Assembly: GCF_033153115.1 (NCBI RefSeq)
Contig: NW_026889778.1
Location: forward strand, 2,728,001 to 2,792,000
DNA: 64,000 bases
Source of the DNA: Saccostrea echinata
Taxonomy: Eukaryota
Direction: 5' to 3'
Below are positions 1 through 64,000 of the stretch, one piece after another (within the stretch, counting starts at the first letter, position 1; each line of letters starts with the position of its first letter). The translations under genes and the position numbers were made by a program. The notes beneath the pieces are model-generated. The model worked only from the letters and a program-made list of their open reading frames with translations. It did no database searches and was not told the origin of the DNA.

Positions 1-495
1 ATGTCCATTACCTTCAACAACCAAGCACGTATTGCCCAAAACACAAAGCAAACTCTGTGAGGAAAAACAAAAACCAATCCGAGAGCATAAGACAAATTAA
101 AAAAAAACCGATGAAATTAAAATATATATAATTACCATGGCCAGAATATAATTAGAGCCTTAAGGCTAACTCTGGACTTTTCTTGAAAATATCAATTTAA
201 AAATCAATACACTTAACTACAGGTTAAATGAATAATTATATACTTCAGTTGTAGAAGTGTGCTGCAAATAAAAAAATATATATATAATAAGTTTATGAAT
301 AAATGCATAATTATGCAATATACATTCCTATGCACATACAATGTATGCATGATAAATGAAAACATGAGTCTGTCACATTTTCATTAATAAATATAAAAAG
401 TCAAATGAACTTATTACAATAAAACGTTTGGAAATGTTTTAATGATTGTATCGTGTTTAAACTATCAATCTGACTATATGACTCTATGTTTGTAG

Positions 496-2681
496 GTGTG
501 TGGAGTAAAGATATTGGCTGCAAATTAACGCCATTTCGGAACGATGTGATACAAAATGGGTTTCTTTGGAATTGCAGCCATCAGAACTTGGATTATATCC
601 CTGCAATTCCAACTTCCAGAAATATCACAGCAGTGGATATGTCACACAATAATCTGAGACGGATACGGAAGGACACATTTACAAACCTGACTCCTGAAGT
701 AGAAATTTTATGGATGAATAATAATAGAATAAAAACTATTGAGGCAAATGCTTTCGTGGGATTAGAGCTAAAAGAACTTGACATTTCGAGCTGCGAACTT
801 GAACATGCATCAATATCCAGTGGTGCTTTCAATAACCTTACTCATCTCAGAATATTGTATATCAACAATAATTCCTTTAAATCCTACCCGGACGATGAAA
901 TCTCCAAACTGGAATCGCTGGGTAATCTGACAATTGATATATTTCCGGGATTTATATTTGGAGAAAAGTTTCTTTCGCTAAAACAACTGGGTCATATAAA
1001 ATTTGTACCACAAGGATTAATCACCCTAACGAATTCCTCGTTTCAAGGTCTACGTAATTCACCCATATTCTACTTGGATTTAGATTTGTTTAACCATGTA
1101 GCTGATTTCTGTGAGGATCTTAGTGAGGAGCTCTTTTGTTCGTTCCCTTACCTGAAAGGATTGTTAGTTTCATTCGGTATGAGCTGCAACATAAAAAGAA
1201 TTTTACGTACCTTGAAATGTCTTCAGGGTAAAGACTTGGAATATTTTCATTCTTCAAATAATCACGATGTGTACTTTGAGACATCTGTAATTATTACTGA
1301 TTCTGATGTTGAATACCTCAGAAATATATGTATAAAGGAGCTTATTTTGCGAAATAATGACATAGAAGGGATAAATTTTAAGCTTCCGCTTGGAAAGTTT
1401 CAAAGTTGTCTCCAAGTCCTTGACTTGTCATCCAACAATATACAGTTTTCCTCAAATTACAGATTGTGGATGACACTAATACTCTTTACGCCGAACATAA
1501 AAGTGATCAAGATTTGTTGTCAAAATGCAGATGTTTCAAATTCTAGAAATCGGGGTTATTCGACGTACAATGATCGAGTTTATAAACGTCGTGTAATGCG
1601 GAACAGAAGACGGGATCCTTATCATATTCTTCTTCCTCAGACACTAGAATACTTAGATATTTCAAATGCAGCTGATATCCGAACACAGGAAACAAATATA
1701 GTTGTTCGTGCAATAAATTTAAAGTTTCTGAACATTTCTAGGACAGAATTTGATATCCAGTATAGAGCCCGCTCGACATTTGTCAGTCTGGATTTCCCCT
1801 CCCTAATTGAGATGGATGCGTCCTATTGCACGTTAAATGCGAATTTTCTGTCTTTACAGAAATTAACATCGCTTAAGACTTTAACAGCTAGGAAAAGTGA
1901 TGTCATTGTTGTCTCTAGTTCTGTTAGAGAAAATATCTTACATTCTCTTCAAAATTTAAATCAAATTGATATTTCAGACAATTATATATCAAATATTCCA
2001 CGGAACTGTTTTGTTTTCCAGAGAAATTTATCCATCACAATTTTAATGGATAATAATGACATCAGCTCCGACGTTTTAGCGGCATTTCAAGTTCTGTCTA
2101 ATATAAGCAGATTATATATGCGTCAATTTAACAACGACTGGGATATTGATGACTTTAATTTGGAGCCCTTTCGTACCCTTCATGTCTCTCAAATGTACCT
2201 TGAATCTGATTGGTACAGTTGTTATTGTTATAAAAAGGACTCGCTAACTGCCATATGGAGAATTAAAGACAAGATTGCTGATTTGAATAAAATGTTTTGC
2301 AGATTCACGAATTCTGGAGAACAAAAAACCTTCCAGGAGCTATTTAGAGATGAATCGTGGAGAAGATTCCGCCTAAATTGCATTGTTAATGATTTTTTAC
2401 TTGGATTTTCTATCATATTATTGTCGACAACTGTCATTCTACTGATACCAGCTATGATTATTTTCAGATGTAGCATCATTTCACGTTGTAAAGCTATCAA
2501 TTTTAGGGAAAAATTAAGAAAAATACGTGCAAGATTTCAGGAGCTATGTGATGAAAGAATGAGACAGAGGGGTTATCGTTATTGTCCCGTACATACAGGA
2601 GAAAACCAGGGAACAGTTAGCACAGACAATGAACTTATTCCCCAGGAAACAGTAGGGTTGGAAAACAAGGAAAGCGAATAA
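496..2681 (+). CDS. Toll-like/LRR type-I membrane protein lacking a TIR domain (large terminal coding exon; signal-peptide exon probably upstream)
   Basis: ORF 486..2681. It has an LRRNT (C..CSHQNLDYIP), many LxxLxLxxN repeats, an LRRCT-like WYSCYC...FC...LNC, a hydrophobic TM (FLLGFSIILLSTTVILLIPAMIIF) and a ~70-aa tail, then a stop. There is no signal peptide at Met486, and a plausible acceptor tttgtag ends at 495. Confidence 0.85.
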
Positions 2682-3004
2682 CAGAATGCTGAAGAATTCA
2701 AAGGAATCTATAGGAGATCAAAGGATACTGAATATAACTGATACTGAATATAACAGCAAAGATATGCGAAGCAAAGAAAAATTCATACTGACTCCAGATT
2801 TTGTTTTTTAAATGTAATTGAAGTCCTAAACTAATGTAGTGTGTAAGGTTCGACTTTGAAGATTGTACATGGTGTACATGTACCTTAGTTACCTTGAATG
2901 TAAGATGTGTCCAGATTTTGGTAACCAACTTTCATCCTCGAAGAAGATGTGTATATCATAATCATTGTACGATTTACTTTTTTTTCGCCAAAGAAGTAGG
3001 CCTA

Positions 3005-3160
3005 TTATACACCTATTTATTGGTTATGACAATAGCAAGTATATTTTCCCCCAAAACAGCAACTATTTCCCGAGGCGCAGTCGAGGAAAATAGTTGCTGT
3101 CGAGGTGGAAAATAAACTTGCTTTTGTCCGAATAGTCAGTAAATAGGTGTTTTATTTTAC
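3005..3160. mobile_element. Palindromic non-autonomous element (Crypton-like fold-back)
   Basis: Long imperfect inverted repeat (acacctatttatt...agcaactatttcc cgaggcgcagtcg aggaaaatagttgct...taaataggtgt) centred on cgaggcgcagtcgag. The same architecture occurs at 18885-19030 and 58647-58783. Confidence 0.5.
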
Positions 3161-4090
3161 CGAAAAAGACTTTACTTGCCTCACATTAATTACGATCTGG
3201 ATAAAACCAGAAGAGTTCCGAGATGAAATGCGAGGGAAATGGAATGTTGTGGGTGAATAGTTCGATGACTATTTCACCATGGGCAAATAGCACAAAAACT
3301 ATTCCACGCTTCGGGCTGTTTAAAAAAAATAGCACCTTTATTCATCATATTTTTATAAAGAAAAAACTTACAGAGGCATAATAAACGGGTCTGTGTATTG
3401 TTTAGACTTACGGTATATATATATATATATAGTGTATATAATTATTGAGATGCGAAGTCTTACTTACCGGTATATAATATACTGTATATTGTTTTAATTA
3501 TTGACGGTGCTTCACATTTTTCATCCTGACACAATAATACAAAAGAGAAAGATGTTCGCTTCAACAGAACAATAATAAGGTACTATTGATGTGAAATTCT
3601 AGCATACAAACAAGTGACTTATAGCGTAGCTTATCAGGATAAAATTACAAAATCATTATCAATGTTTGTATGTGTGTTTAATTGTACATTGTAACTGTAA
3701 ATGTCGAGAACACAGGAGAGTTACATTTTACATGTTTTAATTGCATAGATCTGCGTCTCTCTCTCTCTCTCTCTCGTAAAATAATTACTCACAATAGTTC
3801 ACAATACTTAAATAAATTTAATGAGTGTGATGTGATTTGCGTTCTTTTTAATTTTTACATCAAATATTCAGAAGTATTTTCCTCTTTAAAGGTGGGACTC
3901 ATTTAGACAATTAAGTTCTAATCTATTTACCCATCATTCCTTATCTCTGGTAAATTGGTTTAATTTAAATATTTTAATATTTATTGAAATATTTCCAAGT
4001 ATAGAGTTTGGAATCCCCCTCCACCCGGTACCGACATACTAAGGCTCTTAAAATTTAACAATTAATATTCATGCGTCAATTTCACATGTG

Positions 4091-4402
4091 CTTGAGGACA
4101 TGACCCCCACCCCCTTCGATATAGATCACCGGACATTTTCGATTTCTTTTCTCTGAAATTATCTTTCAATGACACATTTGTGATATAATTTATATCAACA
4201 ATTCGAAAAATTACCTAAAACAAACATATTATGAAATCTACCCCACTCTCTCCATATAAATCAATTTATATATTATAGAGTGTGGTAGTAATTTTTATAA
4301 AATGTTTGTTTAAGCACAAATTTGTCATCCATAGATGATTTATGAGAAAAAAAATTAGAAAAGGCCCGGGGGTCTATATTGGAAGGGATCCCCTGTCCTC
4401 AA
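4091..4402. mobile_element. Fold-back MITE-like inverted repeat
   Basis: cttgaggaca...ttcgatatagatcaccggacattttc is matched by gaaaaggcccgggggtctatattggaa...tgtcctcaag. The degenerate arms are ~130 bp. Confidence 0.55.
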
Positions 4403-4586
4403 GAATCTGTGGTCAGTTCCGTGTTTGATGTCAACTATTTCTCATAAATGACTTCACCTCCAAGATGATGTAGGATTTTCTTACTTCATATCTAATAAAG
4501 CCTGCTTTCTGTGGATTCTGATCCGTATATTACAACAATGATTAAAAGTATTAAGCCAGAATCGAGAAACCCGAGAGATTCCGAAG

Positions 4587-6723
4587 ATGAACGAGCTCCG
4601 ATTACGGACTTTACTGCAAGATCGCTATAATACGGAATTCTTTTCCTTAGTTCACAAGATAAGTCGTCCATTTACTGGTAAGTTTCACTTAATTATTTTA
4701 TACTAAGTGATAAGTAGTTTTCATAATTAAGCTGGCATTTCTAGTTCCCCATAGGATAGCTAACCTACAATATCAAGAATTGGCTGTGAATGACATGTTC
4801 TCTTTGAAAATGGTTATACCGCCCATGCTTACTAGGCACATGGTTACATTTTCCCAATTATCATTTTCAATTTATTGACCAATCTTGTTTGTTAAATGCT
4901 ATTTTGTTGATCTGCAATATAACTACCCTCATTTAACATTATTATGTTATATACATATTTATGGTTATTCTTGTTTGCAAAATTTAAAAAAAAAAAAGAT
5001 TTTAATTTTTAATCGTTTTATTTCTACTTCAAATTCAAATGAACCGATTGAGTTTCTGTTGCCGTATGACTAATACTAAGACTTGTGCTGCACTTTCTGA
5101 TTTTTTTTTTTTTCATGGAATGAACTTAGTAATACATTTTGGCAACATGTGCGAACCACGCCGCATTCCAAGCCTGTGAATCTATTTAGCGTATGCATAA
5201 GACAATACACACGAACTGCACGTGCGCTATGAGGATAATAAGCAATTTACACGTGGCTTGTTGAATAAATTTAGTGTGTTTTGTGTTTTCCTCTTAATTT
5301 ATTATGATTCTTGGGTTTAACCGGGGTATTTTCTTCATTACACTTTATATGGTTTAGCAAAGAAAAAAGTGCATTGAATTTGGAGGTAATAAACCCAAGT
5401 TCATACAGTGTCAATACTACAGATCTCGACGAAGAAAAAAAAAACCATCATCATTTTAGCTCAGTCATGTCCTTGGAATCAGAACAACGGATTTAGAATT
5501 TTTGATGGAAGTTACATAATTTTGGGCGTGTAGAAAATTCATTCAAAAGTAAGAATATCATGAAAAGTACCTCATATATAAATAACAATACCTCAATACC
5601 TCTGAACTTAAAAGGACGAATCTGCCCCTAAAACTATTGTACACTGGGAAAATCCCCCCCCCCCCCCGTTTTATTTTCGCCCCTTTCGCCCTACTCACTG
5701 GTAAGCGAATTTAAAAAACACAGTATAACTTCTAAAACAGAATTGTGACTGGGCGAATTTAAAACAGGGCAAAATTATTAGCAAGTATGTTAGCGCGAAA
5801 ACAACACGGGGCGAAAATAACCCTGTATAAGTAGTTCATATGGACACAGTCTTAAAAAAGAATAGAATTAATTGTCTTGTAGTAAGCACTTTTTGGAAAT
5901 CGAAGAAATAAAAGCCAACATTACCTCGTTGCTTTGTCAGGAACACACGCTAGTCCTTACAAGCGGAGAAAAGGTCTTTAAAACTCTTGATTTTATACTG
6001 CGGCTATTTTCAGTTGTACCATAGATATGTTAAAAGTGTGGGTTATCTGTACATAACCAACAGTATTATATGGAATAACTACTACGAACTCCAAGCTATC
6101 CTAGCATCCAATCATTATTCTACGGCTATTTTCAGGGACACCATGCTATTCTAACATCCAATCATTATTCTGCGGCTATTTTCAGGGACATCATGCTATT
6201 CTAAAATCCAATCATTATTCTACGGCTATTTTCAGGAACACCATGCTATTCTAACATCCAATCATTATTCTGCGGCTATTTTCAGGGACACCATGCTATT
6301 CTAACAACCTCGCCTGCCATCCTACTGTTGGAGATATGCGAAGTGCCCTGAAAGTGAAAATACAAAATGCCATTAATTCAGCAGTTCTTGTTGAATCTGA
6401 GGATCGTGGGATATTTGTAGGGGGTCGGAGGAGAAACAGGAAAAAGAAACGAACCAAACATGGTAAACACAAACAAACAAACAAAATAACCAATAATGGT
6501 TCATGGTTACAAAGGAATAATAGTCATTTCGGGCTTTGAACTTGAGCTCATAAAGAAAATTTTCCTCAGTGAGAGTTATCTCTCTTATCAGACGAAGAAT
6601 GACCCTTAACTATAAGATATACTAGTAGTTCGCTTTATCTATTGTTATTCTGTGTTACGTGTATCTAGCTGAAAGTTTAATATTTGAAAATACTTGTATA
6701 TTGTTGTTTTTTCTTCATTTGTT

Positions 6724-6783
<60 letters not shown>

Positions 6784-9700
6784 ATTCATTTAAATATGTA
6801 CCAATTGATAATCTACTTTTCGTACATTCTTTTCAATGTTTAAATGTACCTGTATTTGTGCCTTGATCTATATGGAGAGAACGATCATAGGCATTTATGC
6901 CTGCTGTTCAATCCATTTCATTGATATGAATAAAATATGTTTTAAACTAATTTAATGGTTTTAATACATGTTGATATAATTTTTATCACTTATTTTGCAA
7001 ATTTAATGATATTAGATACATGTATGACATTAATATTATATTATTTTGATTTTTTAATTAGTTAAAACAGAAAAGAAGAAAACAAAGAGGTCAGAGGTCG
7101 GAAAGGGATCCCCCAACCTGACGGATAAGAACAACAGAGGTAACGTCATCGTCATTAGGAAATAATGAGAACGGCCCTAGGGCCGATTATAAGTCGATCT
7201 TAATTGTACATTCATTATTATTTCATATTTAAAATAAGAGATACAAAATAAAAAGTAAGCAAATGAAGTCAAGCATACCTGGCAGAATTTAATAGAAAAC
7301 ATTGTTGATGATGATCTTTTTTTCATAATGAGGCTCCTTCAATGAAAAACAATAACAAATGAGATGTGAGATACCAAATGAGATGTGAGATGACAAATGA
7401 GATGTGAGATGACAAAAGAGATGTGAGATAACAAATGAAATGAGAGATAACGAATGAGATGTGAGATGACAAATGAGATGTGAGATGACAAATGAGATGT
7501 GAGGTGACAAATGAGACGGGAGTTGACAATAAGATGTGATGTATAATTCATTAGAGGTGTCCCGGTTTTCTCTGCCCTTTTTTGTCCAAAATTGCATTTA
7601 GAAACGGATGTTGATATCGATTATAGATACAGAATTTACAAGTATTTTACAAAAGAGTGCAAGGTATCAAGGATGGTGTTCATATAATTTAATATGAATA
7701 GATTCAACAATTCATTATTGTGTGTTCATACATAATGCTTACATACTGAAAATAAATATCATTTTTTCGTTCAGAAATCAACTTTTAAATTTGAATTATA
7801 TTTCACATGATAACACCTAGCCCTGGGTCATTTGATCAGATATAAATGTTATGTAGATACATACATCTAAAACACTGGACCTGGTAATTTGATAATTCGT
7901 CAATAAAATATGTGTAAAAACCGGCGGCCTGGCAACATCTGTATCCGTGTAATGTTTGTGAATTGTACAGGTAATACTGAACAGTCCATGTTGTTATTCA
8001 TTTGTTACTGTACAAGGTAAATACTTATACATTCCCTCTGTATGCGAGGTGTCTTACCTGTACGGGCGGACAAACAACTCAACAATCTCCAATATACACG
8101 TAAGTATCTAAAAAACACCTTAACAATCTCCAAAATACACGTAAGTATCTAAAAAAAAATTACGAATTTGAATTTGTTGCTCATTATTTATCATTTTTAC
8201 ATCGCTTTTACCTTTAGGCCATACCAAGTTTTTTTTCTATGTTTAACGTTCGAGTGCGCTTAATTTGGTTTTTTGACACCCCATGTCATAAAAAACAAAC
8301 AAAATCAGAAGTCATGAAATTGATTATTCAGGTCGAAATCTTTTAATTCTGTTAATTTCTCTAAATATTTGTCTACAATATGTCATATTAGGTATATTGT
8401 AAGCATTTTAATACCTTGATTTTGCTAAAGAATAGATCTTTCTATGAGAAAAATAGATTAATGAAATCAAATCCTTTGAATGACGCCATTTTTATGATTA
8501 TAAAGTCTGTGTTATAATTTTTTGGCTTGTGTGTTTTTTGCGAATAAGTAGGTAGGTTTTTGAAGACGACAAACATCTTTTTCGCGATTAATGGTAGAAG
8601 TACATTATAACGTAATAATTCGCCTTGGAATAAAGTGTCTGTCTTACATACAAGAATTGTCTGTTTTCTGTTGTTAGTTGTCCAACAGAAGTCAGTGGAA
8701 GAAGACACCAAACCTCTGATCGAGTCAGGATTCTGTGACAGTATTATCTCCCTTGAAGACGTGCTTGGCCTTGACCTTGAGGAAGAAGAAGAGGAGGGGA
8801 TCCCGCCTCTTGTGGAGAGTGGAATCAACTTTGGTCCCCTTGTGCAGTATACATATGCAGTTCCAAACATCACAGATTACATAGAACAGATAGAATCTAA
8901 CGATGTAAGTGTCTAGTAACACATCAATTAATAACCAAATTTTTTTTCTTGGAAAGAAAGGAAAAACACACTTCTCCTAAAAATCATTGTATTCTAATAT
9001 TCCCGAGTATATCCATTTGTTTTGATATTTTTTATATCAATTATACACTCAAAACTTTAATGCACAACGTTAAGCTCGGCAAAGATTCAGCTCAACTGGA
9101 AAATTGGACTGATGCCTTCATAAGGCATAAATCCAAATATCCAGACTACATTAACATTAGCGTTACAATAAGTTAATATATACTCTACACACACAGATGC
9201 CGTTCTTTAAAAAGAAACAATCACAGGAAGATGTTGGACAGCTGCAAGAAAAATCAAAAGAACAAGTCAACACTAAGGAAGAATCCGAAGAACAAATTGT
9301 GGAAATCAGAGAAAACAAAGTAGAGCAAATCAAGGAACCGGAAACGGAAGATGTAAACCAAAGCGAGGCTAAAGAGAAACATGACTCATCCCCGCAGGAT
9401 GGGACGGATGGTGGCACTAGTTTTTCAACAGAGGATGGCAAGGCGACGCCAGCGAATGGCGAAGTTAAAAATCCTGAAACAACTCTAGACAAGACAGAAA
9501 CAGAAGAAAAACAGACACTGGTCGAGGATGGCATCACCACAAAATACGAAACCGAGGTTGATGGCGTCGTCATCGAAACAGAGCAAGTAAGTTTATCTAT
9601 TTCCGAACTAAACTTATCCCGTAGATCAATACTGATCGTTAGTTAACTTTTGGACACCCTTTTTACGACCAAAATTGTTATAACACTTTTTTCATGGTAG

Positions 9701-9919
9701 GGTTGATTCTGGATGGAAAAAGTCAAAATAAATATTCTTCATTCACTTAATATGTATCTGATTCTGTCTGCTTTTGTGTTTATTTTTTGTTAACTCTCTT
9801 GATAGAAAACCGTTGCTGCTGTAACAGAACAGCCGAACGGAAAGCAGGTCTCTAAAGAGTCGTCTCCCCTGATTACTAAAGAGGACGATGGGACGTGTCT
9901 GTGCTGTACAATCCTTTAA
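4587..9919 (+). CDS. Acidic, low-complexity protein (~355 aa) with C-terminal CLCCTIL (CaaX prenylation plus palmitoylation) motif
   Basis: Phase-consistent GT-AG exons 4587-4677, 6286-6462, 7071-7139, 8678-8904, 9197-9586 and 9806-9919 total 1068 nt and are open throughout. The last exon reads KTVAAVTEQPNGKQVSKESSPLITKEDDGTCLCCTIL*, with AATAAA at 10461. The last three exons are better supported than the first three. Confidence 0.65.
5637..5829. mobile_element. Degenerate Tc1/mariner-type MITE
   Basis: The left end with ttttattttcgccc is matched by gggcgaaaataaccctgtata at the right end; internal ttcgccc/gggcgaa motifs. Confidence 0.45.
6101..6305 (+). repeat. 50-bp tandem repeat (4 copies) spanning a splice acceptor
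   Basis: Unit ctaacatccaatcattattctgcggctattttcag|ggacaccatgctatt, with AG ends at 6135, 6185, 6235 and 6285. Confidence 0.9.
6727..6780. repeat. (TC)n microsatellite
   Basis: Seen directly. Confidence 0.95.
7352..7545. repeat. ~19-bp minisatellite (gagatgtgagatgacaaat)n
   Basis: About 9 degenerate copies in an intron; they generate the spurious SHLICHLT ORFs. Confidence 0.9.
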
Positions 9920-10645
9920 GTAGAAAACAAAAGACTCAGCCGATTTTGTTTCGTCGGAACTTAAACTTTCGATAGTCAGCGTGACTGTACAAGACTAAGA
10001 ACTTGCATGTTTATTGTGATTTTTTTTAACCGCTTTCAATTGATAGCGTTTTTGGAATGTTTTTCAACGTGGCGAATTCATTTAGGTGTCTTATCCATTG
10101 TTTCAATCAATCTAACTGAACATTGATATACTGAAATGAATATAATTTTTCACAGGGGACAGAAGTTTATTCAGGTTTTAGAAGAAAAACAACGTTTCAA
10201 TTTAAAAAAATGAAGAAAAAAAAATGTTTAGAAACCACAGAGCATAGACCACGTGATGAACTTGGTCACGTGACGGACTGGGTACACTATTTGTTTTTAA
10301 GAAGGAATATGCATTTTCATTATACCGTTTACATTTGTACCATTTTTTGTGCTTAAATGCAGTCAGACCTTTAATAGAATGTCGACAGATTTAGCTTACT
10401 TATCATTCGATGATGATTGCGATGTTTTTCCAACTCAGTATATGTTTATTGTGTGGCTTGAATAAAAAGTAATCGGTTTATAGTACACAGCAATCTTAAC
10501 ACTCCTTTGTTTTTATTTATTTCATTTATTTAATTATTAATTTATCTAATTTTTTTTTTTTTGGTCACCTGATTTTTGAGTATATAGTGTCAATTTGAAG
10601 TATTTTATTTTCGTAATGAAAAGCTGTATCATGACCTTTCAGTAT

Positions 10646-10850
10646 CCTTTCTAAGCCCCATTCTTAACTCCTTACAAAAATATGGACTGCTGTAAAGGAG
10701 AAACTTCAGACGTACTGTGCTACAGCATATTCTGGAAGTGGTGTAAATCAGATATGGATTCTCAAAAACTCAAAAGAACTTTTAGAAAATTTATTTAAAC
10801 GTACGATTTTTCTACAATTTATACAACCATTTCTCACGATTTATGAATTA
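10646..10850 (+). mobile_element. Degenerate Penelope-like retroelement RT fragment (5' part)
   Basis: Translates TKIWTAVKEKLQTYCATAYSGSGVNQIWILKNSKELLENL and then TYDFSTIYTTISHD, which matches the YDFxxLYTxIPH RT motif. Confidence 0.7.
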
Positions 10851-10949
10851 AAAAACAAATAAAAAGCTGTCAATATGACAGCAAACGGGATTTCTTTGTG
10901 TGAACAGAACTGGTATTTTTCGAAGAAAATTATAAAACTGTTATGAATT

Positions 10950-11472
10950 TTACACTTTTTACCAATGACCTTAAACTTGCTGGAATGACCTGGTCAAGGT
11001 TATGACACACCCTCAGGTCATAAACAAATACATGTATGAGCTTTCAATGATTCTCCATTACAAAGTTACAGCCAGAAAAAGAACTTTATACTTTTTCTGC
11101 TAGTTACCTTGAACTTGTCGGAATGACTTTAATTCAAGGTCAAGACACATGGATCATAACAATCATTGTACTCAGTGTGAGCTTCCAGTGATTTTCAATT
11201 CAATATTTTAGCATGGAGAAGAATTTTATACTTTTTCATCTAGTGACCTTGAACTTGCTGGAATGACCTTGGGTCAAGGTCTTGAACACATTTTCGGGTC
11301 ATCAGCAATCTCTGTACTAAGTATGAGCTTAATTTCAATGTTTCTCATTTACAAAGGCATAGTCCGGAGAAGTTTGCAGGGACAGACGGAGAGACAGGTG
11401 GACGGACAGGCGGACAAGGTGATTTCTATATACCCCCCCCCCCCCTAAATTTCGTTTGCAGGGGGTATAAAA
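10950..11472 (-). mobile_element. Non-autonomous Helitron/Helentron-like element with internal ~135-bp tandem units
   Basis: Repeated tgaccttgaacttgctggaatgacc units, a gacagacgga microsatellite and the terminus ttcgtttgcagggggtataaaaa. Confidence 0.55.
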
Positions 11473-11658
11473 AGTTCTTGAAAACGGATATATCCAGACA
11501 AATGGAGTACCCTACATGCAATATTTTGAAAAAAATGACGAAGCTCGAAAGCTGGTATTTTTCTCTTTTGAAATTGATCTGCAAAACAAAAAAGTCCCTC
11601 AGTAGCTTGAAAACTGTAAGAGGAGTAACCCGGACAAAAGGAGTACCCTATGCGCAAT

Positions 11659-11690
<32 letters not shown>

Positions 11691-13182
11691 CTAAGTTCAA
11701 AAGCTGGTATTTTTCTCAAAAATTAAAATCCAAGCAGTATTTTTTTCAACTGATCTGCAAAACAAAAAAGTTCCTAACTTGAAAACTGTAGGAGGAGTTA
11801 TCGGAACAAACAGGATACACTTTTGGCAGGCGCCCGCCCACCATTTTCAGGCGCGTAGCTGCCGATACGCAAATACGCAAGTGCGTACACATCATTTTCA
11901 GAAAAAAAAAAGAAAAGAAAAAAGAGAGAATTATTCGGAGAAAAAAATCTCAGTACCATCCAACAAATAATTGTGTTTCAAATTATTCTGTGTCATACTG
12001 TGTCGATTTAAATTTTAAATTATCATGGTTGTATGATAAAATTTGAAATCTTTTATTAAATAACCGCCAAAACCATATAAATCATTCATTATTTTGTCAT
12101 TGTTTTATCATACATTGATATTGTTTAAAAGATCTTTGAAAAATTAAATTTCAGCCACATCGTTGAATGCTATCATCTACTGACTAGTATGATTTACAAT
12201 ACGATATTTTTTGTTCATAATTGAAATTTTGTATACGTGTTTTTAAACGTTAGGAATGATTATATGATACCAATTAATATATCGGTTAAATTTTTAGCCT
12301 CAGTTATATGTAGAATTAGTTTCCATGGAATATTAATTTTCGTTAAAACAAAAAATATTACTATGTCTTTAATTCCTAAACAAAAGCTAATTGGCGTAAT
12401 TTTTATATTTCACGAAAATGAATGAAATATTTGGTAAAATTCCGGAGCTTCTGGGCCCTCACCAGCAGGCACCTAGTATCAGGGGAGCCTCCCCCTTCTT
12501 TTTCCCAAAACCTAACCTTTTACTATTGAAAATGTACATTGAAAGGGTGGACCCCCACTGTTTGTTGCACCATTGTTAAATCATGGTAATTTGGTAATGT
12601 ATTAATAAAAATTAGGTTTGGACACCCCCTTCCCCCTCAACAAACACATGCACACAAGAAATAGGACTTCGAATTTTGACAATCTTCCTTTTTCCTCCTT
12701 CCTAGTCAAAATTTTTAAAGTTGTGATTTTTTCCTGGCTGGCAAAAACTGTATTACGTGCCTGACCAGCTAGAGCCCTTAAACACTGGAGGGGGGGGGGC
12801 TCAAGACCCCCCCCCCCCCAACCCCCTGCCGTTCTCTGCGTACACATCATTTCTATTCTGGCTACGCGCCTGATTTTCACCATTTCAATAACCGGATTTT
12901 TCCTTCGAAAAACCCGGTTAACTTGGCTTTCTTAAGCATATATATACAACTGTTTCTTCAATAAAAGTGGAAGTCGACTTCACAAGAAACGATTGGTCAT
13001 TAACAAAATTACTTCGTTAAAAGTCACTCTGATTCTACACATAAATTAAAAACTAGATTTTTTGATATCATAGACAACTGCATCTTTAATTAAAATGGAA
13101 CTCGGAAGTTTTCGTATCTTGTCATTGCTCATCAAAACAACTATTTTGTTTAAAATCATTCTGATTCTAAACAGAAGGCTCT

Positions 13183-13352
13183 GAGGTTGATATTAAAAGG
13201 ATGCTAGAGTTCCTCATTGACAACATTTAACTAGTCTTCAGAGACCAGCTCTTCCAACAAACTGTTGGAATTCGTTTGGCACTAATTGTGCTCCTCTATT
13301 AGCCGACCTGTTTTTATATAGCTATGAAATAGAATTTATTCAGAAACTTACA
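13183..13352 (+). mobile_element. Degenerate Penelope-like retroelement RT fragment (3' part)
   Basis: EVDIKRMLEFLIDNI*LVFRDQ/FQQTVGI/GTNCAPLLADLFLYSYEIEFIQKL, matching the Q..GIPMG...P.LA.LFL..YE RT motif, with a stop and frameshifts. Confidence 0.7.
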
Positions 13353-13784
13353 TGTGAGAAGAAACCTTCGGTACGTTAATTTCTGTTCTAGATTTTATAT
13401 TCTGTCAAGTCTCTTAGGTAGTCCTCTTATGAACTGCATTTAGCTCCCTGTGATGCGAAGTACAAAATATGGACAGATAGGCTATACCAGAGAGCTACAT
13501 GTCCATCCAAATTCGATTTATAGCGATATGCCCCCCCCCCTTTCTCCCCACCCACGTTTCGGTAATATTTTTTGCATTATGCTATACGCAATACCTGCCA
13601 GTAGTTCAGTTCTCTGGTATGGTTGTCCATATTTTCTGTCCAAGAGAGACAGTTCTGCAGCTAGTTGACAGTATTTTCTGACGTTTGACTTTGCGCATTA
13701 ATTGATGATTTCTCCTACAAAACTATTTCATCTTTTTCTGTAACATTAAACATCAGACACATAGTACAATATCATTTAACTGAA

Positions 13785-13918
13785 NNNNNNNNNNNNNNNN
13801 NNNNNNNNNNNNNNNNNNNNNNNNNNNNNNNNNNNNNNNNNNNNNNNNNNNNNNNNNNNNNNNNNNNNNNNNNNNNNNNNNNNNNNNNNNNNNNNNNNNN
13901 NNNNNNNNNNNNNNNNNN
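13785..13918. other. Assembly gap (N run)
   Basis: Run of n. Confidence 1.
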
Positions 13919-14336
13919 AACAAAAGAAGATTACGAAAATCGCTTCAATGCGCTCGGCTATTATGATGTGTTTACTTCCTGTTCAACGATGTTCTGATAA
14001 AATTCGAAAACTGAGATGGATTTGAACAACTGATGCAAGTAACTACAATCATTGCGAGTAAGAAATGAGTTACATACAAACCAGTTTGTCTATTATAACT
14101 GGATGTTATGCTTAGGGTGAAAAAAAAAACCCATACATTTTTCCTCATGTGATATGCTTACTAGACCTATACATATGTACATGTACATATACATGATATA
14201 CATATATATATATGTATTAAATTATCCGTTTTTTCCTAAAGTAGTTCTGTACCCCTTACGTATTATAGTTGCATTTTAAGTAAACACACCAAGTTTTGAT
14301 AACGGTAATCTGATGTGGCTTATTTCTTTGTAAAGA

Positions 14337-14339
<3 letters not shown>

Positions 14340-14418
<79 letters not shown>
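14340..14418. repeat. (TA)n microsatellite
   Basis: Seen directly. Confidence 0.95.
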
Positions 14419-14421
<3 letters not shown>

Positions 14422-14896
14422 GCTATTTTGCTATCTTTTGCAAAGAGGAATAACTCCGAAAATATTTAGGTGGTGTAACCTTGGACCTAGTGACTAAAAA
14501 AATCTTAGAAGGGGATGTTGGGGGTTACACCATCCAGGTGCCTTTTCCTAACATACCTGTACATCACTATATGATCTTTTCAGTTTGAGATTTTTTTTGG
14601 GGGGGGAGGGGCATATTTTGTTGTTTTTTTTCTCTAATCAGCAAGCATTGGTGAGAAAAGCATTTTAGTCTGGTATTAGAGAATTACTATTTATTTATTT
14701 TAGATTGTGAATAATATTTAAGGAACCATATTTAATAAAACAAAGAATAGAGATCTACCTGGAATACCTGCATGAAGAAGACAAGTTGGTGAATTGACTC
14801 TCGAAGATACATGCATATGTCCATGGTGTTGTCACGTACTGGTTGTGCTTGATCGCCTTTTTTCCCCGTATTGACCACCTATAACCCTCAACCACA

Positions 14897-15172
14897 ATGG
14901 AACACAGACACAAGGAAGCCATAAGGAAAAACTGGACATTCCTCCTAGAAAACATTATTGTAGACGAGCTAATGGACTTTCTTATTTCTCATTCAATCTT
15001 GACAGAAAATATGAAGGAGGAGGTTGAAATCCAAAGGACTAGGAGAGAGAAGGCGACCCAGCTTCTATTTATAGTACAGAAGAGGGGGCCCCAAGCCTTC
15101 CAGACATTTGTTGATGGACTTAAAGAGTGTCAGATGGGGTTCATAGCAGAAAGATTGGAACAATCTGTTTGA
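14897..15172 (+). CDS. CARD-only protein (91 aa), RAIDD/caspase-2-like CARD
   Basis: MEHRHKEAIRKNW...ILTENMKEEV...KATQLLFIVQKRGPQAFQTFVDGL has the CARD signature (ILTEN, LL..L..RGP.AF..F...L). An in-frame TAA at 14882 with no AG before the ATG closes the 5' end. There is an acceptor at 14703 for a UTR intron and AATAAA at 15355. Confidence 0.85.
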   Translation: MEHRHKEAIRKNWTFLLENIIVDELMDFLISHSILTENMKEEVEIQRTRREKATQLLFIVQKRGPQAFQTFVDGLKECQMGFIAERLEQSV

Positions 15173-16378
15173 TATTGCGAGGCTCAAAGAATTTCAACAT
15201 GATCTTGTTTTTTTAGTTCAAGACATTATGTATAATGCTAAAGGGGAATGATTTTGATGTGTGCTAGTTTTTTTCAGATATGTCTTATTCCACTGTCACA
15301 GTAGATTTGGATTTGTTTACTAAATACTAAGTCACAGTTTAGTGATCAGAATTGAATAAAATATTTTTTTTAATGTTAAATATGTAAGCAGTTCCAGAAC
15401 TTTTGTGTCGTTGGCATATTGCATTCAAAACGTAATTTATCTATTATCATTATATGTTTGTAAGCTTGGGTTCAGAATGCATTCAATTAAAGCTATATAT
15501 GGCATGTCTGAGCTAAAATAAAAATACGAGATTGAGTGTAGTTGAACATGATATTTGTTATTTACGTTCAAATTAAAATTTTCACCAATTTTGAACTTGA
15601 ATAACCCCACGTTTCTATAGTTAAATTGACTTTACACTGTGTCTGATATTTAAATGCGGAGTCGGTAAATAAACGGTTATTCAATATTGTTTTAAATTTT
15701 TAATATCTATGAAACGCGATTGATTTAAATTGTGTAATTTACAGAAAAGTCCTATCTTTATATTTATAAAGTAATAAAACAAATAGAAAGATCTTTTTAA
15801 TTTTAGTTAGTCTGAACTTATCAAAAATACACCATATATGACTTTAACTCTTTGTTGATACATGTCATATATTACATATTTTTCAATTTTCATTAAGAAA
15901 AAATATTGCAGGAATGCAAGCCAGCAGATATCTTTTCATTTCAAACCCACCCTCTTGAACCTAATTAAAATAAATTCCTTTAGGATTGTTTGTTAAATAC
16001 TCAGCTTATTCTTGTTTAAATACAATAAATTATTAAACAAAATAAATCCATGTACTTGTTTCATTATTTATTCTAAAATAAAATATTGAAAATGAAAGTG
16101 GAAGCACTTACAATGTGATGAACATGAAGCACTTGATATTAAATGTAGATATTACACACCAGCAAGTGTACAGTCAGTCATCAACACTCAATTGTATTTA
16201 TACAGCACAGTAATTACTGTAGAATATTAGATTTCTGTGACATATTTACATGTATATGCCAGAGATCAAAGTGTTAAATGGAGAAATGATAGTATAGATG
16301 GGAAATAATGATTATTTATAAAGAACACATTCTGTCAACACAGTTTGATTCTACAGCCTTGGAGTAGAGCGTATATAA

Positions 16379-17209
16379 GGCCAAGATAAGTAAATAGTGA
16401 GTTTCCTATTCCAACCTGAGAAAAAATAGGGTAGGTAGGTAGGGAAAACATTTTATTTTATTTTAATATTTTATTGGCAAGCATGCTACCATTTCTCCCA
16501 TGGGAAATCGCTGTCAAAACATTTCTGATAAATGTGTATAGAATCAGGGACCTATATACTAACGGGATAGGCAACTCTCGCAAGTCTCCCGATATCTCGT
16601 AAGTTGCGGGATTTCGTAAGTCAATTTTAATAAAATATATCTCTTTTGCTATCAAGTATTTCAGAATAAAATCTTAATTTATCTATCAAAAAATTATTCA
16701 AGATTTGTTATTAGCACTGTTTTCACTCCTTACCTTAGAAGTAATTACATTGTACGTTTATTTAAAAATCAGTGTGGGCCCCTGATCGGCCGTATTTCCG
16801 AGAAAACGCCAATTTTGGTGGTTGTTTACTTAATATCTAAATTGTTTTAAAATATGTGCTTTAAAATTCATTAAATATCCATTCCAATACACAAAAAGAA
16901 TAAATTACATTAATCAGAAAACAAGCTTTTTACTGGAAAAAACGTATTTTGAAAAACTTGCAGTGTTGTGTGTGCCGTTTTGGGTAAATAAACATGGCGC
17001 TGAAGGAGTTGCCTATCCCGTTAGTATATAGATCCCTGATAGAATATGCATTTTCTGAAACATAGAAGTGATCGAGATTAGGATTTCTAATAGTGAAAAC
17101 TGGAATAGTTTACTCCTGGAAAGATATCTGCGGATAATTTTTTAGGGTCGGCTCATATATTTTAGGGTCAGTCGGGGAACCGGAAACAAACTATTTATTT
17201 ATCTAGGCC
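16379..17209. mobile_element. Non-autonomous DNA transposon (possibly Kolobok-like) hosting a nested MITE
   Basis: ggccaagataagtaaatagtgagtttcc versus the reverse complement of the right end, ggcctagataaataaatagtttgtttcc. Confidence 0.6.
16545..17038. mobile_element. MITE with 33-bp TIRs and 7-bp TSD (P-element-like)
   Basis: TIR cagggacctatatactaacgggataggcaactc (16545-16577) pairs with 17006-17038 with one mismatch. TSD atagaat lies at 16538-16544 and 17039-17045. Confidence 0.85.
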
Positions 17210-17468
17210 TAATCATGATAAATCAATCAAATTGAGAAGGAGTATTCAAGGTATTACAGAAACACTGACCACTTCAATTTTCCACAGTTATGGTCCTTAA
17301 TTCAACTAAAAATTTGTTTGTTTTTTGTCTACACACTGTTTCTGTTATCTCAGATCCATTCTTTTTCAGTCTGATTAAAATCGGATCCCTCGATCCACTC
17401 CCATAACGGATCAAAGGATCTGATTTTAATCAGATTGCTTCTTTTTCACTAAATCATACAATGAAAAA

Positions 17469-18108
17469 TCACAAGTTGAAAATCCTCTCTATCTCCTCCA
17501 CGTTAATGTTCCCTGGGCTGTTTTTTACGGCCTCCAGGAGTTTTTTCACTGTTGCTTGACGTCCCTCCTTCTGTTTCCAAGTGACAAGCATTTTAAAAAT
17601 TTGCGTCTCTGCACTGAAGCCATTGTTCATAATGATATGTTGCATCTTTATGCTGTCGATGCCTAGGTATGCTCCCACTAGCTCGAAACCAGCCCCAATA
17701 TGTTTGCTGACTTCCACAAGTTCTCTCTCTGTTGGAGGCCTGTCTTGAATATTAGCTGTAACATTAGAAAGCAAGAAGGATTTAGGTTAAGATTAGACCT
17801 GTAATATACTATTCTCAAGAAAGCCTTTTGTCACCCAGAAAATTTGTTCATGGATACTTGTTACTAGATTTCATCTTTGTGTATGCTAATAAATGCTGTG
17901 TTTAATTTATTTTATAAAAAATATACTTGTACAATTTATAAATTTTTCTCTGTTTTCTTTATTCTATCATCATACATGTATATCTATGATAATCATGTGA
18001 AAATAACTTGTTTTCTGACTATATCCAATGCAAACATTTCTCTTTTACCAGACTGAAAATTCAGTATTTATGTTTGAAAATTCCAAATAAAAGCTCACCA
18101 CCTGCCAT
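17469..18108 (-). CDS. Death-domain-only protein (98 aa), RAIDD/CRADD-like DD
   Basis: Exons 18108-18099 (ATG GCA GGT G|gtgag) and 17755-17469 (ttacag|CT) give MAGANIQDRPPTERELVEVSKHIG...FELVGAYLGI...ETQIFKMLVTWKQKEGRQATVKKLLEAV..., a typical DD (LG, W.Q+.G+QAT...L). In-frame TGA TGA lies upstream of the ATG, and all three frames of exon 18153-18099 are closed. Confidence 0.8.
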
Positions 18109-18358
18109 CAGTTTTGCCTTATAAGTTCTTCATCATCTGGAATCTGGTAAAATCTGAAATGAAATCCATGAAGAAAATTGATGAACGTAATCCAACATAA
18201 CTCTAAGGCTATCATATATCTTATATTTCAATGGTCTGACAAATTTTGGATAGAAGGCCAGTCCCCAATATCTGTAAAAGTATCTGTTGTATGTTAACTT
18301 TCTTTTATACCATGTACCCCTTTATCCCATGGATATCACTCAATGGATATTTTTTTAA

Positions 18359-18770
18359 TGTAACAGAGACATTTATGTGCCTCTGCTGGGGATTGAACCT
18401 GGGGCCTCTGGCTTGCCAGTCCAGTGCTGTACCGATTGAGCTAAAGGGTTATCCACTAGCTAGCCCAAGCTAGTAGGATGCCATGTATCTAACACTACCA
18501 CATAGTCCCCCTCAAGAGAATGAGATGTCCTCATCTCTTTTGGAGTGCTGACACCTGTGGGGCGAAGTTCTAGGGGCAATCACTCTCACCTGCCAGAGAA
18601 CACCCGGTCCCAAAGTGGGCATTAAATGTAACAGAGACATTTATGTGCCTTTGCAGGGATTGAACCCTGGGCCTCTGGCTTGCCAGTCCAGTGCTCTACC
18701 GAATGAGCTAAAGTGTTAATCCACTAGCTAGCCCAAGCTAGTAGGATGCCAAGTATCTATCACTACCACA
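18359..18770 (-). mobile_element. TRIM-like miniature LTR element with tRNA-like A/B boxes inside both LTRs
   Basis: Direct repeats 18359-18502 and 18627-18770 are 144 bp each with TG...CA ends, around a 124-bp spacer. On the minus strand there is a purine tract gagggggacta before the 3' LTR, an A box TAGCTCAWTCGG and a B box GGTTCAATCC. No TSD found. Confidence 0.65.
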
Positions 18771-18884
18771 CTGATATCCTACAGTTGTGACGTCACGATG
18801 GGTTTTGCGTGAGAGTGCTGAAGTAAAATAAAGTGGAGTCCTATGTGAAAACAGTGTAAAACTTTGATAGTGATGTATACATGG

Positions 18885-19030
18885 GAAAAAAAGTATCTCC
18901 CATATGATTTGAGGATGGATATGATTTTTATCCAACTCGATTTGTGTTTTTTTCTCCTCGCCAAAGCTTGGGGATAAAAAACACACAACTCGTTGGATAA
19001 AATCATATCCAATCACAGATCATGGGAGAT
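18885..19030. mobile_element. Palindromic Crypton-like non-autonomous element
   Basis: atctcccat...ggatatgatttttatccaac versus gttggataaaatcatatcc...atgggagat. Confidence 0.5.
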
Positions 19031-19247
19031 CAAATATTAATCTAATTAAAATTAAATACTAATGTTACATCATGTACATACAGTGAATATGTGAGCGAAT
19101 TTAACATCTAATTTTAATTACATTGATGTTCCTAAATAATGTACATCTTAAAAGTATACGATATATAACTCTGAATTTTTTAGACGTGCAATGTAGGACC
19201 ATACACTTTGCACAGTATATTAAAATTCTTATTTTTGCCTAATATAT

Positions 19248-19825
19248 TAAAGAACAAAGTACGGTTTCAATACAAATTTTGCCCTGTGTTTTTCTTAAAA
19301 ATGAAAGTAATGTAAAAAATTAAAACTCATGATTTCTGAATCATTGAAATTACATGCAGAAAGATCATACAAATCATTTTTCTCACATGACCTTCTAAAT
19401 GCTAATTGTGACGTCATAAACTTGTGCATTTTCCCATATTTTCTTGAAAAGTTGCAGAAGACACCAATTTTCAATGGAATTTTCTCTCAGATGATATTGT
19501 CCACAGGCATCGCCCACAAAGATTTTGAGATATGTGATTTTTCAAAGAATTTTACACAACATATCCGAAAATAAACGTGGGCGACGGCTGTGGACACTAT
19601 TTTCTTAAGGAAAATAACCCTTGAAATGGGTCATTTTGAGGCTTTTTCTGTTTAAAATAGAGAAATGCATTAAATTAATGATGTCATATTTCCAGAATGG
19701 TACTCTTTCATGCTATATTTTTTCCTGATTTATCACTGTCATATACTCAACAAATGTTTAAGCCAGTTTCAGAAAGTATTAAATTTTTAGGGCACAATAA
19801 AGCTAAAACCGTACCTTCCTCTTAA
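19248..19825. mobile_element. Degenerate TIR element flanked by TTAA (Kolobok-like)
   Basis: ttaaagaacaaagtacggttt...tgccct versus agggcac...aaaccgtaccttcctcttaa. Confidence 0.5.
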
Positions 19826-19910
19826 TCAAAAGATATTAATTCTTGAATATGAAAAAAAATCCTGGAAATTCTAGCTTAGTGTGTGCATTGTTTTTTGATT
19901 AAAAAAAAAA

Positions 19911-19983
19911 CATCTTTGCTTGCCAAGGGTTTCCGATCCAAAGTTGTAGATTTCAGATCGGAAACCCTTGGATAGCAAAGATG
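19911..19983. repeat. Short palindromic hairpin element
   Basis: catctttgct..ccaagggtttccgatc / gatcggaaacccttgg..agcaaagatg. Confidence 0.8.
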
Positions 19984-20742
19984 ATATTATGATAAAAAAC
20001 GTGATTTCCTCAAATTTACCAGATAACCCTCATATAACAGTATTATATCAAGCAGATACCCTGGTATATTAACCTCTCAGTCCCTTTAACTATTCAATCC
20101 TACCTGGGATTATTACTGACAGAAAATTGACAACATGGTTCAAAGTAGTTCCATTTTAGTGATTAATTTTATTTTTAATCCTTAGCTTCCATCTCTTTTC
20201 TAAAATTTTAAACCTATAAATTTCAGCTTTTTTTAATCCTTGTATCCATTTCTTACAGTGTCTCAAGCGTACCATGTGTAACCAACGTAACGTGTTCTGC
20301 TGTTCATCAGCACTTATTTTACCACCACTATTTTTGCAAATTTTAAAAAGATTTCACGAAAACTTACAATGGACTGATGAAGAATGGTCCTCAATACCTT
20401 TTTTCTTGCTTAGAGTAAAAATTCTTCCTGTAAAGACATGCAAACCCAACGTTGACAAAAATCTAATCTACAGATTCAACTTTCGTTTTCGATAGTGGCT
20501 CTTCCTTTTTGAAGGTAGATAAGGTCTTCGTAAGCCTGTCGTCAGCAAAGCCGTAAACGGTAAAGATAGTGTGACTGGACGACAGGCTTGAAGCAACATT
20601 CTCCATATAGGAATCAAAGGGGGAAAAAAACTCTTCAACCGTGAAAACTCTTCAGCTAAAAAAAAGTGTTGATATTCAGAACTTGAATATCTCCTGATTA
20701 CACATGCCACTTTAGTTGAACTTCGAGCCCGATGTTTTAACA

Positions 20743-23700
20743 ATGCGTTTACTTTTAAGAAATATTTTTATTTTCTCGGTTCTGATAGTTATTTCAGCAA
20801 ACGACGTGTGTGATAAGGAAGATAAAGAGTGTAGAGAGAAGACAAGTGAAAAATCAAAATATTCTAAAGGTACTGTTGTTTTAATTTTAAGGTTGCAATC
20901 GCATATGCCTGCTGTACCCCTTGTTAGCACTGTGCCCCTTAGAGGCAGCTCTGTTCCTGAAATTTTATCCTAGAAAAATTGGGCCTCTAAATCCTTGTAT
21001 CCATTTCTTATGAGGTCATGTGGCACAGGGATCATCATGATTATATCATAATCATATATAAAAATTAATATCTGTGATACCTTTGTAACAGGAGAGTGCA
21101 TTAGTGTCTTTGGGGGAGAAAACCTTTAAGGAGGGAGGAATGTGGTGAGCAGAGGGGTTTAATCAATATATATACACTCAGTTGGTAGAACATCTTACTG
21201 AAGATTCAGGGTGCATGGGGTAAAATCCTATTCTGGTCAGTTGCATTTTTCTTCACTCCTTACACCTTACATGCATATAAATAAACATGATCAGAAGACT
21301 GACAGTAACAGCATAAGTCTGCTCAACTGGTTAATGTTTACAGTGCATGTTGTATGAAAAAGATACACCTACCTCATTCAGCAAACAAAGGGTTTTAATC
21401 ATGATTGATTCCCAGAGTATCAGAAACTACTCACACAGTAACTTGCAAATAATCCTGTATATATATTTCCATTTCTATTTGTTTTCTCTGTGATAACTCT
21501 TTGAAAGTTAGTTTAGTTGATTTCTTGATCATTCTATCGGAATGTAAATTTCGCCAAGCAATAGGCCAGGAGCTAAGGAAGCCTAATATGCATGTACCTG
21601 GTAAATCTTGTGCGTCTGTCTTAGCGTCTGACGCTAAGGAGCCCCAATATGCTTGTAAATCTCATGCGGCTGTCTTTGTGTTTGACGTCAGTGGGCGTGG
21701 ACTATTGAAATTGACATGGGAGGCTTCGTGTAATTTAAATTGATTAGTAATATTTTTAAAAGCTAATTTAAAATTTTATTTCACAATGGAATGAAAATAT
21801 AAGGAACCACTGTCTAGTTAGTAGGGTATGCCAGCGACATCAACAATAGTTGGAAACGTGGGATAATTTACGCATAATCCCACGTTTCCAACTATCATTG
21901 ATGCTCTGGCATACTCTACTAACTACACAGTGATTCCTTAATAAATATATTATGATTTTTATGCAATTTTTCAAATTTTGCTTTGAATCAATGTGCCTGA
22001 AAAAAATATTAAATTGTAAACATGAACCAAAAATAATATACACTGTCATTCATTCAGGTAGTCCTAAATTGTAGATGTATCCTGAGAAACATACCTAATA
22101 ATTATTATTATTAATTTCTGATAGGTATTTATTAATTATCAATTTCTCAAAATGCATCTATAGAACTTAGGACACCCTAAGTAACCATCTGCTTTGTTTC
22201 ATTGGTCATGATAGGAAATGTTTCCTTAAAGTTTTATTATTTATAAATAACAGATGCAAAGAGTAATAAATGGAAGAAATACCTGAAGAAGATAGAAAAA
22301 GCTGTAATGGATTATACGGATTGTTCACAAGAGGACTGCAGCTGTTATAGAAGGTGTGTGCAATGTGAGAGATTCAAAAATTATTCATTAATATGTCTGA
22401 TGGTGAAATTGTTAGGGCAAATACAGTCAATTAGACTTTTTTCCTGTTTCTTTTTTGACAAGTGTTATTGAAGAAGATTTAACTCCCTGGAAGAGTGGTA
22501 TTACAGAAGAAGTCTTCAAACAGGCCAGAAGTCAAAAATATGGCTCCCATTATCAAATTATAAATCATAAACTTTACAGAGAGGATGACTGTATGTTCCC
22601 AGCAAGGTATCGGTTTATTTTTTAGAGCTTTTTATTATGCTGACATATTGTGGAATCATCATTATTCACGTCGGACCAATGTCCATGAATTCCATGGGTC
22701 ACCCTTACCCAAGAATGAACATCTCCACAGACCATAACAGTTACTGTATCTACCTGTTCAGTATTTCCGAAATAGTCAATGTACTGAACAGGTAGATACA
22801 GTAACTGTTATGGTTTTGTATACATGTATACGAATTACCCACAAAATGACATCCCCACTAACAAGTAAAACTTTGGTTATCCATGAAGATTGACACCCCC
22901 CCCCCCCAAATTAAAATGATTCCACAGTATACATGTGTAGTCTAAATATTATACCTATAATTAGCAGATGTATAATTCCTTTCTTTATTTATTCAATTGA
23001 TGGAAAACTACACAGAGTGCATTATTGCTATTATTTTTTCTTCCACATCATCTGCATGTTAATTGAAAATATTTAGCAAGAGAGCATTTAAAACAAGAAT
23101 CAATGAATGACCTCCCTTATCACAGGTGTAGCGGGAATGAACACTTTATTCTGGAGGTAATAAAGAAGTTACCTGACATGGAGCTTGTCATTAACACTCG
23201 AGACTGGCCACAGATTTCATCTTATCAACAACCCATTCCTGTCTTCTCCTTCAGTAAAGTGGTAACATTCTGTCAATACATGTACATAAAGTTCAAACTA
23301 CATTTTATGATCATGAAACATGAAATTAAGAACAAAATAGGGTTTAGTTATTTGAGCACTCCTTATTGACTCAGCTCTATTGATTTCTGAATGGTTTGTT
23401 TTTGTTCTGAATAAAATTGATTAAAGGAATATAGAACTTCATGTGATTGTGAAAATGGACAGAACAATCATTGTGATAAAAGAGGGATGACACTTAAATT
23501 AATATGATAAATCGCTGTGATGAAGGGGAGTAACTCTGATGTGAAAACAGGTTGAAAAGTCAGAGTAGTAAAGGGGGATAACTCTGATATGACAACAGAG
23601 TAAAGAATCATGATAAAGGGGGATAGCACTGATGTGATGTTAGATTGAAAAATCACTGTGATTGAGGGGTATAACTCTGATGTGAAGTAGATTGAAGAAT

Positions 23701-26700
23701 CACTTTGATAAAGGGGAATAAATCAGATATGATTCACTGTGGTAAAGGGGGATGACTCTGATGTGATGATTGATTGAAGATTCACTGTGATAAGGGGGAT
23801 GATAACTCTGATTGCTGTTTATGTTCACATTGCTCTTTCACAGAGGGGGGAGAGTCATGACATCATGTACCCCGCTTGGACGTTTTGGGAGGGAGGACCA
23901 GCGGTCTGGCCAATCTATCCCACAGGACTGGGGCGCTGGGACCAACAAAGGGAGATAATTTCAAGGTACAAGTAAAAGGAGGTAAAACTTACTCATCTTC
24001 ATGCATGTGTTGTATTTTTTGCTCTTTTGAAATTGCATTAATGCCTCTTGGGGAAAAAAAATTAGATATTTAATCATAGAGGTTCAACACAGACCAAAAT
24101 TGTTGATAAAAATTTCCTAATGAGAAAATATGTATACAAAGTTTAAAGAATTACTTTAAAGATATGAATTATTTGTATGTTTCAAGGTTTTTTTTTATAT
24201 CAGAGCTGCCAAGAGCTGGCCTTGGGAGAAGAAGAAAAATAAGGGATTCTTCCGTGGATCTCGAACCAGTTCAGAGAGAGACCCCCTGATTCTACTGTCT
24301 AGGTCTAACCCAGAACTGGTGGATGCTGAGTACACTAAAAACCAGGCCTGGAGGTCTGAGGCAGTGAGTATTGGGGGGGGGGGGAGGGGAAGGGGGGTGT
24401 TACACTAAAAACCAGGCCTGGAGGTCTGTTTCAGTGAGTATTGGGGGAGGAGTACACTAAAAACTAGGCCTGGAGATCTGAGGCAATGGGTACTAGGGGA
24501 AAGAGTACACTAAAAAGCAGGCCTGAGGCATAGAGGTTTGATGCAGTGAGTGCTGGGGGAAGGAGAGTNNNNNNNNNNNNNNNNNNNNNNNNNNNNNNNN
24601 NNNNNNNNNNNNNNNNNNNNNNNNNNNNNNNNNNNNNNNNNNNNNNNNNNNNNNNNNNNNNNNNNNNNNNNNNNNNNNNNNNNNNNNNNNNNNNNNNNNN
24701 NNNNNNNNNNNNNNNNNNNGTATATATGTTCTGTCAGATGCAAGGTTCAGATGCTGTATCAGACATTTTATATTTTATGTTTGGATGACTTTGGTAAAGG
24801 ACAGTATCACAAGTGCTGTACGAACCTCACCTGCACACCCAGTCATTCTTTGATATTTGCATTGGATGCTTCATCTGACCTAAAGTTCAATTCAGTGACC
24901 TTGAAGAAGATGGGATTGACCTTATTTCCAGCTTTTAACAAGAGAAATACTTAATGATTGGTTGCAGTTATGGATGCTTTTTTCTGTGCAGTATTTAAAT
25001 GAACTATAAAGTTTAACTTAACTTGCTAGGTTATCAGCTCAATTTGAACTCCTCTAGTTAATACTATTTATAAAAGTACAAGTGTACACATAATGTAACC
25101 TTGCCATAATTCTGATTCATTTTCTTTTCATGCAAGTAAAAAAAAAAAAATTGAACCATTTTTCTCTGGAAGGCAACTATGATATTTACTCATCAACTAT
25201 CAATATGGTAAAACGAGTTTGTCTTTATGACAGGACACATTACACAGACCCCCAGCAAAGGATATCAAGTTAGAAGACCACTGTGATTACAAGTAAATCA
25301 GCAAATTTAATTAATAATTTTAACATGTGACAAAGAAGAAGTGTAAACAGCAATTACAGCTAAGAATGTTTTTTAGCTCACCTGGGTTAAAGGATCAGAA
25401 GTGGGTTTTTCTGATCCAAGCGTGTCTGGCATTCCTCTGTCTGTTGTGTGTTATGTATCCTCTGTAAAACTTTCACATTTTCAACATCCTTTTCAGTCTA
25501 ACTTGAGTAGTTTCAACCAAACTTGACACAAAGCATTTTTGGTTAAAGGAGAGTTCAGTAATATGCAAAAGAATGGCCTCACCCTTTTTAAAGGGGAAAT
25601 AATAATGAGAATAAGTCATTTAAGAATCCTCTTCTCAAGACCCACAGGGCCAGGGAGGCAGAGTTAGAGGTAAGATTTGTTATTGAGTATAAATACAGTG
25701 GCGCCTTGTTAATCCGGATGCCTCCGTCCCCAACGTAATCGTCCGGATAAATGAATCGTCCGGATAAGTGAATCATCTCTTAAAAGACCCTTTATAATTA
25801 ACGCCAGTTACATATTTCTTTTCTAAAGTTATGTTCATTAATAGACTGTAATGCAATAAATAGAAAGATATTTTCTTGAATTATATATCCTTATAAATTG
25901 TCTTATGAAAAGAAAAAAAGCATTTCAAATATATGTACGTTTAGAGAAATGGAAAATCGCATTTTGTTAAACTTATACGCAGCTCAAGACCGCAACAAAA
26001 TCTATTGATTTATTTTTTAATTATTTTATTTACAACTCTCCGAAATTCTCATAAATTGTTATACCGTTAGCAATTATATTCTGAAAGTATTTGTATTTAC
26101 AATATAAGCTAAATTCTTTGAGCTCCATAATATAATAGTCGCCCGCGTGGCGCAGTGGTTAGAGCGTCTGCTCTAGAGTCGCGAAGTAAGGAGTTGATCC
26201 TTACGTCGCGGGTTCAAATCCCACTGTGGGACGTGGAGACCGGTCCTTCGGATGAGACCGTATAAACCGAGGTCCCGTGTCGCAGTAGGTGCTGGCACGA
26301 AAAAGATCCCTCACTGCTCAATGGCCGTAAGTGCCGAGTATAGGACAAAATTTGCAGCTCTCCACCGGCAAATGGTGGCGTCTCCATATGAGTGAAAAAT
26401 TCTCGAGAGGGACGTTAAACAACATACAATCAATCAATCCATAATATAATAGACGCATGTTTTATTTGGGGTAAACACACACTAATTATAGACGCTATTG
26501 TTTGGAGGTCACAGGTAACCATCTTCAAACTTACTTCACGGACAATGTTTTTACAACAATTATCACTACTGCAAGATAGGTGTGAAAAAGTCGTTCCTTG
26601 AAAAAGTATCATCCGGATAAACGAGTCATTTTTCAATGAAATATTACGTTTTGTAGTAGAAATTGACCGTCCGAATCCGGAACGCAAATTTCCGGATTAA

Positions 26701-28796
26701 TGAGACAAAATAATGAGGAAAAAATCGGTTCCCAAAAAATATTGTCCGGAAGGTGAAGCGTCCGGGTTATTGGCGTCCGGATTACCGCGGCGCCACTGTA
26801 TTATGTTTGTTCAAATTATGACCCCAAGGCTTCTTGTCAATTATAGGACAAAGATTTAAATAGAAACATCAGAAAAAAATCTTTTAAAATCTTTCTTGAG
26901 AACAGCAGAACCACCGATAGTAAAGAAAATATGCAAACAAGTACATGTAGGTTGTAGTAATATTTTCTCAGGTGAGCAATGTGGTCCATGGGCTTAGGTT
27001 AACTCTTGATCAGGAAGTAACCTGTACCATTCTATATAATACATTAATGTTATTTAATATTTAACTTTCAGGACATTTCTTTCATTATCTATTTAACTTT
27101 TTGGACATTTCTTACAGGTACTTATTTAACTTTCGGGGGGTCGCTGCCAGCTTCCGTTTTAAGCATCTGTTTCTCTGTGATTCTGTAGTCTTCCATGTAG
27201 GGAGTGCCTGGTTAGAATTCTTTTATCCTGCCATGAAACCCTGGGTCCATTATATTCCAGTCAAAGAGGACCTCTCAGATGTTGTGTGAGTATTATAAAA
27301 CTGTTCCCTCAACAAATGTACACTTTGTTAAACTACCTCAACAAATGTACACTTTGTTTAACTAGAGTGGACAATTGTTAGCGTAGTTAATTAATTAATT
27401 ACTATATAGCTAGTTAATTAGTAAGTCATTCTGAGGCTGCTGTATATACTGTTTACTTTAAATAGAGTTTTGATCTCCGCACTAGAGTTTCCTGCACACC
27501 AAAAAGCTGTGGTAGTCTATGATAGTTGTATATACTGTTTACTTTAAATAGAGTTTTGATCTCTGCACTAGAGTTTCCTGCACACCAAAAAGCTGTGGTA
27601 GTCTATGATAGTTTGTTATGGAACTCCATACAGTGTATATATTTCTTGGATTTAAAAATTTAAATTTTGCTATGAAATAATTTGCAAAAATAGGAAGTGT
27701 ACAATAACATGCCTATACTGTAACTGGCGCTCTGAATGTGACCAGGTGTAAGTGTTAGAAGCAGCTCAGATTTAGATACAGAATGTGATTGTCTGGAGAA
27801 GTAGTCTGCTTAGATATATCGTATAAAATTGATATATTGTAGATATTTTTACTTACATTACTGGGTATTTTACAGGGAACTTTTGGAGTTTGCAAAAGAG
27901 AATGATGATGTTGTCCATGAAATAGCCAAAAGGTAAGAAGAAATGTACAAGGCATCTAAATATATAACATTCACTTAATTTTGAAATTCTAGAATATTTT
28001 TATTGAAAAATGACCACTTTAACTCTTTACATACACTTAATGTTCACGTCACAGAAATGTGAAGTTACCTTTTCCCCGTAAGCACTTTATAGCGAGGCAC
28101 AAGTTTCTCTAAAGTTTAGCGTAAATAATTATTTTGTAATATTTTAATAAGATTATAACTTTTCTTATTTTATGAGATTTTAGCAAGTATAAATTAGAAG
28201 GGAATTGGCATTAAATTGAAGATTAAATTTACTTTTGAAAGTGCGTGAAAAATGCGTGATTGCGGGGAAACGGTATATGCGTGATTTTGCGTTAGAAATA
28301 GGAAATGGTTTATGCGTTAAAATGCGTGACTGCGGGGAATATTATTGAATGGCAAGCAAATGATTTCATTTCACTGTACTGTGAATCTGTGGTGGAAGTA
28401 TTGGCCTTTTATCTTACATGTATGTTTACAGTTTGTCCCAAGAGTTTTCATAATTTGTTTTAAACATTTATTGTCGTTACATTATCTCTGCTTGTTTTTC
28501 ATTTATTTTAATTTATTGGAAAAAGTGAAAAATAAAAGGAAAACATTTACAGGAAACTTTTGTCTGTTCCTGATTATATTCGTCACTTTATTGAGTTCTG
28601 TTATTCTATAATAAAATTCATTTAGACGTAAAGCTGCATGCCCTCTATTTTATTTCTTTACAGAGGTCGACAGTTTATTTGGGATCATCTCAGAATGGAA
28701 GACATCTCCTCTTACTGGGAAACTCTACTTAAAAAATATGCCAAACTGTTAAAATTTAAACCTAAACGAAACAAGAGTTACTCACAAATTAAATAA
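20743..28796 (+). CDS. POGLUT1: Protein O-glucosyltransferase 1 (Rumi; GT90/CAP10), ~401 aa
   Basis: Ten phase-consistent exons: 20743-20869, 22254-22353, 22463-22606, 23126-23261, 23844-23965, 24204-24363, 25234-25292, 27118-27285, 27876-27932, 28664-28796. It has a signal peptide and the motifs [61 protein letters not shown] and [20 protein letters not shown]. Confidence 0.95.
21084..21264 (+). mobile_element. Partial TRIM-like element (second family): PPT plus tRNA-like LTR
   Basis: acctttaaggagggaggaa|tgt...ctcagttggtagaaca...ccttaca; the 22-mer is identical to 32301-32322. Confidence 0.5.
22649..22929. mobile_element. Mariner-type MITE containing a nested perfect 33-bp palindrome
   Basis: Ends tgtggaatcat / atgattccacagta; internal IR 22731-22763 versus 22782-22814. 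Confidence 0.65.
23470..23812. repeat. Degenerate ~46-bp intronic minisatellite
   Basis: Recurrent tgataaagggg-ataactctgatgtga units, about 7 copies. Confidence 0.75.
24328..24568 (+). repeat. Tandem copies of the POGLUT1 exon-6 3' end plus donor
   Basis: tacactaaaaaccaggcctggaggtctgaggca|gtgagtattgggg occurs 4 times (first copy is the real exon end at 24363) and runs into the gap. Confidence 0.85.
24569..24719. other. Assembly gap (N run)
   Basis: Run of n. Confidence 1.
25696..26798. mobile_element. Tc1/mariner (pogo/Tigger-like) MITE, TA TSD
   Basis: ta|cagtggcgccttgttaatccggatgcc ... ggcgtccggattaccgcggcgccactg|ta, with subterminal tccggat repeats. Confidence 0.85.
26139..26437 (+). 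mobile_element. tRNA-derived SINE (V-domain-like core), full length with 15-bp TSD
   Basis: A box tggcgcagtgg, B box ggttcaaatcc, core ccttcggatgagaccgtataaaccgaggtcc and a (caat)n tail. TSD tccataatataatag lies at 26124-26138 and 26438-26452. Confidence 0.9.
27444..27614. repeat. 85-bp tandem duplication in intron (plus 30-bp duplication at 27307-27364)
   Basis: atatactgtttactttaaatagagttttgatctc...gtctatgatagtt occurs twice. Confidence 0.85.
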
Positions 28797-29816
28797 TTTA
28801 TGAACATTACTACTAAAGAAATACACCAAACTTTTAAGATTTAAACCAAAATGAAACAAGAGTTTCAAGCAAATCAAATAATTTATGATCATTTCTCTTT
28901 TGATAGTTTTTTTTAAATAGTCTTTTATAATTATTTTTTTTTATACACAATGGTTAGTGGATTTATGTTGTAGTAAATTTTATCTCTGCCATGTACATGT
29001 ATGTTATATCCTTTTGACCTAGGGGCATTTTTAGAGGTGCGTGGCCATAACAAAATAAAATGGATGTAAAATTCTAGGTTTATATTGCCATGAGTGATTT
29101 TGTGGAGGACCACCATAACATTATAAAACAGATATTGAAAAAAAAAACTTTTTTATAGTCGCATTGTACAGTACATGTACATGTAAAAACGAGTAATATT
29201 TTTTCATTTCCCTATATATTCCGTATAAACTTTTCATACTTTTATGAATTATCTTGGCACAATTGTTCCAGAGTTGATGTAATTTTTCTGAATGATTGCG
29301 TTTCAGTACACTATACACCTGCTAGAATAAAATTATTTGAAGTCATGAAAACGTTTCTTACATAAAATATTCAAATGTCACGATACCATGTCAACTTTTG
29401 TTGAGAGTATATTTCAGTATGTTAATAACAAGTTGTAAAAACAGCTGTAATGTATTTTAAATATGCAATATTATGTTTGATGTATTTAAATGGTACAGTT
29501 TTCTTCTGTAATTTTTTCTCTCTATATTTTGTTATATAATACATATATGTAATATAGTGTTGAATCGATTGAATTTGTTAGCTTAGTGTGTTAAAAAAAG
29601 ATCCAGATTTGAAAAAAAGATAAATATATCCTCTTTAATTATTATGCTTAGGCTGTCCTCCAGGAAATCACCCTAGGCTGTTTGAACTCGGTTTTTATAT
29701 CCTGTTTATTATGTTACTGCCACCAAAGGATAATTTAGATTTACATGCCATATACATGTATCAGTCTATCTATCTTCATATGTATTTTATATAGCTAAAT
29801 TTCATTCTGGTGGAAT

Positions 29817-30105
29817 ATTTATGCCCCCCTTTGAAGAAGGAAGGGTATATTGCTTTGCTGCTGTCTATCAGTCGGTCGGTCTTTCTGTCAGTCCACCAAC
29901 AGTTTCCATTCATTTTCTTTGCAGAGGTTACACATACTGATTGAAATGAAATTTGGTATACAGATTTATCATAAGAATATCTAGGTCAACTTCTCTTTTG
30001 GGTACGATCAAGCAATTTTTGACAGAGTTATGCCCCTTGGACTTAGAAAAATTCCAATTATTGGGGGGGGGGGGGGGGATAAGTGTTTCACAAACATTTC
30101 TTGTT
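29817..30105 (+). mobile_element. Short HINE/Helitron-type element
   Basis: tttatgccccctttgaagaag start, gtcg/gtct microsatellite and gggggataagtgtttcacaaacatttcttgtt end. Confidence 0.55.
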
Positions 30106-30220
30106 TACTTTCAAACATGCAATTGCAATTATCATAAATTACAAAAATGATAATCAGCTAATTTAATGATGTTAGAATGTTGTCGGTAGGAAATGTGTGA
30201 TTGTGAAATCCAGAGTTTAA

Positions 30221-30536
30221 GGTCAAACGATACGTTCCTCAAATATCTGTTTTGCAAGTCTTCGTAATGTATGAAAAATATTCAAAATTTTAACTACCTT
30301 CTGATTTCTTAGCAGGTTTCTTACTATCTTAAAATAATCGAAACACTAAAAATGTGATATTGACATATAAAGATTTTCCCAAAAGGATAAAATAGGAAAC
30401 ATCATCCTCTGGTATCTTGCACAAATGCCTGGTAAGGTACCTCAATTTTTTGTGAGTAAACATGTTAAAGTAGCAATACTTCAATGACAAAATATTAGAA
30501 AAAATTATATATTATTGAGGAACGTATCGTCTGTCC
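30221..30536. mobile_element. Kolobok-like MITE, TTAA TSD
   Basis: ttaa|ggtcaaacgatacgttcctcaa ... ttgaggaacgtatcgtctgtcc|ttaa (22-bp TIR, 2 mismatches). Confidence 0.8.
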
Positions 30537-31852
30537 TTAATGCAAAATCCATTTACATCAGTTCCTTCTTTAGATTAAACTGACAGTTGCATGTACACTA
30601 TTTCTTTTCATGTACATTTAAAGTACAGATAAGCATATAGATTTGACTTATTCGTACCTAGATTTTCAAAAAATTATGATGGGCTTCCAATTTATACAGC
30701 AATTTTATTGTTCAGATAACAAGATTTTGTTTTCAATAAATAATACAGTTAAGAGTTTTCCAGTTTGTGTTATATGTAGCTGTACTGGATGAGAGAAAGA
30801 GGTTGCGTACGTAATGATAAGGTGTCCATTGTTTGTCCACCCATATCAGTGTCAGTCCATTTGTAAACAATTTTAGAAAATACTAAGAAACAGTTTAGGT
30901 CTGATTTCAAAAGAAATTGGTTCACAAGTGGACTAAATATATTGCTGCGTTTACTAAAAATAAAAAGATCTTAAATTCTCTGCAAATTTCTCTGATTTAA
31001 AGCTGAACAAGAATCATTAAAGGTAGAGATCTATGTTTATCTGCCATATTTTTCTCTATTTTCTTTTAGCTGACTACTGCCCCTATATAAGCTGTTCACT
31101 TAGTTTCGGTATAGTGTAATCAGTTTTCACCTGTGTGGATGGACATATTCTACATAGCTATTGTAAAGCTCTAGGTAGCAACAAAAGTAAAGGTGAGCTT
31201 CTTCCACAGCAGAATAGAAAGTTACTAAAGAAACTAACATCAGTTGCACAGGTCAGTGCAGTACAAACAAACGCAAATACATGTAAACTACAATAAAATG
31301 TAAACAATGGTATTGTAATGTAAGAAAGTCAACGCAAACGTGTCCATTCCATGCAGGTATCCATGACAAGAAAGCTGTCACGTGTAACAAATGCGTAGGT
31401 AATAGCCCAGTTCTGATATCAGAGATAGGAAAACTTATATGGCGTGTGCCTATTTACGAGTTGTGTTCAGCTTTAAATGTTAAAATTATATAAATTCAAA
31501 ATCAAGTTTAACATTCCTCCTAGGTCATTCACAGTACTGACAGTTAAGGTGCCCTATGGAAATATTGGCCTTTTTTTTAATAAAAAAGTATTCTTAATCA
31601 GGGTGGCGATTCTTTTTAGTACTTATCTAATATTGGACAAATGTTATTTAGGTTTTTAACTATATTTTACATATTGAGGATGATTAGATTTTTTATCTAG
31701 ACTTGTAACGTGATGTGGCAGTCATATGTGATTTTGGCACATATACCAGTTTACTTGCATTATTGAGGATACTGATAAATTTCAGTAGTGCAAGGACATA
31801 ACCAAGATAAAATTGAAAATTTAGTTTATATTTTCAACACCCATATAGTTTG

Positions 31853-32001
31853 TGAAAAGTGCTGCGATCCAATACAGATTATCCTATTTCATTGTTAAAA
31901 TTATAGTTGTACGACTGCATGCTGAATTTTTTGCTGGTCAACTGCATTAAATATAGAAATAATTCATTTTCAGGATCTCGCCAGGATCGCAGCACTTTTC
32001 A
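31853..32001. repeat. 18-bp perfect inverted repeat (MITE-like)
   Basis: tgaaaagtgctgcgatcc / ggatcgcagcacttttca. Confidence 0.7.
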
Positions 32002-32242
32002 AGTAGCTTAATACTTCTAGAGTCTAATGTGTAAAATGCTTACTATGATCCTTTGAGTGTATGCCCTTGCCCTAGAACAATTTATTAAGACCCTGTGAAC
32101 CATACTTGATTCATCAGTCTAGAGATTGAAACCTAATCATGACAAGAAATTTTGCAAGTGAAAGAAGGTTGTGAAACTTTCGGATATATCTCGCACGTGA
32201 AAGAAAATGTTGGTTTACATCATTTTTTCAAACTTTATATAG

Positions 32243-32446
32243 TGACAGGTGAAAGACCTGCCAGGGAAGAGTCTGGGTTGGTGTCTTCAGGGGGCCGAAG
32301 ACCTTTAAGGAGGGAGGAATGTAGTGGTCAGATGGGTTCGATCACTGGTACCAGACAACTCAGTTGGAAGAGTTCAGTTCAGGGGGCCTGGTTTTGAATC
32401 CCAGGTTGGTCTGTCTCTACTCCCCTCCCCCCCCCCCCCTTTCACA
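32243..32446 (+). mobile_element. Partial TRIM-like element (second family): PPT plus tRNA-like LTR
   Basis: acctttaaggagggaggaa|tgtagtggtcag...aactcagttggaagag...ggttttgaatccc...ttcaca. Confidence 0.5.
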
Positions 32447-33480
32447 AATAGAAATTCTTGATCTTGTTTACAAAACCTCACATACCCACCCTCAGGGTAA
32501 AAATTAAAGATATCACTGTACATGTCCTTTCACTGAACATGTTTTGTTGCTAAATGATCAACTGCTGGAAGTACAGATACATGTATTGTTAAAAATAAGT
32601 TAATTGAACTGACATAAAAATAACAGAAAATTTTGATGAAGTGTTTATTGCTGTCAATATAAACTTGTGGATGTATATTTCAATATACATAAACATATAT
32701 ATACATGTTTATGTAGACATTTCAACAAATGTGATAAAAATTTTCTAGTGCAGCTAATGACCTTGAATTGTTGATGCATGCACACAACCTTGAAAACATC
32801 TGGCACACTCAGATAAATTCAACCCATAATGAATTGATTCTAAAAGTGGATCATGTTTACAATGTTTGCTTAGAAACACAAGAATCTAGATATTGGAGAA
32901 TCAATACATACACACAGCTGAAAGAAAATCCCAGAAAATTAATGAAAGCTGTAGAACTCGGTACAATGCAGATAAGATCTTAAGTGTTTTTTTACAATGA
33001 GTCATTTTTTCATCATGATTGTCTTTCAATGTGCATTATCTTTCAGAATTACCTTATTAAATACCAGATGTCCACCCCTCTCTGTTATTTTTTAATCTGA
33101 AAATGAATAGGCACTTATATTTTGACTTGTAAGAAGCATGTTTATAGATAATCTTAAATCTGATTTATGCAAATCATCCCTTTCAGATTCTACATTCAAA
33201 GAAACATATTTATGTTGCATCCCCTTTCTCCATAGATGCATACATGTATCTAAATGAATACTGTATAAAACCTGGGTCTTGCATTGATTCCCATGATTAT
33301 GGTTGTTTTGTTTGTTATTGTCAATGACAGAAGAAATACGCATGAAAAAAATCATGCATGTAATAAATATTGTTAATATACTGTATTCTAAATGTAATGA
33401 AATTGAGCTCAAAAATAGATCATGAATGATTATGACATGAAAACAAAATTATAACTGAGTATAACAACAAACAACAACTT

Positions 33481-36398
33481 TTATTCCCAATCATCTTCAT
33501 CATCATCCCCACCCCCAGACTTAGGAGGTGGGGGTATCATTGATGAAATTTTGTCCATGGCTCCACCTCCCCCTGTTGGTGGTGGGGGTGGGGCATCTGA
33601 ACTGTCAGTCGCTCCTTTTCCCCCTCCCCCGCCCCCAGAAATCCCCTTTCTTCTCATGGTCAGTCTGCTGAAGAGGTCACTCATCAGGTCCCCACCTCCC
33701 CCACCACTGGGGGCGGCCGCTGCCTTCTCCTCCTTCTTTTTCTTCTTCTCCAGTTTTCTATCTTTGGCACTCTTTAACTTTGCTCCACTGACCCCACCCG
33801 TCTTACGTATGGCATCAAGTAAACTGGACCTAGAGTCACTTGGAGCGGTCACTTCTGCAGGGGCTGATTCTGGCACACCACTTGGTGGTGGCGGTGGTGG
33901 GGGTGGGGCATCTGGAGCAGGGGGTGGTGGTGGGGGTGGAGGTGCACCTGGGGGTGGGGGAGCTGGTGCAGATGGGGGAGGGGGAGGTGGGGGAGCTGCA
34001 CTGGGAGGAGGGGGTGGTGCTGCACTGGGTGGGGCTTGGGATATTTCTGGAACAGAGGGAAGTGTTTCTTCAGGTACTACAGAGGGTAGGTCTGGAATGA
34101 TACTGCCCAGGACTGAGGGAGCTATGGATTTTTCCTGGTCAACCGCAAAGGAAAGATCATCAGCAACACCTACAAAATAAACGTAAGAAACATGAAGTCT
34201 GACAGTTCTCCAGTATACACATGTAGATCAAACACTTTTTACATATTCTTTTTCCCATGACCATATATCTATTCTGAACCAGCTCTTCAACAATTACACA
34301 ATCTCTAGTTGTTAAAGGTTTTCCATACAATATCCACTCTTGGTTTTGTACAATATTCAGAAATGGCATGAAGGTATTACAATGTGTTAGGCCTTTCAAA
34401 AATGTTGGGATTTTTCACTGGTATAATGCCCTTTATATAGAACAGCGTTTCTAAGTTCTGGATTATTCCTAACTTTACATACATGTATGTCATTATAAAT
34501 TGCTTCCAGAGAAAGAAAGAACAATGTTCTATAATTACAAGGGTATTTCTATTTCATCATAAGTTGATACCTGGTAGATTGGGTAGGAATTCTGGGACTG
34601 CTATCTCCGGGAAGTCCACGATCACTGGCTTGAAGGAGATGTCGTCCACTCTCTGTCCCTGCAGTCCCTCGTTTGTGGTGATGGTGGTCGGCGCGGCGTC
34701 TATTTCACTCTCCTCCTCAATCGCAGTGCGAGTCTTCTTAACCACGCCCAAGGGATCAAGCATTGTGTACTGTTTATATCTGTAATAAACAGAAGAAATA
34801 GTATTGGTACTTGGGGTAAAATACCTTGAGGTATCACAGACCAATGTGTTGAGGAATGAAAATCACTGCTGCAAGTGTCATTTCATTATAAGCACGTTCG
34901 CTATAAGTGTGTTTAACTGTAAAGTGTGCCACAACTGTTTTTTTTTTTCCTTGCATAAAATGAGTTTCACTATAGGCCTATCGTATCAAGATTGTATGTT
35001 TAATTCAAAATCTGTTCATTTACATATCCTTATTATCCTTTTGCCCATACTTTTTACTGTACGTGGTATATTTCTAATGAGAATGTCATTGAAATAAATT
35101 AATTTGAAGAGTGGGTGGGTAAGAAGAGGGCACACTTAAAAATCCTGTACTTTTTTTTTAAAGGAGGGAGATTAAAAATCAGTAAATAATCCAAAGAAGT
35201 AACAAGTAAGTTGCATTCTTAATCAAATTTTACACACGAGCTTAAGATCCTGTTAACGCAGACATTGTATCCCTGTATTGTAGGGGTTGTGAAACTATTT
35301 TGGACTTCCCCCACAATAGGAAATTCTTAATTTGTCCCTGTCTTAAACATGTTAAATAAAGAGAATAATGCATATATACTAAAATCCATATCATATCAGC
35401 CCAAGTGCTATGATATATGATATGAATTTGAGTCGATGTGGTATTCTATTTATCATATATTTAAAATATGTATGTAATACGCCAATCCAATTTAAGTCCT
35501 TTCTTTAAGAAAGTTTCATGTCTTTTGACCCTTTTCTTCAAAATCTAATAGTCTTAAAGCCAATTTTAGCATATTTAGGTCATTTTAAAACTAATCAAGT
35601 CAACAAATTTTAGTTTATGAATTGTATTACATATACATTATATATAATTCAATGAAATTGAGGTAATTAACTTTTAAACATTATTAAAACATTATTTCCA
35701 GTTTGATATGGATTTTTGCATGCCAGCATCTGATATGTGATATGGGTTTTTGGACCGGTCGTTGATATGAGGCATTGTGATGTCACTCAATCTGACGCAC
35801 AGTGTGGAATCGGTATATTTACTACTAAGTACATGATAATTATACCAGACATAATGTATACTTACAGGTTTTCTGACGTATTAAACAACAACAGAGAGCT
35901 GATGGAGGGTACAGATTTGGGTAATCCCCCGAGCCCATCTCTCAAATTAGCGTCCTCTTTACGCTTTAACTTCAAATGAACATTGTAGAATTGTAATTTC
36001 TCCCTCAATGATTTATCATCAAGTCCTTTGTGTTTAGATGTCACTTTGTAATGAGGTCTTTTAATCTCTCGCAGCCCATTGGTGCTCTCTAAGGGAAACA
36101 TTATTTGATATTCCTCTAAATTCTCAGCAGCTGGGTATTTTGCTGAAGCGAATACTTTCGTAGCTTTATTACTTCCCTTGATTTTGTCTACTTTTGCCTG
36201 AGCTAAACTTATTCTATCATTGACCCTTTGAAGTTTTGTTCGATTTTCACTGATCTTGGTGCCGATTCTTTTAAATACTTCATTTGCCACTTGATCTAAA
36301 TAGTTAAGGGAATCCGCAATCTGATGGACTGTCTCTTCTCGACGCAAGTCCGGAGGGACATTTGGAATATTGAAGCTTTGGCAAGACATCTCCGGCAT
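33481..36398 (-). CDS. WASHC1: WASH complex subunit 1 (WAS protein family homolog), ~476 aa
   Basis: Exons 36398-35866, 34779-34571 and 34169-33481 total 1431 nt and are phase-consistent. WHD1 (DLRREETVHQIADSL...KATKVFASAKYPA), SSLLLFNTSENLYKQY..LDPL, polyproline, WH2 (RSSLLDAIRKTGG..KLKS), central DLMSDLFSRLTMRRKGISG and acidic end DDDEDDWE. Confidence 0.95.
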
Positions 36399-36629
36399 TT
36401 AGGTATGAAGTAGAAATCTGGAAAAAATCTTCAACATAAGTTACATATTTCTAAACCAGTGGGTTTTTTTTCATATAAATTAATTAATATTCATCTCCCT
36501 TCAAATTAGGCATGGTTAATGCCTGAACCACTGCCCAGGCTTGACCTTTTATTTAATATAAAAATTACAAATTACATGGTTGTTAGTAAGTAAATATAGA
36601 CTAATAACCTAGGAAAGGTCTTTAGTCAA

Positions 36630-36850
36630 TTGTAGGTACTGATCCATTGTGCCTTTTTTAAGTTTAAAAAGCATATATTTAGTGTGTTGTTCTTAAATAA
36701 TTTGAATCATATTAAAACCTGTCCCTAAACTTCAGAGACAAGTTTTAATATGATTCATTTAATAGAATAATTAAAATAATAAAACAACACACTAAATATA
36801 TGCTTTTAATTAAAACTTTTTAAAAATCACAATAGATCAGTACCTACAAT
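36630..36850. repeat. ~220-bp imperfect fold-back in the WASHC1 5'-UTR intron
   Basis: attgtaggtactgatc..aaaagcatatatttagtgtgttgtt..tgaatcatattaaaac is mirrored by gttttaatatgattca..aacaacacactaaatatatgctttt..gatcagtacctacaat. Confidence 0.85.
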
Positions 36851-37104
36851 AGTCGAATTCTTAGAAAAAGACCTAACGACAACTGACACGAGTTCAATGA
36901 CAGAAAAAAAGTGGGCGTCATCACATGACTGACAAAACTTTATCAATAATGAACAATGACAATTGAATGAAGTTTTGAAGAAGTATTATTTTTAAATAAC
37001 AGTAAGGTGACGCTCCATGCTTACCCTATAGTTAAAGCGTTTTAAGACTCTTATAAGGTAGGGAAAAAAAAAAACAAGGAAAATTGAAAGTCATATATAG
37101 TTCC

Positions 37105-37133
37105 GTTACCTGTGTGTGTTTAGGCCGGAAGTG
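37105..37133 (-). promoter_or_regulatory. Putative WASHC1 promoter/non-coding first exon with ETS site
   Basis: CCGGAAGTG at 37125-37133, a minus-strand donor cag|gtaac at 37110/37109 and an acceptor ttccag just upstream of ATG 36398. Confidence 0.45.
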
Positions 37134-38228
37134 CTTATATTTTCTATTGTACAGAACCTAGCAGAACGGAATACACATTTCCAATTTTAAAATCATGATT
37201 TGATCTACCCTGAATCGTGCAGAACTAATAAGGGATCGATCTATTTTATAACTTTAAAACTGTTATGTGAATATTTACTTTATAAAGTTGATCTTTAAAA
37301 AAAAAAGAAGAAGAAGAAGAGGCCCATGGGCCACAACACTCACCTGAGTAACTTAAAACCTGTTCTTAAAAGAATCCCCCCTCTTTATTTTTGTGAAAAT
37401 CATGACCCCATACTGTGGCCCCACCCAGACTCTAAGTGGTCTCTGAATCCACACATGGAGATGGTGCTTGAATATCTTTATTTTCTTAAACATTACGATC
37501 CTTCCTGTTATGTGGAGTATATTTTTTCCCTATTATGCAAACTTTATTATCAATATTACTAATCAAGGCCCCTGCTGTATTTGAGAAGATCGAACCCCCC
37601 CCCCCCCATATATTCCCATACAGAACTTAATGAACTTTAAAACTTAGAACCCGTAATGTAGCCCCACCTTACTCCCAGGGTCCCGGCGTAATTTGAATAA
37701 TTTACTGTAGTATCTACAGTTAAATACAAATTTCATTTTTCCTGGTCAAGTGGTTCTTGAGGAGATACATTTAAAAAAAAATGTTCCATTAAGTTTCCAT
37801 GAAATCTATTGAATTTGTGGCCCTACCCTCTCCCCGGGGACCATGATTTGAAAATATATTAATATCTTAAAACACGCGAATCTAAAAGAGGGGGAGGGGT
37901 ATTAAAAAGATATGAGGAGTCATGCATTTGAAGAAAATTGACTTTTCTACTTGAAAATTGATCAACAAATATGATTTAGGATAAAAAATATAGGTATCCA
38001 GGCATTTGGAGAAAATTGCATTTTTTTAATGCTTGTGCAGTATTTTAGTTCTTTTTACTTCAATTGTCATATAATATAGACATCACATATATAAGAACCT
38101 AAACTGGATGTTGTTAGATCCTAATTATGTTTATCTACATGAGCAGGGATCAAAAATATCTACATGTATTTTAATCTGATTTCAAAACTACGGAAGCCGG
38201 TAGGTGCCAGGTATAAAAAAAATATTTT

Positions 38229-38357
38229 ATCTGGCGGCCGCCAGAATTTTTAAGGTATCTAGCGGCCGCCAAATAAATTTCTGGCGGCCGTCAGATAACT
38301 TTGTGGCGGCCGCCAGATAACTTTGTGGCGGCCGCCAGATAACTTTTCTGGCGGCCA
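38229..38357. repeat. GC-rich ~21-bp tandem repeat of palindromic ctggcggccgccag
   Basis: Six copies of tggcggccgccagataac variants in AT-rich surroundings. Confidence 0.85.
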
Positions 38358-39548
38358 ATCCCATATACCATCCAGTATTAATAATTCTTTATTGAATAAC
38401 TTTAAGCCATACGGCCCATAAGCATTAACAAAATAAACGTCATTATGAATATTGCTACAACACTTCAATCCCAAAACATGCACACTAAGAACGATAACTC
38501 CCACCCACTGATACTTATACACATCACAATACTCTGAGTTATTTCCCTTAGATCATTACCGGGAGCCAAAAATTGAATAAATTTGAATTTGCACTATACC
38601 TGATGAATCATGAACATTAACATGACTACTTATGCCGCAGGTTTTGGGGCCCAACTTAGACGAGCCCACTTTTGATCTTAGTCTCACCTTTTAGCTATTT
38701 ATTTCTTTGGTAAAAGTGAGACTGAGATCAAAAGTGAGTGTTGTATACAGGTATATAGGAATGAGGAATGGCAAGTTGAACAATGGGGTGTCGATCGGAT
38801 CCCGCATTTTTTTTTTCAACTTGAGCCACATTACTTGAAATTTTAAAAAAATGTAATAAAATGCTTTTTCTATTTAAAGCAGCAGCACTTTCCAGAAACT
38901 ACAAGATATGTAGAAAATATTCGTCGATTAAAATTTGAACTTTAATTGGGATATGCCGATGCGATATTGCAATTTGTATATGACCTCCATGTGGTACAAA
39001 TTTTACTTGACTGTCAAATCAGTTGCCCAAACCATTTCAGAATAGGGTATACTATATGTTATTTCATTTCTTTGCTGTGTGGTATTTAACTAGCAAAAAT
39101 GAATGCAGTGGTGAGTTTTGATGTAAGTTAATTGATACTTTTATACAGTTTAAAATTGCAATAGCTAATTATTTCATTTTCTGTTATGTTGATAAGTTGT
39201 TATATTTTTGCGTGATGTCACAGTAAACATTTCCCGTTAAAAGTAGGCCTGTATCCTTGTTCAAGCCTTGATATAGTGCTGGGTTTCCTTATTTATTCTT
39301 TTTTTTAAATATTAACTTCACTCATGTGCAGGGATGCTTTGTGAACAATTTGGTTGATATTGGTCCATGCAGTAGTTCTGGAGAAAAAGTTGAAAATGTG
39401 AAAATTACAGACGACATACTGTCGGATGACTTAACAGATAACAGACTGTCGGGCGACTTTACAGACGACAATCTGTCGGACAATTTTACAGACGACACGA
39501 CTGTAGGAGGAATTTACAGACAACAGACTGTCGGACGAGTTTCAATTA

Positions 39549-39890
39549 CCGCTCACGGTAGCTCAGTCGATAGAGCGCACGCTCCGTGATCGGGAGGTCG
39601 TGAGTTCGAATCTCGGGCGCGACTGACCTAAGTCGGTAAAAAAATGGATAGCAACTGTTCCTTCGCCATGCGCTCGGCACTTTGAAGTGAAAGTTGCGGG
39701 TCCATCGGATGAGACCTCAAAAACCGAGATCCCGTGTCACGGCAAACGTTGGCATGATAAAGACGGAGCCCTCACTGCTCACTGGTCGTAAGTGCCGAGT
39801 AAAGGCCTTCACCGGTATATATGGTGACGTCTCTATATGAGTGAAAAATTCTCGAATGGGACCTAAAACATCACACAATCAATCAATCAA
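39549..39890 (+). mobile_element. tRNA-derived SINE (His-like head), second family
   Basis: A box tagctcagtcg, B box agttcgaatct, core tcggatgagacctcaaaaaccgagatcccgtgtc and a (caat)n tail. The 3' half is homologous to the SINE at 26139. Possible TSD tcaatta. Confidence 0.85.
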
Positions 39891-40377
39891 TTAGAATCTT
39901 TAGCTCAGGTGAGCTAAAAACTCGCTCAATCAGTAGCTCGAACCCAGTTGATACTGAAATATTGATAGACTAAAGCTTTGCATGATCCCATTTTAAAATC
40001 AATAAAAAATGCATGTATATGAAAAAAAATAATTAACTAAGTAAACAGATTTCCAAGTCAGATTGGTTAAAACCTAACTTGAGGACAGAGAGTTAAAATA
40101 TATATATAAAAAAATCATGACAATGATTTATTGAATCCGACCAGGCCAGATTTCAGACTATGCCTTGATCGCATGCGTATTGTGTCATAGCTGCACCGTT
40201 TAAAATCCACGTGTTGAATGTTTATCGATAGGTTCTCAGCCCCGTTACCTTAGTTGACCTACTAAAGCTTTTTTTCGCCTGGTTGCAAGAGGGACAAATA
40301 GCATAGGTTCCAGGTAGATAAGTTCACCAAAACTGCGCTACAAGTAGAGGTATAGTGTGCATACAAGAAGAAGAAAC

Positions 40378-43300
40378 ATGGCGAAAGACACCAGGAAAGT
40401 CGTCATAGCAATGGACGGAAGCTACCACTCGGGATATGCTTTTCAGTGTAAGTATAGTTTTCTTTACTTATGTCGATCCATGGGACAGTGACCTAGGTCA
40501 TTAGGTACGAATATAAATGTATGTCTCATCCATCTTGAAATATGGGTCTTTAGTATAAATCTGTATGGATACGTATAAATCTGTATGCGAAAATCTCGAT
40601 TGTCTTGCTGTCTTTATATGCATATAGTATGTTTACAAATTTACACCTGACCTACCAGCGTAATGATCAGTGAACACCTTGATTTTATTTTTTGTTTTGT
40701 TCTTGTAAGGTGCAAATCGATATCAATACTGTACATTATCTGTTAGGTCGGGGCAACTTTCGGGAATAAGAATTAGGGGGGACGACATCTTGTACAATGT
40801 GATTCTGTTGCGCCAGGCAATCCAAAGTCGGAAATATTGTTCTCTATCGCGCACAGACAAGGAATAAATTAGATATGCATTGAAACATGTGCTAATATAT
40901 TCTGTGTTAAAATTCTGCATCTACAAATAAAGATATACAAATATATTTTACCTGTGTTCAAGTATCATTAAATGTGTACAGGAATAAATGTAGGTTCAAA
41001 TTAAAATACTTGTTTTTTAAATGCTTATAAATGTACTTCAGTTCAAATATTAATATACCTCCAATTGAATTGCCCACATATTTTCAGTAATAGTCAAGTC
41101 AAAGTTCACTTTAATATTCACCCAAACCAAACTTGATACATGGGGTACTAATACTAATAATATAATTACATACATTTCATACAAACTGGTCAGAGGTACA
41201 TACAAAACAAAACATGGCAGAAAATATAGATAGGCTAAGTTCAATGTCACTTTTCATGATTTAAAGATGGGTGCCCAAGCACAATTCAAATTCATTTTAT
41301 GATGTATAATTTATACTTTGTAATGGGACCAATGCATTTAAGAAAAAAGTATCTGTTAATTTTGCTTTCAGTGGGCATCAAATTGCAAATAATAAGGTGC
41401 ATGTATTGTTTATTAAATATATAGACATAGCCCCAAACCATGACCCTGCAGTGATAAATTTAGGTCATGTGTACAGTTTGCCACAAGTGTTAGACTGGCT
41501 GACATCGGAGCCAGATAATTCACTAATACTGAAGGATGTACAATAGTCCAAGAAAATTAAATGGCACCATATTTTATACATGTATGATATCTAATGTGTG
41601 GTTTGTTTGCCAGAATTGCAAGGCTTTTAGAAAATATTTATTGAAGTGGTGACAGTTGGTATAAATACCTTTAACCTTAAAAAAATATATACTTTTTTTA
41701 ATTTCTGATAAAAATATATAATATAGCTTAGATATTTAATATGTTTAACTTTTATTTTTCAGAAGCATATTGGATACAGTTAATGACATGTTTTGAGCCA
41801 TGATTTTTATATCTGATCTTGTGTTTTGAATTGTTGGAAACAAAATCCATATTTTCTTAAATATTCTAACAGCAGTATAGACAACAGGAATAGATATTGA
41901 TTTTTAGCATTTCAATTTCTTGATCATACAAAACACTTTGGAGTATAATGATTTTTTTTTTCACCCTTGACCTATGACTAATTAATTCTTATTTTTCACT
42001 TCTAAGATGAAATCAAGTTTGAAATAAACCTTACATGAGTACATAAAATACCTTTTATCAGTGGTTGCCATTGCAGGAAAAGTATTTGGAATAATTCAAA
42101 TGAATGTGTTGTCATGACTATTACATAGATATAAAAGACTTTTTTAATGCTTAATCTGAACCTGTTGGAAAATCTGGATCCGCCCATGAATATACATGAG
42201 ATGATGTTTTGATTTGTCCCCCATCAGCAAGCTGTCACACAAATACTTGGTCTGTTCCTGTGTAAAGCTGTAGTTTTCAAACAACAGGGCTGATCTAACT
42301 GGCCTTAATTAAAATATGAAAATCAATATTACATCATGCACATTACGGTATGCCATGACAGACTGCTTCTCAATGCAAATTGCATTCTAGTCATGCACAT
42401 TTCATATTTCTATTTCTATGACTGCTGTTTATTAAATATTTAGTTTTTTTAAAAAAACCATTTCTTGATCATTAATTTTTTTTTAGAAATGCTTTACTCA
42501 TCAAAAAATGGCTGCCGTAAGCAGAGTATTGATATGGCGAAATGCTGATTCTATTTTAGCGAGATGCTAATTTGGACGATTAGTTCTTGAGCGCCGTTCT
42601 ATCATCAAAATGCTTAATGGCTACGGACCCAGTTTTACCTGTCTTGAAACACGGTTAGATTATTCTAAACAGAGCTCCAGAATTATAATCTCCCAAACTG
42701 TGAAGATTTACCAAAATTTTAAAGACAAACGTTTATATACATGACAGACAATATATTGTATTGGCAGATAAGTCACCCCCCCCCCCTCCCTTGGGGGGGT
42801 CGTTTTAAGATGTGTCACAAAAAATTCACAAATGAGTGTAAAATTCTGAGATGAACAATTGAACAGCAATGCATTTTGAGCACATTTCAGGCCCGTAGCA
42901 AACATTTTCAAAGAGGAGGGGGGAAGGCGGGCAACGTGCGAAAGAATTTGACAAGCCCCCCTCCCCCCCCCCCCCCCAAAAAAAACAAAATCAAAACAAA
43001 ACATAAAGTATTCAAACTCTGAAATCTTATTTCATGTGTGTGTGTGTTTGTGTGTAAGGGAGGGGTCTTTCTCTAACTTTTCGGTAGCTTTTTTTTCTTT
43101 CAGATGCTGGAATTTTTCATTTGTTTGACGATACAGCAACAAAAAGAGGGGGTAGGGAGTGGGGGTTAACGGCATCCAAATCAAAATTTATACATTAAAA
43201 CTACAGAAAAAGACTATTCTCAGAAAAAGTGCCCCCCTTTCCCCGCGTACTTCTTTTAACTTCTCCATATGATCTTGCAATTTTTCAAAACTGAAATGTA

Positions 43301-46049
43301 CCATGTTCTTGTCAAATATACATGTAATGCTAAAATGAAAATCATTTTGAGATGAATTTTACAGGGTACGTGGACAACATACGGCGACCTAATGATTATG
43401 TGTATCTGGTTCACAGTATAGAGAGATTACGTAACGAACCTTTCCAGACCGGTAAGTTTCTTAGTATAGAGAGATTACGGAACGAACCTTTCCACACCGG
43501 TAAGTTTCTTAGTATAGAGAGATTACGTCACACCTTTACAGAGGGTAAGTTTCTTAGTATACAGAGATTACGTAACGAACCTGTCCAGACCGGTAAGTTT
43601 CTTAGTATAGAAAGATTACGTCACACCTTTACAGACCTGTAAGTTTCTTAGTATAGAAACTTTTACAGACTGATAAGTTTCTTTAAAAAAGTCATGTTGT
43701 AGACTTTGCAATCAAAAATGTTTATACAATATTTACGACAGATATTAAATCATACAACAGTCTATCACCACATATTGATTTGGTAAAAGCAACGTTTAAA
43801 ATTTCCCAGTGTCTTCCAATTAATAAATATTTGTATTACATGTAAATCCTTTTTAATGTAATTACATTCTACGAGTCTGCTTGATTTTCCATTTCCCCAA
43901 ATTTAATGTATTCTGGATTATTATTCAAAATGAAAAAAAATACAGTGGTATTAAAACAGCGATAGAAGCTATACTGTTGATTGTTACCTGCTATTAGTCT
44001 ATACATCGTAATTTAAGAGCACATAGAGAGAGAGAGGTAATTATCTACCAATGCTTTAATTTAGCTACAAAAACACATTTAAGGAAGTAGGAGTATTATT
44101 AGTTTTCATGGTTTGACAAAGAGAATTTCTTCCTGTTAAGTGTCCTATTTTTTAAAGTGCCGAATTTTAAGGCCAGTATATTCATCTCTTTTTTTTAAAA
44201 CAGGAAGATTTTTTTTTTTTTTTTGTAAATTTGTTGAAATTTTATTATTTGTAGCTATGGGGACGGCTGACGTGCAAGCGATCTGTAAAGTTCTAGAGGA
44301 GGAAGAAAGTGCGGAGGCGAATCTACTGGACAAACTGAAGAAACTTATAACAGAAAACCAAGTAGGTCAAGGTCACATGTGTTATATCCATATACATTAA
44401 TATATAATGTAGATAATATGGACTTTTTTGATGTGGTTATGCAATATCAAGGAAATTATGAAGCCCCAACTTTTTCATCCTCACAATGTCAGGGGTCCCA
44501 GAGTCCACTCGTACCCGTGGGACCCCAGACAAACTTTCTTAGATTTTTTTTTGGGGGGGGGGGGATTTCCATGGTTCCAGTGACGTCCTTCGGGGAAATT
44601 ACGAATCTTATATCCCAATATACCACATTACGCCTTTTGGTGACAGATAACCAGTATCAGTACACTGAGGTGCCAGATCTTACTTTCTGTTCACAGTTTG
44701 TGCTAATTTGTGAAAGCTCCAATTTGAGAGAAGTTGCCCCCCCCCCCCAAAAAAAAAAAATCAAATGGAGTTTGTCAGATGCATCCCCACAATGTCAAGG
44801 TTTTGTGATTTCGGAACTCCACACGAACCTTTGACATAAGTAGTTATTTAGAAGTTGAAAGCCACTATTTCATTTGTTCCTGTTCTAGGACTGGAACCAA
44901 TCAGAAAACAGCTTTTATTGTAGGTAAGTTTTGTAAACAAATATGACTCGTCTTTAAAATGGAAAGTGTCAATATTGTAGGATTTGTGACTAGTTACTTT
45001 AAATGAAACACCGGGGATTAATTTTTTGAAGATCGTCCTCCTTACATGTACAATCACAAAAGATATGCTCTGGAGTTGGGCAATTTCATAACGACGGATT
45101 TGAAAAATATATTCTCATTGGTTAGTTTATACATGTAATTACCCATTATGTCATGTGTAACCACAAGCCCATCTTTTAAATACTAGTAACGACTTATGTC
45201 AAGGGTTTGTGTGGAGTTCCGAAATTAAAACCTTGACATTGTTAGGATGGTCAGCTGGGGTCCCAGGACCCACAACCCCGAGTGGACTCAGGACCCCTGA
45301 CGTTTTGAGGATGTAACCTTTTGAACTTGGAGATCATGCTTTCTCCACCGAATAAACTGTGAAATTTACCATTTTTCCAGCACTAAATGGTTGTACCTCC
45401 TCAATAACATCTACTGACCTTTTTTAATTGCTTGTTAAAAAATTTCAGTTCAGTTGTGTCCCTTAAACTGAGATTGCTCCTACAGGCCTGCATGAAAAAT
45501 ATATACTGTTTCATATAATATACAATTATTGACTTCTGATGAGGTCACTCGTGACTATCACTATACGGACCAGGTCAAGTATTGGTTGCCCGAGGCTGAA
45601 GGCAAATCACAGAACTATTTTCTTTTTAGGGTTTATTCTAGAATTTAGCAATGACAATGATATTGTTTCAGAAATGTAATCCAAAACCAAATGTAGGCTG
45701 TCTGTATCCGTACTCAATTTTTTTAACCAACAAATGCACCACGTAAATACATAATTATTGTAATATTTTGATTGGCTGCTTTCATTAGGGGTGAAATGTT
45801 TGCTTTCAGTTAAATGGTGAAGTGAAGACCGGAAGTGGAGGAAAACCCGGAGAGGTTATAATGAAGATAGCGAATGAGGTGAACGCAGACACGATCGTTT
45901 GCGGAAGTAGGGGTCACGGAAAGCTCCGAAGGACGATGCTGGGCGTGGTTAGTGACTACATCGTACACCATTCGGAAGTCCCCGTGACTGTATGTCGTCA
46001 CAAACCACACAATCCCGAGATCAGACGACAGAGTAGTTTGGAAAAATGA
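40378..46049 (+). CDS. Universal stress protein A-like (USP domain), paralogue 1, ~167 aa
   Basis: Exons 40378-40447, 43365-43451, 44255-44361 and 45810-46049 total 504 nt. KVVIAMDGSYHSGYAFQW, VYLVHSI, GKPGEVIMKIA..ADTIVCGSRGHGKLRRTMLGVVSDYIVHHSEVPVTV. Confidence 0.9.
43413..43684 (+). repeat. 45/48-bp tandem copies of the USP1 exon-2 end plus donor
   Basis: agtatagagagattacgtaacgaacctttccagaccg|gtaagtttctt occurs 5 times, plus a degenerate sixth copy. Confidence 0.9.
44476..45313. mobile_element. Long-TIR non-autonomous DNA element with an insertion splitting its left arm
   Basis: 44476-44530 and 44782-44850 are reverse-complemented by 45183-45313 (catcctcacaatgtcaggggtcc..gagtccactcg / cgagtggactcaggacccctgacgttttgaggatg; ttcggaactccacac / gtgtggagttccgaa). 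Confidence 0.7.
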
Positions 46050-47500
46050 TTCAGTCTGGTCCTTGATTGTTTCTTCATTCAGGCAGGGAGGACGTGTTCA
46101 AGCGCGTGGGCTTTAATAATGCCAGGGATTTACAAGTGCCATAATCTTTTTTTTAAAGAACCATTGATTTTTTTTTAAAGTATTCGTATTGCATGTGTGT
46201 TCAATGAAGAGTTCGTTTATAATAAATTAAGTGCGTCTCGTATTCCAAATAAATGTTCATGGTAATACAGTGTAGCTATAGACTTGTTAATTCTCAGAAC
46301 TGTTATGAAAGATAAATAAATGTACATGTATCTCATTTGTGTAATAGTAAAAAAAAATTGTTATTAAAAGCATTGGTAAGCCAGCAACCATGTTCTCTCT
46401 ATTTAGAGATAAGGTATATACATGTATCATTAATATCTAAAGAATGTTCGCGCTTGAAATTACTTGTAATTGCATTATCACAATTTTTTCGAGAGGTATC
46501 TCCAGGTGTGAGGGTAGAAGGTTTAGATGTCTAAATTTCGGGGGAAAGGAAAATTTTGGAGCAAAATACGTATTTTTCATTAAAAAACAATACTGATATA
46601 GGGCATATTCAATACGGGGAGGGGGGGTATTGGCTTATAGAAGTTTAATCATTTATACAAAGAACTGTACCGTAATGTTCGTGTCTAATTGATCCTCTTA
46701 TTGGAAGAGCTTGTTTAATTCCCTGCCTGTTGCATGCTAAGTCAGCCATCCGACACTGCAACGTCCAGTATCATTCCGATAACCTTGGAAAGTCTAGTCA
46801 GAAAAGCAGGAGATGTTTCATATCGTGGTGTGACGTGGATATTGCAGTCTAAGCAATTAAACTAAAGTAAATGCTATATAGAATCCACGACGATAATGGT
46901 CCGTATCATCACGTCGGATTGGTTATAAAGGTACCATCTATCGCTAATTTTGAGATACATGTGAATATTAAGTAGACTGGGAATTCATAAATATATATAA
47001 ATATTTATTTTTATGAATTCTAATTCTAAAATTCTAGAAGAGTCCTAGAATATTGATACACTATTTCGAAGAGTAGGAAATCTTGAAGAACGACCACGAA
47101 TGTCCTGGTCCTGATACTCAAACATGGTTTTTATCTCTATATATTTACATTTGCAATTTTTCCCCTTGCATAACACTATCTGAGTTACCGGTATTTAAGT
47201 TTGTAATTCTAAATTTGAGCATGTAAATACAGTGTGTTAACTTTTTCTACTTTGCAAAGAATCTTAAGGAAAAATATTTGGAAATGTAAATACAATATAA
47301 TACTAATAACATACTTGCAGTAATTTTATAATATTTACATTTCCAAATATTTTTCCTTAGGATTCTTCGCAAAGTAGAAAAAAGTCATAGCCCTGTGACA
47401 GATATTTTCCAGTTCTATTAAATGCAATAGCCTTATAGATAAGGATATAAAATAGATATTTTTAGTACCTTTTATGTAGTAGTCTTGTGATATATATTTT

Positions 47501-48814
47501 ACAGCACTGTTACAACGCGAAATGTAATAACAACGCAAAATGTAATAAGCCGGGATTATTGCATTTTGCGTTATTACATTTTGCCTCGAGATCAACGCAG
47601 AATGTAATAACGCAAAATGTAATAACACGATTTTTGGATTATTACATTTTGCGTCGAGATTAAGCAAAAAAAATAATAATAACGCAAAATGTAATAACAC
47701 ACTTTTTGGTCAGTCGGGTTGAGAATGATTTTCAATTGAACTGTGGATGAAGAAAATAAACGGAAAAGAAAATAAAACAAAGGAAAAATAAACACTTGCT
47801 AATTCTTACATTGGGTCTGATTTCATCATATATTGATTTCATTAGCCATTTAAAATCAGTAGATATTCAAATTATAGGTGTTGCAAATTAGTGTGTCTGT
47901 GTGTGTGTGTGTGGGGAGGGGGGGGGGGGGTATTTCGTTGATCAATGTATCAGTTTGCTTTTGCTTTGTAATAGGCACATGCATGAAATTTAGAAAAGAA
48001 TTCTTTTTAGTTTTACTGGCAGGTGTAAATATAGCGGGAAGGGTGTTTCTTGACAATTAAGATTTCATACTGTTTAACAAATAATGCGCATTGCAGACCA
48101 GCAAAAATAAAAATCCCTCTTTCTCTCTCTCTCTCTCTCTCTCTCTTCTTTCTTCAATAATAAAATGGATGGTTTCTGCATGCGCATAAAAATACAATGA
48201 TCAACATACGAAGTAACCCCTCCTCCCCGCTTTTTCTCGCCAGACACACACACATGCACTTCTAATTTGCTAACCAATGTACACAAGCACGTCGTACCTG
48301 TATATCAAGAGCTTTTAATGGACCCATGGGTCAATCTTTGGTAATTAAGAATGTAAATGATGGATATATGACACAAATTGACTTATAAATAGACATGTCA
48401 ATCAAAGTTTAGTAAATGTTTTATAAGTATTCGATAAAAATGTGAGAAACAGAATTAAAAAAAAATATACAATTGGATTTAGTAATGTCCGTAAAAGCCG
48501 TAACGTTTTTCTCATAATCATAGATCTGTATGTCTATTTAGTAAAGCGAGCTTCCCCTTTGTTATATGTTTAAATCAGTTTTGTAATGTTTCGCGTTAAA
48601 CAAAATACAAAAAATAATTATATTTTGTTTTATTACATTTAGTTTTATTACATTTTGCGTTGTCATCAATGCAAAAATTAAGTAACGCAATATGTAACAA
48701 CGAAAAAGTGCATTTTTACATTTTGCGTTAACCCCAACGCAAAATGTAATAACGCAAAATGTAATAATCCCAATTTATTACATTTTGCGTTGTTATTACA
48801 TGTAATAGCCCTGT
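47501..48814. mobile_element. DNA element with subterminal acgcaaaatgtaataa repeats in both orientations
   Basis: Motif clusters at 47515-47700 and 48630-48800; the termini are roughly inverted. Confidence 0.6.
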
Positions 48815-49097
48815 GACAGATATTTTCCATGCAGAACCATTTTTATCTGGTTATCCTCTTACAGATTATTCAATAAACATATCATCTATTGACCCACTTG
48901 CAGATATATCATGGTACCTTAATAATCTACTTAGAAATGGTACAGTTAACTCTGTACCTCCACAATCTGGCAGAGATTTCATGGCACGTCTAAAATTAAA
49001 TTATCCACAGGTACTGCTAACCGGGAACTCATATCTAGTAATATTCCATAGTTAAAGCTCTCCGAGTATATTATCTGATGATCCTCTGTTCCATTAT

Positions 49098-49365
49098 CAG
49101 TGATGGGACATCGGTTATTTTTCATAATCGATTATCGGTTGGACTCGGTTACTGCTTCCCATGCGATTTTACCGATTATAATCGGATGTCATAGTTTTGT
49201 ATATAAAAAGCAGACTATTGCAATTCTTTAACATGAATATATAAAATATATAATATATTATTAGCTCACCTGAGCTGAAAGCTAAAGTGAGCTTTTCTGA
49301 TCACATTTTGTCTGTAGTCCGTCTGTCCGTCAGTCTGTCTGTAAACTTTCACATTTTCGACTTCT

Positions 49366-49397
<32 letters not shown>

Positions 49398-49399
49398 GC

Positions 49400-49450
<51 letters not shown>

Positions 49451-50420
49451 ACGCCCTCATTCAAGGGGAGATAATTCAGAAATAGTGAAAATTTGATGGC
49501 AAACTTTAAAAATCTTCTTCTCAAGAATCACTGGCCCAAAAAAGTTGAAACTTATAGGAAACCTTTGTTATATAGGGTAGATTCAAGTTTGTTCAAATCA
49601 TGACCCCTGGGGGTAGGGTGGGGCCACAATGGGGGATCAAAGTTTTACATAGGAATATATAGGAAAAAACTTCAAAAATCTTCTTCTCAAGAAAAGTAAA
49701 GCCATGATTTGTCATATTGATATGGAAGCATCCTAAGGTATTGTAGATTCAAGTTTGTTCAAATCATGACCCCTGGGGGTAGGGTGGGGTCACAATGGGG
49801 GATCAGAGTTTTACATAGAAATATGTAGGAAAAAATCTTTAAAAATCTTCTCAATAACAGCAAAGCCATGATTTGTCATATTAATATGGAAGCATCCTCA
49901 GGTAGTGTAGATTAAAATTTGTTCAAATCATGACCCCCAGGGGTAGGATGGGGCAACAATGGGGGATCAAAGTTTTACATTGAAATATATAGGAAAAAAT
50001 CTTTAAAATTCTTCTCACGAACAGCAAAACCTTGTTTAGTCATATTGATATGTAAGCATCCTAGGGAGGAGTCACAATGGGGGATCAAAGTTTTACATAG
50101 GAATATAAAGGAAAAAATCTTTGTCTCAAGAACAGCAAAGTCATGTTTATTTATATTGATATGTAAGCATCCTCCGGTAGTGTAGATTAAAGTTTGTTCA
50201 AATGATTACCCCTGGAGGTAGGGAGGGGCCACAATGGGGTATCAAATTTTTACAAAGGAATATATAGGAAAAAAATCTTTAAAAATATTCTACGCAAGAA
50301 CAGCAAAGCGATTTGTTATATTGATATGGAAGCATCCTCATTTAGTTTCAAATTCAAGTCCCCCCCCCCCCCTGTAAACTTTTCAATGCTGAATTGATTT
50401 GTGCTTTCCTAGCCATTGTG

Positions 50421-50457
<37 letters not shown>

Positions 50458-50727
50458 CTTTGTTGTTTTGCTTCTTTTACACTTTCTATATATGCACCTT
50501 TCGGTTCTTAATCACCTCTGTTTCGTGCTAGTTGGCTAGTATCAGATGCAGACGCCATTTTCTTTCATTAAGAAGAAATAAATTTTAAACCAGAAATGAA
50601 TAATTCCGGAATTTATTGTATTAGTATGTTTCCAATGATCGATTATGAAAATTTATCATCGATCATCGGAATCGGTAGCATTTTTTTCGTCGACAGTCGA
50701 TGTTTTCTGATTATCGACACAACACTA
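49098..50727. mobile_element. hAT-like MITE with 8-bp TSD, interrupted by a HINE
   Basis: Ends cagtgatggg.../...cacaacacta, a perfect TSD tccattat at 49090-49097 and 50728-50735, and atcg-rich subterminal motifs at both ends. Confidence 0.8.
49259..50454 (+). mobile_element. HINE/Helentron-type element carrying an array of ~166-bp satellite units
   Basis: 5' ttagctcacctgagctgaaagc, (gtct/gtcc)n and 3' ctcaggtgagcgatgtggcccatgggcctcttgtt. Units ttcaagtttgttcaaatcatgacccctggggg start at ~49581, 49747, 49911 and 50187. Confidence 0.85.
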
Positions 50728-50799
50728 TCCATTATTAATGCATGGTATCTTAATAATTAAATGATCCACTGTTAAAAGGTATGCATGTACTTTATCTAG

Positions 50800-52900
50800 A
50801 ATCTAGTGAATCCCTGGTACATTGTTCAAAATTTAGTGAATCCCTGGTACAGTTTTTCCGGTACCCCTACAATCTAGTAAACCACTGGTACAGTTTTCCC
50901 GGTATCTTTAAATTTTAATAAATCACTCGTACCGTTTTCTCCATAGCTCTGTAATAATAGTAAACCACGAAACAGTACCTCTATATAGTCTACTGAACCA
51001 CTGGTACAGTTTTCACAATATCTAGGGTTTTAACAGTACCTCTGGAGTCTAATGAACCGCTGGTACAGTTTTCACAATATCCTAGGTTTTAACTGGACCT
51101 CTATAGTCTAGTCAACCACTGGCACAGTTTTCACAGTATCCTAGATTTTAACAGTACCTCTAGAATCTACTGAACCACTGGTACAGTTTTCACAATATCC
51201 TTGATCTTAACAGTACCTCTAAGAGTCTACTGAACCACTGACACAGTTTTCACAGTATCCTAGGTTTTAACAGTACCTCTATAGTCTACTGAACAAACTG
51301 GCATAGTTTTTCCAGTACCTTTAAAATTCTAATAAATCACTGGACCAGTTTTTCTCGTAGCTCTCTAATAATAGTAAGCCACGGTTCAGTTTTTTTCGTA
51401 GCTCTGTAATATAATAGTAAACCACGGTTCAGTTTTCTTGTAGCTCTGTAATATAATAGTAAACCACGGTTCAGTTTTCTTGTAGCTCTGTAATATAATA
51501 GTAAACCACGGTTCAGTTTTCTCATAGCTCTGTAATATAATAGTAAACCACGGTTCAGTTTTCTTGTAGCTCTGTAATATAATAGTAAACCACGGTTCAG
51601 TTTTCTCGTAGCTCTGTAATATAATAGTAAACCACGGTTCAGTTTTCTCGTAGCTCTGTAATAATAGTAAACCACGGTTCAGTTTTCTCATAGCTCTGTA
51701 ATATAATAGTAAACCACGGTTCAGTTTTCTTGTAGCTCTGTAATATAATAGTAAACCACGGTTCAGTTTTCTCATAGCTCTGTAATATAATAGTAAATCA
51801 CGGTTCAGTTTTCTCGTAGCTCTGTAATAATAGTAAACCACCGTTCAGTTTTCTTGTAGCTCTGTAATGTAATAGTCAACCACGGTTCAGTTTTCTTGTA
51901 GCTCTGTAATGTAATAGTCAACCACGGTTCAGTTTTTTTGTAGCTCTGTAATGTAATAGTCAACCACGGTTCAGTTTTTTTGTAGCTCTGTAATTATAGT
52001 AAACCACGGTTCAGTTTTCTCGTAGCTCTGTAATAATAGTAAACCACCGTTCAGTTTTTTTCGTAGCTCTGTAATATAATAGTAAACCACGTTTCAGTTT
52101 TCTTGTAGCTCTGTAATGTAATAGTCAACCACGGTTCAGTTTTTTTGTAGCTCTGTAATTATAGTAAACCACGGTTCAGTTTTCTCGTAGCTCTGTAATA
52201 TAATAGTAAACCACGGTTCAGTTTTCTTGTAGCTCTGTAATGTAATAGTCAACCACGGTTCAGTTTTTTTGTAGCTCTGTAATTATAGTAAACCACGGTT
52301 CAGTTTTTTTGTAGCTCTGTAATATAATAGTAAACCACGGTTCAGTTTTCTTGTAGCTCTGTAATGTAATAGTCAACCACGGTTCAGTTTTTTTTTAGCT
52401 CTGTAATTATAGTAAACCACGGTTCAGTTTTCTCGTAGGTCTGTAATAATAGTAAACCACGGTTCAGTTTTCTCGTAGCTGGTAACGTCAACCAGGGTAC
52501 AGTATATCTATATAGTCTACTGAACCACTGGTACAGTTTTTCACAATATCCTAGGTTTTATCAGTACCTCTATAGTCTACTGAACCACTGGTGCAGTTTT
52601 CTCGGTACCTTTAAATTTTAAATGAATCACTGGTACATTTTTGTCGTAGCTCTGTAATAATAGTAAACCACGGTACAGTTTTCTCGGTACCTCTAGAGTC
52701 TAATGATACAGTTTTCTATGTACCACCATAATCTATAGTGATTAATGAACCACTGGTACAGTTTTCAAGAACCTCTACAATCTAGTGAACCACTGGTACA
52801 GTTTTCATGGTATCTTTATAATTAAGTGAACCACTGGTAAAGTTTTATATGGTACCTTGTGAATCTAGTTAACCACTGGTATATTTTCAGGATACGTTTA
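50800..52900. repeat. Compound satellite: 36-39-bp core array (51352-52480) flanked by 60-bp and degenerate ~36-bp arrays
   Basis: Core gtagctctgtaatataatagtaaaccacggttcagttttct at ~29 copies; flanks share aaccactggtacagtttt. Confidence 0.9.
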
Positions 52901-53889
52901 GAATGTATAACCGCTTGTAAACTTTTTTTTGGCTTTATGCAGTCGGAAATTCCATGCTTATACTTAGAAAACTTTCCAGTCTGAAGTTTTTTCTGAAGTC
53001 CGAAGATACTGATTACAAGTGTACATCATCTGATAGACTTACCTGGTGGGAGCGATTTGTGGAAATATTATGTTTCAATCCTAAACTGTAGTGAAATTAT
53101 ATTAGAATTAATGCTCAATATTTTTAAGGCAAATTAACTTAACTTCAAAAGTTGCGACAAAACAATACGTTGTATATGTAGTGAAGATTAAATACTTGTA
53201 TAATCAGGGAGTTTTCTTGCATGGGCATTTCAAACTTTGCCCCACTTTACAATAGGACGATGGAGAGAAAACATCACATGAAACACGAATAATGATCCAT
53301 TGACACGACATATTTGTAAACACTTAAAGATCCCTGTGCATGATATGTTTATACGTGTTCTTGAATTGCTTAATAGGCAAAAAATATGTATCAGATACAT
53401 GTATTTAGTAATTTAAAAAAAACTTACATCAAAATGATTTGAATAAACAATATGACGAGGCGAAGTAATCAATACCAAGGCAAACAATTAGGCAACAAAC
53501 TTTACGTAGTACGGTCAATAACCTATGGCACTAAAATACCAGATGTGAAATTGTTCTCGGAACTCAGGATCAAACAGGAGTCAAACAAATATTCAAGCAG
53601 ATTCTGGGACTGGGCTCGACTGACAAAACGCGTGATACTCAGGTGACCATTCAGGCCCATGGGCCTCTTGTAAGAACAGAAAGCTATTTTTAAAAATAGC
53701 GAAGCATGTGCAATTACATGTAGTTCATCATCGTAAAAAATGCAGTGAAATATAAAATCTAGCCTTGAATGGCAGACCCAGTTAGTGGATGTCCTCCTGT
53801 GACCCCTTTCTACAGTAAACACGAGATAACAAGTCATTGTGTCGCAGAAATTGAAATTTAACATTGAGAAAAAAAAAATTAAATTGATT

Positions 53890-56800
53890 ATGGAGACGAA
53901 GGAGAGACGAGTAATGATTGCTATGGACGGCAGTAAACACTCGGAATATGCTTTTAACTGTAAGTAAAAACGCAACGGATCACTTAGCATTATTTCGACA
54001 ACAGTGTGTTGAAGGTCATATTGCTATTTTTATCTATTTTTAGCCACACGTGTGGACTATCTATTTCTGATGCATGTTTGTCATTCTATTCTGCGTATTA
54101 TGTTCACTTTCTTTTAAATTATTAATTAATCATTAATTTTAGGCATTTGAGACCGATTCTTTTTTCTGTATTATATCTATGTATTTTCACTATTTTGGCT
54201 AACCTGAGACTTTGCCTGTATGCGATGTGTATTAAGCATGTCTGTGTGTCAGGTGTAAATGTTTGACATTTCAAATTTGCCAGAGGCCGAAGTAAGGTCT
54301 CTGATCAAAGTTTATCTTGCATTAAATGTCTGTTTATGTCTGGTGTGGTTTTTTTTTCATATTTCTTTTTCATTCCATGATATATGCTCCCTGAAATCTT
54401 AAAAGTGCATAGATAGGGGAAAAACTTTTAAATTCATGGCAAAATTAATCAAATTAATATGCAAGCATCCCAGTGTATTGTAGAATATACAGTTTGTTAT
54501 AAATGATCATGACCCAATGCAGGTAACGTTTTTAATGGCAATACACAGCTTTCTGCTAGAACATTAAATCTAATTACATGTATTTACCCCGACATCAGGT
54601 CTCAGATTCACTGTGAATTGAAATCGTTAAAACATCATAGTTTTATTTTGATTTGACAAGAAGAGAAAGCATATGGTGTCCCATGGGTCGCTTGTTTCAG
54701 TTTTACATTGTGTTAGAATTAAATATTTTCCAGGGTACCTCACAACCTTCAGAATACCCCAAGATGTTGTCCTTCTTGTTCACTGTATACAAAGACATGA
54801 TCAGTTCCACGCAGGTAAAGATGACGTTTTTTTTGTTCAGTGTACATGTTATACAGAGACATGATCAATTCCAGGCAGGTAAAGATGACGTCTTTCTCAT
54901 TCACGCTAAATGTATAGAGAGACATGATCAATTCCACGCAGGTAACAATTGATTTTACCTGGAGAGGGACTTTCACAAAATAAAGATCTAACAAATTAAA
55001 TGATAGCGAATTCCTTTTGACGGCTTGTTTTTTAGACGATGAAGAGAGTATTCAATAAATAGTAACATTTTGTTTTGGTTTTTTTTTTAAATGACTTAAT
55101 TTTACTCATCATTCAGTATGGATAAAGATTATGAAATAAATAATCAATCAAGTATGGTAATCTCTGAAAACTTTGATTCCAGCTCTGGGTATGTCTGACG
55201 TGAAAACGGTTTGTGATATCCTGGCTCAAGAAGAAAAGGAAGAGGAGAGTCTGAAAAAACACCTGGAGCAAAAACTAACGGAGAATAAGGTATACTCAGA
55301 ATAAGGTATACTCAGAATAAGGTGTACACAGAATAAGGTATACACAGAATAAGGTATATAGAATAAGGTATACACAGAATAAAGTATACACAGAAGGTAT
55401 ACACAAAATAAGGTATACAGAATAAGGACTTATTTAAGCATGCACAGAATAAGGTACACACAGAATAAAGTATAGGGTACACACAGAATAAGGTATACAG
55501 AAAAAGGACTATTAAGGTACACACAGAATAAGGTACTAGTATACTGAGAATAAGGCATGCACAGAATAAGGCACACACAGAATAAGGTATACAGAATAAG
55601 GAATGATTAAGGTACACACAGAATAAGGTATACTGAGAATAAGGCATGCGCAGAATAAGGTACACACAGAATAAGGTATAGGGTATACACAGAATGAGGT
55701 ATACACAGAAAAAGGTACACACAGAATGAGGTATACACAGAATGGGGTACACACAGAATGAGGTATACAAAATAAGGACTATTAAGGTATTCACATAATA
55801 AGGTATATAGAATAAGGTATATAGAATAAGGGCTTGTTAAGGTTTACACAGAATAAAGTATACACAGAATAGGGTATACACAAAATATGGTATACTCAGA
55901 ATAAAGTATACTGAGAATTAGGTATACACAGAATAAGGTATGCAGAGAAAAATGTATACACAGAATAAGGAATACAGAGAATAAGGAATACACAGAATAA
56001 GGTATAGGGTATACACAAAATAAGGTATACAACAAATAAAGTATACACAGAACAAGATATACACAGAAAAAGGTATAGGGTATACACAGAACAAGAATAA
56101 GGTATGCAGAACAAGGTATACACAGAATAACTTTTACACAGAATAAGGTATACACAGAATGAGGTATAGGGTATACACAGAATAAGGTATACACAGAATA
56201 AAGTTAGCAGAGAGTGAAGTATACACAGAATAAGGTATAGGGTATACATAGAATAACGTATACACCTACAGGTAACGTGATACACTCTAATACATAATAG
56301 AAATATCATGTGATAAACAAGATAAACATTAAAACACAATATGATATACATTGATACATTGAAAAAATATACATTGATACATAAGATAAACATCAACACT
56401 CAATCAGTAAACATTGTTTCACAAAAAAATATACATTGATACAGAAGATAAAAACACTGATACAAAAACGGGTAATCACTGACACACAGAAAGCATACAC
56501 TGATACACAGGATAAACATTGAAACAAAACACAGTAAACACTGATACATAAAAAATATATATTGATATAGAAGATAAACATTGATACACAACACAATAAA
56601 CACTGATACACAAAAAATATATACAATGATACACAAGATAGACATCAATATACAACACAATAAACATTGATTCACAAAAAATATACACTGATGCACAGAA
56701 AATAAACATTGATACACAAGAAAGACACTGATTCACAACACACTAAGGGTGAGAACAACAGGGAATATGAAGTTGTTTGGCCCTGTCATTTGACTGTCTA

Positions 56801-59800
56801 GAACCAATCAGAGAAAACATTGTATAGAATAATTATAAGAAGGTATAATAAATATTGTTACACAAGAGGATATACACTGATACACAGGAAATATAAGTGA
56901 TACACCAAGTTATTTACAATGATACACAACAAGTCATACACAATGATACACAGAAAATATAAGTGACACACCAAGTTATTTATACTGATACACAACAATT
57001 CATACACAATGATGCACAGAAAATATAAGTGATACACCAAGTTATTTACAATGGTACACAACAAGTCATACACAATGATACACAGAAAATATAAGTGATA
57101 CTCCAAGTTATTTATACTGATACACAACAAGTCATACACAATGATACACAGAAAATATACGTGATACACCAAGTTATTTATACTGATACACAACAAGTCA
57201 TACACTGATATACAGAAAATATAAGTGATACACAAAGTTATTTATACTGATACACAGCAAGTCATACACTGATATACAGAAAATATAAGTGATACACAAA
57301 GTATTTTATACTGATACACAGCAAGTCATACACAATGATACACAGAAAATATAAGTGATACTCCTAGTTATTTACAATGATACACAACAAGTCATACACA
57401 ATGATACACAGAAAATATAAGTGATACTCCAAGTTATTTACAATGATACACAACAAGTCATACACAATGATACACAGAAAATATAAGTGATACACCAAGT
57501 GATTTATACTGATACACAGCAAGTCATACACAATGAAATACAGAAAATATAAGTGATACTCCAAGTGATTTATACTGATACACAACAAGTCATACACAAT
57601 GAAACACAGAAAATATAAGTTATACTCCAAGTTATTCATACTGATACACAACAAGTCATACACTGAAACACAGAAAATATAAGTGATACTCCAAGTTATT
57701 TATACTGATACACAACAAGTCATACATTGATATACAGAAAATATAAGTGATACACCAAGTTATTTATACTGATACACAACAAGTCATACACTGATACGCA
57801 GAAAATATGTGATACTCCAAGTTATTTATACTGATACACAACAAGTCATACACTGAAACACAGAAAATATCAGTGATACACCAAGTTATTTACAATGATA
57901 TACAACAAGTCATACACAATGATACACAGAAAATATAAGTGATACTCCAAGTTATTTACAATGATATACAACAAGTCATACACAATGATACACAGAAAAT
58001 ATAAGTGATACTCCAAATTATTTACAATGATACACAACAAGTCATAAATTATGATACACAGAAAATATAAGTGATACTCCAAGTTATTTATACTGATACA
58101 TAACAAGTCATACACTGAAACGCAGAAAATATAAGTGATACACAAAGTTATTTATACTGATACACAGCAAGTCATACACTGAAACACAGAAAATATAAGT
58201 GATACACAAAGTTATTTATACTGATACACAGCAAGTCATACACTGAAACAGAAAATATTAGTGATACACCAAGTTATTTATACTGATACAAAGCAAGTCA
58301 TACACTGATACACAGAAAAATATAAGTGATACTCCAAGTTATTTACAATGATGCACAACAAGTCATACACAATGAAACACAGAAAATATAAGTGTTACAC
58401 CAAGTTATTTACAATGATACATAACAAGTCATATACACTGATACACAGAAAATATAAGTGATACTCCAAGTTATTTATACTGATACACAATAAGTCATAC
58501 ACTGATATACAGAAAATATAAGTGATACACCAAGTTATTTATACTGATACACAACAAGTCATACACTGATATACAGAAAATATAAGTGATACACAAAGTT
58601 ATTTATACTGATACACAGCAAGTGATACACTGATACATATAAAATACATGGTTACTGTCTTGAAATATGAGTGATATTTGGGCGAGGGTAAGAAAACGTG
58701 ATAGAGGGCGAGGCTTGCCGAGCCCTCCATCACGTTTTCGACCCGAGCCCAAATATTGCTTATATTTCAAGACAGTCTCCATGTATTTTGTTTATCCTGC
58801 AACACATTTATACATGACCTCCAAAACGAACTGTTTTCAACCGATTTAGGTACATATCTGCAGTTGAAACTAAGACGCCATGGCGTAAACATTGCAATAT
58901 TCATGACGTCACAATGCTTTTAGAACGTTGGAATACATGCACGAGGCTTTATTAGGGCATTGACCGAATAAAGCTTTAGTTTATTAGGTTACCTTTATTA
59001 GGTCAATACAAGGGGTAGTTGCAGGACAAACAGAAAATATAAGTGATACACCAAGTTATACATTCATACACCAGAAAATAAAAACTGTAGTAGGCAATAT
59101 TTAGTACACATTTAGGAAACATGGTGTACATTGATATGCAACAAGACTATATATACTCGGTGTAATAAATTTAATGACGAAAACAAAATTAAACAGACAC
59201 TGCAAATAACAAGGTGTACATTGAAACTGAAGAACACAATTTTTGCGGTGACTTATTTTTGCGATATAGATATTTGATATTTATTACTGAGAAAAAAATT
59301 CACTAACTTTGCCTATTGTTGTATGGTCCTTAATATTACTTTATACGTATAGTCGAGAATTAATTTTTCGTGAACAGATGGTCTCCTGTATACATATGGA
59401 GAAATGATGTACAGTTTATTCATGAGGTTGCTCCCACGTGATTTACTTCTCATTAATATTCATAAGATCCTGCATAAACTCAAAATATTCCATTTCCTTA
59501 TTTTTTTTATATTAAAACCTACAAACACAGTTTGTTTTGTTTTTTAAGCCTCCGTCATAGTTATTTGGGCAGAATTTTGGGTTATTAACAGTTGACAACT
59601 CAAGAAACCATCTTTTTTTTTTTTGGTAATAAGTAGGTCACACTGATGCAAGAAATTACCGTTTCAAATTAAAAAGGTGGTCGTAATTCTTCGTGAAATG
59701 ATAAATCATCTGTATTTTATAAAAATAGGCATTCGTCTGCACCTATTAATCGGCGGAAGAACTCTGTCAACTTGCAATAAACATCATACTCTCGCTTCGG

Positions 59801-60388
59801 AATTTCAAATCAAAAAGGCGGTCGCAACTTTCACTTTGGCATCAACAATATTGTCATTTCCGGTAAAAGATATTAAGAAAAATCTAAACATCGGCGGAAG
59901 AACTTTATCCGAAATAGTTAGTATATAAAAAATCTGCGGGTTTTTGTTCGTTCTCTATATAAACTTAGTACAATATGGCCGATATGTAAATGAGAAGAAT
60001 GAACACCATTTCTCCATATGAATTACTCAGAAATGAGGTTCTCGCGAATATAAAGAGATTTATAGTAGACACTGAAAAACTATCGCCTGATACTTTTTTG
60101 TTCAATATATCACCATTATCACTGGTTTTATATACCCTCCGATGTCGTTCCTTTTTTCAGTTAACGGGATCAGTTAAAACGGGAGTCGGTAAGCCAGGTG
60201 AGCTAGTGGTGTCTACTGCCCAGCGGGAGAACGCTGACGTCATCATCTGTGGTTGTCGTGGGATGGGCAAGGTCCGGTGGACCCTGACCGGGACGGTCAG
60301 TGATTATATCGTCCATCACTCTCACGTCCCTGTCGTCGTGTGTCGTCACCCGAGTCACGTGCAGGAGATAATAGGGGACCGGAAATGA
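53890..60388 (+). CDS. Universal stress protein A-like (USP domain), paralogue 2, ~161 aa
   Basis: Exons 53890-53959, 54734-54814, 55183-55289 and 60161-60388 total 486 nt, with the same intron phases as paralogue 1. RVMIAMDGSKHSEYAFNW, VLLVHCI, GKPGELVV..ADVIICGCRGMGKVRWTLTGTVSDYIVHHSHVPVVV. Confidence 0.9.
54770..54946 (+). repeat. 63/64-bp tandem copies of the USP2 exon-2 end plus donor
   Basis: agacatgatcagttccacgcag|gtaa occurs 3 times (exon ends at 54814, 54878, 54941). Confidence 0.85.
55281..56260 (+). repeat. ~15-17-bp degenerate array (cagaataaggtatacac)n starting at the USP2 exon-3 donor
   Basis: The first unit is the junction gagaataag|gtatac itself. Confidence 0.9.
56870..58640. 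repeat. 65-66-bp satellite built from three tgatacac subunits
   Basis: Unit ctgatacacaacaagtcatacacaatgatacacagaaaatataagtgatacaccaagttatttata, ~26 copies. Confidence 0.9.
58647..58783. mobile_element. Palindromic Crypton-like non-autonomous element
   Basis: catgg..actgtcttgaaatat..atatttgggc..aaaacgtgat cgaggcttgccgag atcacgtttt..gcccaaatat..atatttcaagacagt..ccatg. Confidence 0.55.
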
Positions 60389-61379
60389 GAGACAGATTAC
60401 AAACCACGTGATTCTAGTCACTAATTTTAGCTTTATCTAATGTAATATATGTAGAGGTGATGGTGTATTTTATTAATATACTAGAAGTGGATCAATTTTG
60501 AAGCTTCATTGTAACTAATAATGTAATATTGTAGGTAAAATAAACCAATAACCCTGAATATATTGTGAATATTATATATAGATGTAACACTGTCGTTTTT
60601 AACTATTATCAAATGAATTATGCTTACAATTTTCGTGTTTTTATATATATACAAAGAAAAAAAGCAAAGTTTTAGTCAGAGACATTTACACTTGCTTCCA
60701 TTATCCTCTTTCCGTCATATATGAATTTTTAAAAGGAATTTGAATAGAATACTACATGTAGTATATAATAATGCAAGTCTTATTTAATAGATGCAGAAAA
60801 AAGCATGATCCCTGACTCACGTTCTCAGCTCCATAACTATAAATCATTATAAAGTTCTGAAGAATCATGCATCTTCTGGGTCACTTTCGCGGATTTGATG
60901 GGCTTCTCTAACCCCAAAATTACAACTGATGGAATTCCTCTTACAAAACAAAAGTCTCGCTATGTATAGACTATAATACATCTTTCATACCGAGACTTTC
61001 GCCCCTGAAACAACATCATGCACAATAACCTCTCTTTTCCAACCGTCCACCAAAATTGGTATCAGAAGTAAAAAAAAAAATAAAGGAATGTTTCTGTTGA
61101 TTAACATAAATTAACTGAAAGGTACAAGATGCATAGATATTTATATATTAAGTAGTAATACTCACAAACAAATGTAAGTGCAATGGAACAAAGAATTATA
61201 GATAAACATGTACATATACTTGAATGGTTACGGTAGAACCATCCATTTACACGAGCCTTGATATCATATATAATACACTGAAAACTCATATTAGATTCTT
61301 CAGCAAAGTGTTATTATTAACCTTACTAAATTAATTACCACTAAAGTTCACAGAGACAAACAGTCGTCTTTATCTCGTG

Positions 61380-62884
61380 TCACTGGATTTCCAGTATTTT
61401 GAGGATGTGGGGGTCCTTTTTGATCCCCTGTACGAATTCCTCAACGGACAAGTTGTCATCACAGTTTATGTCCATCTGGTTAAATATGGCGTCCGTTCGT
61501 TCTTCCGGGTCATCTCTCTTGGGGTCAGCCGACAGCGCGCACTCCACTTTGTACATGGCCTTAATTAATTAAAGAGAAAGGTAGATTTACTAATTACACT
61601 TCCCTTTTTGATTAGCGCTTCACAATTTTTTTTGTTAACAGAGATCTCAAAGGCAAAAACATTGCGAGACGGAGACACGTTGTCCATGAATCGCCTAATT
61701 AAAGTTAATATGAGAATACAAAATATAGTGCAATAAATAAGATTTTAATTTATTAAAAATGCATTTTCAGACTATGGACTTGTGTCAAACGGTATATCTC
61801 TCTCTATGGAAAATTCTGTCTGGAAATTATTATCGAAGGTCAGAAGTGAAAAGAACTTTTCTACATTAAATTTTCTCTGTATGCATGGTAGGCTAAAAAT
61901 TCAAGGAAAAACATAAGGAGTCGGATTAGGGATTGAACACAAACAATAATATTTCCGGAAGTAGTAGCTTTTTTTCAGTGAGACAGGCACTTTAACTCTG
62001 TTTAACCATGAATTCATAAAGACACATGCGTATTGGCATTTAAATCTTGTGATATAAGCCTTGAATAAATGAACTTCAAATATTTACATAAAAGATACAA
62101 ATATGTTATCATGTAAGTGTACTTTTAATACTACTATTTATATATAAATGGTCAGTGCTCCATGTTTTTGGGGAAGAGAAAAATCTATATTTTTACTTAT
62201 ATTGTAAGGATATACTTTAGATAACACGGATCGGACCATTCAATTATATCGAGAAATAATATTATAAATAGAAAATAAAAGAGAATGTTCAGTTTTGTCG
62301 AATTTATGCCCATATTTATTCTTTAAGGATTCAAATCTTTATCATGCTAACTTAAAATCAGAAAGTAGTAACTAGTAATCTGCTGAAAATTTAGAATTTA
62401 TGAAGTAAAGCAGAAAAAACCTTAAAAGTTATATATGTTTATACATAGTTACATTTAAGATCACGATAAAATGATGTACAAACTTAAGGTAAATCTTTAT
62501 ACATACAGAAAGGACCTCCTTCATTTCATCTCTAGTGATAAATCCATTCCCATTAATGTCGTAAATCTGGAAGCTAAAGGACAGTTTTTCATCCACACTT
62601 CCTCTGAGCACCACACTGAACCCACACACAAACTCCCGGAAGTCCAGCAAACCGTCATCATTTTGGTCAAAAACACGGAACACGTGCTTGGCGAACTCCG
62701 AGGCGTCCCCTAGCGGAAAGAAAGTCGAGTATGCTTTCTTAAACTCGTCCACTGTCAACGCTCCTTTCGGCCAGCTGCTCTTGAATTCTTTGTACCACTC
62801 GTTGAGTTCATCCACAGTAAAATTAGTCTGATCTCTCAGCTCAGCTAAGGTTTTAGGAGCCAATTTACTATGACGTTGTCCCAT
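61380..62884 (-). CDS. Neuronal calcium sensor family protein (neurocalcin/hippocalcin-like), ~185 aa
   Basis: Exons 62884-62507 and 61559-61380. N-myristoylation motif MGQRHSK; EF loops DQNDDGLLDFRE, DINGNGFITRDE and DINCDDNLSVEE; motifs FFPLGDASEFAKHVFRVFD and PEERTDAIFNQMD. Confidence 0.92.
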
Positions 62885-63144
62885 TTTCTTTAAAATGCGG
62901 TGTACTACTACCACCAAATTCAGCTCAAAACAAGCTTTTATCATTTAGTTTATACATGCTTGATTGAACTTTTATAAACGTATTTTTGAAATACAATGCA
63001 TCCTTGTTAATATCTAATTAGACAATATCGATTTAACGCTCAACAAACTTCCAAATAAGTTGGTCAAACGGTGATTTAAATACATAAAAAAAAGTCGTGT
63101 TATATCGGTAAATCTGTATACATCTATATATTAAGACCAAAAAC

Positions 63145-63314
63145 AATGTACACATGTGGAAAAACATCACAAATATAAGAACACTCGCACTGACTTGATA
63201 AAGGGTCAGTTCATATTATAACATGAGTTAATGTACACATGTGGAAAAACATCACAAATATAAGAACACTCGCACTGACTTGATAAAGGGTCAGTTCATA
63301 TTATAACATGAGTT
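63145..63314. repeat. Perfect 85-bp tandem duplication upstream of the NCS gene
   Basis: aatgtacacatgtggaaaaac...tataacatgagtt occurs twice (63145, 63230). Confidence 0.9.
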
Positions 63315-64000
63315 TAAAGTCAACACCTTTTCTTAACTAACACCTGTGGCACCACCTGTGACAAAAATTATTTTTAGAGAAATCGTCAAAGTAAATTAGA
63401 TACAATCAATATTCTTCTATCTCTGGGTAACACATTGCGAGTATATAGGAAATGATTTCTTTAAATAATTAATTGAAAAAGATGAATCTTATGAAAAAAG
63501 AAATGAAACCGATGTTAAAGAGTAGAATTTCCCCCATAGCCACCTTTCCCGTAGAGAAGGAACCCCCCCCCCCCCGGAAAAATCACACACTAGAGCTTAA
63601 TTTCCCTTCTCTCTTTCCCAGAGTATGATTTACTCTTTCTTTAAATAGAATTTACAGGGGTCCGTGTTATATACCCTGTTCACAGATTTGTATTGGTTGT
63701 GGGTTTTTGAGATCGATCACTGTTCGTTATCGACACCTTTTTCGTATATATATGTATATAAACCGCAGCGAAATATTTTACATGGCTAAAAGTTAATTGA
63801 AATAAAAGCACTGCTATTATAAATGGAAAATAAAATGTTCAATTGAAAATACGAAGTCAGAAGTGAAGACTGAGATAACCTCGATTATTTCATTTTTTTT
63901 TTTTTTTTTTTTGAATTATTCTAGCTGCAAATAAGATACGAAAGAGCTTAAAATTTGCTGTTCATTGGTGCATAATATGAATATCTCAATGAACATGTCG

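What the first reader, a model, noticed from the sequence alone, without database searches (positions are those of the whole stretch)
6101..56260. Window-wide pattern: tandem duplications are repeatedly anchored on exon boundaries
Seen: at least seven arrays include a splice junction or coding terminus as their terminal unit. These are an acceptor x4 (6101-6305), a POGLUT1 donor x4 (24328-24568), the POGLUT1 exon-8 start (27058-27137), the POGLUT1 stop region x2 (28719-28888), a USP1 donor x5 (43413-43684), a USP2 donor x3 (54770-54946) and a USP2 exon-3 donor array (55281-56260); a putative donor x2 at 8081-8157 may be an eighth. In each, the authentic junction is the exon-proximal copy and the other copies extend into the intron or UTR. 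Inference: this suggests a junction-biased mutational process (e.g. transcription/splicing-linked breaks at the GC step) or a selective filter. It would seed intronic satellites and supply alternative splice sites.
Basis: partly seen in the sequence, partly recalled or inferred. Interest (0 to 1): 0.7.

Follow-up and report, generated by a model that had tools for sequence, protein, structure and literature searches.

The report
Oyster splice-junction "mirage" minisatellites
Several genes in this stretch of a likely oyster genome have exon edges, splice signal included, copied head-to-tail into the neighbouring intron; this repeat type is already known from lancelets, chicken and a human gene, it touches only about 1-2% of splice sites sampled elsewhere in the genome, and it is likely harmless duplication debris that survives because splicing uses the exon-nearest copy.

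Summary
All eight arrays exist. Six contain a splice site that RNA-like contigs or the reading frame support, one spans a stop codon, and use of the 8099 donor is not shown. At both duplicated junctions bridged by contigs the exon-nearest copy is used. They are "mirage" minisatellites (amphioxus; human F7; chicken "exon stuttering"); this scan met them before in other genomes and elsewhere in this one. The window is a hot spot: 6 of 50 junctions against 0.8 expected. Elsewhere in the genome: 18.3 of 915 junctions in 42 myosin and dynein genes, 3.9 of 405 in 50 systematic blocks. Enrichment is x2.4-2.6 (CI about 1.0-3.6) over non-repeat intron, x1.3-1.6 (CI spans 1) over all intronic arrays; donors x3.2, acceptors x1.5-2.0. 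Arrays starting just inside introns are not enriched; decoy GT/AG are not purged; 20 of 22 mirages lie in genes rich in ordinary intronic arrays. Best reading: general local duplication, a selective filter and longer survival of exon-anchored copies. A junction-specific mutation process is not needed but not excluded.

The parts
6091..6306 (+). Acceptor mirage, 50-nt unit x4.3 (about 29 nt intron + 21 nt exon); AG copies end at 6135, 6185, 6235, 6285; a diverged fifth AG context at 6013. Gene without Pfam match (exons 4317-4677, 6286-6462, 7062-7139, 8678-8904, 9197-9586, 9806-; 358-aa ORF)
   Evidence: TRF; copies; joint 4677>6286 in X7 and X5; ORF; no Pfam hit for 2 exons tested
8072..8156 (+). 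41-nt unit x2.1 across a putative donor (GT after 8099 and 8140) of an alternative exon starting at 8049; 8049-8099 would be a 51-nt in-frame cassette
   Evidence: TRF; acceptor 8049 joined in X5 only, contig unspliced 8046-8383: donor use not shown
24328..24568 (+).
   Evidence: Pfam PF05686; 358 codons without stop using the first copy
27058..27134 (+). Decayed acceptor mirage, 32-nt unit x2.4; exon starts 27118; upstream copies have lost the matching acceptor context
   Evidence: TRF; no 20-mer copy within 6 mismatches; frame; PF05686
28725..28893 (+). 85-nt unit x2 covering the last 22 codons, stop codon and start of 3' UTR; 70 of 85 identical; not a splice junction
   Evidence: transcribed through in contigs
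43415..43684 (+). Donor mirage of Usp-family gene 1, exon 2: 48/45/48/46-nt units (37 nt exon + 11 nt intron), donors after 43451, 43499, 43544, 43592, 43638, plus a GT-less remnant at 43672; decoys at +48, +93, +141 are in frame and stop-free
   Evidence: joint 43451>44255 in 4 of 4 runs; PF00582 on last exon
54784..54945 (+). Donor mirage of Usp-family gene 2, exon 2: 64/63-nt units, donors after 54814, 54878, 54941
   Evidence: 161-aa ORF using first copy; no RNA laid here
55282..56265 (+). Donor-seeded 16-nt satellite of Usp gene 2, exon 3 (8 nt exon + 8 nt intron), about 60 degenerate copies; donor after 55289
   Evidence: TRF 60.8 copies; 45 copies within 6 of 20 mismatches; ORF
56301..58646 (+). 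Two further intronic arrays (21/64-nt and 66-nt units) that follow the 16-nt array and may descend from it
   Evidence: local alignment 66-mer vs 56301 array 52 (0 of 500 shuffles), vs 16-mer array 38 (3 of 500); weak, composition is shared

Best explanation
These are 'mirage' minisatellites: short local tandem duplications that happen to straddle an exon edge and have grown into arrays, likely made by the same slippage or break-repair process that makes ordinary intronic arrays in duplication-prone genes, and likely kept because splicing uses the exon-nearest copy. Steps: (1, shown) local duplications of 16-90 nt are common in some genes and rare in others, and mirages sit in the former; (2, inferred from known purifying selection; exon interiors are nearly empty of such copies) duplications wholly inside coding exons are removed, so the only exon-containing ones that last are those whose extra copies fall into intron or UTR, which by itself gives the 'authentic copy is exon-proximal' geometry; (3, shown at two junctions, known for human F7) the spliceosome takes the exon-nearest site, so decoys are neutral and keep their GT/AG; (4, inferred, toy model) the first copy is held by selection on the exon, so the pair decays and is deleted more slowly (x1.1-2.0), and junction DNA is GC-richer than intron, where duplication density is higher (x1.1-1.4): together up to about x2.6, close to the x2.4-2.6 measured; (5, shown in one gene pair) arrays then gain and lose copies as VNTRs.
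For: Window 6 of 50 vs 0.8. 42 myosin/dynein genes, spliced profile alignment: donors 12.6 of 463, acceptors 5.7 of 453; repeat-masked x2.4 (CI 1.0-3.3), unmasked x1.3 (0.5-2.2); TRF version 21 of 93 non-dispersed arrays span a junction vs 8.0 expected, x2.6 (1.3-3.6). 50 systematic 20-kb blocks, ab initio exons: 3.9 of 405, masked x2.1 (0-3.8), unmasked x1.0; 3 of 4 event-bearing exons tested have Pfam hits. Exon interior (-150..-61): 4 of 27,993 and 0 of 27,274 positions. No excess of arrays just inside introns. Decoys keep GT 91 of 97, AG 52 of 53; nearest decoy 16 of 18 and 7 of 8 vs 15.3 and 6.8 expected. 20 of 22 mirages in the 21 of 42 genes above median density of purely intronic arrays. 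Intronic rate rises with GC 0.3%>2.2% in the gene set. Retention model x1.09-1.96. Two myosin copies (contigs C5, C36; 51 of 1,499 exon nt differ) share four junction arrays with different copy numbers and have private ones. F7: upstream donor exclusively used (PMC1557585, abstract and discussion read).
Against: Donor enrichment (x3.2-3.5, CI 1.4-4.7) lies above the retention-plus-GC estimate (about x2.6 at most); the retention figure is a toy model with free parameters. In duplication-poor genes the counts are too few to test. Per-gene rank correlation of mirage rate with intronic array density is weak (rho 0.25, P 0.10); GC dependence is weak in the random blocks (0.5>0.9%). Junction arrays hold more copies (median 6.9 vs 2.9, P 0.002; 7.5 vs 3.6, P 0.10 within mirage-bearing genes), not modelled. 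Three neighbouring Usp paralogues carry a mirage at the same exon-2 donor while about nine others do not. The window (6 vs 2.1 expected at x2.6, P 0.02) is still high, though chosen post hoc. Only two protein families and an ab initio sample; events are few (about 21 + 4).
Confidence: 0.62

Rival explanations
1. Duplications arise more often across exon ends, especially donors, through a transcription-, splicing- or chromatin-linked lesion (polymerase pausing, R-loops, nicks at nucleosome edges) repaired as a tandem duplication.
For: Donor excess x3.2-3.5 in three overlapping analyses of the gene set and x3.3 in the random blocks; holds for arrays at 93% identity or more (6.6 vs 1.7); same donor hit in three neighbouring paralogues, each decoy matching its own exon 26-28 of 30 vs 12-17 of 30 to the paralogues.
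Against: No excess of arrays starting 0-60 nt inside the intron; unit ends scattered 4-70 nt into the exon; CIs include the retention estimate; donor:acceptor 22:11 is not significant (P 0.08); only about 1-2% of junctions.
Confidence: 0.2
2. There is no true junction bias: the window is a duplication-rich stretch picked after the fact, and genome-wide mirages occur at the rate of tandem arrays in general.
For: Against all intronic tandem arrays the ratio is x1.3 (0.5-2.2), x1.6 (0.6-2.7) and x1.0 (0-2.0); 72 of 93 non-dispersed arrays do not span a junction.
Against: That background includes arrays carried in by dispersed repeats, which are not local births; with them masked in numerator and denominator the CI stays at or above 1; window 6 vs 0.8.
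Confidence: 0.11
3. The arrays are kept because they are useful, supplying alternative donors or acceptors or tuning expression.
For: Decoys keep GT/AG; three Usp1 decoys are in frame and stop-free, and would add 16, 31 or 47 residues.
Against: Only exon-nearest joints listed; my hand count of unit lengths gives 8 of 25 donor and 1 of 12 acceptor units as multiples of three (no in-frame excess); copy number differs freely and some arrays are private between the C5 and C36 gene copies.
Confidence: 0.05
4. The arrays are assembly artefacts.
For: One contig (X1) skips 6122>6273, exactly three units; no raw long reads were available.
Against: Copies differ from one another (69-93% matches); X1 also holds an 80-nt contig within the array and the skip may be an array-less allele or a graph collapse; independent contigs C5 and C36 share four such arrays; the assembly has multi-megabase contigs.
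Confidence: 0.02

Closest known systems
Amphioxus 'mirages' (Adh3, globins BflGb6/BflGb9, troponin C, PGBD5). Seen: 5 passages of PMC3087553, 4 passages of PMC3902484; the original Adh3 paper PMC117041 was not held
   Same: Minisatellite-like tandem copies spanning an exon-intron boundary, at donors and acceptors, units of tens of bases (Adh3 10-72 bp), many keeping splice signals, normal splicing, copy number differing between haplotypes
   Different: Here in a mollusc; measured against a background (about 1-2% of junctions, x2.4-2.6 over non-repeat intron), which the passages read do not give; somatic instability not tested
Human F7 intron 7 37-bp VNTR (PMC1557585; abstract and Discussion read)
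   Same: First unit contains the exon-intron junction; only the most upstream donor is used
   Different: F7 pseudo-sites were shown by mutagenesis to be functional; not tested here; F7 covers donors only
Chicken 'exon stuttering' (bioRxiv 10.1101/2025.09.16.676548; 12 of 21 passages read; supplements closed)
   Same: Local expansions copying exon edges into adjacent introns, 1-44 copies, as part of a general regional repeat instability (190 of 5,572 dot-chromosome introns, 3.4%), with length variation
   Different: There tied to GC-rich dot chromosomes; here in a 33% GC genome, patchy by gene, with no trend with distance to contig ends (rho -0.05, 61 loci)
Internal tandem repeats at exon-intron boundaries of human duplicated genes (PMC2812944; 8 passages read)
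   Same: Variable tandem repeats at exon-intron boundaries
   Different: There many are spliced alternatively or create introns; no decoy use seen here

Membership tests
Mirage minisatellites | Head-to-tail tandem copies whose unit holds both exon and intron sequence | tested here: met
   Six splice-site arrays plus one putative; the stop-codon duplication is an exon/UTR analogue, not a member in the strict sense
Mirage minisatellites | Terminal unit is the authentic junction; other copies lie in the intron | tested here: met
   Contig joints at 43451 (4 of 4 runs) and 6286 (2 of 2 bridging runs); reading frame for four more
Mirage minisatellites | Many but not all copies keep AG/GT | tested here: met
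   91 of 97 and 52 of 53 decoys; GT lost at 24485 and 43672
Mirage minisatellites | No interference with regular splicing | tested here: inconclusive
   Only exon-nearest joints listed, but contigs drop rare variants and only 2 of 7 duplicated sites were bridged
Mirage minisatellites | Copy-number variation between haplotypes | tested here: inconclusive
   Met for a myosin gene pair elsewhere in the genome (34-mer 1,990 vs 1,184 nt; 49-mer 10.9 vs 3.9 copies; allele or recent paralogue not resolved); for the window only the X1 skip of three units; no second copy of the GT90 locus surfaced (40 of 7,274 candidates scored)
Mirage minisatellites | Somatic length instability | not testable with these tools
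   Needs single-molecule data from one animal
Chicken exon stuttering | Confined to GC-rich, highly recombining chromosome class | tested here: not met
   Window GC 0.29-0.44; mirages found on at least nine contigs; no contig-end trend; recombination not testable
Transposon-borne satellite | Unit dispersed at other loci | tested here: not met
   The six window events persist with dispersed repeats masked (mask from a 1.6-Mb sample only); decoys match their own exon

The most novel reading that the evidence does not exclude
Tandem duplications are born preferentially across exon ends, above all splice donors, by a transcription- or splicing-coupled lesion, and exon-anchored arrays then renew themselves from the conserved exon copy for very long times (as the same exon-2 donor mirage in three deeply diverged neighbouring Usp paralogues could suggest), making exons the seed bank of intronic satellites and of future intron gain in molluscs.
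Probability: 0.18. Interest if true: 0.7.

Novelty: new member of a known kind. Interest (0 to 1): 0.3.

Why it matters
As it stands it is a dense example of a little-studied repeat class, with a first background-matched rate in this genome (about 1-2% of junctions, about 10% in duplication-prone genes). It shows that up to a dozen intact upstream acceptor copies are tolerated as well as downstream donors, a natural test set for exon-definition and splice-site choice, a known trap for gene prediction (my gene finder ran into decoys), and a source of intron-length markers. If the donor excess proved mutational, it would tie splicing or transcription to where duplications arise, and bear on intron gain by tandem duplication.

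Tried and rejected
No run was on record as RNA; X1, X3, X7 are guessed RNA and X5, guessed DNA, shows spliced joints, so all were read as contigs only. No haplotig of the GT90 locus found. First gene finder too insensitive, replaced (exact exon sensitivity 0.75-0.92 at score 4 in cross-family tests, 7-9 of 16 window exons). Forcing exon-proximal sites did not add events in the random blocks. A hot/cold split of genes (20 vs 1 events) was circular, since far ends of mirages fed the background; redone with purely intronic arrays. Subtelomeric enrichment: not found. The 48-nt array at 23505 as an old mirage of the exon at 23844: rejected (88 of 500 shuffles as good). Synonymous-looking differences in the stop-codon copy: by my count, 7 of 13 coding differences are at third positions, as expected when one copy is neutral. 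Usp exon-2 donor as a family-wide hot spot: not supported (those junctions are unfiltered alignments from a two-sequence profile). In-frame bias of units: none. Neighbouring 30 kb each side: 1 event in about 30 predicted junctions and one more likely donor array missed by the predictor, too few to map the hot zone. One myosin copy (C36) was dropped from all counts as a near-duplicate of C5. Literature searches with oyster, bivalve or invertebrate terms found no mollusc mirage paper (one search also empty); subscription journals and bioRxiv supplements were not searchable.
Full report
Observation. The label 'oyster' rests on earlier scan notes for this genome and on recalled repeat types; I did not test it.

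Which copy is used. Contigs of four runs join 43451>44255 in 4 of 4 runs (one run's row is shifted by a nearby variant) and 4677>6286 in the 2 of 4 runs that hold the upstream exon: the exon-nearest copy both times. Exons 2-10 of the GT90 gene give 358 codons without a stop with donor 24363 and acceptor 27118; Usp gene 2 gives 161 aa with donors 54814 and 55289. The exon at 8049 is joined in one run, whose contig runs on through the 8099 site, so this eighth case stays putative. The 28725 duplication spans a stop codon. Contigs show presence only; rare decoy use is not excluded, and 20 weaker joints were hidden.

Chance within the window. Detector: the 20-mer at a position has a copy at 17 of 20 or better, 10-400 nt toward the intron, none toward the exon, and the match extends over 0.6 period. 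It fires at 6 of 50 junction sides against 0.8 expected from intronic positions 61 nt or more from exons. A TRF placement test gives 6 of 15 arrays against 1.4. Both are post hoc.

Genome-wide test, set 1. I fetched 24 myosin and 19 dynein regions of G000, built profiles from database proteins and wrote a spliced profile aligner (685 introns, 412 confident on both sides). One near-duplicate gene was dropped, leaving 42. Mirages: 12.6 of 463 donors and 5.7 of 453 acceptors (fractions come from averaging over 7 positions). Against all intronic tandem arrays: x1.8 (gene-bootstrap CI 0.7-2.9), x0.8 and x1.3 together (0.5-2.2). With dispersed repeats masked on both sides of the ratio: x3.2 (1.4-4.7), x1.5 (0.3-3.0), x2.4 (1.0-3.3). 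TRF version: 13 donor and 8 acceptor arrays of 93 against 4.0 and 4.0, x2.6 (1.3-3.6); unmasked x1.6 (0.6-2.7). The mask comes from a 1.6-Mb sample and is incomplete.

Set 2. Fifty 20-kb blocks taken every 10.5 Mb along 23 contigs, exons predicted ab initio. 3.1 of 201 donors and 0.7 of 204 acceptors; masked x3.4 (0-6.0) and x0.8; unmasked x1.0 together (same). Three of four event-bearing exons tested have Pfam hits. This set is a lower bound, as the predictor misses exons.

So 'window-wide' is right but the window, at about 12%, is some six to ten times the sampled average. Mirages go with general instability: 20 of 22 lie in the 21 genes above the median density of purely intronic arrays (465 junctions), 2 in the other 21 (472 junctions); the rank correlation is weak (0.25, P 0.10). 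The window's intronic rate is 1.5-1.7% against 0.9% and 0.6% in the two samples. No trend with distance to contig ends.

Mechanism. The excess is limited to units that include exon: 14 vs 4.0 and 7 vs 4.0, whereas arrays beginning or ending within 60 nt inside the intron are at expectation. That argues against breaks focused at the boundary and for a property of the exon copy. Two such properties were sized: a copy held by selection decays and is deleted more slowly (toy model x1.09-1.96), and intronic duplication density rises with GC (predicting 1.27% at donor GC against 0.93% pooled in set 1; 0.64 against 0.59% in set 2). Together they reach about x2.6 at most, enough for the combined figure and inside the CI of the donor figure, but below its point estimate; a donor-linked birth bias stays open. 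Decoys are not disabled: GT kept in 91 of 97, AG in 52 of 53 (copies are not independent), nearest decoys at neutral expectation. This agrees with exclusive use of the upstream donor in human F7; for acceptors exon definition is the likely rule (inference). Two myosin gene copies share four junction arrays at different lengths and carry private ones, so the arrays behave as VNTRs and are not assembly noise.

Loose ends. A third Usp gene just right of the window also has an exon-2 donor mirage; in all three the decoy matches its own exon (26-28 of 30) and not the paralogues (12-17 of 30), and about nine other Usp exon-2 donors lack one. Independent births in a hot region or ancient concerted renewal cannot be told apart here. 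Junction arrays are longer in copies than intronic ones.

Comparison. The class is published as 'mirages' in amphioxus, as the F7 VNTR, and as 'exon stuttering' in chicken (lead from scan note e1-9855471). My searches found no mollusc report, within an open-access library. The scan has 22 earlier findings with these words in at least 8 genomes and single cases in this genome.

Verdict. Real, known kind, locally dense; modest junction enrichment mostly explicable by filter and retention. Interest 0.3.

Noticed in passing
L259:1783-2210 (G000:C29:2,793,783-2,794,210): Third Usp paralogue next to the window with its own exon-2 donor mirage of about six copies (77-87 nt units).
   Followed up: partly
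window 8049-8383: Alternative exon used in run X5 only, read through as a terminal exon; X5 lacks the downstream exons, while X1 and X3 lack the upstream exon 4317-4677 and seem to start near 5874: the gene appears to have tissue-specific starts and ends.
   Followed up: partly
window 43415-43684: Three decoy donors are in frame and stop-free; leaky use would add 16, 31 or 47 residues to the Usp protein.
   Followed up: partly
window 50828-52926: A 2.1-kb complex of related 41/42/59-nt arrays about 1 kb upstream of the second Usp gene; may flank an untranslated exon; no RNA laid there.
   Followed up: no
window 63145-63314: Perfect 85-nt duplication (100%) just upstream of a minus-strand EF-hand-like gene (62904-61380; family recalled); very young or an assembly repeat.
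   Followed up: no
window 6949-7048 and 27307-27364: Two-copy duplications that end or start within about 13-22 nt of a junction without including it.
   Followed up: partly
L112-L113 (G000:C9:8,090,690-8,091,430): A 67-nt unit holding a whole acceptor-short exon-donor pattern repeated about 11 times in a myosin gene: candidate micro-exon array.
   Followed up: no
L114-L115 vs L116 (contigs C5 and C36): Two copies of one myosin gene, 3.4% apart in exons, with introns differing up to tenfold in length through arrays and insertions; the assembly seems to hold several such haplotig-like pairs.
   Followed up: partly
L260:5701-6131 (G000:C29 about 2,807,700-2,808,130): 58-nt array x7 on the minus strand with a donor-like site in each unit next to a predicted exon; likely another mirage missed by the predictor.
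   Followed up: no
L021 (G000:C29:14.66 Mb): A further Usp gene with a 23-nt array across its exon-3 donor.
   Followed up: no
window 496-2682, 14900-15172, 17430-17755, 33500-36420: Other genes seen: a leucine-rich-repeat receptor-like ORF, a small CARD-like ORF, a death-domain-like exon and a proline-rich WASH1-like gene (names recalled, not tested; the last has contig-supported joints); none carries a mirage.
   Followed up: no
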